Part shown: positions 1 through 64,000 of the stretch, piece by piece
How the letters are laid out: every line of letters starts with the position of its first letter
Numbering within the stretch: position 1 is the first letter of the stretch
Assembly: GCA_965235115.1 (NCBI GenBank)
Contig: OZ249451.1
Location: forward strand, 20,274,001-20,338,000
Direction of reading: 5' to 3'
Origin: Laetmonice hystrix
Taxonomy: Eukaryota
Length of the DNA stretch: 64,000 bases
Position numbers and translations under genes: made by a program
The notes under the pieces: model-generated
Seen by the model: only the letters and a program-made list of their open reading frames with translations
Told to the model about the DNA's origin: nothing
The model's database searches: none

Positions 1-975
1 TGTATTAAAGCAGGTCTGAGGGTCGAACACAGGCGTGGGGTTTGGGGGTTTGCGTGCACTGGAGAAACTTGATTGCGGGAGATGGGGGGGGGACTACCAA
101 TGAAAAGCCAATCGAGGTCATGATAGGATGTGGTCGGAGTGGGGGGGGGGCAGTCGGGCAAGCGCCTGTACCCTTCCCCAGTAATCCATACGATCGACTG
201 GCCGATGGCAGGCATAAGCTGAAGTTTAAGGCTCGGGCCATCGTTGTAATAGTAGCCACTGGTCGCCCGCACGGCGGCTTTGCCAGGGGCTGGGATTTCA
301 GACTGTCACTTATGGGCTCTGAGTGCGAAAACTGGGCCATTGCCAGGAAACGCAGCCAAAACTAGGCCATCGCTCCGCTCCAGGCAATGGATGCACCACT
401 GGCAACCAGGCCAAACGTTGGAACGTCACCAATCGTCTGCCTGCCCTTAACCCACGGAAAATGACGGGAAATGGCGGCAACTGCGAAGTGAGCAGCTATG
501 ACAAAGACTTCCATAAAAAGCGATCCTCTTGATGTGTAAAACTAGATCGTTAAAGGTTCGAAACGACATGGCAGACTGCCTTGTTTCTTTCGTTTTGTGA
601 AATATGTAGGTCTGATTCCGAGGAGAAAAATGTGAAAACCTGATCGGGTTACATTATAAGTGTTAGATTTTGGTCGAATTGATCAGTATACAACATACAG
701 TGACCCTCCTAACCTGTACAGCTTAAGGCCAAAGTCATTAGAACGAAATGATCGAATAATGTTGACATGATGAGGCACGAGTCAATATGTCATATATAAA
801 GTTATACAATGAGGTATATATAAATGAGATCCAGTAGTCCCAGCCACGCTGGCTTGGATGGAAATGTGGCACTGTGAAGGTGACTTTATATGCTCGTCTA
901 ACATCACGTTGGAACCTCTATTTTCATCTTCGATGGGAACAAATATATGCTAGATTACTCAATAACAAAGACAGC

Positions 976-1247
976 CGGAGACCGACAGAGACAGAGACAG
1001 ACAGACAGAGCGACACATACAGACAGACAGAGAGACACACAGAGGACCGAGAGAGACAGAGACAGACAGAGACCGAGAGAGACAGAGACAGACAGACAGA
1101 GCGACACATACAGACAGACAGAGAGACACACAGAGGACAGGGACAGACAGAGACAGACAGAGACCGAGAGAGACAGAGACAGACAGACAGCGACACATAC
1201 AGACAGACAGAGAGACACACAGAGGACAGAGACAGACAGAGAACGAC
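976..1247 (+). repeat. GACA/GAGA compound microsatellite running into an assembly gap
   Basis: Repeated gacagagacagacagacagagcgacacatacagacagacagagagacacacagag blocks. Confidence 0.95.
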
Positions 1248-1434
1248 NNNNNNNNNNNNNNNNNNNNNNNNNNNNNNNNNNNNNNNNNNNNNNNNNNNNN
1301 NNNNNNNNNNNNNNNNNNNNNNNNNNNNNNNNNNNNNNNNNNNNNNNNNNNNNNNNNNNNNNNNNNNNNNNNNNNNNNNNNNNNNNNNNNNNNNNNNNNN
1401 NNNNNNNNNNNNNNNNNNNNNNNNNNNNNNNNNN
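1248..1434. other. assembly gap (N run)
   Basis: Ns in sequence. Confidence 1.
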
Positions 1435-1906
1435 CGATCAGAATACTCTTGCCGCTGTTACTGTATTGTTTAGTTATGCATGCCAGCTACCTGTGATGAC
1501 ATTAAATAGACTTCCCCAACATTATAACATTACGAACACTGCGTCCCGCCTGGCCCTGGTACGAGTATCGGCCTATGTCCACATAATTTGCTCTTGCCAG
1601 TAATAGTTCTGTTTGAGGAGATATTTAATACTCGAGATGACAATAATTATGATCGATATAACATTGAGTACCCTGCAGTCCATGTTAGCAGCTGTAGAAA
1701 ATACTCACAAGATGACACAAAACGTGCCACACATATTATAATTTTACATTGTGAAATTTAGGACCCCCCCTTCCCCACCAAACCGAATGTAGGGGGGGGG
1801 GGTACTAATGATGTTTTTGGGGTGTGGCTATTATTTTCTATATCTTTTAAAGATTAAGATTGAAACTTAAGTCTTGACTTGCTTGCATTTATAAATATAT
1901 TTATAC

Positions 1907-1998
1907 GAATGAGTGAATGAATGAATGGCTGGACAGATAGATGAATAAATGAATGGATAGATAGGTGAATGGCTCAATGGATGAATGAATGAATGAAT
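1907..1998 (+). repeat. degenerate (GAAT/GGAT)n microsatellite
   Basis: gaatgagtgaatgaatgaatgg...ggatgaatgaatgaatgaat. Confidence 0.8.
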
Positions 1999-2050
1999 CT
2001 ATAAAGCAGTAACGCCCACTTGTCTGTAAACGCCTCGTGACCAGGTTGTA

Positions 2051-2850
2051 CCAGAATCAAACAGTGCCAGGCGTGTGGCACTCATTCTCTGAACCACAGT
2101 CAGACAGCGCCTGGCGTGTGGCACTGTGGCACTCGTTCCATGAACCAGATTCAGACAGCGCCAGGCGTGTGGCACTCATTCCATGAACCAAAATGAGACA
2201 GTACCAGGCGAGTGACACTCATTCTATGAACCAGAATGAGACAGCGCCTGGCGTGTGGCACTCATTCTATGAACCACAGTCAGACAGCTCCAGGCGTGTG
2301 GCACTCGTTCCATGAACCAGAATGAGACAGCGCCAAGCGTGTGGCACTCATTTCATGAACCAGACTCAGACAGTGCCAGGCGTGTGGCACTCATTCCATG
2401 AACCAGAATGAGACAGTGCCAGGCGTGTGGCACTGTGGCACTCATTCCTTGAACCAGAATGAGACAGCGCCAGGCGTGTGGCACTCATTCCTTGAACCAG
2501 AATGAGACAGTGCCAGGCGTGTGGCACTCATTCCATGAACCAGAATGAGACAGCTTCAGGCGTGTGGCACTCATTCCATGAACCAGAATGAGACAGCGCC
2601 AGGCGTGTGGCACTGTGGCACTCGTTCCATGAACCAGAATGAGACAGTGCCAGGCGTGTGGCACTCGTTCCATGAACCAGACTCAGACAGTGCCAGGCGT
2701 GTGGCACTCATTCCATGAACCAGAATGAGACAGCGCCAGGCGTGTGGCACTCGTTCCATGAACCAGACTCAGACAGTGCCAGGCGTGTGGCACTCATTCC
2801 ATGAACCAGAATCAGACAGCGCCAGGCGTGTGGCACTCGTTCTATGAACC
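2051..2850 (+). repeat. 43-bp minisatellite, ~18 copies, intronic
   Basis: Unit gagacagtgccaggcgtgtggcactcattccatgaaccagaat; some copies carry an 8-bp gtggcact duplication. Confidence 0.95.
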
Positions 2851-4130
2851 AGGCACTCTTGCCTCTTTTAGCCTCAGGAAATGTGCCTCGTTTTCGCACC
2901 TGCTCATGGGCACAGCGTTTGTCTGCTCTTTGGGCGCCATCGGTGAATAATTCACAGCCAAGATCCCCCGTCATCCATCATCGCTCTCAACATGATGTGG
3001 TAAATGTTCAATTTGGCAGTTTTTTGAGCAACGCTAATTTGATAAGTCTTTGTCTTTGACTTAACAAAAAAGAAAAATGAGTTCCGAAGAAAAACATCAA
3101 ACGACACAGAACGGCAGGTGCGTCCATTTTGAGACGTTTAACAAGTCGTAGACAAGTTGGTGCTTCAACGCCTCAATGGCCTGTATGCCTCCTAGTGCCT
3201 CTATAGGTTTGCCTCTGTACCGTAACAATAAGGGCGCCTTGAGGCTGAACTGCTTGCAGTTAATCAGCTCGGCCCTCGCCAACGTGTTGCTCAAGTATGT
3301 GTCACGAATGACTAACAGGCCATAAGTGAGACTTGCCCGATAGCGACGTTGTCTGATGTTGACCTCTGATCGTCCTATGTATCTGCTAGAACGTTTTGTG
3401 TTCGGTCAATATCAGTGCCCGTCTTTAGACGTTATCAATGGCTAATCGATAGCAACACTCGAATGGTGACAGCACCACGGCCTATAGACCCTCCACAAAT
3501 ACGTATTTTTTGCCCTGTTGAAAGACAAGTACCTGAATGAAAGTTACGCTTGCCGACGTGGAGATGTTTGTAATCTGTTGTTATCGGAGATCAACGCTTC
3601 GCCTTATCCGGTCGCCACACGACGTCTGTAGGTGCAATCCAACAGAGTTCTCATATATAGATAACAGGATTATAAGGAGTTCGCTTGATTGACGTGTCGG
3701 TAAGGGGGTCTGCTCTCAAGTACGAGCTATTAAACTCCTTAATTTACAACAGAGCTCGGGTTTGAAGAGAAGTACGTTTGTCTGGAGTCGAGTACTTGAG
3801 TGGGAGTGCGACTTTATATAATTAAACGATATTAATATTCGTGTCAGACGGCTTAAGGTCGTCGCGCCATACTTATTTTGGATTGAGAATATCTTGATCG
3901 GATATCTTTAAGGATAATTACCGATATATAATAGAGGTATACATGTTAGCAGTAGAGCACTATGTTCCTGTTTATTGTTATACTAATAAGTTATGGTTAT
4001 TAAAGTGAGATTTTGGGAGCTGTATTTTAATGCCAATGTTAAAGGAACGAACGAACATGGACTCATCATTATAACATGTAATAATTTTCATATTCTTTGT
4101 TTTCGTTTTTTCTCCCCCTCATTTTTCCAG

Positions 4131-4414
4131 ACGGTCTGAATGGCGTGGAAAGCAAGCGAACACGAACCTCGTACACTAGGCACCAAACGCTGGAACTCGA
4201 GAAAGAGTTCCACTTCAATAGATACCTTACCCGCCGACGAAGGATTGAAATTGCACATGCCCTCAATCTCACAGAGAGACAAATCAAAATTTGGTTTCAA
4301 AACAGAAGAATGAAGTGGAAAAAGGAACACAAATTGGCACATTTGGCGAAGTCACAAGCGCAGAAACTCGACGCGACTGGAGCGCCCATTTTAGACATGG
4401 ATAGAAAATCGTGA
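4131..4414 (+). CDS. Hox5: Hox5/Sex combs reduced homeobox exon (last coding exon; homeodomain 4151-4330)
   Basis: Translates as (D)[93 protein letters not shown]. This is an Antp-class homeodomain; the N-terminal arm RTSYTRHQ and the post-helix KEHKLAH match lophotrochozoan Hox5/Scr as I recall them. Phase-1 splice acceptor at 4130; stop TGA at 4412-4414. Confidence 0.93.
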
Positions 4415-5370
4415 AATGTTTATGATAGAATCTAACTGTCCTCGAATATAAACTGTATACTATATAGCTGATATAAATACTGTGTTGGAGTGACAACTCG
4501 AGGGTTGTTCGTAAAAAGTCTACACATTGCTTCAAACCAAGCTGAATCGAGGTGACCCAAAAAGATCCTCGGTCTAACTATACTCTGTTGAGATTTTACA
4601 GTTTACTGTCGTGGTAATGTATAGGTATAGCTGCACAAGTGAAATCATAATTGTGTGGATGGCGAAGTCGAAAACGAAACATGTTATCGCCTCAAAGTGC
4701 GATGGTATAATAATACACGGAACCAACTAACGTTTTGCCCCAGAGCGAGGCTGGCAGGGACGGAAGCGGAAATGCGTAGGTCTTTGCGATTATGTTCTTA
4801 GATCTGCCCAATGGCCGCGCTCGACACAAGCTTGTGTTGGCTGGCCGAACTTTTACCGACCCTCGTAACCGAACTCTAAACTGGACCTGCTGTTTAACTA
4901 GGCTGCTAGAAAATTGTCTCCCTCTTTGACGACACGCCAGTTATGGTGAGTCAACGTTCTGTACCGTATCGTAAACTACGGTTCGAAGTCTCGGACGTCC
5001 GAGAACAGCTAGAGGTGATTGCGAGAAGTCGTGATGGTGATGTGATGAAAGTAACTGCTATTGTGACGTCACATCCTGTATTGTGATGTTAACGCTGGTG
5101 ATTAGATTATGGTGGGTTTTTTTTGCGAAAGAAGTTGTTCACCTATTAATGTAGTTATAGTAGGAAAAGTAAAAAACAAAAACAAGAAAATCTCACGCTT
5201 CCAAGTCGAAATTCTGGTTACCCGGCGTCCAGGCTAGAGGTCCTCAAAACGAGGTCACATGACTTTGTGATAGTAAGTGTTTCATATTGAAAGTAACTTA
5301 TATACCATAGGATGATGTATGACGATGGTGATGAAGATGATAAAACAATGTAACGTTGGTGTCACAGACA

Positions 5371-6372
5371 CTACAGGGACAGGGTAAAACTGGACGCTGA
5401 GGTGAAAAACTGGGACGGAAGACGAGGCAAGCTGAGTTAGAGATGGATAGATTTAATGCTAACATTATATTGTGTGGTATATAAGGTTATGATCTCTGTG
5501 ACAGAAATAGTGTCTTTCCTCTCGTGCATTTCTCTCGATCAGTTGGTTCTAGTGTTTTATCTGACAGAGCACCTATAGGAACAAAATACCTACTCAAGTG
5601 CTAAGGATTGGTTTTGCCCATAGCACCACTTCTGGTCGGAAAAGCATTTATTATTTTTCATTTTTTTTCCACCTCCAGAATTGATTCCGATTGCAGAGGT
5701 TGATTTGGCACATAAAGCCGTCTAAATCAGGCTTACGTCTTGAAGACTATGGTATGACTCGAACGAGACCATTTTAATGTACAGGCACAGAAATGGTCAC
5801 GCATACAGTATAGAGTCCTCGTCCGCAATGGTCGGGACTATAAAACGTTAGAGAACTAAGTCCTACCCTTTGTGGGACTATAATGAGGTTTCAGGGTATA
5901 TAATGAATTTCATGAAGAGGTCATTTACACTATAAAAGATGACGATATCGCAGTTTTGTTTTTCCCTCTGTGTTTTTTAAAAACAATCTTTTTGACATGC
6001 TGACGTTGTGCCGGCAAACAGGGTAGATTGCACGCAACAAGTTGGCAACCAGGGTAACGTTACGCGTGAGAAAATAGTTCTACTGATGAAAAAAAAATCT
6101 ATGTAAACAACACATACCAATACAAATCAACAAATCGTAGACATTGACAATATTTCATCGTATACTTTTTGTGCTATTCATCAAACAATTAGTTTTCCCA
6201 TGATGGGACCCATTTTTTGACTGTAGTTTTTGAATTATTTTGGAGGAGTTTTCTCCTAGTTCATTGTAGACTTGTAGATATATGCATCCCCCGTATCCTC
6301 CCAGCTAACGCAGCTTTGGGGCATCAGAAAAGAAAGTGAGGCACTAAAACGTCAATAGGTACAGTCAGGGTA
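5371..6372 (+). promoter_or_regulatory. cluster of miR-10-family seed-match sites
   Basis: ACAGGGTA at 5379-5386 and 6018-6025; CAGGGTA at 5892-5898, 6050-6056 and 6366-6372; TACAGGGA at 5372-5379. Confidence 0.6.
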
Positions 6373-6872
6373 AAACTCGCCTTCTCAATCTACACGGTGA
6401 AGCGAATTTTGACAATCCACCCAAAGCGTTAGTAACACTCGCCGACCGTTTTTGGTCCGCGGTTTTTGCAACACGCAGCCTGAAGGAAAGGGTAACTTTA
6501 ACTAAGGCTCAAAGGGTACATTTTAATATAGGTAATGATAATATTAATGGCGATGATGATGATGATGATGATAATATGATTGGATGTTTGTAGTCGCTAC
6601 ATAGTTTTCTATATTTATTAACAATGTTGAAAGCTCTTTCGAAGTGGATGTTCGTGTAGTAGCCGGCGATTATAATCCTAGGATGAGTCGGTCTATACCC
6701 ATGTCCCCGGATATTATGTGATGTTGTTGACACCCCTAACGTTTCCACCGTTGTACTTCCCACTTTAACCCAAGGACCGGTATATTCTGCTACAAACTTC
6801 CTCCCGTGTGAAGGACTCCTGTAAAACTCTAGTTCTCCCATGGGACTCGCTGGTCTAGAACTCCTGAAGAAT

Positions 6873-7060
6873 GATATCAGAACCTTTGGAATCAACACTT
6901 GATTTCAAGGATATCAGAGTATTTGGAATCAACACTTGATTTCAAGGATATCAGAGTATTTGGAATCAACACTTGATTTCAAGGATATCAGAGTATTTGG
7001 AATCAACACTTGATTTCAAGGATATCAGAGTATTGGGAATCAACACTTGATTTCAAGGAT
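6873..7060 (+). repeat. 37-bp tandem repeat, 5 copies
   Basis: Unit gatatcagagtatttggaatcaacacttgatttcaag starting at 6873, 6910, 6947, 6984 and 7021. Confidence 0.95.
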
Positions 7061-7182
7061 TTGTTGAAGGACATATAAGTAGATTTTGGTGCTGCTCGAT
7101 GGGCCATATGTATGTTGGTCCCACAAAAAGGTAACAGTAGGGTACGAGAGAAAAACATGTTCAAAGGGTATATTTTATCTCA

Positions 7183-7188
7183 AATAAA
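7183..7188 (+). terminator. candidate polyadenylation signal for Hox5
   Basis: First AATAAA after the Hox5 stop codon; weaker variant hexamers occur earlier. Confidence 0.35.
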
Positions 7189-7620
7189 CGTTCGAGTCAA
7201 GCGAAGCAAATCATATTAGATAAATTGTATCGTAAATAATTTAGCACCACTTTGACACAGCTTTAGGGTTTAGTCTTCATTTCAACTAGGGACGTTAACG
7301 GGGAAAAACCGGGAAAACAACGCACATGTTAACTGAGTTATTTTTGTATGTTTTCAAGTGAATGGGTTCTCTGGCTATAATATGTCTGTGTCCAGATCTT
7401 CCTTGCTCGCATGTAGCCATACTTCAGTGACACTACATGATCATTTTGTACTTCATTGTTGTGATTCGTGTACCGTGGAAGTCGGAGAACTACAGAAGGA
7501 AACGGAATGATTTCGTCTCGGTCGACTTGGACATATATTTGTATGTACATGTATATGCGTCTTGCTCAGAGCGACGTGGAGAATGTAACGCACAGGTTTA
7601 TTGTATTGGTCGTAGAGCTG

Positions 7621-7650
7621 ATGATGATGATGGTGATGATGATGATGATG
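7621..7650 (+). repeat. (GAT)n microsatellite
   Basis: atgatgatgatggtgatgatgatgatgatg. Confidence 0.9.
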
Positions 7651-9433
7651 AAAGAGTATACAAGTATTATTATATACCATACGACAGGCGCGAAGGTCAT
7701 GGTCATTGACATATCTATTAAGATGATGTTGTTGTCGTCCTTAACTATTAATTAACACATTTGCTATACTACAATTTTAAACTGACTGATGATTATATTA
7801 TACTGCCACTTTGGAAGGAGTCGACATGTTCTGCAAATCCTGCAGAAGCAGTACAAATCGTGATTGTGACCCCCCTCCCTCCCAATCAACCCCCTTTTTT
7901 GTCAAAAAGTTTCCCTTTAAACTAAAGACTGTCCTCGCGCGATACCGAAACCCGAGGGTACGTGTGTCTGTGAAAAATGTCTCCCATTGTCAAGTACATA
8001 GCCTGTACATAAATGTAGGTATAGCAGCCCTATGTATTCCTGTTGTATAAAGTTTACAATAAACAGTCATTGCCATAACCTAGAGACTTGTATCATTAGT
8101 AGTAGTAGAACTTGGGTAACATTAGTAGTAGAACTTTGGTATCATTATGCAGTAGTGGTAGACTTTCGTTTTCTCGACACAAAATAACGTTCTGTGAAAT
8201 ATGAAACTATCACAAATATATGTAAGACGTTCCGCTGCCCCCCCCCCCCCCAGCCCAAACGTAAGTGAACACTTCTGAATAATTCTGGACATTTCTGTTA
8301 TCTTTACCGAGGGGGGCTTTGAGGTTTTGTGCTTACCATAATTATTCCTTACTTGTCAAAATGGTCACAAAAAGAAATCAAGTGAAAATACAAATCATCG
8401 GGTCTTTTAATACGTAGGTGTTAAACTCATACATTATGTAAACAGGCGTTTTAACATAGTAACCTACTGGTATTTGGGAAATAATGAGTTTGTGGATGGC
8501 CACCCAAGTTGAAGCTATTTATTAGTATTAGGCCCCTATTTATCGACACTGAAACAAAAGTCAACGGCCTGTTTCTCTTAACAGCTTCAATTTTTTTTGC
8601 ATAATATTCAAATAATTATGCTAAAATATGTAGGGTTGGATTAATCAAAACCCAAGGTGTCAGTACTCACAACTAGTCCAGTATAACTTTTAGAAAACAA
8701 CCCCGACAAAAATACCATCACGAGACAATAAACCCTGTCTGTACCCAGGTTTTCTCAAAGGGGCCCAAGAACTTTTTTGGGGTTCTTTTGTTATGCAAAA
8801 TTTAAAATGAAACCTCTGGCGTTCCATAATAACAGGGTGTTCGACTTAAAATATACAGCTGGCGCAGCAGTGAAAAGACGTTTATAAATAGATGTCCAAC
8901 TGATTTTAACAGTGTTAAGGGTCTAGCATCTCGCTTGTCAGAAACCCTACTGAGAAATTGCACCTTCTTCTTTAGATTTGTTGTTCTATGCAGTCAAAAA
9001 GGTCACAATAATCCATAAAAAAATATTTTACACTTCAGCTTCTTGTCATGAATGAGAGTGGCCACCCGCACCGGCCAATTCTATAATTGTAGGTGTTTTA
9101 CCTGATTATCGTGTTTGTAAAGTCAAGTTTGTAAAACGAAGTTTGTAAAGCGAAGTTTCACCGCCATAGAAAGCGCCATCTCGGTCACCACTTGGTGGAC
9201 GATGACAGAACACCCGCGCCCCCAGTGGCCACTGTGGTAGTAGGCCACCATGGACATGGCGTTCTCAAGACGCTCCGAGATTCCGTGACAAGACTTTCGG
9301 CAACTTACTCAGGCTGGTTTTATTTATTTATTTTTTCTAAATGATTTTTTTTTTTCGATAAAAAAAACATGCTTGGTTAAATAAAATATTAAATGAGAGG
9401 ATGTCAATTCCCACAGAATAACATTTTTTTTCT

Positions 9434-9569
9434 NNNNNNNNNNNNNNNNNNNNNNNNNNNNNNNNNNNNNNNNNNNNNNNNNNNNNNNNNNNNNNNNNNN
9501 NNNNNNNNNNNNNNNNNNNNNNNNNNNNNNNNNNNNNNNNNNNNNNNNNNNNNNNNNNNNNNNNNNNNN
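9434..9569. other. assembly gap (N run)
   Basis: Ns in sequence. Confidence 1.
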
Positions 9570-9666
9570 CCAATGCTTTCCCTTGTCGACTTGTTTTATC
9601 ATTTATGGCATCATATCTGACCCGAAGAAAACGCAAACGATTGGAATCCGTTGCAAGGAAACCGAT

Positions 9667-9799
9667 NNNNNNNNNNNNNNNNNNNNNNNNNNNNNNNNNN
9701 NNNNNNNNNNNNNNNNNNNNNNNNNNNNNNNNNNNNNNNNNNNNNNNNNNNNNNNNNNNNNNNNNNNNNNNNNNNNNNNNNNNNNNNNNNNNNNNNNNN
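9667..9799. other. assembly gap (N run)
   Basis: Ns in sequence. Confidence 1.
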
Positions 9800-10354
9800 G
9801 GACAGAAATAGCGAGGGAGAACTAGAAATGTGATAAGACTAGTGATATGAGAACTCTCGTTACTCACACGTAGGTTACTAATATTTGAATGGTCCCTGTT
9901 AGTATTTGTTTGTCATCAATCAATGTTGAATTATATTGAGAAATGTTTCTCCGAGGGATTACTCGATAATCTGTAATTGGATATAATAACATATTGGCAT
10001 TCACTCCCAAGAATAATGTGGTGAAAGTGTTTAGAAATATCAGCGAGGAATCCGATATGGTTTCAATATTAATCAAGGCTGCCTGTACTGACTGCATTAT
10101 CTCGGCCACGGAAAGGTATTGATCTAAGCTGTAATTTCACGCTGTGACACATTCTGCTTTCCATAATTCATATCATGCTCCAGTCTCATAAACTAATATT
10201 AAAACAGGGCCGGTCGCGACGGAGCATGACGGTGGGTGCGAGGTAAAATATGTGCCCTGGTCTCCCACAGGATGTGTCGTAAACCTGTCAAACTCGCTGA
10301 CAAATTACCCGGGTTATTACGTAACAATGCCATTACTCCGCCAGGCGGCAATAT

Positions 10355-10472
10355 ATTGGTCAATGTTAGTCACGTGACGAGGAAGGAGGCGGTATTTTGA
10401 TTGGCTGGTTGGGTCGTGGAGGCGTGACGGGCGGGGCGCTGAGAGGTGTGAGTTGTCAGGACGGTTTGACAG
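10355..10472. promoter_or_regulatory. promoter-like module (2x CCAAT, palindromic E-box, GC box, Meis site)
   Basis: ATTGG 10355-10359 and 10400-10404; GTCACGTGAC 10369-10378; GGGCGGGGC 10429-10437; TGACAG 10467-10472. Confidence 0.4.
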
Positions 10473-11780
10473 TTGTAATGTCCAGTGTAAGTTACAAGCC
10501 TGACCACCCCCTGCCCAGGCCCACGGACCGGCGTTCGTACACTGACGGGCAACCATATCATATTACACTGCCTCCTTTTGGCTGGTGAACCAAGAAACAC
10601 CAAGATGGCCTCTAGGCTTGCAACCTGTCTTCCTCTCAAATAAATTGCCCTCCACTATCTTAACGGGTTATAACCCTAGTCGAATCATTATCCTGTAGCA
10701 GAACATCGCACAAACCCAGACAAAATTACCGCCAATATTATAGCTTTCAAACATTGCGCTGAACGTTTCGCGCCAAATATCCGTGCTACAAGCGCCAATA
10801 GGTTCGACATGAAGCCATGCAGGGGGGGGGGGGAGAGGTTGGCAAGGCAGTTCATTAAATTACTTTGACGTATGGGGAATGGGTTCACCCTATCTTGTCT
10901 CGTACCAAAGAAGTGCGCAGCGGGGACTAATTCAAAGATTACTCTTTCGGCAAATTACAACGCATGGAGAGTGCGCCTGCACAGACTGAGGGCGGAATCC
11001 GTTTCTCCTCTATGACAGTAACTCTGATTTAGTGGTCGCCAGTAAAGTGCACGATAATTGCGCGCTTTTCTGGGCACCCGCCTGAGGAAACCGCTCCTCC
11101 GTCTGCTCCTTTGCGTTCACATCTCCAACTTCCGAAACGCTCTCCCTCTGCCATTTCCGGCCTGCCCGAACCGAACGACCTCAAACCCTTTTGATCACGC
11201 ATTGGAGAATGTGTCTTCAACAAGGAAGGTTACGGCCGATTGAAAGTGCAAACTGTTAAAGGAAATGTAATCTTTGTTGGGGCAGTGGTAGCTTTCAAAC
11301 ATGTGTTGTTAAAGTTATGTCGAACCAAAGTTTCTAAACTTAATCCTAAAGAAAGCGCTACAGTTTTCGAGCGAATATTAAATCGATGTCTTGTTTTCTC
11401 TTTGATATGCTACTTTGGGTCTATAATTCTAACAGTTTTTCGCCCTTGTTGTATCGATATGTCCAGCAAAGGTTTCCATCTCAAACATTTGAACGCCAGC
11501 GCCACTCGGCGGCAACCGGAAGTTTCCAGTAGCAGCAGACGACATTTTACATTCACGCCCGAGGCTTGCATTTTCAATTTGCGCACAGCGAGAACCGGTG
11601 CTCCTGTGCCCGTAAGTGACCACAAAGTGGTAAATACTTCACGCAAACTTATACAACAGTAATATTTAAGTCAAGTTGTAAAATATATAAGAGAAATAAG
11701 ATGAAATGGAAAGAACAGTCGCCTACCTCCTGTAGAATATGACGTGAAGCTGTTGTTTAGACCATGGACATGACGGCAAC

Positions 11781-12060
11781 TGACAGGGGGGAAATTAGGG
11801 TTCATCATATCACGACATAGTTGATTTATTTTATGATCTGTCCACGAATAAAAATGCAGCAGGGCGCTATGAATATGCAATGAGTTGATGTGGCGGGGTT
11901 TTTACGATTTACTGATTTGGATAAGTCGTCCATTCATGCGGGATGACCGTTTGGGGGCGGTGACCCATTATCTACGAGTCGTTTGATTGGTCAGCGGTCG
12001 AGATCAAAAGTTTTTAATGGGACGCTGATGCGGCAAAGCATGTCGCTTAATGTCCATAAA
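11781..12060. promoter_or_regulatory. candidate Hox/TALE enhancer
   Basis: TGACAG 11781-11786; TGATTTAT 11822-11829; TTTTTACGATTTAC near 11899-11912; GC box near 11953; GATTGG near 11985. Confidence 0.35.
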
Positions 12061-13530
12061 GAACAAACTAGCTGAAACCCGAATTTTGGGTTAACCGCAA
12101 ATATTCCAGGACCGACCCTTCGGCGTTTGCGGCATACACTTTTACTGGTGCGGTGTGTGAGAATTCAAGCAGGCACTTTCGTCGGGTTCAGCATGTAAAA
12201 TGTATTTGTATTCCCTTGGTATCTGCTATCGGGTTCGGAATGGTTCGGCGTATCTTGACCCATGCTCCCAAAAGGGGTGCCAAAAACGGGTCATGACTCC
12301 CAACCCACACGATTTATGTGAACCCCAGATCAATATTGGCTTCCCAGGATTGTCATTGAACTGAACCCCTCCTCATTTTGACCTGGTGTGCCTGGGTAAC
12401 TTTGATACCGAGAATCCAAGGGACTTTTGCCAAATCGCCACCACCCTTCCCTCATCCCAACCCCCAACCCCCGCCCCCGCCAAATAAAAAGTTTCATACA
12501 GAACCGTTTGAAGTGTAGCTATCTACATACGGAGCGAATTTGTTCGTAGACACGTTCACGTGCAGAAAACAGAAAACGTCATTTTTTTCATTGGATGAAT
12601 GATCTTGGCGGGCGCGTTTCTCAGCACCGTTTCGTGTACCTTCCTTCAGTGAGTTTCCGTTTTACATTACCCGATATGATATCGGTTTCAGACTCTGACC
12701 TGGGGTTTATTAAAACAGTTTCTGACGCCACTGATGGGGGTGAAACTTCCAGACCACTTGGTGCCATCGGTAAATACCATATCTCCAGCAAACCCCACCA
12801 CCCGACAATCTATGTGGTCCGTTACGTTCAAAACTTATAGACAGTTATGCTTTATTTTGAAAAATTATCGAACGTTTAATCTAGCGCTCAAGCTTGGCAT
12901 AAGAAGTGGCTCCTTCAACGAAAAATCCCACAGTAAAAGTTGGATACTTTTTGAGTATTCGCAGGAGAAGTAATATATAAGTGATACCCGCCCTATATAA
13001 GAAGCTTCGATTCACAAATTCGTTAACCTCCAAGAGTTTGGAGTTATTTTAAATATGCAAGCCAACTAGAAAATCTTAAGAAAATAGATCAGTTATGTGA
13101 AAAACACTATATAAAATATCGATATTTATGTAATGCATTGTTCATATTCGTAAATAGAATCGTGGAAGGGACAGATCAAAATTAAACAAAAATTGTGTTC
13201 CCCTTCTTAACAGAATTAAGATCTATAAAACAAAGTTATTAATTACACCATTCCTGTATTCTCACCATATGTGCAGTGAGGCAAAATGTCATGTTTGTAC
13301 ACGAGTTTATCATTTCATTTATTTCTTACCTCTTCAGCTACTTGTTTAAAAAGGTTAAAGTTAAATTATTATATGGACCATATACTTTAGTTTGTTGAAC
13401 CGTTCTTACTAAGCACCACTTTACAATAACTTGGAAAAGTATCGTTTTCAACGAATTTACGCAACCTTTCTTTAATGTCGATCGCTTCTGCCTTTGGTCC
13501 TACATCTGTAGAAAAAATCGCCGTTACTAC

Positions 13531-13661
13531 ATTGTCTGCAGGTGTAGGGAGTGACAAGGGGGCTCAGGCAACCCCTGGGCCCCAGAAATGTCGGGATTGT
13601 CTGCAGGTGTGGGGAGTGCCGAGGGGGCTCAGGCAAACCCTGGGCCCCAGAGAAGTCGGGA
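13531..13661 (+). repeat. 65-bp tandem duplication (2 diverged copies)
   Basis: attgtctgcaggtgt(a/g)gggagtg...cccaga(aat/gaa)gtcggga at 13531 and 13596. Confidence 0.85.
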
Positions 13662-16600
13662 GGGTGAAACCCGGGCTATCTAACACCTACTCTGGGAGTC
13701 AACCTCGATAAAGTCCTCTGTCATAGCCGTGGGAAAGTTTTAGCTTCTTGTTCACAGCCGCAATCTTGAGTCAATCCCTGTTATCTATAGACACTGTATA
13801 AAAGTGTTTCAGTCTAAATATCTCATAATACCAATGTACATGAGCTTCATTTTCAATTGAAGGATGCCCTGATAGTCATCTACCTAATGTCAAATGCTTT
13901 TCTACGGTCAATAAATACTGGAAACCAGTGGCTTCCCCGAGTGCAAAATGAACAGATAAAAAATACGTGATGACTAGAAAGTTTATGGATATATTTCAAT
14001 AAGAAACGGGACGGATATGACGTACACACTTTCCTCTTGTTACAGACTGCCCCGGTTTGAACTGTCCACGCTCTGGCCACTTATCTCGTCAAAAAGGCGC
14101 CAAGTAGCGTGTCTCGGTCACGTCCGCTGGCGCCTTGCTGTCACGTCGACAGCCATTAGTGACGCTTGTAAATGACGCCTGCGTTGGTGCCAATGGCGCC
14201 TATTACGGGTCCCAACTAAATGTGGCGTCAACGCCGTACCCTAAACCCAGAAACCCAAGAAAAAGTCATCAAGGGCTACACGCCACCAATTTCAGGAGGG
14301 AGAGCAATTTGGGCGACTCATGTCCTATCCCCTTGGTCGAACTCATTCATCTTCAAGTGACCGGTCAATACGCATGGACCAACACCCGGAAACTCTCTCT
14401 CTCTCTCCCTGTTTCTATACCAACTATTACAGTTAAAACCCTCCATACTTTAAAACGCATTCCACTCAAGTTGGTGCCTAAAAGTATAATTACACAGATC
14501 TGCACGCTTTCCAAGGCACACCTTAATAAGGGCATGGTGCACACACGCGTGGCAAGAGCACTCAGTACGCCAACATCTGTATGCGTGAGCAAGATCTTCC
14601 CGGCTTGTTTTCATCCTGGTCATTTTAGGGTATCGATCGAGTAACCCGACAAGGGAGCATTACCTTCGGTTCATCTCGGACATTTCCATTAATTTTCCTA
14701 AAAGAAGAGTAGTTAGGTGCTAGGGACGAATGGTGTGCCCTCATTGTTTTCCCCTACATTAGTATTTCGGTCAGGTTTAGGTCGGGCTAATAATTCGTTC
14801 GGCGATATTGATCCCATTATCAGGACAGATTGGATTGCACGTCCCCATTTCATGCACGACCGTGCCGTCATTGCCTGTAAATGTAGGAATCCCCAACGGT
14901 AACAAACGAAACGGACATCGAGTGTGTCCGTTTCGGTCAACCTGGGTAAACATTGTGCTATCTCAGCGCACTAAAGGGCTAAAGTAAATAATATGTTAGA
15001 CGGAGGCTGACTGCCAATGCGAGTCATTTGATAAATTGTAGTGTACCTCCGTAACATGGACAGCCCACGGCAACACGTGACGTAAAAAAGTCCAGTTCGT
15101 CTTTTACATAGGGATGCTCCATAAAGTGATAGGGTTTTCACGATTTACCACATATTTCTGCTAATTATGATCAATTTTCATGTCAACAAATTTGGGAAAT
15201 CTCTAATATAAAAAATACATCACCTAACGATTGTTACTTCGCCTGAAACCCGTTCAAAAAGAGTTCAAGATTATTTCTCTCAGGGGTTTCAGTGTACGTG
15301 TAACTTATTCGGGCCAAGAAAAGTCTGGGGTGCCGTTTACGAATTCGCTGCCGACGACCTTGGCACCCAAAGGTCACGTATTTTGGCATTCCGCGATTAG
15401 GCAACTCTGTAAACTGGAGAGGAATTCAGCTCATGAATGTATTCTGTGGCCAATATTTTTTCAAAAAGCCCGTGCGTCGTTTGCCCTTCCCAACCACGCT
15501 TGTCCTTGTAGTATACCGCAAAAATCAGAACGGAAAAGGCAGCCGGATATCGTCATCATGTTCATAGTCTATGCTGGATAAGTTTCAAGGGCCTAAGATG
15601 CATCAAACGCTTTCTGAAATTCTTCAGCGAGATTTTCTGATCAAGAAATGTAGACCTACCTCTGAGGACGTATCTTTCTGGATTCTTTTGAATAAAATCA
15701 TACGGGAGCCACCAACTGGAAGCAGTTTGCTCGTCAATGGCGTCTGAGAAACTGTGAACCTGGTCAACGACGCCCGTTATCGGGTAGGACCAAGGTTTTC
15801 GGGGTTAATGGGAGAACCCTTGCTGTTTCTAATGAGCGTCACCACTGAGAAACGGGCGGCGGTAACCTATCCCCTTGGAGAACGCCCTCTCTCTTTCAGC
15901 ATGTATGTCGCTACATATACAAAGGTCGCCATACAGGTTGTCTATAGAATACTCCATCGGAGCCTTCACCATTGCTTTCACCATAGAAGCGAAGCTGTCA
16001 AAGGCCTTGTTTAAGTCATCCATTGAAATGTCAAGCTTCCATCTTATTTAGTAACGTTTGGTTATCCGTATGGAGGCATCCTAGCCACCTTTGCAAGAAC
16101 TTAATACTTTCTTATATATTTTTGTATTTATTCAGTATATTGACACATAATATTAATACGAAAATAAATGCATCTTGTTCTTGAACGTTCTCTTTATCTT
16201 CCAAGTTGTTTCAAAACGAAATTATCAAAACCATCTGATGCTTATGCATTAGAGCAATCCACCGGCAAACGATTCGTTCCTTACGAAAACAGTGGCTTCT
16301 GTCGACTTTACCTACTTATGACTAAGGGGAATATATCAATCGTTATATTGGTGCTGTGCCTTCTAGGTCGGCCATTATTCAGCGCAGGCGCGAGGCGGCG
16401 CACGGCAGGACCATTTTAGGGGAGGCCTGAGGGTTCGAACTTGTCCCACCTACAGGCTGTTGCTGTAGTCACATGGTTCATCTCCGCCGTGTCGCGATGT
16501 ATCTCCCCGAGCTATTCCAGTAAATCTCGATATATATTATTGATGGCCCTAACGGTGAGGTGTCCAAAAGGTCACAACTATGCTAATAGCTTAGTGTTAC

Positions 16601-18801
16601 GACAATAATGTTAGAGAGCCTGTAAACAAATATAGCCTAGAGGAATATACTATCCCTGGACTTGTGTGGAATTGATAAAAGTATGCGTTTGTAAGAATTC
16701 AGGGTCATTGTGTTGTTTCGGTTTGTTTTAACGAAGGGCACACGTTAAGAAGTTGCCAATATTTTAAAACCTTAGCATTATGATATTGAAGGGTTGTAGG
16801 ACAATGAGCTGGGCGAGGTATCTAGATTATCTAAGCAATCCGATTGCCTTCTCTATGAAGAAGGTCAAGTTATAAGCAGGGTAATCTGTATAATTATCGC
16901 CCTCATATAGACGAACATCCCTTGATGAGAATTATCCACCGCTCGGTTCTGGGTCTAATTACATTGTGTCTTCATCTCAAGGCCACAGCAATTAGTGCCA
17001 TGACGAAAGGCAAAGGTTGTCTTTCACTTCGGGTCGGAGAGGCCGCTCCACTCTGCCACATGGGAGAACATCTCATGGATACTTTATGAAAACACAAAGC
17101 GAACTGTACAAGATTTGTTACGTATTTCCATTCATCATATCTTTGTATACAGCATTGGGGCGAAGGCCGACTCGGCAACAGTTGGGATAAATGTGTGCAT
17201 GTGGTGAGCTTGCTGAAACGATGGCAGCTCCGGGTGCGCGCCCACTTTTTGCGCCCTTCATTATCATCGTCTGTACCTCCAAGGGAGAGAATCGGGATGC
17301 GTGGCCATGGCCTGGGACGAGCCCAGTTGACTGCCAGGCTCGCCGACCGAAGAAATTCATCACATCTCCCGGCCCCCCACACCCCTTCACCCCACCCCAC
17401 CACCAAGAACCCCCGGGCCTGAGATGATACGGGACACCCTCACTCATTATCGCTCAGTTCCTGCGGGACGGGCTGCCCATTGCGCCGTACTCTGGCGCTT
17501 ACACCATTTTTTTACTCCCCCGGTCACAGTATGGGAACCGTTTTATCAATATTTCACGCTCGCCTGCCCGGCACCGAGGTACAAAAGCTGCAGGGAAAGA
17601 CAGATGGTTCGTTGATACGTACACGTGGGATTTGTTTCTGTATAGAACAGGATGAATGCCCCAAACATGATGCATCGACGAATGCATAGTATTAATTTAA
17701 ACATGGTGGTTGTATGGGACTGATGCCTCTTCATCTTCATAGCGCCAAGATCTTTGCCCCCACATTGATCGTCCTTTGACGATGCTGAGCAAGTCTTGTA
17801 ACAACAGATTTGTTTTCGTATTCCTGTCGACACCATAGTGGTTTCGTAGGACCGTTTATAATCCTTAGGATGGTAGCACGGCCGAGGCAGATGGTATACC
17901 GCAGTGCATGAACAGCCTGAACAAGCCTTCAACAACCATGCCACAGGTTACTGGTGTTTGGTGAACGATTTACTGAAAGAAAAATATGTCTGTGATAAAA
18001 GGACTGAAGATATTGCTCAATTCAACACATGTTAATGTGGTTTCCCGTCCGCGTTTGGCGAAGGATAGTTTGCAGCCTTTGCTTTGCTTTTAGAACCTGG
18101 CAGCGACTTAGGAGGGTGATATTCTACACCCAAACATTTTCACACCGAAACCAGCACCGCCCCCACCTTTTTTTTATAAACCATTCCATCTCTCTATCTA
18201 CCCTCCACAATGCACTGGTCCATTTCCTTGTTTTCTCCCCAAACCCTGACGTCTGTTAACGTTCCCCGACGTCCATGATGGATTGTTCAAAACTTGATCT
18301 GATTTCCACCGACCTCTCTGTAACCAACCTTTCGTTTTGACCTGTCGTTTTCCTGTCAGACAGTGAATGCCTCCCCCGTGAGGGGCCCGACTCCCAGCGG
18401 AGAAAAGAAACTACAGATGCTGACTGACATCTTAACTTGGGGTCAGCTGCGTATAACAGATGACATATAATTACGCAATTACGTTTTAGAAGATTCCTTA
18501 TTGTGTGAGATCTTTTCGCTCGTGGCCCTGAGGTATATTACCGATATGTGTGGTAACGGAGGAGGGATGGCTCTGCGCGGAGAGTCTACAAATAGGAGTC
18601 GTGGTTGTAAGAGAGTGATTGAAGCCAGACCTTTCAGTACTTATACAACTAACATTACTGTAAATGTCAATATCACATGGAAGGCATCCTCTCATACACA
18701 TGTCGTGAACGGACACAAAGTGATGGATTGTAGTCATTAGTGTCCAGCCTGTCCAACTGACTCAAACTACGGCCCTGACATCTTCCGCATTTGAGCTCCA
18801 A

Positions 18802-18831
18802 GGGTCATGACCTCCCGCTGACCACTGACCA
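18802..18831. promoter_or_regulatory. composite nuclear-receptor element (IR0 plus imperfect DR5/DR1)
   Basis: GGGTCATGACCT 18802-18813, then cccgc TGACCA c TGACCA. Confidence 0.35.
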
Positions 18832-20067
18832 ATCGACCACTGGTCAATTCTCAGGGCACCGACCACAGGAAAGCATTTAATACGTTATTCGTTTTGCTGA
18901 GATTCCATATGGTTTCAGCGATCAACAGGGAAACTACCAGAGGAAATAGAATTCCCGTGTAAATTGTGCCTATACTTTCTCATCTCGATCTTAGAGATTG
19001 TCAGCTTTTTTCGTTTCTCTTCATTTCTCCACACACGCGATGAACTGTCGCTCAACGATAACAAACATTTTGGATAGTAACTCTTTAGGTAGTCTGCAGA
19101 GGCTACGGTCAAACTATAACTTGTCAATCATATTCACCTTTGTCCTTGAAAGGGAAAAATGAAATTTTTCCGATTACGTCCCCCCTCCTTTCGATTCTGT
19201 TTCTCCCACTGGCCCTGACAGATACTCATCTTGACGCCCCATCCACTATCCTCCATTCTTTCACACGCACCCCTCCCCCACCCCCGCCATTAGGTTAGGA
19301 TAATCCTTCCAGGAAAGTCTTAAGAACATGGCTGCATTCAGTCGGGTTTCACAGTACAATTAGTCATCATTTCAGGGTTGCGAACACTGAACCCTTTTGA
19401 CCGGGTCGTACACGACCGTCCGCGCGCACGCACGCGCGCACCCCCGCCGACCCGCGTCCCTCACAGTGGCTTCCCCCACATCCAGCTTGTCTTGTCCTCA
19501 GCCTTGTGACAGATCGCCCAAAGGGGTCGCTCCTACAAGTGAAACCTCTCACTTTTTTTTGTTTTTACCAGCAGCATTGGAATTGTTCATTGAAACTGTC
19601 ATTTCCTGTGAGTCACTGACAGATATTTCGTCTGGCCCTTTCTGAATCGTTTTTTGTTTCGGCTCTCCGTCGGCCTGCGACACCATGCTCCATGTTCTGA
19701 GGTTTTTTGGGTGTCTCCCTGACGACTCCAAGAAGTATTTTTCAAATCTATCACCAAGTAATTCGATGGAAATGACCCGACTTTATTCACAGACTCTTGG
19801 TTAGTGTATTATTAACGTCTCGACTGAGAAACTTTTTACAGCCAGACAGCAGGGTCTGTCCCAATGGGAACGGTGTCTTCTGAGGCTGGCCGCAGACCGT
19901 TTGCATGCAACGGAGTTCAAAATTCCTGCTATAGCAACAACAAGTACCGTATGACACAGAGAACGAGAGAAAAACTAAGGCAATTATAGACTCTTTACAC
20001 AAATAACCTACAAAAATGTGCTGCATTGTTAGCTCTGCATGCAGGCAGGAGACTCAGGACGAGCTGT

Positions 20068-20084
20068 TGACCTGAAGGTGACCT
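20068..20084 (-). promoter_or_regulatory. perfect DR5 nuclear-receptor element (RARE-type)
   Basis: + strand TGACCT gaagg TGACCT = AGGTCA ccttc AGGTCA on the - strand. Confidence 0.5.
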
Positions 20085-20908
20085 TTCGGGTAAAAATTTC
20101 TCGACTCGATGTTACCATCGGCGTTTGTGACCTTGTTGTGAAGCCAACATGCCCTTCAGGCTGTCCGTTTAACAAAACTATTTTTCAAGAAACGAATACA
20201 GTTAAACGTGTGTTGAACGGCAAAGAAGAAATGACGCGCTGGTCGCTGCTTACGGCCTGTTCGAATGTTTTAAACGGGCGTTTGGAACGTCTGACAAACG
20301 AATATACACGCAAATAGAACACCTTTGTTTTTATCTTCTAATGGTTGAATCATCAAGTTGTTTCTTAGAGCTCACAGCGTCTCCGTTTTGGACGCCAAGT
20401 TATCATGTGTGAAAACGAGGCAGTTTCTCTACTCGTTGTTTTGTACAGAGTCTGACTGCATCAAGTTGCAGTTCTCCCGCACCCCCGCTCCCCCCTCCCC
20501 AGGGGGTGGTGGTTTGGGCATGCGCGACACCCTTTCTTCCTGGGGTGAAGGTTCAAGGGGTTGAAAGGGTAACCCCGCTTGCGTTACTGACCCACTTATA
20601 TTAAAACCATCCATCAGATTCTCTTGATGCTATGATCTCGGTCATCAAGAATTAAAATCCTTTCGATCCACTTTGTCCTAATACGATTTGTGTGGTAAGC
20701 CCGACCACCGGGGGTTCCCTCGCACCATACGTCAATCATGGAACAACGAATCAATCTCTACCGTCATGATTTCTCACTAAATGTCTCACCAAATGACTGC
20801 TGCTCCTTGGGATGTCATTATGTTGTTTGATTCTTCAACCACAACATAGCTGTGGCCAGATTACCACCCGATCCCAGCGCACACTTTAATACACTTGTCT
20901 CGGCATCC

Positions 20909-21303
20909 GCAATGATACACATTGGTCGGACCTCCCCACTGGCAATGATATACATTGGTCGGACCTCCCTGCTAGCAATGATACACATTGGTGGGACCTC
21001 CCTGCTAGCAATGATACACATTGGTCGGACCTCCCCGCTAGCAATGATACACATTGGTCGGACCTCCCCGCTAGCAATGATACACAGTGGGTCGACCTCC
21101 CCGCTGGCAATGATACACATTGGTCGGACCTCCCCACTGGCAAAGATACACAGGAGGTCCACCTCCCTGGTAGTAGTGAAAAACCTGGGTCAGACCTCCC
21201 TGGTAGTAGTGGAGGTCAGACCTCCCTGGTAGTAGTGAAGGTCAGACCTCCCTGGTAGTAGTGAAGGTCATACCTCCCTGGTAGTAGTGGACCTCCCTGG
21301 TAG
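20909..21303 (+). repeat. 33-bp minisatellite (~7-8 copies) grading into a related 26-bp unit (~5 copies)
   Basis: gcaatgatacacattggtcggacctccccgcta, then cagacctccctggtagtagtg(g/a)aggt. Confidence 0.9.
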
Positions 21304-21594
21304 CAGCCAATGCCCTGGGAAGCACGTGAGCTGCGACTCGTAATAGGCTCTCAAGAAAATGACCCCAAAAAATACAATTTCTTCTGTTTATCATTTTCAA
21401 TACACAATCCATATTGAAAGACCGTCGAATGGTAAACGGCAGACAACAACAATGATGCCATGTTTGTTGAGGTACTCCTGGACACCAGGCTGGGATCGGA
21501 TTAGAGGGCAGGGAATGAATCCTCACAAACTTACACCTGGGGTGGAGATCGTTCTGTGGCACATCTGGCACGTAGACCCCCGTAAATTGACTCA

Positions 21595-21736
21595 NNNNNN
21601 NNNNNNNNNNNNNNNNNNNNNNNNNNNNNNNNNNNNNNNNNNNNNNNNNNNNNNNNNNNNNNNNNNNNNNNNNNNNNNNNNNNNNNNNNNNNNNNNNNNN
21701 NNNNNNNNNNNNNNNNNNNNNNNNNNNNNNNNNNNN
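21595..21736. other. assembly gap (N run)
   Basis: Ns in sequence. Confidence 1.
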
Positions 21737-22905
21737 GACAGAGTCCATTTCGAGCACAACTTGTACACTTGCCATAGAGTAGGCCTACGTTAACGTCTTT
21801 AGGCTATACTGATGGAGGGAGGGGGGGGAGGTAAACTTAATTTGCATGTAACTGAGTGCCTTTAATCCATGGATATTTGCTGTGAATTTTAAAATACCAC
21901 AACCGAGAAGAATGTTCCGGGTATTTTCTGAACCAAGGCATATTTTGTCGATTTAATTTTGTTTAAACCTCTGTTGCCTGTCATATATGTCGATTCGATA
22001 TTCACGGACTACAGACGGTATCGTTCAGCAGATTTAAGCCTGGGTTAGAACTCATCTATAATTCAACGTGGAAGAAGCATTTGTTTGCTTTGTGGCAGCG
22101 CTGAAGCGGGGAGGGAGGGTGAGGGTGAGGAGGGAGGGTGGGAGGGTGGGGCGGGAAGGGAGGGAAACGCCATCAATCAGCCATCGTGCTCGCACTGCCT
22201 CCAACACCCTGCTCAATCTCCCATGCAAAGCGCGAACTGCTCCGAAACGGAGCTCTATCGTGATTGGAGTGGGCTCCTTCCACAGATTGGCGGCTGCTAT
22301 GTAATTATGGAAACCTTCTGTCCCCAGGATTTATCCCATCCTGTTATTCATCCCCCGCCCGTGTTCATACTAGAGTTTTTGTTAATTTTTCCCTCGATAT
22401 TTCAAGCCGTTCAGAGAGCAAGGTATGGCCTGCGTTATCTCATGAATATGACGTCTTGATCTCAGTAGATAGTAAACGACAGAAATGATTTGAACAGACA
22501 TGGAGAAAATGAATAGAATTAAAATTACGCCACCAAAAAGTGTTCCGATGAGGCCAAGGTTAGGCAGGCCTGTTCCGTACAACATCACATTCAGAGGGAA
22601 ACAGCAAACGAAAAAGGTTTCACAGCCTTCCGCCATGAATAATATCTGCACTAATTGGGGCTAAGTAATTGGCACAGTCACTTGCTACCTCCACCCAATC
22701 AGGATCTGATATTGAATAGCGTTGTTCTAATGTGTCAAACATTATGATCAAGGACAATGAGGGCAGAAAAAAACATTTACACCTTCTCGTCGTGTAACAG
22801 AAACAACTGTTCCCTAGTGTAGACTGATTCAGTATAATCAACCTGGTATCATGGTAGTACATATAGTATCATGGTAGTACATATATCTGTATACATGTAC
22901 ATTGT

Positions 22906-23886
22906 ATCTGGTATAACTGCCACCATAAGTTATGGTACTACATATCTGTAGACATGTATCTGGTATAACGGCCACCATAAGTTATGGTACTACATATCTG
23001 TAGACATGTATCTGGTATAACGGCCACCATAAGTTATGGTACTACATATCTGTAGACATGTATCTGGTATAACGGCCACCATAAGTTATGGTACTACATA
23101 TCTGTAGACATGTATCTGGTATAACGGCCACCATAAGTTATGGTACTACATATCTGTAGACATGTATCTGGTATAACGGCCACCATAAGTTATGGTACTA
23201 CATATCTGTAGACATGTATCTGGTATAACGGCCACCATAAGTTATGGTACTACATATATGTAGACATGTATCTGGTATAACGGCCACCATAAGTTATGGT
23301 ACTACATATCTGTAGACATGTATCTGGTATAACGGCCACCATAAGTTATGGTACCTCATATAGGTAGACATGTATCTGGTATAACGACCACCATAAGTTA
23401 TGGTACTACATATCTGTAGACATGTATCTGGTATAACGGCCACCATAAGTTATGGTACTACATATCTGTAGACATGTATCTGGTATAACGGCCACCATAA
23501 GTTATGGTACTACATATCTGTAGACATGTATCTGGTATAACGGCCACCATAAGTTATGGTACTACATATCTGTAGACATGTATCTGGTATAACGGCCACC
23601 ATAAGTTATGGTACTACATATCTGTAGACATGTATCTGGTATAACGGCCACCATAAGTTATGGTACTACATATCTGTAGACATGTATCTGGTATAACGGC
23701 CACCATAAGTTATGGTACTACATATCTGTAGACATGTATCTGGTATAACGGCCACCATAAGTTATGGTACCTCATATAGGTAGACATGTATCTGGTATAA
23801 CGGCCACCATAAGTTATGGTACTACATATCTGTAGACATGTATCTGGTATAACGGCCACCATAAGTTATGGTACTACATATCTGTA
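22906..23886 (+). repeat. 52-bp minisatellite, ~19 near-identical copies
   Basis: Unit gtataacggccaccataagttatggtactacatatctgtagacatgtatctg. Confidence 0.97.
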
Positions 23887-24930
23887 GTGATGAAAGGTAT
23901 CAACATAATCCTCTTACGTCTCTGTATATGTTTACATTTATACATTTATCTACATTCATACACAGCTTGCGACCACGTGTGACAACTATATGCCTCAAGG
24001 ACCATGAAACCATTTGTTGTGGTATTTCTCATGTGTCTCGCCGTAGGGACACACTCAGGCTTAGTTCTTCTATTATTATTTATTCCCTAACCCACCCCCA
24101 CCCCCACCCCCACCCCCACCCGCCTCAGAATATCTGTTTACCTTGGGCATTCATATAGGATGCTGGGATAATAAGAGCTGATCCATCAAAGCACTGCCTC
24201 TTTCTGGAGTGGTCGGTGGGCTGACGGGTATTTTGAAGAACGACTCGAGTCTTGTGACACTGTCCCCTTCTCGGGATGCGACCACAGGCAAGCTGTCCAA
24301 CTCCACGACCATAAATGATGGATTTCGTCTTTAAATATTTCAAGCACCATTCATCATCGTTCATAGCGGTCTAATATAGATGTAGATGTCTGTTATTTGA
24401 CAATTTATCGTTTGATAAAAAAGATTATATAAATAAAACATGTACATTATATAGATAGGACTCTACGATGTTGTATAAGTTATATTTAACGGTGACTCCG
24501 TGGTGTGTCGGGGGACGGGGTTGTATTAAGTAGACGAGGTTGGGTTGAGAGCGCTGCCACACACCTGTCCCAAAGGTTGACCACTACCGATCGGTGATCT
24601 AATCCTCTAAGGGAGATCGATGTTGATCGATGAGGTTGTCCCTGGCAGCGGCGGCGACGGCGGCCAGTGACTGCCGGGGGACGTGGGAGGGGGTGGCCGG
24701 GCGGGTTGTGCCCCCCACCCCCGGCCCCACCCCGGCGCTGTCAACCCACCCGCCCGTCTGTCCGGTTGTCCGGCTGTCCACCCACCTCCAGTAATACAGG
24801 CTCACTGTCACATCCACCTCCAGCGCGAGCCCAGCCTGGAGACAGCCGCTATCCTCATCATGATCTGAGACCACCCTGGAGAATCACCCTCCTGTCTCTC
24901 TCCATCTCCGCTCTCCCCGCCAACCCTAGC

Positions 24931-25533
24931 TTCACATTGACAAACCTCACATTGACAACCGTCACATTGACAAACCTCACATTGACAACCCTCACATTGA
25001 CAACCCTCACATTGACAACCCTCACATTGACAACCCTCACATTGACAACCCTCACATTGACAACCCTCACATTGACAACCCTCACATTGACAACCCTCAC
25101 ATTGACAACCCTCACATTGACAAACCTCACATTGACAAACCTCACATTGACAACCCTCACATTGACAAACCTCACATTGACAAACCTCACATTGACAAAC
25201 CTCACATTGACAACCCTCACATTGACAAACCTCACATTGACAACCCTCCCATTGACAAACCTCACATTGACAAACCTCACATTGACAAACCTCACATTGA
25301 CAAACCTCACATTGACAAACCTCACATTGACAACCCTCACATTGACAAACCTCACATTGACAAACCTCACATTGACAACCCTCACATTGACCAGCCTCAC
25401 ATTGACAACCCTCACATTGACAAACCTCACATTGACAAACCTCACATTGACAAACCTCACATTGACAACCCTCACATTGACAACCCTCACATTGACAACC
25501 CTCACATTGACAAACCTCACATTGACCAGCCTC
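24931..25533 (+). repeat. 15-bp minisatellite, ~40 copies
   Basis: Unit ctcacattgacaa(a/c)c. Confidence 0.97.
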
Positions 25534-25657
25534 GGACTGAGAACGGATATCACGACCTAATCTGCCAGTCTATGGAGCTCGCTTAATGACCTTCAACTTC
25601 CCCATCCTCCCCCACTCATTAAAAACTAAACACAGTGGAACTGACTTCCCCCTGTCT

Positions 25658-28655
25658 CAGCAGTCCGAGCAGTCTGTCCCAGCAGTCTGTCCCAGCAGTC
25701 TGTCCCAGCAGTCCTAGCAGTCTGTCCCAGCAGTCTGTCCCAGCAGTCTGAGCAGTCTGTCCCAGCAGTCTGTCCCAGCAGTCTGTCCCAGCAGTCTGTC
25801 CGAGCAGTCTGTCCCAGCAGTCTGTCCGAGCAGTCTGTCCCAGCAGTCTGTCCCAGCAGTCTGTCCCAGCAGTCTGTCCCAGCAGTCTGTCCCAGCAGTC
25901 TGTCCCAGCAGTCTGTCCCAGCAGTCTGTCCCAGCAGTCTGTCCCAGCAGTCCTAGCAGTCTGTCCCAGCAGTCCCAGCAGTCTGTCCCAGCAGTCTGTC
26001 CCAGCAGTCTGTCCCAGCAGTCTGTCCCAGCAGTCTGTCCTAGCAGTCTGTCCCAGCAGTCCGAGCAGTCTGTCCCAGCAGTCCGAGCAGTCTGTCCCAG
26101 CAGTCCGAGCAGTCTGTCCCAGCAGTCTGTCCCAGCAGTCTGTCCCAGCAGTCCCAGCAGTCTGTCCCAGCAGTCTGTCCCAGCAGTCTGTCCCAGCAGT
26201 CTGTCCCAGCAGTCTGTCCCAGCTGTCTGTCCCAGCAGTCTGTCCCAGCAGTCTGTCCCAGCAGTCTGTCCCAGCAGTCCGAGCAGTCTGTCCCAGCAGT
26301 CTGTCCCAGCAGTCTGTCCCAGCAGTCCGAGCAGTCTGTCCCAGCAGTCTGTCCCAGCAGTCTGTCCCAGCAGTCTGTCCCAGCAGTCTGTCCCAGCAGT
26401 CTGTCCCAGCAGTCTGTCCCAGCAATCTGTCCCAGCAGTCTGTCCCAGCAGTCTGAGCAGTCTGTCCTAGCAGTCTGTCCCAGCAGTCCGAGCAGTCTGT
26501 CCCAGCAGTCTGTCCCAGCAGTCTGTCCCAGCAGTCTGTCCCAGCAGTCCGAGCAGTCTGTCCGAGCAGTCTGTCCCAGCAGTCTGTCCCAGCAATCTGT
26601 CCCAGCAGTCTGTCCCAGCAGTCTGAGCAGTCTGTCCTAGCAGTCTGTCCCAGCAGTCCGAGCAGTCTGTCCCAGCAGTCTGAGCAGTCTGTCCCAGCAG
26701 TCTGAGAAGTCTGTCCCAGCAGTCTGAGCAGTCTGTCCCAGCAGTCTGTCCCAGCAGTCTGTCCCAGCAGTCTGTCCCAGCAGTCCGAGCAGTCTGTCCC
26801 AGCAGTCTGTCCCAGCAGTCTGTCCCAGCAGTCTGTCCCAGCAGTCTGTCCCAGCAGTCTGTCCCAGCAGTCTGTCCTAGCAGTCTGTCCCAGCAGTCCC
26901 AGCAGTCTGTCCCAGCAGTCCCAGCAGTCCCAGCAGTCTGTCCCAGCAGTCTGTCCCAGCAGTCCCAGCAGTCTGTCCCAGCAGTCTGTCCCAGCAGTCC
27001 GAGCAGTCCCAGCAGTCTGTCCCAGCAGTCTGTCACAGCAGTCTGTCCCAGCAGTCTGTCCGAGCAGTCTGTCCCAGCAGTCTGTCCGAGCAGTCTGTCC
27101 CGGCAGTCTGTCCCAGCAGTCTGTCCCAGCAGTCTGTCCCAGCAGTCTGTCCCAGCAGTCTGTCCCAGCAGTCTGTCCCAGCAGTCTGTCCCAGCAGTCC
27201 CAGCAGTCTGTCCCAGCAGTCTGTCCCAGCAGTCCCAGCAGTCTGTCCCAGCAGTCCCAGCAGTCTGTCCCAGCAGTCTGTCCCAGCAGTCTGTCCCAGC
27301 AGTCTGTCCCAGCAGTCTGTCCCAGCAGTCTGTCACAGCAGTCTGTCCCAGCAGTCTGTCCCAGCAGTCTGTCCCAGCAGTCTGTCCCAGCAGTCTGTCC
27401 CAGCAGTCTCTCCCAGCAGTCTGTCCCAGCAGTCTGTCCCAGCAGTCTGTCCCAGCAGTCCGAGCAGTCTGTCCCAGCAGTCTGTCCCAGCAGTCTGTCC
27501 CAGCAGTCCGAGCAGTCTGTCCCAGCAGTCCGAGCAGTCTGTCCCAGCAGTCCGAGCAGTCTGTCCCAGCAGTCTGAGCAGTCTGTCCCAGCAGTCCGAG
27601 CAGTCTGTCGCAGTCCGAGCAGTCTGTCCCAGCAGTCTGTCCCAGCAGTCTGTCCCAGCAGTCTGTCCCAGCAGTCTGTCCCAGCAGTCTGTCCCAGCAG
27701 TCTGTCCCAGCAGTCTGTCCGAGCAGTCTGTCCGAGCAGTCTGTCCCAGCAGTCTGTCCCAGCAGTCTGTCCCAGCAGTCTGTCCCAGCAGTCTGTCCGA
27801 GCAGTCTGTCCCAGCAGTCTGTCCCAGCAGTCTGTCCGAGCAGTCTGTCCCAGCAGTCTGTCCCAGCAGTCTGTCCGAGCAGTCTGTCCCAGCAGTCTGT
27901 CCCAGCAGTCTGTCCCAGCAGTCTGTCCCAGCAGTCTGTCCCAGCAGTCTGTCCCAGCAGTCTGTCCCAGCAGTCTGTCCGAGCAGTCTGTCCCAGCAGT
28001 CTGTCCGAGCAGTCTGTCCCAGCAGTCTGTCCCAGCAGTCTGTCCCAGCAGTCTGTCCCAGCAGTCTGTCCCAGCAGTCTGTCCCAGCAGTCTGTCCCAG
28101 CAGTCTGTCCCAGCAGTCTGTCCCAGCAGTCTGTCCCAGCAGTCTGTCCCAGCAGTCTGTCCCAGCAGTCTGTCCCAGCAGTCTGTCCCAGCAGTCCCAG
28201 CAGTCTGTCCCAGCAGTCTGTCCGAGCAGTCTGTCCGAGCAGTCCCAGCAGTCTGTCCCAGCAGTCTGTCCCAGCAGTCTGTCCCAGCAGTCTGTCTGAG
28301 CAGTCTGTCCCAGCAGTCTGTCCGAGCAGTCTGTCCCAGCAGTCTGTCCCAGCAGTCTGTCCCAGCAGTCTGTCCCAGCAGTCTGTCCCAGCAGTCTGTC
28401 CGAGCAGTCCCAGCAGTCTGTCCCAGCAGTCTGTCCCAGCAGTCTGTCCGAGCAGTCTGTCCCAGCAGTCTGTCCCAGCAGTCTGTCCCAGCAGTCTGTC
28501 CCAGCAGTCTGTCCCAGCAGTCTGTCCCAGCAGTCTGTCCCAGCAGTCTGTCCCAGCAGTCTGACCCAGCAGTCTGTCCCAGCAGTCCCAGCAGTCTGTC
28601 CCAGCAGTCTGTCCCAGCAGTCCCAGCAGTCCCAGCAGTCTGTCCCAGCAGTCTG
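25658..28655 (+). repeat. 13-bp satellite array, ~3 kb
   Basis: Unit cagcagtctgtcc with 9-bp (cagcagtcc) and gag/tag variants; source of the 1017, 741 and 474 aa pseudo-ORFs. Confidence 0.98.
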
Positions 28656-29346
28656 ACCGCCCACTTGCCCACAATTGACCGACCGGGACCAAGTTCCAGT
28701 GTCGGTTTCCTTCTGTCTGCCTCCAGTTCCGTTTACGTTAATCTCTATTTTATACAAACCGTTGTTTTCTTGTACCCCAGTTGTTATGGCCCTGAGCGGG
28801 GGGTTTTCTCTCCAATGTTGGTTGTGTTTTGTGTGTGTGTGTTGTTAACTTAGCACCCGATAGCGTGGACTGACACCGAATCTGACGCCGGACGACGGGC
28901 ACCTGCTCGCCGACAATATTCCGGTGTGTGATAAATGGCGGACGGTCAAACATTCGTGATGAAATACAAGTCACAGACACTCCCATGATTGCACCCAGAC
29001 CTGTTCTGCCATTTCGAGTAGCTCTCAGCAGAATACTCAGAGATCGGAATAAGATACAACTAGAAACACTCTAGGAGATCAATCGAAACATACAACTTAT
29101 TTTTTCCCCGACTCGCCTTCGACATCAAAGTCTCTGGGGGGTGTACTCAAAAAATAAAAATCCGAGCACGCCAAGAAACATCTTTCATTCAATTTTCCTG
29201 ATACATAGCAGATGTCGCAGTAATATTATATATAACGGTCCGTATATAACCAAATAAATGCCGACTATATATAGACTGAACCCCCAGTGTGCTGACTGGG
29301 TGCATGTCTGGTTTTAATGCCCATGTTTCGATGTCGGTACGCGCCA

Positions 29347-29380
29347 TGACCCCGTGACCTTTGCCATCTGACCTCTGTCA
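29347..29380 (-). promoter_or_regulatory. DR2 plus DR8 nuclear-receptor half-site triplet with adjacent Meis site
   Basis: + strand TGACCC cg TGACCT ttgccatc TGACCT, then CTGTCA (TGACAG on the - strand). Confidence 0.4.
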
Positions 29381-30311
29381 ATATGTAAGACGCTTACAAA
29401 ACGATGTCTAGAAGTTCTAACTTACTGCTACTCAATGAATCAGGAGCATGCATGTCTCATTTCTAGGAAAATCTACAAATATGTATTTTATGTACTGATT
29501 AGCGACTCTGAATTCGTTAAAAGTCGATGGTAGTGCTCCATGAACCTCGACTGTCAACGAAGCCAGCCGACCTAGCACTCAGCAAACATCATCGTATACA
29601 GGCTCTTCAATCTTCTAAACTTCTTATGATACCCTTGTGTATCAAACACTAGTAATATCGAAGTAATTGTTCCATACAAGTTTCTGATTTTTGTACTAAA
29701 ACTGTAGAATTTCGTTGCTTTCCTGGCGGGACCCGCCGCGCGCTACAGTTTTGTCCATCGTCAAAATCCAACTCTCGCAGTTTTTTGCGCGTATTTTTTG
29801 CGGGAAAACGACGTCACAGATTTACAGACGACATCAGCACGTTATTTTCTAACGTCACACTTTATATTCTCCTCCATCCTGCTGGATTGAGGTGCCTACT
29901 TCAGTAAACTAGTTGATTCCTCCCTAGCATCCCAACCACCGCACTTGCCGACGCCTCAGCTTGGCCACCTAATCCCAAACAACCCCCACACGTACAAGGG
30001 ACGATTTCATCATGCCTTCAAGAATCTTAAAAGGATTTTGTGGCGGTGTGCTGTTACATCTGGGTAGCTTAACGTACCAGAGTGCGATGCAGTGTACCGA
30101 GCCAGTTGACTGCTAAAGAGATATGAAAGGCCTCCCAAACGGTAACATATCGGGAACGCCTTTTGGAGGATTTGATGGCGTGTCACAGAGTTTACAGCTT
30201 CCATATCGAAACCAGCCCTCCCTTGTCGCATGCCTTGTATGGTTTGATACTAAAGTCGTGGCTTTCTACCGGTTTGTGTTAGCCATGGTGACAAAGAGCG
30301 TCTCATCAGAA

Positions 30312-30328
30312 AGGTCAATGTGAGGTCA
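30312..30328 (+). promoter_or_regulatory. perfect DR5 nuclear-receptor element (RARE-type)
   Basis: AGGTCA atgtg AGGTCA. Confidence 0.5.
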
Positions 30329-31184
30329 CACTCGGATGGAGAAATTCGGTTCTTTCATCGCGGGGATAGAGAAACGTTTTTCTACAACAAGCCATGACTC
30401 TAAGTCTAACAAACGCAATCTATCCCAACGTTTTATCTTCATACTCATATCTGCACCATAACATTAATATAACTAATTCGCCGACTGCATTTGGCACTAT
30501 TCGAGGTCATTTGTGGAAACTATGACAGGAAAGGAAACGAATGCAGCATTGGCTTCATCATTGTCAACATTTATCGGCCGAGTAATGATATATTACTATA
30601 AGACTCATTATTTGTAGGAATAATGCCTTTCGACCCCAAGCTACATTGATGCCATTAATTTCCCAATGGGCCTGTCCGAAGGTCTAACATCTCTGAGGAA
30701 GACCCGTGTCCTCATGCAAGCAACAAGAAAGGTTTCAGGCAACAACACCAACCAGAGCGACATCGCTATCACTCGAGATACCATCTCCTCGCGTTCATGG
30801 AGAGGCAATAAATGGCTGAAATAGAGAGGGGAGGAGAAAAAAATCGAGATTTGTGGGTGACGTTATTGACTGTGGAGGTTAGAGTGGCAGGTTGGCGTGG
30901 GGGAGGACTTGGGTGGGATTCGGTGGTGTCGGGCCAGAGGAGGGCAGTTATTTGTCCCTCGTACGTGAGGCCTGGATGGTTATCACGGCGACATGGGCGT
31001 GGACTTGCTCCAGCAAATGGCCCCGTCAAGTTTAATCTGGCAGGCCGGTCGGTGCCAGTCAATGCGAGAGTCAGCAAACGGTGCTCGATGGACGGGTCGG
31101 GCCGGCCGACCTGATGGCTGCGATAAGTCCTCGTTCGACCCGAGGAGCACGGTGTTTGCAGTCTGATTCCTAGTCCAAATATTT

Positions 31185-31209
31185 CCCTCTCTCTCTCTCT
31201 CTCTCTCTC
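31185..31209 (+). repeat. (CT)n microsatellite
   Basis: ctctctctct run. Confidence 0.9.
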
Positions 31210-34200
31210 ACCTTCTCCGCCTTGTCTGGTACTGAGAGGACAGCTATTGGCGTGTTTAAACCCGGAATTAAAGCGGGCAGGGCTTTGGTCCGGTGTGACC
31301 GACCTGTGCGGAACTTTCTGAGGGAAGGATTTGGTGGAGAAAAGGGGCCTTTTGACGGATCCGATATCTTGGTGGTACATTCGGAAGTGGGGCCTTTCAA
31401 TCGGGACGGGAACCGGGGGGATCGTGATCAGTAACAGTCAGCTATGCATATTTATGAGAGTTGTGGGGTTGCAGGGGAGTGTTTGCAAGTCGGTATCAGG
31501 TTTACTTTGACTATCTTGGAGCTTTGCCCTCCTTTCGTCCTCCTTTCGTCCTCCTTTCGCCCTCCTTTCCTGGGCTCCTTGAGGAGAACTGCTCGGGGCC
31601 TTTGAGCGCATCGATTTGGGTTTATCTTTGATTGCATTGGGGTTCTCGGGCCTTGAGGAACGCTCCTCGGGGTCAGTAGGCGGGGCGAGGCGCGGGTTGG
31701 GGAGGGGGGTTGGGGTTTGAGGGAGACGGGTTGTGACGGGAGGGAGGAACCCCAGGTTCCGGGGTACGGGTCACAGTACCCCCGGCTCCGGCGGCGTCGG
31801 TCTGCCCAGGGACTGGTGGCTAGGTCAACAGCCGGCCGCTCAGCTCAACCCCCCTCCCCCTTCCCTTACCCCCTCCCCCCAGCCGAGCTCATGGTTGGCG
31901 CTCACGTAATCCCACCACCGAGCTGCACGATGCTCCTGGCCACTGATGCTGGAACCATCGACCCTGCGGCTTAATATGAAAGGCCCTAGCCGATTGGGAT
32001 TAACGCGATGGCCGGGGTCGGTGCTGAGGAATTGCCTTGCACCGGCTTGAACCCCCTCACCACAACCCCCCCCCCCCACCCGATTCTCTCTCAGTCTCCC
32101 GCTGCAGAGCAATGGTGAAGGGGTTTAGGGTACGGGGCTCCTGGGCCGCCTGGGGCGAGGTGAGGGGTCGACTTTTATAGCTCGGCCACAAATCACATTT
32201 TGCACCACGTTGCACCATGTGTAATAGACTGAGGTTGGGGGAACACCCGCGTGACAGCAGGGAGGGGGTGGAGAAACTGGGTGGTGGGGGTGGACGGAGA
32301 GGGGTTCGGTGTATGATGAGGGGTGTTTTGGTACTTCGTGAGCGTTGACTTTCTATTTGCTCGCTGTGATATGTCATGTTCATTTCATGTTCTGAAAATA
32401 TTTACTTTTTCAGCAACAAAAAAACAACCAAAAATCCCCCCAAAACATGCCGATAAGGAACGACTTGTCGGCCCAAGAAGAACGATGCATTTGTTTATGA
32501 GTGAGAGGCAGAAACAGATTTTGTAGAAAACATTTCAGTAAAGTTTTTATTCGTTGCGTCAGTGAAAGGATATACTATATTATGTCCTTTCTGATTCTAC
32601 ACTTGATACTTTAGCCCTGGAATACAACAACTAGAGTTCTGAGTGAACTGTTCATGTTGGGATGACGCAGACAGAAATTATTTTAAACTCCCCTGCATGC
32701 GTGTAGTTCTTTATAAAAAAAAAGTATTTTAAAAAAGTGCAAGCCCTGAGCACTGGCAGTAGCTAGGTTAGCATCAGCGACTTGTCATCAAACAAATTGA
32801 CGTTCACGTCATATCTCTGTCGGCGGTTCTAACAACGAATAAACTCTTCCGTCGCCAACGACAACCGGAAACGCGTTTCAAGTTGGTTTTCTCGCAGGAT
32901 CTCGCCGTCGGCGGGTTTTCCGCCTACACCCTGCCAGATCTCCCATGCCCTGTCTTTTTTTTTCTTTGGTATCTACCAGCAATTGGCAGTCGTAATAAGA
33001 GTGCCGCTTACCCCTCGACAGAGGATCGCTCGATCATTTTGATATAACGAAATACATGTGTTAGGAATCTGTGGTAGGGCAAGGTACTGAGTTCGTCTGC
33101 CAACCAACTGACGTGAAAATATAGACATGTCTCGCTGCGTATTTTGTATGAGTGAAACGCCAGTTATTACCAGTCCAAGATTATCATTTAAATAGATCGT
33201 GGCCGTTTGGACATTGAGTCAGGTGACAAAGATATGTCTTGTGTGATGCGAACGAAATAAAAATTGTGGTACGGTTTGTGTGCTTTCTGCGAAAAACAAA
33301 CAAAACTATGAAACGTTTACTTAATTTCAATGTAGTTTTCTGTAAGTCGGCATTGTATTATCTGTTATTTGGGGCTGGAGGTTAAGAAGTTAATGTAATA
33401 GCTTATCCAATGTGACTTATCCCAAACCACTCATTGTTGAAACTATTATTTCCGTGCAATGTGCGAACATAGTTTCCCTGAAAACAGAACTGCGTCCCCT
33501 CCCCGTCCTGGGTGAGGGGGTTTAGTCGGGTTGGAGGTCATCCTGGTCAGGGTAGAGTTCCGTTGTCGTTCACGATCAGTTATCCCTTCACATGTTGACC
33601 TCAGGTCACTTTGAAATCCGTTTGACTGACAGCGTCTACGAACGGAACTCCCATAATTTTCCGTATGGACATTTCGCCTCAAAGTCTTCTTTCTGTCTAC
33701 ACAGTCGTCATGGCTCTTCCCTCCTCTCACAGAACATTAAACACCCCTCTGTTCTTACAACCCCTAGCTTCAACCCCTCCCCCTTCACCGCAGAAAGTCA
33801 AAGCGGGGCCTTTTCTCTAGTTAGATAAAGACATGCTCCTGGGATTACAACACGATTGATCAGAAGAGTTGGGTTTAAGAAAGAGGAACATTTCGGACTA
33901 ATTGGGCGCTGTTTGAGCTCGATCTGTTGAAAGAGCTCCCTGGTTGATTCCTCAAGAGGAAATACCTCGGAACTGGCGGCAATGTGAGGTCCCAGCGAGA
34001 CAAGCGAGTCAAAGTGTGCGTTCGCTTCTGTCTGCTCCTATTTATCAATGTCTTAAACACCATGCTTGTTAGCTTAATTCTACGTCGTTTCTACTTCGTC
34101 ATCGGTTTGTGTTCCCAACAAACGAATTGCTCAAAAAGTTTGTCTTGCCATGTAGAGAGGTATATCTCAGATGAAGCAAACTTAGCCCGACCATGTACCA

Positions 34201-35717
34201 GTTCAAACTCCCTCCCATGAACGGATTTGGTATAAGCAATCCCGCACTGAATAAATTGCCCTCTTTTTCCCCCATCACCTTGGCAACAGGAATGGTCTTA
34301 TAATGGCCACACATGGCGAGCGGATACACTGTGCCAATCGTCGTGCGGATGTGTTACCTTCGTGTTGGGATCCGTGTTCGGGGCAGTTCCTACCAGTGAT
34401 CATGGCAAGGACTTCGGTCATGTACAGTCTACAGTCAGAGCAACCAGCGATTTGGTTCGCTGACATAGTTCGTTGACGGAATGAGAGATAATCATAACAA
34501 TGAATGAGATAGAAACGAATCGGAGATAACAATTTCATTGAGAATCTTCGTTTGTTATCGTCTATGTACGGTCCAATGTTCAAATACGAACAATGTTGGG
34601 AGGCTCCGAACAAAAGAACCCTAAATGAGAAACTTCTCTCTCTCTCTACTGTTCACATCATAAAACAATCGAACTTGTTTAACGAATAATTAAGTCATTC
34701 TCACCTTCGTAAACCTCAGGTGATTGTTCCATCCGGTCATTCCTTGCTGGATGTTTAGGATGTTGATAGCACAATAACTTTGTCAACAGTTCACCGATTT
34801 TTACAAACACTGATTTCGCCACGCGTGTATTCTTGTCGAGAGAAAGCCCGTTTCTGTCGGTCTTGGTTTGTGGCTGGAATCTTTGACCAGGAGGTTGTGG
34901 TAGACTATAGCCATGTGGGCTCAGTGGGTGGAGAGTGTAGCGTTAGTGTAAAGGTGACTAAAGATGAAACAGGCCCGGGGCAGGTGTACGGGCCATCTGC
35001 CCCAACCTACGGCCAACCACGGGTTTGTATTCGGACATGCCATCAAAATCTGGGCCTGCTTCGATAGACCACAGAACGTGGGTGTTATCTCAGGCATTAT
35101 GGGATAGTAGCGGTCGGTACTAAGTCTTGTTTTGACATTTATTGTGCAAGTAAACGACCTAGGCCACGAGTTGTCCTCACTGACACGACCTAGTTTCAGC
35201 GAAGTGCAGCGCACGGCTTTATTCATTATTTACACTCAGACCAGCGGCTTGGTGGGTAGGGGTCCGTTTCGCTGTCCAAGAGTTGGTTTGGGATATCCCG
35301 GGCGCTATTTGTCCGCCCGGTGGCTGGTTTTAGTGTCCGAGTGCGTTACATTTGGGGGTGATCATCCGCGGGTGGGGTTGGGGGTGGGGGTGGGGGGCGT
35401 GGGTGTGGGGGTGTACGTCACGTTACGCCACTGAAGCTGAAGCTGCACTCAGGCTGGACGTTGGACTCCGCCCCCCCCCCGACACTGGCCGAGATAGAGG
35501 CCAGGCTGTTACACACACTGTGTACCATGCTGCGATTTGGTGTGCAAGGACGTTGGGTCCAGGAGCGAGAGGGAATTGTTTCCCTTATCAAAACAAAACA
35601 AAAAACAAACAAAAAACACACAAAAAACAAACAAACAAAAAAAACCAAATGACAAAGAGAAGTCACATATTGCCCCCTCCCCTCCAATCTTCTGACGTCC
35701 ATTATACGTATTTATAT

Positions 35718-35975
35718 TTGGGTATTTGGGGTTTTACGCCTTGCAACAGTCAGGGTCATATCACGGCGGTGAAGATGATGATGAAAGTCAGTTTTTCTTG
35801 GTGGAGGAAACCGGAGTACCCGGAGGAAACCACCGACCATCGGGAAGGAACTGACTGACAAACCTTTCACACATGCAGCCCAGGCCGGGGATCGAACCCG
35901 GATCGCAGCGGTGTGAGGCGATGGTCCTAGGTGTCATGAGCCAACACCTTAGACCATTCGGCCACCCGAGGCCCC
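35718..35975 (-). mobile_element. full-length tRNA-derived SINE with V-domain-like core and 15-bp TSD
   Basis: On the - strand: A box TGGCCGAATGG (35954-35964), B box GGTTCGATCCC (35888-35898), core GGTTTCCTCCGGGTACTCCGGTTTCCTCCACC (35800-35831) resembling the V-SINE conserved domain, and a short CCCAAATA-repeat tail. Flanked by identical tatacgtatttatat at 35703-35717 and 35976-35990. Confidence 0.9.
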
Positions 35976-38900
35976 TATACGTATTTATATAATATTGTAT
36001 TGTGAATTTAAACACGCTGTCATAAACTATTCGGAATATAGTGGAATAGCTACTGCTAGATCTCACATATACTAGTGTTGGATTTCAACTATTCAAATGT
36101 GTGTATTTTCTTCAAAATAGTTAGATTTTTTCAAATAAAGAAAAATAAGTGGTTCTCTTTTTTTTTGGGGGGGGGGGTTGTTTTTTAGGTAAGAAATTTG
36201 ATTTGACCTCATTATCCGTATTAATGTTTTTATTTCAATCTATATTTCAGACAAGTTAACAATTGCCTCTTCTGGGGACGAGAAGCCGAAAAGTCAGTTA
36301 TGAAATCATTTGCGCCTCAAAATATCTGAGCGCTTCAGCATCTGCATTGCCTATAGAAGGCAACCCACTCGGGAATATGTGTATTATACGCGTTTTCCAA
36401 TGCATTCCCTCAGCAACTGAAAGAAACCTTTCTTGATTTCAATCCCATAGCTGCTATCACCACTTGATCTCACTTGAAGCGCCAAGGAAAAAGAAGCGGT
36501 CCTATTTAGCCGCCTTGTTTGACACCTCCTCCCTAGCGTGTCTTGTCAAAGGCTCTACGCAAGTCTAGGTATAAAACGTCTTGGCAGACCGTATTCAGTC
36601 CGCCTAGCGTGATCAACGTGTTCCATTCGGCGGGAAATCTCTGCGGACCAAACGCTCGGTAGCCGAGTCCTGGCAGAGACAGGCTTGAAGAGAAGGGCTT
36701 ACATTGCCTACATCAGATAGCTGGCTATGAATACCCCCTCCTTCTCAATGAGACCATTGAACCGGCATGAATCCCCCCTCCCCCTCCCCTCCACCGTCCC
36801 CCACACCGCGCCCGCCACACCCAGTGTATATTATTAGTACGTGTTGAAGATTTCAAGTCCTGCAGGGTATCCGCTCCCATATAAAACCTAAGGTGTCTGC
36901 CGTCTCGGCCCTTTCCTACTCTTGACCCTTCCCTCACACTCCTTTACCCCGACAATCAACACCTCCCAGTCGCCCACACTCCCTTTTTGGAACAACACAC
37001 AATGGACAAGGCCAATAAAAACGCGCCTTGCCGCGGGAAGCAGCGGGGCCAATTGGTTTATGATCCGAACGGCCGACCTTTTTAAAGGTTAGCGGCCAAT
37101 ATAGCTCAAATTGACCCCGCCGACTAGAGTCCCGTCGGCAAGGTCTGAACTGAATTGAAGTTTATATGTAAAGACATATGTGGGTTGAGGGATAACTTGG
37201 CAACTTGGCAGACCGATATAGACTGATGCACAGTTGGGTGGAGATGTGAAAGCGAATGTAATATAAGAGTTGGTCATAAATAAAAACTTTCAGTTGTTGA
37301 CATCAGTAGAAGTCTGTCTAGGTTTACAAGACTTATTTACTTATGTTTTTTGTGAGCACATTATGTCTGTAGATATACAGTGTTTTGAAGTCGACTAGTC
37401 GACTTTAAATTAAAGTATGTCTTCATTTGATGCATATTATGATCGTGTCCCAATAGTAAACGCAGATTATTATATTCAGTTTCCGCCTCTCGTACTTCTA
37501 CATAAGAAAAGAGTATATTCGATCATACGTCTCCAGTGTTTAAGATATTCCACTTATCGCATGTGGGGCATTGGTCATTGATAGATACTATATAGATAAA
37601 GTCGCAACAGGTTATACGTGAGACTATCACTGAACACCCTCAAGGCCGGCTCGGTTCCTGGCATGATAATGTCATATATTACAACACCACTCGGCCACTT
37701 TGACACCTCTAGCACCAGAACACTTGTCTCTTCCCCTCCTTGCCTTGTATCTTGTCAAGGCTGTGTCAATACGCCTCAGCTAGTCAAACACAGTCTCTCG
37801 TGGGGTCATGGTAGACGGGTCAGAATTCGCTCCCGAGTGGCACTTGTCTCAAAGAAAAGGACATGAACATGAGAGGTCCAAAGAAGACGCCGACAAACTT
37901 CACACGGGTGCCGACAGTACGTTAAAGAAGCAGCGGACCCTTGAGACAAGAGACCGACACCTAATTACAGCACTAATCGGATTTTCAGTGCGTCGGCAGG
38001 TGCTGTGAAGTGTTCCTAGACCGGACCAGAGCAGGGAAGGTGTCGGGTTGGTGTATGGGTGGTGTGGTTGGGGTGGGGTGTGGGTGTTGTCCCAATCAAA
38101 CATTTGGTCTCTGGACTCGGCCAGACGGGGGAACACTGGCCGGGTAAACTACCAGCACAATTTCTGTTTGGTGGGGTGGCGGGGAAGGGGGGCACGTGCG
38201 GCTATACATGGGGAATACCCTGTACTCCATGCCCTTTCCTAGAACAGTTCATGAAGAAAAACTCCCCTTCATTATTATCTTCCTATGATTCCCCACATTT
38301 GCCTCTGAAAAAGCACCACATGACTTTAGCATTGTTTTCACTATAGTAATAAACGCATTGTTATATTTTACCCTCCTAACTGTCTATAGCAGCTACATTT
38401 TCTAACAGGGTTTCCTATAAGATATCAGATGGTAATAATGTTACTGCTTTAAATCGACATGAATGTATTGCATTGGTTAAAAAATTATATGCACAATTAT
38501 TCAACTGAAATATCAGGGTATTTTATTTATAATATAAAATATGGGGAAGAAAATAAAAAGTACAACCGTATAGAATAAGAGGAAGCCGAACACAGCCAGT
38601 GCCATCAAACTCTGTGGCTTCCATAGAATGTCCCTTGCAGTAACTGACCACAGGACCCTGGGTACCTGTTGATTGATTCCCTCCCCACCGGCCCAGAGAG
38701 AAGACAGCCAGGAAGGCAGGGCGGTCCATTGTCCACGTGACAAGACAATTGGAGGGACTGTGGCAGACGATGGCGTGAAATGACGGGACGAACAATGGGT
38801 TCATATGGGCGAGGTGTTGGTCAGTAAAACGGTGATAATCGGGCGGTCAGTCGGACAGACGGACGTGAGAGATAGACGGACAGACGGACGTGACAGATAG

Positions 38901-39286
38901 GCGGGTATAGACGGTCGGACAGAGGGGCTGGACACTTGGAGCGAGGAACAGGGTACAAAATGACGTTTTGTACGGGTACAAAACGTTTTGTACCTAACAT
39001 CCTCACCCTAATCTCTATCTGATCATGACGTAATACACCGCCTCCATTCTATTATATAGGTTAGACTAAACTCATGATGAAATAAATACACTTTAATCCA
39101 AATTAGATGAAGGTAATTGTTTTTTTCTTTACATCTTTTTATAATAAATTCAATTTAGTTCACATTTTACAGCGTGAACTTCCTTTGATATGCATGTTTA
39201 CATGCTAAAGTTCTCTTGAGTTTATATAATAATATATTTTTGGGGTTTGCTTTTTAACGTGGTATTTTGTTGCATCTTATTTTGTT

Positions 39287-41032
39287 GACACCGGGATCAG
39301 TGGACCAGGCGGGTGGAGACACCGGGACCAGTGGACCAGGCGGGTGGAGACACCGGGATCAGTGGACCAGGCGGGTGGAGACACCGGGACCAGTGGACCA
39401 GGCGGGTGGAGACACCGGGACCAGTGGACCAGGCGGGTGGAGACACCGGGACCAGTGGACCAGGCGGGTGGAGACACCGGGATCAGTGGACCAGGCGGGT
39501 GGAGACACCGGGACCAGTGGACCAGGCGGGTGGAGACACCGGAATCAGTGGACCAGGCGGGTGGAGACACTGGGACCAGTGGACCAGGCGGGTGGAGACA
39601 CCGGGACCAGTGGACCAGGCGGGTGGAGACACCGGGACCAGTGGACCAGGCGGGTGGAGACACCGGGACCAGTGGACCAGGAGGGTGGAGACACCGGGAT
39701 CAGTGGACCAGGCGGATGGAGACACCGGGATCAGTGGACCAGGCGGGTGGAGACACCGGGACCAGTGGACCAGGAGGGTGGAGACACCGGGATCAGTGGA
39801 CCAGGCGGGTGGAGACACCGGGATCAGTGGACCAGGCGGGTGGAGACACCGGGACCAGGCGGGTGGAGACACCGGGACCAGTGGACCAGGCGGGTGGAGA
39901 CATCGGGATCAGTGGACCAGGCGGGTAGTGACACCGGGACCAGTGGACCAGGCGGGTGGAGACACCGGGATCAGGGGACCAGGCGGGTGGAGACACCGGG
40001 ACCAGTGGACCAGGCGGGTGGAGACACCGGGACCAGTGGACCAGGCGGGTGGAGACACCGGGACCAGTGGACCAGGCGGGTGGAGACACCGGGACCAGTG
40101 GACCAGGCGGGTGGAGACACCGGGACCAGTGGACCAGGCGGGTGGAGACACCGGGATCAGGCGGGTGGAGACACCGGGACCAGTGGACCAGGCGGGTGGA
40201 GACACCGGGACCAGTGGACCAGGAGGGTGGAGACACCGGGATCAGTGGACCAGGCGGGTGGAGACACCGGGATCAGTGGACCAGGCGGGTGGAGACACCG
40301 GGACCAGTGGACCAGGCGGGTGGAGACACCGGGATCAGTGGACCAGGCGGGTGGAGAGAGTGGGACCAGTGGACCAGGCGGGTGGAGACACCGGGATCAG
40401 TGGACCAGGCGGGTGGAGACACCGGGACCAGTGGACCAGGCGGGTGGAGACACCGGGACCAGTGGACCAGGCGGGTGGAGACACCGGAATCAGTGGACCA
40501 GGCGGGTGGAGCCACCGGGACCAGGCGGGTGGAGACACCGGAATCAGTGGACCAGGCGGGTGGAGCCACCGGGACCAGGCGGGTGGAGACACCGGAATCA
40601 GTGGACCAGGCGGGTGGAGCCACCGGGACCAGGCGGGTAGTGACACCGGGACCAGTGGACCAGGCGGGTGGAGACACCGGGATCAGTGGACCAGGCGGGT
40701 GGAGACACCGGGACCAGGCGGGTGGAGACACCGGGACCAGTGGACCAGGCGGGTGGAGACATCGGGATCAGTGGACCAGGCGGGTGGAGACACCGGGATC
40801 AGTGGACCAGGCGGGTGGAGACACCGGGATCAGTGGACCAGGCGGGTGGAGACACCGGGACCAGGCGGGTGGAGACACCGGGACCAGTGGACCAGGCGGG
40901 TGGAGACACCGGGACCAGTGGACCAGGCGGGTGGAGACACCGGGATCAGGGGACCAGGCGGGTGGAGACACCGGGACCAGTGGACCAGGCGGGTGGAGAC
41001 ACCGGGACCAGTGGACCAGGCGGGTGGAGACA
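39287..41032 (+). repeat. 31-bp GC-rich minisatellite, ~56 units
   Basis: Unit gacaccggga(c/t)cagtggaccaggcgggtgga, with 23-bp deletion variants. Confidence 0.97.
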
Positions 41033-43046
41033 GCGGGTGAATGGTGATGTGTATGGTGGTGAGGATGGTAGGGGTAGGGTTGTATACAAACTGTTGTTGT
41101 TGACCGATAGACCCGGTGGCTGGTACAGATATATTATATAGCTTGGCTGCACATTGATTACAGATTCTATAGTCGGAGAATCTTAGCGTGTTCACGGGTC
41201 TGAGTGTGGTGTGCAATGATCGAATTAGTGAGTGTTTTATAAAGGTTGACTGACCGAAACATGGTTTACGTGCCCCCCCTAACACCCCCCCCCCCTCCAT
41301 CCTCATCTATTGGACCGGTTGCTGCAGATCACTGATGCCACACGACCGAAAACATCAGCCTCCATGGAGAAGCGATTTGTTACATCCATGTGGCCACCCT
41401 TGTGTTTTCTCTCGATGTAAGGTCTCACTATAATATATATATTATGATTCAGTCGAACCGTGAATACATATTACACCCTGGGTATTCAGACTGCGCATGT
41501 CCGATGACATGACACTTGTTTTCCTTCCTGGTTGTGTGTGGGTTTTTTTCTTTTCGTTTTGCTTTTATTTTTGTGTTTTTTATTCGGGGGGGGGGGTTGT
41601 CTCTTTGTGTTCATGCTGTTGGGGGTTTCTACGTCATGTATACCCATCAAATTGAGATAGATTATAACATACTTTGATAGATTAAACATATACCTCCCCT
41701 CTAGACTACAGAGAGACAATATCCTAGTTCACTCAGTGTTGGCCAATGTATGGGGCTCCAGACATCAAGGCACCCCTGGGGTTTCATGCTCGTCACCTAA
41801 CCCCATTATTCTTGGTGGCATAGACTTTTTGTCGCTGTGCCTGCCAGTATACACTCGTCCTATACGTCAGGCGGGCAACGATTTACAACTGGTCGTATCA
41901 CACTCCTGAGAACTGATTAAATTTTCAGGGGGTCATAACTTGGCGGTAATCGACCTGGAAAAATAGCCTTCCGGCTGGCCAAGCCCAGCACCTCGGAATC
42001 ATTTGGGGTTATTTTATGGTCTCTCGCGGGCAGGGGGACCGTCGGCTTGCCCCCATTCCGAACGTTTTTAATTGCATATACATCTTTCTGACTCACCGTG
42101 GCCTACGACTAAGACGATGCCCCCACCATCTTGGGCCAGTAATGTGGTGTCGTTTCGGTTGTAAGCGCCGCTGCTGTCCTCTCAGTTGTTTCACAGCCTT
42201 GTTGGGGTATAGGCCTATGTTTGTCAACAAGGGAGCAGCCTCGCTATCCGTCGGCCACCGTATCCTAACATCTCTTTGTGTCGTCATTGTCGCCGTGTAG
42301 CAGACGACAAGCAGGCGTTTGTTTTCAAAGTGACGTGAGTTGCGGCAAAAAAATACCAGTTTTTGTTTGTTGTCGTCTGCGTGGTGCCACCGATATGTAT
42401 CTGGTTTAATGAACGCCGTTGCCGTTTGAATATTATAGGGTCAACGTCCGCGACGTCACGCTGCCAGTCATCTTCACAGAAGCAGACGACATTTTGACAA
42501 GTTGAGCGTTATCCCAAGTTTCCTAGGTCAGACCACCGGAGGACGTTTTACAGGATTAACCGACGATCAGCAATCTTCAACGTCATCAACAGGCAACCAC
42601 TTCATCAAACTATCCAGGAATCAATCATGATTCGGAGTTGTGTATGCATGAACCCTTCCAGCGTTCTGCTGCGATCATATCCTGGGTCAGGGGGACAAAG
42701 GTTGGCCTCAGAGCACTAGCACCGGGTGACGTACCAATTGAAGTGTGCCTGTCATCGGTGATTAATTGCGCCCAGAATGACTATATACTCCGCCTAGAGT
42801 AGGTTAACTGCACCGCTTCCACGCGACGAACACGCTACCCCCAACAAAAGCCTGCAAAGTCGTCATTTCTTGCCCGCCAAAGATGTCAGTAACCGTACAA
42901 AACCAGACGACACACACACATATCCTTCCCCTTCTACCATCTACGAACGTTACACCAGTCCTGCGCGAAAAATGTGCTTCAAAACAGGAAAATCGGGCTA
43001 CTATTTCACATTGATTGAGTTTTATGGTTTTGAAAGTAGCGCCATG

Positions 43047-43134
43047 ATTGGCCCGCCCCGGTCACGTGAGCAAAAAGTGCAAAAAATTACGACTTGTGTC
43101 CGACATTATGGCACTGTAAATCATAAAATAATTG
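43047..43134 (+). promoter_or_regulatory. promoter/enhancer-like module (CCAAT, GC box, E-box, Hox and Pbx-Hox sites)
   Basis: ATTGG 43047-43051; CCGCCC 43053-43058; GTCACGTG 43061-43068; AATTACGAC 43085-43093; CATTATGGC 43104-43112; GTAAATCA (TGATTTAC on the - strand) 43116-43123 followed by TAAAATAATTG. Confidence 0.5.
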
Positions 43135-46100
43135 CTCGCGCTGTGGCGCTGGCAAGGATAAGAATGGTGTAGCAGATATGTCGGTCAGGCACACACACAA
43201 CGCTTCTTGTGTTCGCTAAACCACTGGATTTTACTGGAAACAGACGGCGTGGAATGCTGAGTGGCGTACAAAGTTTGCAAGCCTCGCTATCGGGCGATGT
43301 TAGAGGCAGGCGAACGTCGTTTATTCGTTACCATGGTACTTAATACGGAAAACGGTGAGCAGGGGCCGCTGACTGCCCGGAAAATATTGATGGTGCCTTC
43401 GCTCACGTTTGGTCGGTAAAGGAAATTCAGCATCGTCTGGGAGGCGGGAGGCTTGCCTTATTGGATTTCGGTATTGTGTCAGCGCGCATGGAGCCTTTTG
43501 AGGGAGGAATGAAGGGAGTGAGCCAACGTGAGGGGCAGTCGACTGTCAACAAAACCAACCACCGGTAAGTCGCCTTTAGCTAATTGGCCGACGCCGTATT
43601 GACAGATCCGAGCGACGCGTCTATTTCATCCCATTTCACGACCGGCCAAAGTCCACACGCTTCACAATCCGAGCGTACACAGCTCTGTCCTGACAGCCAA
43701 CCATTTCTCCCGAGGATACTATTGACCCAGAATGATCTGACATAGAAGAGCTTTATTTATTTAGATTTCCCTGGGTTAGGCATATGTTTTTTCACCCTCT
43801 CCGGTCATGTTGTACGCCATGATGGCGTATGTGTTTACATGACGAGGGTAGAGCATGGGGATTTACTCGAGTTGGCACTATGGTTGTAGATATACAGTGT
43901 CGTGTAGATCCCCCTCCCAACCCCCAAACTACCAGTGTATAACGTACACAGATCTCAGTAAATGTTGACCAGTCGAGACCTCAGGTTACGTGGTTGGGAG
44001 ATGGGGTTACATGAGCTTACGTAAGGGAAGCTGGCAAGTCGACAGGAAGGCTGCCCCAGTGATGCTGGCCATGCTCGCCGCTCTAACCTTGCTTACCGCG
44101 GGTCACCAACCAACCACCCTCCAGCCTGCTAGTCTTTCAACCATCTTTAATTTTCTTTTTTAATTTTTGGCTTTACCTTAGTAAAAAAAACGAAGTCGTG
44201 TGTAATCAGTGATTATTTACGGTGAGAGTGTTTTAACCAGCCTTTACAAGGATCAAGAATCAACAGGCTTGTCAATATTTCCGTTTGAATAAGCAAGTAG
44301 GCGCGGTGGAAAAACGAGGCTTTAGAGCTGAAGACAGGGTGATGTTGACAGCGAGGTGGCCCAGCCAATCCAATATTGACTCTTTACAAACCACAGCATG
44401 CCAACAGGGAATGGGGAAAAACGAATGAACAAAAAATACCACAAGGATCAAGGTAAGGGTCATAGATTGAGGAGAGGAGGGGGCAGCGGATTGAAAATAT
44501 GACATTGAGGTTGCCGTTCGCCTTTACTGAGCACCTGTATTACAGTAATGAGTTAAATTATTGTAACTTAATGAAATGATGTTTGCGTCATTGAATACTT
44601 GATGAAGCCAGTGGCTTGCCTTGAGACTGCGCAGAGCCGGTCATGTATGTCTGCGATGTCAAATCTAAATGTAGGTTTGTACTCAGATACCCAGAATTAC
44701 GATCTACCTTTCATCATCATGTCAATATGTTATTAATTTGTCTCAATTATTCGTTCGTCTATTAAATTCTTAATTGCATCTCACGTTGAACGAAGCCATG
44801 TTTTATCATAGTGTACGCATCCCAGATACCCATTACATGAATGTATCCATTACATGAATGTATGTTGTATGATTTTCTTTCTCTTTTTTGTTAATTGAAT
44901 ATATTTAAAGAGTACCCTGTCTTTATATTTGAATTTACATTCCTTGTACATTTCGAAGATGTGAACGCATCTCAATGGCTCATATACATGAACATATAGA
45001 TAAATGTATAGGGTTGTTTGGGCCGTTAGTATTTTATTCAGCCTGGGTGATGTCAATTGTTAAAATGACTGATTAAAAAATGGATGCATTAACGAAGCAA
45101 TAATACCAAGAGTGCTGGTAATAACAGGATACTTGGTACTATGACTGATAAAAACGATCGGAACAAATCGACTTTTTTTCAAAAATTATGGCATGCAAAT
45201 ATCCTCTCATGTGGCGCGTTGGATTAATAATAGGGAAGCATTAAAAAAATTACAACTGGTGTAACATTAGTATAATTTCGTTAGTACTATTATTTAAAGA
45301 CAGAAAGAGTTCAGAAATCTCTTAGAAATAGGGTCTATAGAAACGAGATGTATAACAAAATACCAGAAAATAAGTTGTTCAAACAGATAAGTAAAATAAA
45401 ACCAAAAAAATCAATCAAGTAATGCATAAATAAATATATAAATAAACACAGTTATAAGTATATATATGCATCAAAACATTCATGAGTATACATATAGACA
45501 GATAAGTAACATATAAAAATGTCAATAAAGACCTTGCACCGTGCAGGTATAGCCAGAGAAAGCATGTGGTGTTAGTTGTTGGCCTGCAGCCAGTGCCCGC
45601 CCAACATGCGCGCCTCCCAAGTCAAACTGAAGCCACGCTGAACCAAATTCGTATTTGGCGCGTCCGCTGTGCGCGTGCGTACTAGGTCTGGCTGATGAAT
45701 TATTCCATGAGCTGTTGTTGCATGGCGCTTGTAGATACTGACATGGTAGACGACATTCTGACGACCACGGTGGTCTGTGAGACGTGGCTTCTCCTGCTGG
45801 TGAGGAGGGTTCATCCTCTGATCCTTAGACAGACAACGTATCTGAGATCTTGGCGGAATGTGGCCGCGGCTTGGTGAAGATAAGATATATGATAATATGT
45901 GTCATAAGTGGTTTGGTGTGGTAGGCGTTTGATGTTTCTCAACTCGTTCGTTTGGGTATTAATATACAGGTGGGAGGACTAGATATACGTGTTTATATCG
46001 GGAAGATGTGCTGCCGTATATCTACGTCTTACATATAACATTCTCATGTCGCGTTTATCTGAGGAAGGATGTCATTTATATCATTCAGTGTCTGTGGTTT

Positions 46101-46189
46101 CTATAGGGGGCGGGGTTTGTGTGGGGATTTCGTCCAGGTTCGATCCACACTGATCGGTATCAGGAATTAGGAGGTCGGACCTTGAGCTG

Positions 46190-46990
46190 TCGGCGAGCTG
46201 AGCATGGAAGGAGAGACCGGCCTGGGCTGGGAGTCGACCCGGGGAGTGGTCGACGGGAGATCGGCGTGGGTTGGGATCCCGTCCGTGGGCTGCGACCCGA
46301 CCCGTCGACCCGGAGAGCGGTCGTGGGGAACCCGGCCTGGGCTGGGACCCGGCCCGGGGAGAGGTCTAGGGGAGACCGACCTGGGTTGGTACCCGGCCCG
46401 GGGAGTGGTCGAGGGGAGACCGGCGTGGGTTGGGAGCCGGGCCGTAGGCTGGGACCGGACCCGTCGATCCGGGGACAGGTCGAGGGGAGACCGCGTGGGC
46501 TGGGACCTGGCCCAGGGAGAGGTCTAGGGGAGACCGCGTGGGCTGGGACCCGACCCGTCCACCCGGGGAGCGGTCTAGGACCCGACCCGTAAGAACGGCG
46601 TGAGTTGGGACACGACCCGTCGACCCGGGGGTTGGAGCCCGGCCGTGGGCTGGGACCCGACCCGTCGACCCGGGGGTTGGAGCCCGGCCGTGGGTTGGGA
46701 CCGGACCCGTCGACCCAGGGAGAGGTCTAGGGGAGACCGCGTGGGCTGGGACCCGACCCGTCCACCCGGGGAGCGGTCTAGGACCCGACCCGTAAGAACG
46801 GCGTGAGTTGGGACACGACCCGTCGACACGGTCGGGGGTTGAGCCCGGCCGTGGGTTGGGACCCGACCCGTCGACCCGGGGGTTGGAGCCCGGCCGTGGG
46901 TTGGGACCGGACCCGTCGACCCAGGGAGAGGTCTAGGAGAGACCGGCGTGGGTTGGGACCCGACCCGTCGACCCGAGGTTTGGAGCCCGG
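46190..46990 (+). repeat. GC/CpG-rich complex tandem repeat (~45-bp subunits, ~203-bp higher-order duplication)
   Basis: gttggagcccggccgtggg(c/t)tgggacccgacccgtcgacccgggg at 46631 and 46676; the block at 46561 recurs at 46764. Confidence 0.85.
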
Positions 46991-49441
46991 CCGCACGTTT
47001 GAGCCCAGCCGTGGGCAGACTCCAACGTGCGGCCGCCTCACACAGGCAACGTGAAATTTGTCTCCCGCACACCACCACACACATACACCCGCCTTTAGTG
47101 AGCAGACATGCAAGCTAGATTGAAAATCTTTCTTTTGGTCGGCCTGGAAAGGCAGGACAAAGGTGGAAGAATTCTGAAGGAATTTAATCAGAGGCCGTAG
47201 ACGGGAGGTAGGCCGTGAACTGACTCACTGAACGGGTTCCGCAGTCCGCGGACAATGTTTCCAGACAAGTCCACCCGCTCCCGCCTACCTTGCCCTCGCC
47301 TGGGATAAAATTGAAAAAGCTTTGCTAAAGTATAACAAAAATAAAGAAGAAAAACAACTTTTTCTGAAGGCTGGACACGCGTGGTATTTGTGGCCAAACC
47401 AAGGTTTCGTATGGAACACTTTCTGTGGTGTTTTTATAGGTGAAACCAGTTTTTTCTAAGGAAAACGATCACGTCAGATCTAGATACTTCACTTGAGTTG
47501 GCTCCTAGGGGTTGAGTTATGACCGTTTTAGCGTTTCATGAAGACAAAAATAATGGGGAAAATAAAACGAAATGTGTGTCAAGTCAGAGAGCAGGGTTTT
47601 TTAGAACAATTTTTTAAAAAATATGTTGTCATGATGTAGGCTACTATACAAACTCTAAGAATATAGACCAGAAAGAAACATTCTGAATCTACAACTAGCG
47701 GACATTAATAGAACGAAATAAGATTTAATTAATATTTTTCATCCGAAACAGGGAGGTGCATGGAGTTTGCTTGTAACACAGATGTATACTGAGAGAAAAG
47801 TGTCTCGGCAGTACGACCGGAAAGTGTACGAAGATCGCGTTCATTTAGCATGCGTCAGCCATGGATCTGTAGCCAAGCAATGCGTCTTATCTCGATAATC
47901 CACGATCATCTCTCGTCGGTCCCTCTTTCGTCGACATTTTGTTGACATTCGGAGAGGAGCGGGTGGACGGCGCCCGGCCGAGGAGAGACGTCAAATCCCT
48001 GAGATCCTCGAGGCGGGGGAATGGACGTCGGCAGGCGACGAGAAACTTAGGTTGGTACTTCTCAAAGACGGCAGATCTGGGTTAACTGAAAGCCGTCGAG
48101 GAGGCGGGATACGAGCTGATCCATCATCCTGGCCGGTAGAATGGCTGTCATTGGGGCTGGGGATCGAACGGCCTGCACTGAGATGGCCCAGTGACACCGC
48201 GGCCCTGTCCCCCCTCACACGGCACGGCTCCCGGTCCCGGCCCACCGCCGTCCGCCGGGGTTACAGCCGGGCTCGACCCCACACCCCCTCCCCATACACC
48301 CCCACACACCCGTGCCAATATCACAATCAATACACAACTGCTTCCATCTCCGCCTTCTCGATACATTAAACCCAATCCTGCCAGAGCTATCAAACAATCC
48401 ACCTTATTCAAACTGAGAATGTGGTTATCGCTTCCCCGCGCCCCTGACGGGTTCGATGTGATCTCCATGCAATATCTGACAGTTCGCCAAACCCCGTGTT
48501 GCCAACTCCAAGCCTCTCTCACAATCTCTCATATAGGATCAATCAATGCCTATTTTCACGGAGACTATTCAGGGTGCATTTTTACGTGCGCTTCAATTTG
48601 TTTTCCATTATGCAGTCTTAGCATTTGTCGATCTCGCGCAGCCAAAATATGCTAACCAATTCGACTAGGCCTCACTTTTCCCATATCGAATGTCGCTTGC
48701 CAATTTGGCCGATAAACCCCGGGCTGAACTGGCCGCTGCCTGCCGATAGTCGCCGACATTCGATCCTATCACCTCTCTACAGATAAGTACTGAGCATTTC
48801 GATGAATTACATTTAACGAGTTATGTGGGGAAACAATTAAAGGGTTGTCATATTGCAGCAAAGACAACAAAACCAGGGGAATTTGTGTTTCTAGAATGGC
48901 GCCGTTTGCGCAGTGGGTTTTGACGACTCCTCTTCAACAGACCTGCATATAATGCATTACTGAGTTCTCTTATTTTAAAAAAGAACATCAAAAGTTATAA
49001 ATCATATTTTTTGTCCCAATAATAAAACTCCAACACGCGTGCTGCCCCCTGTAGACACATTGGCCGTTTTTATTCTGGCCCAGCGTGGAATACATTTCCC
49101 TGTCCTGCTTATTGACAAAACAAATGTTCATCGTCTCTCGGCCGATCAGCGTACAATACAAACAAGTCATCTATAATTTTTCTCTCGCTCTCCTTTTCCT
49201 CCCAAAAATATTTATTGACGGGCAACCTTTGGACTGACCCGCGCCCCCTCGACACTGCACCCAAGCCTGGTGCTCTGCATGCAGCGCGAAGTTATTACGG
49301 AAGAAAAATACATTTATTTGTGGAGGTCTCAGGGCGGGCGGGCAGAGCTCGTTCATAATGCCAGATATAGGTCAGCGAGCCAGTGTTTTGTTTACATCCG
49401 TCCAGTGACGTAAACCCTCCAATCACATCGTTGTTTCACAC

Positions 49442-49855
49442 CGTCAGACCCTCTTAGTTTTGTCGTCAGACCCTCTTAGTTTTGTCGCCAGACCGTCTTA
49501 GTTTTGTCGTCAGACCGTCTTAGTTTTGTCGTCAGACCGTCTTAGTTTTGTCGTCAGATCCTCTTAGTTTTGTCGTCAGACCCTCTTAGTTTTGTCGTCA
49601 GACCCTCTTAGTTTTGTCGTGAGACCCTCTTAGTTTTGTCGTCAGATCCTCTTAGTTTTGTCGTCAGATCATAGTTTTGTCGTCAGACCCTCTTAGTTTT
49701 GTCGTCAGACCCTCTTAGTTTTGTCGTCAGACCGTCTTAGTTTTGTCGTCAGACCGTCTTAGTTTTGTCGTCAGACCCTCTTAGTTTTGTCGTCAGACCC
49801 TCTTAGTTTTGTCGTCAGACCCTCTTAGTTTTGTCGTCAGACCCTCTTAGTTTTG
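49442..49855 (+). repeat. 22-bp minisatellite, ~19 copies
   Basis: Unit cgtcagaccctcttagttttgt. Confidence 0.97.
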
Positions 49856-51151
49856 GAAAAACTACTGTAAACAGAACGGAAATTCTGATGGCATTTACTT
49901 AGACGTAAACGGAAACCTGACAGATTATAACTAGGCCGATGTTAATATGGATAGACAACATGAGTTGTAAAACGTGACCTATGATATCTGTGAACGTAAA
50001 GATGTCCTCCCCACAGCCACGAGCAGAATCTAAGACGAAAGTGGGAGCGTTACATTTAAAACCAAATAGATTCATGCTCCTTTTTAAAATATAGATAATA
50101 GAAAACATATTAAAGCAAGACGTCGCTTGGTATTTATTCACTGTACTTACATTTTTTTTACTTACATGGACTGATCGGTCCCATCTTTTTGGAGATTTCC
50201 CCCGAACGAACATCAGTTGTTGACTTATCAATTTTTTCACTTCATGATATTGATCGGTCTGTAAAGAGACGGTCGTCCCGCTACCACCATGCAGTTTTAT
50301 TACTTTATTTTCTGACTCTCGCCTTGATAAAATCGTCGGAGAAAAAAGGACAACGGCTGGAAATAAACATCTGGTTGAAAGAGTTCGGCTTGGGATGAAG
50401 CCGTGTTGAAGAGTCCGCTCACCGGTCGTGTTGAAAAGATTCCGTCGAGTTTTTCTTCTTATGTTTTCTTGGCAGCAGTTGGGACTGTCAACTTTTTCTG
50501 ACCGTTCATATTTCCATTCCTTTAGTATGACAAGAGTATTGTGGCATATCATTTTTTATACCACGTTGGAACTAAATTGTTCAGGCTGTTACAATCAGCC
50601 AATGGGGAGGGGGAGGGGGAGGAGGTCCCCCAAGCGTTTTAGGTACTATAATTATATAAAGAAATGTCTTTTCTGGAGATAAGATTTGTAGGCATAACCA
50701 ACGAGAGTGTGCAGTCGTTGTATGCATGATTGCGAATTATAAAAACGAAAGACATAAGACAGATCTCTGTGTGTTTGGAGGTCATCAAAAATATCGAAAT
50801 ATTGAGTGTAATGTTTTCCGTTTGTTATAATAGACCGTGAAATACAAACATTTTGACGCCAACACAGCATTTATTGCAGAAAAAAAATGTCCAAAGCATA
50901 TTTTTCCATAGCCTTCGCTCCTGTTCCGTATGATAAACGGTTGTATATTTTGTCGATACGTTTAGATTTATGTTGGTGACAAGTAAGTGGATAGAATGAT
51001 TTTTCCCTGGTGGTGAGGACGGGCGCCGGGCGGTGGTAGGGCCGGGTGGTGGTGGGGGCAGGCCCGGGGAGACATACCGGGCCATCGACAGGCCGCGAGC
51101 CGCCGGTCGCTGTCCAGGGAGTACTGATATCGGCTCGACCGTGAACGGCCA

Positions 51152-51376
51152 CGGCCCCCGGCCCTGGACCCAGACCCGGCCCCGGCCCCCGGCCCCCGGC
51201 CCCCGCCCCTCGGTACCGGACACCGCCCTCGGCCCCCGGCCCCCAGCCCTCGGCCCCCGGCCCCCGGCCCCCTGCCCCCGGCCCCCGGCCCCCGGACCCC
51301 GGCCCCCGGACCCCGGCCCCCGGCCCCCGGCCCCCGGACCCCGGACCCCGGACCCCTGCTCCCGGCCCCCGGCCCC
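51152..51376 (+). repeat. (GGCCCCC)n heptamer repeat, ~30 units
   Basis: ggccccc/ggacccc units. Confidence 0.9.
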
Positions 51377-53942
51377 AGACCGCGCGTCGATGTGTGCAGG
51401 ACTCCAGTCTCCCTAGACGAGATGCCAGTCGTTTACATCAGAAACAGACAACGTTACAGATTGATCGAAATCGAATTCTTGCCCCAGGAAAACAAGCTTT
51501 GTTGTCTTCACTAGTAAATCAACAAAGATTCATGTGTAAAGTTCTCTGCACGCGTCACACGTGAAAAATATGAGTAGAATCTATACACAGAGAGTGTCAC
51601 TTCAATGTTTTAAAGCTATTTACTTCGTTTGTTTTCATTCAGCTAAGATATAGCGTTGTAGAGATACGAAGGACTTTATTTCATATAATGTCTTTATGGG
51701 AGACGCTGAAACGAATTTCCCGTTTGAACTTGTGAGCTAACTATGAATCTAATACATCTTTGTTTTGGTCTTGATGACGTTCATATTTTGTGCTGACATT
51801 TAACAGAGATAGAAAGAGAGAAAAAAAGAATCTATTTACAAACAAGAGAATATGTTATCTGGAATATGTATATGTAAGAAAAACGAATGGTTCCCCTTCA
51901 TAATTTATTGTTAAGCGATATATATGGACTACCGTAGTACATGATAATGGAACGGAAGATATACTGTTTTATGTATGAGAATTTGTATACGAACGCAGAC
52001 AAAACCTAAGACCTGACGTATACATAAATGAATGTGTTACAATACCATTGGACATGGCTTCCATATACCATTTACGGCATGTCAAAAAATGACAGTAATT
52101 TCCTTCTCTAATCGACCTGTTATTTCCGTCTAATCTGCGTTGGCTACACATAGCAACATTGCCCAAGATAATAGACAACCACAGATGAGGTTACAAATTG
52201 CATGCACGCACTTGGCAGCATAAAACAAGCACCCTTTTGACTCCAAGGTCGGCTACTGTGTCGGCCAGGGAAATTACGTTGCCTCTATAAAGTGTTCGTT
52301 TTACATTCAGGAGGCGAAATTAAGAGACGATTTAGATGAGGGGGCCTCTAAGATCACGGCAATGGTCTTGTTACAGCCGGTTTGGTGTCATATATTTCGA
52401 TAAGCAGGCCAGGCTAACGTATGGTCGCTTTGCTTCACAGATTGATGCACGTGCATATATCATTTGCGATTCGGCCATTTTTACGCGTCGGCCCCTTTGG
52501 TTGTGCGGAGAAAAAGATTACAAGCGGTGGCGCATTTCGTCGTCTGCCTCGGAGGATTCGACATGTGTGGGCTGCAGTACGGCAGTGCCACCCCCAAAAA
52601 TGGCTGGAAAAGGTAGGTTCGAATGTTGCTTGGCGGAAGGCATAACGTCTGCCATGTTTGCCATCGCCGTATTTGCTGGAGAAATGTAAACAGGCGGGTC
52701 GCGCTATGGAGACCAGCAGTGAGGAAGGGATATTCAATATGGCCGCCGGTCGAGGTTGGCTCCCGAGTCGAGGCTGTGGGTTTCAGGCCTTGTGTCGTCG
52801 TGGAAGGTCGAGCATGAAATCCAATATTAGAAACATGAAATGCTTGCCCCCTGGAAGGTGTTAATGTGATGTGTTAGTCATCGATTGAGTCAGGGAGTAG
52901 GGAGGTTGGGTTTGTGAATATTGGAGGTGATGTTTTGGGAGACTGACTGACGCCAAGTCTATACGAGAGAGCGGTGGCCGTGCCAGCGAGGATCAAGCCG
53001 TGTTGTCGGGAGCGATGAGGGCCGTGACAGCGCCCGATCAACACGTAGTCCTGGAAAAAATGGAGATGAAAAAATGTGGGGTGAAAAGATCAGGTTATGG
53101 TTGGTGGTGTGAGTAGTTGTGAACATTGTGGCCAGCTGATAGGGCCGTGACGGTGTGCTATCGAACGGGATGGAGGGGCGGGGGGGGGGGGGGGGGCTTG
53201 AGGGGGGGGGGGCTGAACGGCGGGAGGGAAGGTCTAGGAATGCACGGCCTGTACTCCCATCTATCAACGCTATGGCAGACTTTTTCTACTGACTCTGGGT
53301 TGATGGATGAGGTAGCCGTGGCAGAGGTGGGTGGGTGGGAGGGAAGGTGGGTAGGGGGGGCCGGGGGGCGGGGGGTGCAGCAGGCTGATCATGTCTGTTC
53401 ACCGTACACATTATACTTTTATTTCACCTTTCATAATTTGTTATTAATGTAACTTTTTTTGTTTAGCCTTTTTCCTATAGATTATAGTATTTTCAGAATT
53501 ATCATATTTAGCTTAAGAACGTTTTTTTTAAACGTATCCGTTGTTCAATTGATTTGTTTCATTCGGATAAATAAATTTATCGCGGTTTGATGAAAGTAAC
53601 ATTTTTTTCATTATTGTAGCTCCTCTACATTTTACCGTTTATATATCTCGTGCACATTGGCGTCAAAGAATAAATATAAATACATAAATAACACGAGGAC
53701 AAACAAAGTAACAATATGATTTACTTAATTACTTCCTGATATGGACACTCGATTGCATTGTCCTTTAAGAGTCCTCTGAGTTGACAATGCAGCAGCTTGT
53801 TTCTTCTAGTAGTTTAACCAAGTTAACCGCAGTAGCTGTTTCTCGCCACCACCTTATTTGGAGATCGGGGAATGTGGGTAAGGGTGAAGGGTACGCCCCT
53901 CCTCGTGTAGACCGTAAGATTACACCTTACACCGTACACCGA

Positions 53943-54074
53943 GGACCCTTTGAACCTGTGAACTGTCTGCCTTCGTGAACCCCTGGTCCAACGATTTGTT
54001 AGGGTACAATATGAACGATGAAACAGAGCGTGAAAAAAAATCATGGCTATTGGAGGTCATGGGGTCATATAAAA
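53943..54074. promoter_or_regulatory. two DR2 nuclear-receptor elements plus TATA-like motif
   Basis: TGAACC tg TGAACT 53951-53964 (DR2, - strand); AGGTCA tg GGGTCA 54054-54067 (DR2, + strand); TATAAAA 54068-54074. Confidence 0.4.
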
Positions 54075-54084
54075 CGGGAACCTG

Positions 54085-54098
54085 CCGCTAGGGGGCGA
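54085..54098 (+). promoter_or_regulatory. CTCF motif
   Basis: CCGCTAGGGGGCG matches the core CCRSYAGRKGGCR fully. Confidence 0.55.
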
Positions 54099-54121
54099 GC
54101 ATGGCGTATTGTTCATTATTG

Positions 54122-54896
54122 AATCTTAGATCACGATCAGTGGATGACCTTCATGTACAATCTTAGATCACGATCAGTGGATGACCTTCATGTACAATCT
54201 TAGATCACGATCAGTGGATGACCTTCATGTACAATCTTAGATCACGATCAGTGGATGACCTTCATGTACAATCTTAGATCACGATCAGTGGATGACCTTG
54301 ATGTACAATCTTAGATCACGATCAGTGGATGACCTTGATGTACAATCTTAGATCACGATCAGTGGATGACCTTGATGTACAATCTTAGATCACGATCAGT
54401 GGATGACCTTCATGTACAATCATAGATCACGATCAGTGGATGACCTTCATGTACAATCATAGATCACGATCAGTGGATGACCTTCATGTACAATCATAGA
54501 TCACGATCAGTGGATGACCTTCATGTACAATCTTAGATCACGATCAATGGATGACCTTCATGTACAATCTTAGATCACGATCAGTGGATGACCTTCATGT
54601 ACTGAATCGTAGATCACGATCAGTGGATGACCTTCATGTACAATCTTAGATCACGATCAGTGGATGACCTTCATGTACAATCTTAGATCACGATCAGTGG
54701 ATGACCTTCATGTACAATCTTAGATCACGATCAGTAAATGACCTTCATGTACAATCTTAGATCACGATCAGTAAATGACCTTCATGTACAATCTTAGATC
54801 ACGATCAGTAAATGACCTTCATGTACAATCTTAGATCACGATCAGTGGATGACCTTCATGTACAATCTTAGATCACGATCAGTGGATGACCTTCAT
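54122..54896 (+). repeat. 37-bp minisatellite, ~21 copies
   Basis: Unit aatcttagatcacgatcagtggatgaccttcatgtac. Confidence 0.97.
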
Positions 54897-57437
54897 TGGT
54901 GTTAGCCGAGCAGGGTCTGTGGTTGTAGTTACTGACTGCCAGGCCGGGTTTGGAGTTAGCCGAGCAGGGTCTGTGGTTGTAGTTACTGACTGCCAGGCCG
55001 GGTTTGGTGTTAGTCGAGCAGGGTCTGTGGTTGTAGTTACTGACTGCCAGGCCGGGTTTGGTGTTAGCCGAGCAGGGTCTGTGGTTGTAGTTACTGACTG
55101 CCAGGCCGGGTTTGGTGTTAGCCGAGCAGGGTCTGTGGTTGTAGTTACTGACTGCCAGGCCGGGTTTGGTGTTAGCCGAGCAGGGTCTGTGGTTGTAGTT
55201 ACTGACTGCCAGGCCGGGTTTGGTGTTAGCCGAGCAGGGTCTGTGGTTGTAGTTACTGACTGCCAGGCCGGGTTTGGAGTTAGCCGAGCAGGGTCTGTGG
55301 TTGTAGTTACTGACTGCCAGGCCGGGTTTGGTGTTAGTCGAGCAGGGTCTGTGGTTGTAGTTACTGACTGCCAGGCCGGGTTTGGTGTTAGCCGAGCAGG
55401 GTCTGTGGTTGTAGTTACTGACTGCCAGGCCGGGTTTGGTGTTAGCCGAGCAGTGTCTGTGGTTGTAGTTACTGACTGCCAGGCCGGGGTTGGTGTTAGC
55501 CGAGCAGGGTCTGTGGTTGTAGTTACTGACCGCCTGGCCGGGTTTGGTGTTAGCCGAGCAGGGTGTGGTTGTAGTTACTGACTGCCAGGGTTTGGTGTTA
55601 GCCGAGCAGGGTCTGTGGTTGTAGTTACTGACTGCCAGGCCGGGTTTGGTGTTAGCCGAGCAGGGTCTGTGGTTGTAGTTACTGACCGCCTGGCCGGGTT
55701 TGGTGTTAGCCGAGCAGGGTGTGGTTGTAGATACTTTACTGACTGCCAGGCCGGGTTTGGTGTTAGCTGAGCAGGGTGTGGTTGTAGTTACTGACTGCCA
55801 GGCTGGGTTTGGTGTTAGCCGAGCAGGGTCTGTGGTTGTAGTTACTGACTGCCAGGCCGGGTTTGGTGTTAGCCGAGCAGGGTGTGGTTGTAGTTACTGA
55901 CTGCCAGGCCGGGTTTGGTGTTAGCCGAGCAGGGTCTGTGGTTGTAGTTACTGACTGCCAGGCCGGGGTTGGTGTTAGCCGAGCAGGGTCTGTGGTTGTA
56001 GTTACTGACTGCCAGGCCGGGTTTGGTGTTAGCCGAGCAGGGTCTGTGGTTGTAGTTACTGACTGCCAGGCAGGGTTTGGTGTTAGCCGAGCAGGGTCTG
56101 TGGTTGTAGTTACTGACTACCAGGCAGGGTTTGGTGTTAGCCGAGCAGGGTCTGTGGTTGTAGTTACTGACTGCAAAGGCCGGGTTTGGTGTTAGCCGAG
56201 CAGGGTCTGTGGTTGTAGTTACCGACTGCCAGGCCGGGTTTGGTGTTAGCCGAGCAGGGTGTGGTTGTAGTTACTGACTGCCAGGCTGGGTTTGGTGTTA
56301 GCCGAGCAAGGTGTGGTTGTAGTTACTGACTGCCAGGCCGGGTTTGGTGTTAGCCGAGCAGTGTCTGTGGTTGTAGTTACTGACTGCCAGGGTTTGGTGT
56401 TAGCCGAGCAGGGTCTGTGGTTGTAGTTACTGACTGCCAGGCCGGGTTTGGTGTTAGCCGAGCAGGGTCTGTGGTTGTAGTTACTGACTGCCAGGCCGGG
56501 TTTGGTGTTAGCCGAGCAGGGTCTGTGGTTGTAGTTACTGACTGCCAGGCCGGGTTTGGTGTTAGCTGAGCAGGGTGTGGTTGTAGTCACTGACTGCCAG
56601 GCCGGGTTTGGTGTTAGCCGAGCAGTGTCTGTGGTTGTAGTTACTGACTGCCAGGGTTTGGTGTTAGCCGAGCAGGGTCTGTGGTTGTAGTTACTGACTG
56701 CCTGGCCGGGTTTGGTGTTAGCCGAGCAGGGTCTGTGGTTGTAGTTACTGACTGCCAGGCCGGGTTTGGTGTTAGCCGAGCAGGGTCTGTGGTTGTAGTT
56801 ACTGACTGCCAGGCCGGGTTTGGTGTTAGGCGAGCAGGGTCTGTGGTTGTAGTTACTGACTGCCAGGCCGGGTTTGGTGTTAGCCGAGCAGGGTCTGTGG
56901 TTGTAGTTACTGACTGCCAGGCCGGGGTTGGTGTTAGCCGAGCAGGGTCTGTGGTTGTAGTTACTGACTGCCTGGCCGGGTTTGGTGTTAGCCGAGCAGG
57001 GTCTGTGGTTGTAGTTACTGACTGCCAGGCCGGGTTTGGTGTTAGCCGAGCAGTGTCTGTGGTTGTAGTTACTGACTGCCAGGCCGGGTTTGGTGTTAGC
57101 CGAGCAGGGTCTGTGGTTGTAGTTACTGACTGCCAGGCCGGGTTTGGTGTTAGCCGAGCAGGGTGTGGTTGTAGTTACTGACTGCCAGGCCGGGTTTGGT
57201 GTTAGCCGAGCAGGGTGTGGTTGTAGTTACTGACTGCCAGGCAGGGTTTGGTGTTAGCCGAGCAGGGTCTGTGGTTGTAGTTACTGACTGCCAGGCCGGG
57301 TTTGGTGTTAGCCGAGCAGTCTGTGGTTGTAGTTACTGACTGCCAGGCCGGGTTTAGTGTTAGCCGAGCAGGGTCTGTGGTTGTAGTTACTGACTGCTAG
57401 GCCGGGTTTGGTGTTAGCCAAGCAGGGTGTGGTTGTA
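54897..57437 (+). repeat. 54-bp minisatellite, ~47 copies
   Basis: Unit gttagccgagcagggtctgtggttgtagttactgactgccaggccgggtttggt, with 52- and 49-bp variants. Confidence 0.98.
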
Positions 57438-58318
57438 CAGAAACAGGTGCAGAGACACGCTGCTAGAACTACATTGTATCTGAAAAAGCCTCTCGTTGAC
57501 GTAATGATCGCTGGGATATAGCACTATGAAATCCTTTGAACGACAGTGCTGCCACCTGGCATGTAATGATGCGACAAGCTGGAGCGCCTAGCTACATGCA
57601 CATTATGTCATTAATCGCGAATGATATATTGGAGGTGATAATTATGTAGTAACCAGAAGTGTCATGGTATACCAAGTTGTGTTATTCAATCGATTACCAC
57701 CAAATGTGACCGTACTTTGTCGTTTGAAGCTACTGGCTCTCAATATATGTGTCGATATTTCTTTTCCATGAATGATATACCATCTAAACTAGCAGATGTG
57801 TTCTAACGCGGAAAGGGATATCTTATTGCAGTTGCAGATAGAGTAATTTTGAAATGAACCACAGACTTGCAATGGTTGCGTGTGATTTAATTATTGTAAG
57901 TAGTGGAGAGCACTGATTGAAACGAAACGTGACTGTAGAAACGTAAGCACGGTCCGTCCCTATTGAATGCGAGTATAATTAATGGGAACAGCGTGGCTGG
58001 ATTGAGGGAACAGTACAATGTGGTGGATTGTTTGTGATATTTATTACAATTAATTGGGGTTGTATCGGTTGGAAGAGCTGAGAGGGTATGGGGGAGACAG
58101 TTGACGGGTTCGGCTGGGGGTGGGGGTGGGGGTGGGGGTGATAGCATGCGGGAATGCATGCTACACTGAAGGCATATCCCCTAATTTCATATTGCACCTC
58201 ATTCACCACTAAAGTGATTACCTCCTAGAGGGGGGCTGACAATGGGAATGTATGGGTGGCCAGTGATTTCTTCTGAATGAGTTGCCCAGATTGACCAGCG
58301 GTTGCCCTCAACTTCTGT

Positions 58319-58330
58319 CCACTAGAGGGC
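58319..58330 (+). promoter_or_regulatory. CTCF motif
   Basis: (TGT)CCACTAGAGGGC matches the 12-nt core fully. Confidence 0.5.
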
Positions 58331-61300
58331 TACGTTTGATTTATTGTTTAATCTACGGTCAGTTTATTGTCGGGAAAATTCCTGATTTCACGTGCCCTCA
58401 CCCCCACCCCCTACCACCACCCTGACGTGATTTCAGGATTACATATAGGCAGAAATAAATGGAACACGAACCGCAGGGATGAAATTGATGAATATCTTTG
58501 TAAATTGATTCGCACGCCGTAACCCTTTCTGCGGTCCACCGAAGTACTATAAGACAGGGTGGCCTCCCAACCCCTCCCTCAACAGCTGAGGTATTCATGT
58601 GGGGCGTGCATACAACCCCCCTGCTGCGAGGAACAGAGGGATGCTTTAGTATCACCCCCCTCTGATGTGGCGCTATTACAGAGGGAGAGTAAACACACCG
58701 TAACAGATTGTTGTAGGTCAGACTTAGTGAGGCAGGGCGCGCGCTGGCTACAGTAGCGACACCTAGCTACGAGCACCGCCTTTCATCATCACACACCGCC
58801 AGTCGGGACGTTTTGAAGCGTGCCCAGACGGGCACAGTTTGCGCCAACCTGACTGTCATTTGTAACTGATGACTAGGTTGTATCCTGTGTGTGTGTTGAC
58901 ACAGGCTATACGACCAGCTGATGCTGGATGTAACCCACTGTGCACCCCATCAATGGCAACCACTGTTATATCTTCAGGAATATGACAGTAGACGCCATTG
59001 TAGAACCAGTGTCGTCAGCAGGGCCTCGTTAACTCTTCCCAGGGTCTTAATGTATGGACACATGTACGCACACATGTACGCACACAGGTCACACAGCATT
59101 TTGTGTGATCTTTTATGGGGAACCAAAGACGGAGGTGGAGACAGGGGGTATTACAATTAAGCTTGAGGTTTTTGCAACTAAAAAAAATCTAAATGGGTTA
59201 ATTTTACCCATGAGTCGATTGTGCAATATTTCATGATGGGCCCGCCATGACCCTGACAGAGAAAAAGATAGAAAACACCTTTTCTGAATTACTAAAAGTA
59301 GGCCAAAAGCTAAGCAATTTCGACCGAGGCTCTAATAGCCCATAGCGATAATTAAGTTGTATTCACCGAAAAAAAATTAACCTTATATTCCCACTGTTTA
59401 ACCTCTCCTATAAATAGGTCATTAAGTCGGCCAGTATTTAATATGATATTTTTTACCACTAGCTTCAGGGCACAGACATTCACGCACCCACCGTGCCACA
59501 GCCCCATGTTTGACGTGGCGTTGGTTCGGGCGGGCAGACCGAGAGAAAGTCGTCATAAACCTGTCATGTTCCGACCTAACCTAGCCCAGGATCGGTACTA
59601 TTCACGGTGCTTGATTTACTACTCAGTCCTATTGAGGGACGTGGCCCAATTATCGCCCACCTAGTGTTAGTAGGGCACTGTGTAAATGAATCCAAGCTTT
59701 CGTCATTTCAGCTGTGACCGATATAAAAAATGTGGGGCGATACCACACCGGTCGAGCTATGAGGCTATTTATAGAGGGGAAATTATAGGTGATATATTGT
59801 ATGACGTTTTGTCAACAGGGCTAGGGATTCTAGTCCTACAGTCCTACAATACATGAAAGGGGGGTTAGAATACCCGGGGGGGGGGGGGGGGGGTCCTCAG
59901 TGGCATCGATTGCAAGAGAAAGAAAAAATAATTTCTTTTTAAACAAAAAAGAGAGAGATTTTCTATTGGGGATGGCTGCATGGGAGAAAAATAAAGTGGT
60001 TTTGTCGAGGCACAAATTTGTGGGAGAGAAAATGTCAGGAGGCACCTCCCCCTGCCCCCTATACGGGCCGGTTCTCACAGGAGCCATAAACGCCGACATC
60101 TGGGAATGTGGGAGAGCAACCTGATACCAGTGGTAATCGAAGCCGTAGGGGGTTGTCAGAGATCCCGGGTGGGGTGTAAACTGGTGGTGGCGGGTTAACT
60201 CTTCAAAGAACCCCATGAAGCCGCCACCACGGCATATATGTATATATTAGAGAGAGAACTAGGTACAGCTGACCTTGGGATACATGTGTATGTCGTCATG
60301 TCAGATGGAGGCCGTATAGGTCGACACAGACCTAGATAAACGGGAGGCTTCAGGAGATGAAGTGAATAGTTGGAATCGCAGTTTATAAGATATTATGTAA
60401 ACTATAATGATCCTTATTGAATCCAAGTATACCACAATTAACGACCAAAATATAATTTTGTAAGCGGTGAGATAGTTTGGTCTCGGAGGGGTAACAATAA
60501 TTACATGGTCAAGAATGAATCTTATCTGGACTAAGTCGGATCGAAATAGTTTATTTCAATAAAATACAGTCGGTGGCATGTTTGTAATAATACACGTATT
60601 ATCTCTTCCCGGGTGTGGGTGTAGGTGTGGGTGGGGGTGTGGGTGTGGGTGTGTTGTGGGGTAAAAAGTAATGAGGGAACCGCGGAGGCATTCGAACCAT
60701 ATGACCATATAATGTTTGGTCATCAACACTGTACTCGAGGGTGTAGCCGGTCAGTTACTGACCACTGAGTGACCAACACCCCTGCAACCATCTCTGGGGG
60801 TCCGCGGGGGTAAGGAGTTAGGTCTAGAGACTTATCAAATGAGAAAGGGTAAGAGGACTTAGGTCTAGAGAAGGGGTAGAGTAAGCATTTAGGTCTAATA
60901 GGGAAATTGATTATCTAAAATCTAGGTCTACGGAAATCAGTCCATGAGATGCAATTGGAACAAACGGGGAAGACGAAATCAATGTTAGATAATTAATTTT
61001 ATTCATCATTTGACAAGTTTGACATGGTTGATGCAGACAAATTAATGATGAATAAAATGGAGTATCTAACATTCGGATTTCGTCCTCACCGTTGGTTCCA
61101 ACTGCATCTCATGCACTGCTTTTTGTGCCCGTTGGCTTGGCCCCAGGCTGTATATTTGGGCCGTGGAAGGAAAACAATAATAAGACAATTTAGGAAATTG
61201 ACACACCTTTGAAAAGAGGAGGTTTTGACCTATCAGATACACTTGGTAACTAATATCTAGTTAGTATAATTTTCTAACAAAATGATAATATTTCAGAATT

Positions 61301-61536
61301 TCGTTTTTTTATGAGACGCCTAGCTGTATATATTCCCATAAAACCTGATATTATATGTTTCAAAAGATTCTAATATTTTACGAAAGGTAAACAGACCTCC
61401 GAGTCGTTTTACAGATCACCTCGGATATAGAAAATATCTTTTTAATTTTGAAGATTATAGATAAAAAACAACACTCTTGCAGTGAGGCGTTACGTTCGTG
61501 CATTGCCAGGACTGTTGTCCTGACGACGGCTCCGAG

Positions 61537-61564
61537 GCGCCACCTCGCGGGCACCAGAGGGCGC
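61537..61564. promoter_or_regulatory. back-to-back divergent CTCF motif pair
   Basis: - strand CCGCGAGGTGGCGC (61537-61550) abutting + strand GCACCAGAGGGCGC (61551-61564); each is 13/14 to CCRSYAGRKGGCRS. Confidence 0.5.
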
Positions 61565-63482
61565 AGCGGTGCTGTGTGAGCGGCTCGGTTCTTGGTGCCA
61601 CGAGTAAATGGCCTGCTTTGATGGCATCCTCCCTCCTACTCTTCAAACCAATGTTTACTGGCCATGTCCTTGACAATTACTAGTGGATCCACTCTCAGAA
61701 ACTGCATGCCGTGATTCCGTTGTTGTGGGAGAAACTTGTATAGACCTTATAGGATGGCAAGATTTGATCTAGGCCTCTGAGATTGACCCCCGGCTATATT
61801 TTATTTTTCTCCCTCTAACTCTTGGCCTATTTTCTGTCTCTCGTCTGAGGCATTTGAATACTTTGAATGGAATGCAGGAACTTCCATTCAAATACGTCCG
61901 CGTTGGTTACCAAAGGTGTCAGTCAACTAATAAAGTCACTGAACTTCTTATTGCCTTGAAAGTTTTACAACAGCGCGTCAACGTTTTATAGACCTGCTTA
62001 GTGTGCTATTTATAGAAGGTGACGTCCCAGTTCCGGATGCTGGGTTCGTCTGCTATAGAGGACATTTCGGGGGCAAGGACAAATTTACATAAAACATCGA
62101 AAAAGTCAAGAATTGTGTTTTGTAGGGTCATATATTCTAGTCTGTACGTTACACGATGGGCAGTAATGTTATAAGTACACCTTTACACATTGGGTAATGT
62201 CGTGCCTTCTTAAAACTTGTACCAGTCTACACCTTAGGGATGACTTAGGGTTTCCAAGTGTGCATGTATAGGCCTCCATTAGTTCGGTGCCCATGTCCTT
62301 TGTGGTGGGACTTGAGAAGCTCTGATAAACTTTTGGCAGTAGATAAAGCTTTAAAACGTTTGGAGTATTGGGGAAAGAATTGGAAAAGAGTTCTTTGAAT
62401 TTTAGGGATTTTTAGATTTGTTTGTTTGTTTTCAATAAAGAAACCCGTCCATATTGGTTAAAGTTAAGTCGAGCAAGCATTTATGGTAAGAAAGTTATGT
62501 TTCGAAGTTTGGAGTATCAATTCCTGTTTTATAACCTAAACCTTAATGATATATGAACTAAATCGGGTTTTATAAATACCTTGAAGCTTGACTCCGTTGG
62601 AGATGTTCTTGGTTAGAGCAAAGGTATAATATGGGCAATGAACCCAGACTCCCAGGGCAAAGATATGTGTCATGCTATACGTCACTGTTGAACAACGACT
62701 ATATGTACATGCAGTAATGAGGGGACATCAAACCCTAACCGTTTCAACACAATTTGTATAGTTTTTGTCCGTAAGAAAAGCTATCGGGCGAAACGGTCAC
62801 AGCCACGGGCCGAGCGTTTTGTCACACCGTGAGAAAGTTTAGCGATCTGTTGGGCGAGACAGGTGTCTGTATACAAGGACGGATGGGGGGGGGGGGTGTG
62901 GGCCCCTCTTTTGGCCAGAATAACCTATTTGCTGCGATTGACCTATTTCCGTTGCGTACCCGAATACTAATGTTAAAGTTCCATTACAACAACAACGATA
63001 TTTTGTCGTCTATAGTACGGATTCCTTTTCATGAGACGACGCCTTGTGAAAGCTGTCAAAAGTCGTCTGCTACTCTGAGTGCTTCCGTCACGACAGCAGA
63101 TCGGAAACTGAAAATGTACATTGCACAATTGTTCGAGACTCAACCCACTCGAGTCGTAGTTCGCCGCTGCTCAAGGTTAGGGGTCGAACTATATCAACAG
63201 AGGAGGACGATTTTCTGAATAAATTCCCTGGCTCCAATTTCTCCGTAAAAATAATCTGGCTCCATCTGTGGTTGAAAATAATATATAGATACTACATACA
63301 TATAATCGTATAATACATTTTTTTTTTTTTTTTTTTTTGGGGGGGGGGGGGGTCGGCTTTTGGGGGTTACCCTGATGAACGGGAAATCACAGCATGCATG
63401 GAGACAGATGGGCAGGCACGGCGGGCAGGGGGCTAGGGTCCCATAATTTTAACAGGTAGAGTCCGGCGAAAGAACGAAAAAC

Positions 63483-63513
63483 GAAAGAAAGAAAGAAAGA
63501 AAGAAAGAAAGAA
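63483..63513 (+). repeat. (GAAA)n microsatellite
   Basis: gaaagaaagaaagaaag run. Confidence 0.9.
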
Positions 63514-63560
63514 ATAACTGGGAAACGCCATCAAAAATGAAGGAAAACCAGATTCTGACT

Positions 63561-63652
63561 TTACGTCATGACATTACGTCATAACATAACCCCCCTTCAA
63601 AAAGCAGGATCCGCCCCTGCTGTGTGTGTATTTCAAGTTATTTTTGATTGAT
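63561..63652. promoter_or_regulatory. two CRE/ATF-like sites, GC box and Pbx-Hox site
   Basis: TTACGTCA 63561-63568 and 63574-63581; CCGCCCC 63611-63617; TGATTGAT 63645-63652. Confidence 0.3.
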
Positions 63653-64000
63653 TCTCCTACTATACCTTTTCCAAAGGATAAATGTTTTATTTTAATAGGT
63701 GTTTTGTCAGGGTAAAGAAATTAAAAACGAATATTAGGCCTACCCAAAAACAGAGGGGGTGGGGGTTAATGCCAGCCCCTTTAGGCTTACATAATGTGTG
63801 TTTCTTAACTTGAGTGACCAGTAACCGCACATTACTTACTTCATGGAAACAAGTAGATCTACATGTATAACACTTGACTAAAACCCACCCTTAGTTTTGA
63901 TATAGGCACCTGAAAGTAGATTTTAAAAAGTTATAGATCCCTATGCCCAAGTGTGCATAGTAACTTCGTTTTGACTCGTATGAATGGATTTTGCCCACTG

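Follow-up and report, generated by a model that had tools for sequence, protein, structure and literature searches.

A recurrent cluster of miR-10-family seed sites in the 3'UTR of an annelid Hox5 gene, among nuclear-receptor and CTCF-like motifs at background density

The Hox5-Hox4 interval and the transcribed Hox5 3'UTR

The window, a stretch of 64,000 nucleotides from Laetmonice hystrix, carries near its start exon 2 of a Scr-type Hox gene (4131-4414, + strand), which comprises the homeodomain (Pfam Homeodomain, E=2.6e-24), the C-terminal tail and the stop codon. The acceptor AG of this exon ends at 4130, and in an RNA contig the end of exon 1 (PWMRRMHSGN) is spliced to 4131; exon 1 itself reads MSSYFVNS...IYPWMRRMH. 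The best named relative is Alitta virens Hox5, to which the C-terminal tail is also a close match, and the matches of exon 2 across phyla bear the names Scr or Hox5. The next gene downstream, with Dfd/Hox4 signatures, starts about 102 kb away. By these comparisons of exons 1 and 2 and of the downstream signatures, we assign the two genes to annelid Hox5 and Hox4, respectively, in line with the preliminary description, which had placed the interval downstream of Hox5. The window is the first 60 kb of a roughly 102 kb intergenic desert between Hox5 and Hox4 in an annelid Hox cluster, and minisatellites make up about 21% of it. Three assembly gaps (9434-9569, 9667-9799 and 21595-21736) interrupt the window, none of which overlaps a motif or a 3'UTR feature. 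Since independent short-read contigs are also broken at about 9265-9308, next to the first gap, distances from the Hox5 stop to points beyond 9.4 kb are approximate.

Coverage by spliced RNA contigs delimits a Hox5 3'UTR of about 3.5 kb (4415-7930, + strand, with an approximate end). In run X4, which we took as RNA from its behaviour (uncovered intron, spliced contigs) as its record carries no RNA label, coverage is missing at 3401-4000 (intron), present from 4130 to about 7924 and missing again at 8001-9000; its contigs establish coverage rather than a single transcript, its strand or the exact end of the 3'UTR. Canonical AATAAA signals occur only at 7183 and 8058, with none at the apparent 3'UTR end (~7924). 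This transcribed stretch includes the miR-10 sites that follow the Hox5 stop.

Nuclear-receptor half-site pairs and CTCF-like cores

Every motif listed in the preliminary description (DR5, DR2, IR0, ER1, CTCF-like cores and miR-10 sites) was found in the sequence. Two perfect DR5 (AGGTCA n5 AGGTCA) lie at 20068-20084 on the - strand, where TGACCT recurs a third time some 45 bp further along (around 20129), and at 30312-30328 on the + strand. Three DR2 of the RGKTCA type, none of them a perfect AGGTCA pair, lie at 29347-29360 (- strand), within a co-oriented half-site trio (DR2 plus DR8, 29347-29374), at 53951-53964 (- strand) and at 54054-54067 (+ strand), the last two immediately preceding a CTCF-like core and a minisatellite that bears TGACCT. 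An IR0, GGGTCATGACCT, is at 18802-18813 and an ER1, TGACCTCAGGTCA, at 33596-33608. When a transposon origin of the AGGTCA repeats was examined, the flanks of both perfect DR5 turned out to be single copy in the genome and not transposon-borne; one minisatellite supplies 21 of the 62 AGGTCA half-sites.

By comparing these counts with the genome background, we found little that departs from expectation. First, perfect DR5 number 3,105 genome-wide, or 0.31 per window, against two here (P(>=2)=0.04), so that two or more are expected in about 4% of the genome's 64 kb windows; for RGKTCA DR5 (9,928 genome-wide, 1.0 per window), the two in the window give P=0.27. Second, DR2 of the RGKTCA type (4,080 genome-wide) are mildly in excess, with three in the window versus 0.41 expected (P(>=3)=0.009), as are DR2 and DR5 together (five versus 1.4, nominal P=0.015). 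Third, with all DR, IR and ER spacings of 0-8 counted, degenerate pairs number 9 in the window (63.4 kb), 20 in random DNA (190 kb) and 15 in neighbouring Hox DNA (70 kb), and perfect pairs 4, 6 and 1, respectively. Half-site pairs are not significantly clustered (scan statistic, p=0.11-0.26), and the trio at 29347-29374, the IR0 and the ER1 are each at chance level. Six Hox5 loci of other lophotrochozoans, each taken with about 10 kb of sequence on the downstream side, contain neither DR2 nor DR5. Together, the DR5, DR2, IR0 and ER1 are the chance yield of 63 kb in this genome when all spacings and orientations are allowed.

In vertebrates, DR5 and DR2 retinoic acid response elements lie near Hox1, Hox4 and Hox5 paralogues, are conserved across species, are bound by RAR/RXR and are required for the response to RA. 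The elements described here are alike in form, being RGKTCA direct repeats with 2- or 5-base spacing in a Hox intergenic region, but their density in the window equals background. That some of them (20068, 30312, 29347, 54054) are real response elements, through which RAR/RXR, RXR homodimers or COUP-TF would act on Hox5, mir-10 or Hox4, is in our view very improbable. In its favour are the single-copy setting of both perfect DR5, the nominal excess of DR2 plus DR5, the third co-oriented half-site near two of the DR elements and the in vitro binding of annelid RAR/RXR to DR1, DR2 and DR5 (PMC5821490). However, the DR2 plus DR5 excess is gone once all spacings acceptable to the preliminary description are counted, neither the RGKTCA DR5 count nor the clustering is significant, windows with at least two perfect DR5 are expected as often as given above, and the six orthologous loci lack both elements in about 10 kb downstream of Hox5; there was no alignable non-coding conservation with which to compare them. 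Moreover, RA left the neuroectodermal hox1/hox4 boundaries of Platynereis unchanged, as did a rar morpholino the expression of hox1 (PMC5821490), and atRA did not induce hox genes in oyster (bioRxiv 10.1101/2025.03.09.642214). The suggestion of nuclear-receptor input to the interval thus finds no backing in density, clustering or cross-species comparison.

The CTCF-like cores lie at 54082-54100 (+ strand, 15.6 of 27.2 bits), at 58316-58334 (+ strand, 15.3 bits) and, as two overlapping divergent cores, at 61535-61566 (61535 on the - strand, 14.0 bits; 61548 on the + strand, 18.5 bits), as scored with a matrix approximating JASPAR MA0139.1, which may differ from that entry and from the annelid motif of this species. 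Although called strong in the preliminary description, none of the four matches CCASYAGRKGGCRSY with one mismatch allowed. At a threshold of 14 bits, random DNA gives 25 matches over 190 kb (1.3 per 10 kb), and the window four in total. That this genome uses a vertebrate-like CTCF motif is clear, with 6,943 occurrences of the 15-mer consensus versus 82 for the reversed control, but the window contains none, and the sole consensus-type site of the Hox5-Hox4 interval (25.3 bits) lies close to Hox4, 0.9 kb upstream of its start codon. All four cores score weakly, and their density is that of the background.

A working boundary formed by these cores at 54-62 kb, just upstream of mir-10 and setting Hox5 apart from mir-10 and Hox4, is the least probable of the alternatives considered here. 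It draws on the position of the window's four best PWM scores, all in the last 10 kb and 6-14 kb before mir-10, and on the use of the vertebrate-like motif by the genome. Against this, every core is more than one mismatch from the 15-mer consensus, random 10 kb pieces reach 0-4 matches (mean 1.3) and the 10 kb sub-window was picked after the fact. In open chromatin of Dimorphilus gyrociliatus, the vertebrate-like motif is likewise prominent, and most of the active CTCF motifs occur singly, at promoters (PMC7854359); the 25.3-bit site near the Hox4 start fits this habit, unlike the window cores, which are intergenic, below consensus and known here from sequence rather than from chromatin.

miR-10-family sites in the Hox5 3'UTR

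The Hox5 3'UTR contains six 7-8-mer seed matches of the miR-10 family (nine AGGGTA cores in all), on the + strand. Site 1, ACAGGGTAA (5379-5387), is an 8mer both for canonical miR-10 and for a 5'-shifted seed. Site 2, CAGGGTA (5892-5898), is a 7mer-A1 for the canonical and a 7mer-m8 for the shifted seed, whereas site 3, ACAGGGTA (6018-6025), is a canonical 8mer. Sites 4 (6050-6057) and 5 (6366-6373) both read CAGGGTAA, an 8mer for the shifted seed and a 7mer-A1 for the canonical one, and site 6, AGGGTAA (6489-6495), is a 7mer-A1 for the shifted seed only. Extra AGGGTA cores lie at 6513, 7139 and 7165. X4 contigs cover sites 2 to 4 (5878-6135) and site 5 (6275-6538). A canonical mir-10 hairpin, with mature miRNA UACCCUGUAGAUCCGAAUUUGUG, lies about 62 kb downstream, inside the Hox5-Hox4 interval, at window coordinate 68220-68292, that is 4.2 kb beyond the window end; the cluster holds several miR-10-family hairpins, with paralogues of mir-10 elsewhere in it.

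Among the motif classes listed, only the miR-10 cluster beats chance: of the 15 + strand sites of the window, 5 are packed into 1 kb (scan p=7e-4), and 3 kb hold six CAGGGTA/AGGGTAA sites where 0.33 would be expected at the genome rate (P=1.3e-6). Sense-strand clusters also lie downstream of the Hox5 stops in loci L034, L035 and L036, which are annelid-type by their Hox5 tail alone. Across the Hox5 orthologues of the four species, CAGGGTA is the top shared 7-mer among 5,440 and CAGGGTAA ranks first of 65,536 8-mer site families, with zero occurrences in antisense and upstream controls in all four; Hox4 of the same genome has no miR-10 sites in 3.1 kb. Canonical miR-10 7-8-mers are present in three of the four species. 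L036 has AGGGTAA sites only, without canonical 7-mers, and because it lacks ACAGGGTA this word ranks just 1,262nd. Three gastropods have 0-2 sites each, so the cluster is not lophotrochozoan-wide. The seed matches noted downstream of the Hox5 stop are genuine and selected, and they recur in other Hox5 orthologues.

We consider it unlikely, though less so than a role for the DR or CTCF-like motifs, that this enrichment is real but read by an RNA-binding protein, by another small RNA or as a DNA-level element downstream of Hox5. The species have AGGGTAA as their common core instead of the canonical ACAGGGT, in keeping with the low rank of ACAGGGTA, and the predicted miR-10-5p:Scr interaction has no detectable embryonic effect in Drosophila (PMC3290615). 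Yet a miR-10 hairpin product whose cut lies one base further 5' would have precisely this motif as its 7mer-A1, 7mer-m8 or 8mer site, and such a product is described for a lophotrochozoan Mir-10 paralogue (PMC12257675). Canonical 7-8-mers in most of the species, miRNA genes in the same Hox cluster and the absence of a 5' splice-site or U1-type word (CAGGTAAG) from the top words also argue for miR-10, and the strict sense-strand restriction fits an RNA-level signal.

Predicted regulation of Hox5 and comparison with known systems

Probably, repression of annelid Hox5 by the miR-10 family is conserved and acts through multiple sites, the nuclear-receptor and CTCF motifs being present by chance. 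Argonaute loaded with miR-10 would bind the Hox5 3'UTR sites cooperatively; the acting miRNA may be either the canonical one (UACCCUGUAG...) or a paralogue processed one base further 5' (seed UACCCUG, Mir-10-P5/miR-993 type), and the two may also act together. Wherever the miRNA is expressed, this binding is predicted to lower Hox5 mRNA stability and translation, by which the Hox5 domain would be sharpened or buffered.

A close counterpart is the predicted miR-10-5p:Scr interaction, which is conserved in arthropods (Lemons, Pare & McGinnis 2012, PMC3290615) and shares the miRNA family, the Hox5/Scr group, the position of mir-10 between Hox4 and Hox5 and the retention of sites within an otherwise unalignable 3'UTR. 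In contrast to the one arthropod site, with its short seed and long 3' pairing, annelid Hox5, in another lineage, has six candidate 7-8-mer sites (nine cores) that turn over between species and whose common core corresponds to a seed displaced by one base in the 5' direction. In vertebrates, too, a cluster-encoded miR-10 has seed sites in 3'UTRs of the same Hox cluster, through which it represses HoxB1a and HoxB3a (Woltering & Durston 2008, PMC2148072); these targets belong to the Hox1 and Hox3 groups and lie 3' (anterior) of the miRNA, whereas here the target would be Hox5, on the other side of mir-10, and the annelid Hox4 is devoid of sites over the stretch given above. According to the Platynereis genome paper, which describes the miRNA genes (PMC12257675), annelid Hox clusters similarly carry several Mir-10 paralogues (Mir-10-P1), including the seed-shifted Mir-10-P5. 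A miRNA of this kind, its cut lying one base 5' of the canonical position, has the top conserved word CAGGGTAA as its 8mer site; the mir-10, retinoic and CTCF passages of that paper do not include Hox5 target sites.

The chordate-like layout put forward for this interval is thus a composite of three unrelated things, of which the miR-10 component stands, albeit as a protostome feature, and the nuclear-receptor and CTCF components do not. The miR-10/Hox5 arrangement is bilaterian or protostome, as with arthropod Scr, and not specifically chordate-like, and the annelid Hox5 sites extend a microRNA-Hox link already known from arthropods.

Hox5 and the interval that separates it from Hox4

The sole homeobox of the window (4154–4324) lies in exon 2 (4131–4414) of a gene that is part of a Hox cluster spanning about 1.1 Mb, in which every homeobox is on the forward strand. 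Exon 1 (MSSYFVNS...QIYPWMRRMHSGN) precedes exon 2 by about 14 kb and lies beyond the window; its best named relative is Hox5 of Alitta virens. The C-terminal tail, KLAHLAKSQ...DMDRKS, is close to that of Alitta virens Hox5 (KLGHLAKSQ...DMDRKS), and the exon 2 matches from brachiopods, molluscs and arthropods bear the names Scr or Hox5. We thus found the homeodomain, the YPWM motif and the group-specific flanks of Hox5/Scr, and also the position expected for this group, adjoining Hox4 with mir-10 in between. The next gene downstream, at window coordinates 106377–110868 with its start codon at ~106,377, is of the Hox4/Dfd type and carries the signatures MSSFLMNS, VIYPWMKRVH, YTRHQILELEKEF and KLPNTK. 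These signatures, together with the Hox5 exons, confirm that the sequence had been correctly assigned in the preliminary description to an interval downstream of a lophotrochozoan Hox5.

The window (C21:20274001–20338000) comprises the first ~60 kb of a Hox5–Hox4 desert of ~102 kb. We consider the interval a gene desert because the ORFs of at least 140 aa found between 8 and 64 kb are either minisatellite read-throughs or without Pfam match. Tandem repeats make up about 21% of the window, with minisatellites of 52 bp x 19 (22903–23887), 13 bp x 239 (25663–28655), 31 bp x 58 (39287–41037), 37 bp x 21 with TGACCT (54122–54896) and 54 bp x 47 (54896–57437). Most CAGGGT 6-mers outside the 3'UTR of Hox5 are held in minisatellite arrays. 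Assembly gaps overlap none of the features discussed here, and distances beyond 9.4 kb are approximate, since the short-read contigs likewise end shortly before the first gap and leave continuity there unproven.

Nuclear-receptor and CTCF motifs against the genome background

All the motifs listed in the preliminary description are present in the window, including two DR5 and three DR2 with the form of a RARE, that is a direct repeat of RGKTCA with a spacing of 1, 2 or 5. We compared their density with the genome-wide totals scaled to the 63.4 kb window. Perfect AGGTCA DR5 (3,105 in the genome) were observed 2 times for 0.31 expected (P(>=2) = 0.04), RGKTCA DR5 (9,928) 2 times for 1.0 expected (P = 0.27), RGKTCA DR2 (4,080) 3 times for 0.41 expected (P = 0.009), and DR2 and DR5 taken together (14,008) 5 times for 1.4 expected (P = 0.015), all these P values being nominal as they ignore that an IR0 and an ER1 had also been counted as meaningful. 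When all DR, IR and ER arrangements with spacings of 0 to 8 were included, no excess was observed, with 9 degenerate and 4 perfect pairs in the 63.4 kb of the window compared to 20 and 6 in 190 kb of random DNA (19 pieces of 10 kb) and 15 and 1 in 70 kb of flanking Hox DNA. Neither was the clustering of pairs at 18.8–33.6 kb significant (scan p = 0.11–0.26), and the 37 bp minisatellite on its own supplies one third (21/62) of the AGGTCA half-sites.

The same sites were then looked for in orthologous loci. Neither DR2 nor DR5 was found in six of them (three annelid-type and three gastropod, with ~10 kb each downstream of Hox5), so that the RARE-like repeats are neither above background across all spacings nor conserved in these orthologous intervals. 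By blastn of the window against five other loci (L031–L035, of which L031–L033 are exon 1 loci ending short of exon 2), alignments were confined to the homeobox exon and low-complexity DNA, leaving the non-coding DNA unaligned at these distances.

AGGTCA repeats carried by an abundant transposon had been put forward as a possible background source of such motifs. This origin could be ruled out for both perfect DR5, given that their 400-base flanks are single copy, and a real site may therefore lie among them. One perfect DR5, AGGTCACACAGAGGTCA, recurs many times genome-wide (e.g. G000:C1:1899885, 4013557 and 4102684 in this genome), and this points to a dispersed repeat by which the genome DR5 count is raised; genome-wide, perfect DR5 are ~6x commoner than their reversed control.

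In Platynereis, RAR/RXR binds DR1, DR2 and DR5 in vitro, hox1 and hox4, which are the genes covered, kept their boundaries in the neuroectoderm under RA, and a rar morpholino left hox1 expression unchanged; the authors placed RA control of Hox genes at the chordate base (PMC5821490). Also, oyster hox genes were not induced by atRA (bioRxiv 10.1101/2025.03.09.642214). Together, the background density, the absence of DR2 and DR5 from the six loci and the negative Platynereis hox1 and hox4 data leave the proposed nuclear-receptor input to this interval unsupported. We consider it highly improbable that the single-copy perfect DR5 and the DR2 are real enhancers bound by RAR/RXR, RXR or COUP-TF in the annelid Hox5–Hox4 interval. 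If they were, they would be so despite the negative Platynereis result, and nuclear-receptor input to Hox genes would be pre-chordate or convergent.

For CTCF, we used a matrix modelled on JASPAR MA0139.1 (maximum 27.2 bits). The four best matches of the window are indeed in its last 10 kb, at 54082, 58316, 61535 and 61548. With this matrix they score 14.0–18.5 of 27.2 bits, and the "four strong CTCF cores" of the preliminary description turn out to be neither strong nor unusual. First, random 10 kb pieces hold on average 1.3 matches of that strength (range 0–4), compared to 4 in the last 10 kb. Second, over its full length the window holds 4 matches for ~8 expected, and is thus not above background. 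Third, the CTCF consensus CCASYAGRKGGCRSY has no match in the window when up to one mismatch is allowed. The two best cores overlap head to head at 61535–61566 (GCGCCACCTCGCGGGCACCAGAGGGCGC), forming a GC-rich near-palindrome.

Genome-wide, the 15-mer CCASYAGRKGGCRSY was found 6,943 times, compared to 82 for its reversed control (~85-fold), that is a rate of ~0.7 per window for none in this one. Its copies are diverse at the degenerate positions, and hence do not belong to one repeat family. Judged from these motif counts, the genome uses a vertebrate-like CTCF motif and seems to harbor genuine CTCF-type sites in large numbers. A near-perfect motif, TGACCAGCAGGGGGCGCTG (25.3 of 27.2 bits), is found on the reverse strand of another piece of the same Hox cluster (L010:1456–1474), at window coordinate ~105,456 and thus outside the window. 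This motif precedes the Hox4 start codon by 0.9 kb and is the sole site of consensus grade in the Hox5–Hox4 interval; between 64 and 114 kb there are just three matches of at least 14 bits, all on the reverse strand. CTCF motifs are promoter-proximal in the annelid Dimorphilus (PMC7854359), a placement similar to that of the 25.3-bit site near the Hox4 start.

A cluster of miR-10 sites in the Hox5 3'UTR

Behind the Hox5 stop (4414), we found miR-10 seed matches at 5379 (8mer), 5892, 6018 (8mer), 6050 and 6366, and an AGGGTAA at 6489, all on the forward strand, with nine AGGGTA cores in total in the 3.5 kb 3'UTR. The antisense strand of the same 3 kb has no miR-10 site. Five of the 15 sense sites of the window are packed in 1 kb (scan p = 7e-4), and six sites are found in 3 kb for 0.33 expected from the genome as a whole (P = 1.3e-6). 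Just one background cluster is comparable, and it is a tandem repeat, whereas the 3'UTR sites are outside repeats.

These sites are in a transcribed 3'UTR of ~3.5 kb, whose 3' end is approximate, as indicated by the contigs of a sequencing run (X4) that we took as RNA from its behavior. Indeed, an X4 contig joins the end of exon 1 (PWMRRMHSGN) to exon 2 at 4130/4131, and X4 covers the sequence from 4130 to about 7924, although the contigs do not fix continuity, strand or the exact 3' end. No X4 contig was found over the intron (3401–4000) or at 8001–9000. A separate X4 contig of low depth lies at 9026–9300, shortly before the first gap and ~1 kb past the point where the 3'UTR appears to end.

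We then compared Hox5 loci from public assemblies whose homeodomains are identical or nearly so and whose tails contain a similar AHLAK motif. In the annelid-type locus L034, three sense sites are located +2301 to +2535 after the Hox5 stop, both strands being otherwise free of sites over 20 kb; L035 has seven sense sites (+680 to +5578) and L036 four AGGGTAA in sense (+1710 to +2444). CAGGGTA heads the list of 5,440 shared 7-mers, and CAGGGTAA ranks 1 of 65,536 8-mer-defined site families in the four species (6, 3, 7 and 4 sites), without any site of this family in antisense or in the upstream 3 kb in all four. Hox4 of the same genome, the only other Hox gene compared, has no site in 3.1 kb. 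Thus, the sites described behind the Hox5 stop are present and transcribed, exceed the genome rate and recur in orthologues. As another source of the AGGGTAA core, we considered U1 or 5' splice-site words, which we rejected since they are absent from the top shared words.

Three gastropod Hox5 loci have 0–2 sites. Lottia and Batillaria each have a single CAGGGTA ~1.6 kb after the Hox5 stop (L037 +1568 and L039 +1650), and these two matches may represent one miR-10-family site that molluscs have conserved.

The cognate miRNAs and the meaning of the cluster

A mir-10 hairpin with the canonical mature sequence UACCCUGUAGAUCCGAAUUUGUG is encoded on the forward strand at C21:20342220–20342292 (L002:1501–1573; window coordinate 68220–68292), between Hox5 and Hox4. 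It lies just outside the window, 4.2 kb past its end. The Rfam search of the window gave no match at the gathering score; the hairpin itself scores 44.4 bits, just below this threshold (47.5). Two further miR-10-family hairpin matches are in the posterior half of the cluster, L003:1501–1570 (C21:19914249–19914318; 34.7 bits), whose mature-like sequence UACCCUGUAGAACCGAGCGAGUG has the same seed and another 3' half, and C21:19731709–19731776 (34 bits). The cluster therefore holds canonical mir-10 and further matches of its family. A mir-100-like hairpin at C19:15212998 matches both strands.

The motif CAGGGTAA is an 8mer site, and AGGGTAA a 7mer-A1 site, for a miR-10 product that begins one base 5' of the canonical one (seed UACCCUG), a seed that is also that of arthropod miR-993-5p. 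Canonical miR-10 7–8-mer sites are found in 3 of the 4 species. The acting isoform would be the canonical one, the one with the shifted seed, or both. A shift of this kind is known from Mir-10-P5, a lophotrochozoan paralogue (PMC12257675), and the same paper places mir-10 between Hox5 and Hox4 in annelids; this position is general for bilaterians (PMC3290615).

The closest known case is the predicted targeting of Scr by miR-10-5p in arthropods (PMC3290615), which involves the same miRNA family, paralogy group and genomic neighborhood. In contrast to the multiple sites of annelid Hox5, this prediction relies on one site with extended 3' pairing, and in Drosophila miR-10-5p:Scr has no detectable embryonic effect (PMC3290615). 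In vertebrates, miR-10 represses Hox1 and Hox3 paralogues (PMC2148072). The annelid Hox5 cluster thereby joins a known kind of miR-10–Hox targeting, and is protostome or bilaterian in character rather than chordate-like. Hence, from the chordate-like layout initially proposed, the miR-10 sites stand with this other character, whereas the retinoid and CTCF components are at chance level and the wiring claimed from them fails against the genome's own background.

What we found is smaller but solid, a multi-site Hox5 target cluster for the miR-10 family that recurs in several annelid-type genomes even though their UTRs cannot be aligned. Taken with the prediction made for miR-10-5p and Scr in arthropods, it points to an old link between miR-10 and Hox5 within the protostomes. 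It further suggests Hox5 as a concrete target of the annelid miR-10 paralogue with the shifted seed, and the function of Hox-cluster microRNAs thereby becomes testable in Platynereis or Capitella.

Follow-up and report, generated by a model that had tools for sequence, protein, structure and literature searches.

The window, a stretch of 64,000 nucleotides, holds on its + strand the second exon of a Hox gene followed by a long untranslated tail. The preliminary description had assigned the gene to a lophotrochozoan Hox5. The translation and the relatives of both exons agreed with this and narrowed the assignment, such that the gene at 4131-4415 is, on its sequence, the Hox5/Scr of an annelid. 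The parts of the gene are as follows.

C21:20264006-20264639, outside the window: Hox5/Scr exon 1 (MSSYFVNS...QIYPWMRRMHSGN; YPWM)
4131-4415, + strand: Hox5/Scr exon 2, encoding the homeodomain and the C-terminal tail and ending in the TGA stop (4413-4415; translation)
4416-8030, + strand: Hox5 3' UTR, ~3.5 kb, unspliced, covered by RNA contigs of run X4, with the 3' end between ~7931 and 8027

Exon 1 lies 13.5 kb 5' of exon 2, about 9.4 kb ahead of the start of the window, and its GT donor is in phase with the exon 2 acceptor at 4130. The best named relative of exon 1 was Alitta virens Hox5, with molluscan Hox5 proteins scoring lower, while the relatives of exon 2 were the Hox5/Scr proteins of lophotrochozoans and arthropods. 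The gene belongs to a cluster of ten Hox homeoboxes, which all lie on the + strand of contig C21, from 19.52 to 20.63 Mb, in the order Post2, Lox2, Lox4, Antp, Lox5, Hox5, Hox4, Hox3, Hox2 and Hox1 according to our own reading of the homeodomain signatures.

The extent of the tail was defined by run X4. The X4 contig that starts at 4130 extends upstream to take in the final 30 bases of exon 1 and, because it joins exon 1 to 4130, X4 contains spliced cDNA, though no run was catalogued as RNA. The contigs, which are strandless and come from one run with no tissue given, tile 4130-7924 without any splice joint within. There was no X4 depth in the intron (3300-4087) and zero depth from 8028, while within the tail the depth climbed from 5-14 to 94 in the 3' direction. 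The rise fits a 3' bias, and a second transcript could also be hidden in it. The distal tail is probably transcribed on the sense strand, the alternative for this part being antisense Hox transcription. The first AATAAA past the stop is at 7183 and another, at 8058, is already 3' of the last RNA contig. A coding gene hidden in the tail was considered and rejected, since 4416-8030 has only short open reading frames. The UTR also contains a 37-nt unit repeated about five times (6870-7060) and GAT-rich microsatellites at ~6535-6585 and 7612-7660.

The words in the tail that match the seed of miR-10, or share the hexamer AGGGTA with such matches, are listed below.

5372-5379, + strand: TACAGGGA, 8mer for a hypothetical 3'-shifted (ACCCUGUA-start) isoform; single occurrence, overlaps site 1
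5379-5387, + strand: site 1, ACAGGGTA, canonical 8mer, also CAGGGTAA, the 8mer for the 5'-shifted seed UACCCUG
5892-5898, + strand: site 2, CAGGGTA, positionally conserved (aligned to L019)
6018-6025, + strand: site 3, ACAGGGTA, canonical 8mer
6050-6057, + strand: site 4, CAGGGTAA, 31 nt past site 3
6366-6373, + strand: site 5, CAGGGTAA
6489-6495, + strand: AGGGTAA after GAA, a 7mer-A1 in the shifted register and member of the (G/A)AAAGGGTA(A) class
6513-6518, + strand: AGGGTA hexamer (AAAGGGTA) within a 17-nt word repeated at 7161
7139-7144, + strand: AGGGTA hexamer
7165-7170, + strand: AGGGTA hexamer (AAAGGGTA)
7955-7960, + strand: AGGGTA hexamer close to where the RNA support ends

The tail has the heptamer CAGGGTA on its + strand at five positions (5380, 5892, 6019, 6050 and 6366), and two of the copies are part of ACAGGGTA 8mers that start at 5379 and 6018. 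In the canonical register, that is against UACCCUGUAGAUCCGAAUUUGUG, the five are two ACAGGGTA 8mers and three CAGGGTA 7mer-A1 sites, all with a perfect match to miRNA bases 2-7, while in a register shifted by one base the same sites comprise three 8mers and two 7mer-m8. The + strand count thus confirmed the five canonical matches of the preliminary description in number and type, and all five precede the AATAAA at 7183, as it had said. It had also counted about six further CAGGGTA on this strand; the rest of the window (~59 kb) has exactly six, at 16877, 33548, 36863, 38514, 38949 and 63708. In the intergenic region between Hox5 and mir-10, three + strand seed matches fall within 550 nt (38405-38955), namely ACAGGGT at 38405, CAGGGTA at 38514 and ACAGGGTA at 38948. 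Further downstream, 54122-57437 is occupied by two adjoining satellite arrays, a 37-nt unit present 21 times and a 54-nt unit present 48 times; the 54-nt unit accounts for most CAGGGT hexamers of the window, none of which is a 7-mer site.

The claim that the sites reside in a transcribed 3' region was supported by the strandless X4 contigs, which are continuous from spliced exon 2 to ~7.9 kb and cover four of the five sites. Sites 2, 3 and 4 (5892, 6018 and 6050) are inside the contig 5878-6135 and site 5 (6366) is inside 6275-6538. Site 1 (5379) has no RNA contig and falls in a 68-nt hole (5323-5390) between two contigs of low depth. Heterozygous variants at 5315-5339, just before site 1, would break k-mer contigs. 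Since the X4 contigs reach ~7.93-8.03 kb, an end of the transcript before ~5370 was not borne out.

The five sites sit 1.0-2.0 kb into the 3.5-kb tail. The spacing of 31 nt between sites 3 and 4 is within the range reported for cooperative sites. The duplex energies of the sites, -13.7 to -19.6 kcal/mol, were within the background of seed-only contexts, and extra 3' supplementary pairing was therefore rejected, the energies being no better than that background. As a consequence of the mid-UTR placement and the absence of unusual 3' pairing, a modest effect per site is predicted. The tail also has one 7-mer match each to the predicted 3p-arm seeds of canonical mir-10 (CGAATTT, 6403-6409) and of the paralogues (AACTGAG, 7331-7337), which is within chance.

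The density of the sites was compared with that expected from composition. The tail (4416-8030, 3615 nt) has five CAGGGTA, while in 20,000 dinucleotide-preserving shuffles the copy number averaged 0.145 and did not exceed 3, and the Poisson probability of at least five is about 5e-7. When tandem and simple repeats were masked, CAGGGTA tied with AAAACAA as the commonest 7-mer of the tail, these two being the only ones to reach five copies. Chance or composition was rejected by the shuffles and by this ranking of all 7-mers. A dispersed or tandem repeat as the carrier of CAGGGTA was likewise rejected, since the repeat families of the tail are without sites; the single repeat overlap is a 17-nt word that touches the 3' flank of site 5. 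The shorter word AGGGTA occurs ten times on the + strand of the tail (0.77 expected) versus once on the - strand, and the 3.6 kb on either side have none on the + strand.

The downstream regions of four other probable annelid Hox5 exon 2 loci (L019, L015, L014 and L016) and of the mollusc Lottia (L020) were compared with the window. Two further loci, L017 and L018, have sequences that stop at the stop codon and so provide no tail, and the contigs of other genomes that were reached by way of exon 1 end within the intron. The CAGGGTA counts were as follows.

L019, exon 2 identity 90%: two in the 1.65 kb past the stop
L015, exon 2 identity 86%: five within 3.6 kb past the stop, two more further out
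L014, exon 2 identity 91%: three within <=3.6 kb past the stop
L016, exon 2 identity 79%: none, also none within 4.9 kb
Lottia (L020), mollusc: one site past the stop

The four annelid loci together have 10 CAGGGTA versus 0.95 expected (P 7e-8), with multiple sites in three of the four. The antisense strand of the relatives has none, and the only copy in the 3.6 kb upstream, among the loci tested, is that of L016. The tails of the relatives cannot be aligned with the window apart from short islands. One such island matches 5836-5944 of the window to 1907-2015 of L019 (E 2e-8) and keeps CAGGGTA in register, such that 5892 in the window corresponds to 1962 in L019. A ACAGGGTA word follows the conserved site by ~100 nt in L019, and its counterpart in the window lies 126 nt past site 2. 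Conservation in orthologous tails, proposed earlier as a check, was thus found both as position (5892) and as recurrence in three of four annelid loci, which is the preferential conservation expected of miRNA target sites. The palindromic, CRE-like word TGACGTCA at 5064-5071, within GTGACGTCA, also has similar words downstream of Hox5 in L019 and L015, and TGACGTC ranks high in the list of 7-mers common to the annelid Hox5 tails.

An unbiased ranking of 7-mers over the four annelid tails, four simple-repeat words aside, was led by AGGGTAA, CAGGGTA and AAGGGTA. The counts of AGGGTA on the + and - strands were 13 versus 0 in L015, 7 versus 0 in L016, 5 versus 0 in L019 and 3 versus 0 in L014. 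Two shorter tails of ~1 kb, in L035 (a spliced transcript contig) and L036, have two AGGGTA each and no CAGGGTA. The enriched core common to the tails is therefore AGGGTA(A), confined to the sense strand and to the tail.

These counts bear on the possibility that the words act in DNA, as transcription factor sites of a downstream enhancer, or that they are a chance or compositional cluster. Intergenic Hox DNA is rich in enhancers and the conserved TGACGTCA word is nearby at 5064. However, the strand asymmetry is extreme, with 38 AGGGTA on the + strand versus 1 on the - strand when the five longer annelid tails are summed, the enrichment ends where the RNA ends, the shuffles never gave five CAGGGTA and the pattern recurs across species. 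An explanation at the level of DNA or of chance is consequently most improbable.

Another explanation accepts the words as real seed matches, kept by weak or past selection and without measurable effect on Hox5 output in vivo. The seed-only character and mid-UTR position of the sites would suit it, as would the precedent of Drosophila, where the predicted pairing of miR-10-5p with Scr, though conserved among insects, showed no effect detectable in the embryo, and mis-expression of miR-10 left Scr without detectable change (Lemons, Pare and McGinnis 2012, PMC3290615). However, multiple sites recur in tails that have diverged beyond alignment, which indicates continuing gain or retention under selection, and we consider a silent set of sites distinctly unlikely.

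The candidate guides were sought as hairpins in the cluster, and six were located.

C21:20342220-20342292 (L002:1508), + strand: canonical mir-10 hairpin with the exact TACCCTGTAGATCCGAATTTGTG, fold of -40 kcal/mol
C21:19731716, 19853961, 19914256 and 19953899 (L004, L033, L003 and L034), + strand: four paralogue hairpins with the identical mature arm TACCCTGTAGAACCGAGCGAGTG, between Lox2 and Lox4
L024:2464, + strand: sixth hairpin, CACCCTGTAGAACCGAGCTTGTG, 2.2 kb 3' of the Antp stop

All six have the seed ACCCUGU and folds of -33 to -40 kcal/mol, and all six lie within the Hox cluster, on the strand of the Hox genes. The canonical copy is 4.2 kb past the end of the window, 64 kb 3' of the Hox5 homeobox and 42 kb 5' of the Hox4 homeobox. 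The statement that miR-10 is encoded next to Hox4 accordingly held in this genome, the canonical sequence being exact and on the same strand between Hox5 and Hox4. Rfam at gathering thresholds gave no match within the window; mir-10 just outside scores 44.4 versus a cut-off of 47.5. Annelid Hox clusters have been described with multiple Mir-10-P1 paralogues, some of which keep the seed and some of which are 5'-shifted (PMC12257675; PMC3394115), and the six hairpins are consistent with the annelid Mir-10-P1 expansion (PMC12257675).

The register in which the words would be read was examined by counting site classes over seven tails, 18 kb in all. The enrichment by class was as follows.

Canonical register (seed ACCCUGU): 8mer 21x; 7mer-m8-only 1.5x; 7mer-A1-only 18x; 6mer-only none seen
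Register one base 5' (seed UACCCUG): 8mer 34x; 7mer-m8-only 12x; 7mer-A1-only 18x; 6mer-only 6x

Only the shifted register was enriched in every class and in the order expected from site strength. The register of the sites predicts an effective guide that starts one base upstream of the textbook miR-10, and on these counts a start of the main effector one nucleotide 5' of it (N-UACCCUG, seed UACCCUG) is about as likely as not. The preliminary description had instead read 5371 (CTACAGGG) as an overlapping 8mer for a 3'-shifted isoform, and site 1 as a dual-isoform site. The position required correction, since the ACCCUGUA-start 8mer is TACAGGGA at 5372-5379, and, as it shares one base with the canonical 8mer, the two could not be occupied at once. 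The dual-isoform reading itself was not supported: TACAGGG is present once in the tail and is not enriched, and the site classes over the seven tails indicate a shift of one base 5', in the opposite direction.

Two sources of a shifted guide can be envisaged, a product similar to Mir-10-P5/miR-1991 and a 5' isomiR from the posterior paralogues. Mir-10-P5, a 5'-shifted miR-10 relative of lophotrochozoans, starts one base 5' of the ancestral cut (PMC12257675), and the sequenced miR-1991-5p of the snail Biomphalaria begins CUUACCCUG (PMC7328434). A search of this genome for the snail-type miR-1991 sequence gave only noise. A 5' isomiR is also possible because a T precedes TACCCTG in all five U-starting hairpins, including the four Lox2-Lox4 paralogues. 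If, on the other hand, the miRNAs start only with UACCCUGU, the canonical reading would be favored and the AGGGTAA sites that have no C would be left unexplained.

Among 31 AGGGTA cores in four tails, 12 follow an A, and nearly all of these read (G/A)AAAGGGTA. The (G/A)AAAGGGTA(A) class can be a canonical 8mer mismatched at base 7, a 7mer-A1 of the shifted register or a separate element, and the (G/A)AAAGGGTA extension is not accounted for by seed pairing alone. A miRNA with the seed ACCCUUU, which would account for AAAGGGTA, was rejected, as the genomic TACCCTTTAGAACCG loci (L031 and L032) have no pre-miRNA-like fold; a search for the ACCCUUU pattern gave more control hits than real hits, and literature k-mer searches for a miRNA of this seed returned nothing relevant. 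The (G/A)AAAGGGTA(A) class recurs in tails of Hox5 and Antp from several annelids, at times as a tandem triplicate; it is present at 6489, 6513 and 7165 in the window, at +336, +1100 and +1107 in L024 and at 13670-13700 in L015.

The extension raises the possibility that the reader is an RNA-binding protein with a motif of approximately (C/A)AGGGUA(A), often GAAAGGGUAA, and that the complementarity to miR-10 is coincidental. Such a protein could explain why AGGGTA is more widespread than the canonical seed match, being present without CAGGGTA in L016, L035 and L036, and why the copies preceded by A have a conserved AA/GAA extension, which is not expected from miRNA pairing; an enrichment confined to the sense strand of the tail fits any reader of RNA. 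However, the core is perfectly complementary to bases 1-6 of a miRNA of which the cluster has six copies, the C that pairs with the next miRNA base is over-represented ahead of the core (14/31 versus a C content of ~18%), A follows 18/31 of the cores, and the site classes obey the hierarchy of the seed rule. We know of no protein with (C/A)AGGGUA(A) specificity, and consider this explanation unlikely.

Repression by miR-10-family miRNAs is the reading that we prefer. The Hox5 3' UTR is probably a multi-site response element through which Argonaute and miR-10-family guides would repress Hox5. Argonaute loaded with such a guide would pair by the 5' seed to the CAGGGTA/AGGGTAA words and, where those microRNAs are expressed, the pairing would lower the stability or translation of the Hox5 mRNA. 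The guides could be supplied by the six same-strand hairpins of the cluster, the canonical copy between Hox5 and Hox4, the one 3' of Antp and the four between Lox2 and Lox4. From the sequences we infer the expression of the miRNAs, their 5' ends, Argonaute binding and the repression of Hox5.

The ~3 kb past the stop of each of the other Hox genes of the cluster were searched for the same sites.

Hox1 (L029, C21:20632500-20642499): three ACAGGGTAT 8mers in the canonical register, at +273, +1220 and +2064 past the stop
Lox2: two canonical sites and two further AGGGTAA; one ACAGGGTAT word is present
Antp: two canonical sites and AAAGGGTAA words
Lox5: one canonical site, with a second at +3.66 kb
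Lox4: one site, ACAGGGTAT

Hox2, Hox3, Hox4 and Post2 have no sites within ~3 kb past the stop. By analogy, this pattern resembles the vertebrate link of miR-10 to Hox1 and Hox3, and it would also fit posterior paralogues that repress more anterior genes. Hox1 is anterior to all copies of the miRNA. Hox5 is anterior (3') to the five posterior copies and on the 5' side of canonical mir-10; consequently it does not follow the rule of anterior targets with respect to the canonical copy, but does so with respect to the five posterior ones.

A broader and more tentative scheme can be drawn from this arrangement. Hox5, with Antp and Lox2, might be mainly under the control of 5'-shifted miR-10 paralogues (seed UACCCUG/UUACCCU) duplicated in the posterior half of the cluster, giving a miRNA brake that resembles posterior prevalence and is convergent with vertebrate miR-196 and arthropod iab-4, while the ACAGGGTAT 8mers of Hox1 would preserve an ancestral bilaterian link. 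A miR-10:Hox5 link in an annelid, together with the conserved site in insect Scr, would, if true, date that link to the protostome ancestor. We regard the scheme as possible but doubtful. The dense, sense-only and recurrent sites of annelid Hox5 would in any case provide comparative support for an old link between the miR-10 family and Hox5 outside the arthropods.

miR-10 is the most conserved microRNA of the Hox cluster, but only a small number of its Hox targets have been tested, chiefly Hox1 and Hox3 of vertebrates. In a full-text literature search, no account of miR-10 target sites in the Hox genes of annelids or other lophotrochozoans was found. The closest parallel is the miR-10-5p:Scr target site of insects, which had been suggested earlier by others (PMC3290615). 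The annelid and insect cases involve an orthologous pair, a miR-10 of the Hox cluster and the 3' UTR of Hox5/Scr, and in both a site is conserved while the neighboring UTR diverges. They differ in that insect Scr has one site with a shortened seed (bases 3-7) and a long 3' helix, whereas the Hox5 of this annelid has at least five sites that pair through the seed only, without notable 3' pairing, and the AGGGTA core is present ten times.

In zebrafish, miR-10 represses hoxb1a and hoxb3a (Woltering and Durston 2008, per PMC3394115). The annelid cluster is similar in having seed sites for a cluster-embedded miR-10 in Hox 3' UTRs, the three canonical 8mers of Hox1 included. However, the vertebrate targets are anterior (3') to mir-10, whereas annelid Hox5 is posterior of canonical mir-10 and anterior only to the extra paralogues. 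Repression of more anterior Hox genes by posterior miRNAs of the cluster is established for miR-196 on Hoxb8 and for iab-4/iab-8 on Ubx (PMC3394115), and the Lox2-Lox4 position of the miR-10 paralogues has been compared with that of miR-196 and iab-4 (PMC12257675). In keeping with these systems, four miR-10 paralogues reside at Lox2-Lox4 and the more anterior Hox5, Lox5, Antp and Lox4 carry sites; unlike them, the annelid miRNA is a duplicated miR-10, not a novel family, and its action on these genes would be a predicted one.

The likeness to Mir-10-P5/miR-1991 is one of register. AGGGTAA and CAGGGTA, the two most enriched non-repetitive 7-mers of the four annelid Hox5 tails, are canonical sites for Mir-10-P5/miR-1991 because these miRNAs start one or two bases 5' of UACCCUG. 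The difference is that no miR-1991-type gene was identified in this genome, where the shifted product could be an isomiR of the paralogues. The targeting of Hox mRNAs by the miR-10 family is already known from other systems, and what annelid Hox5 adds to them is a testable twist in register.
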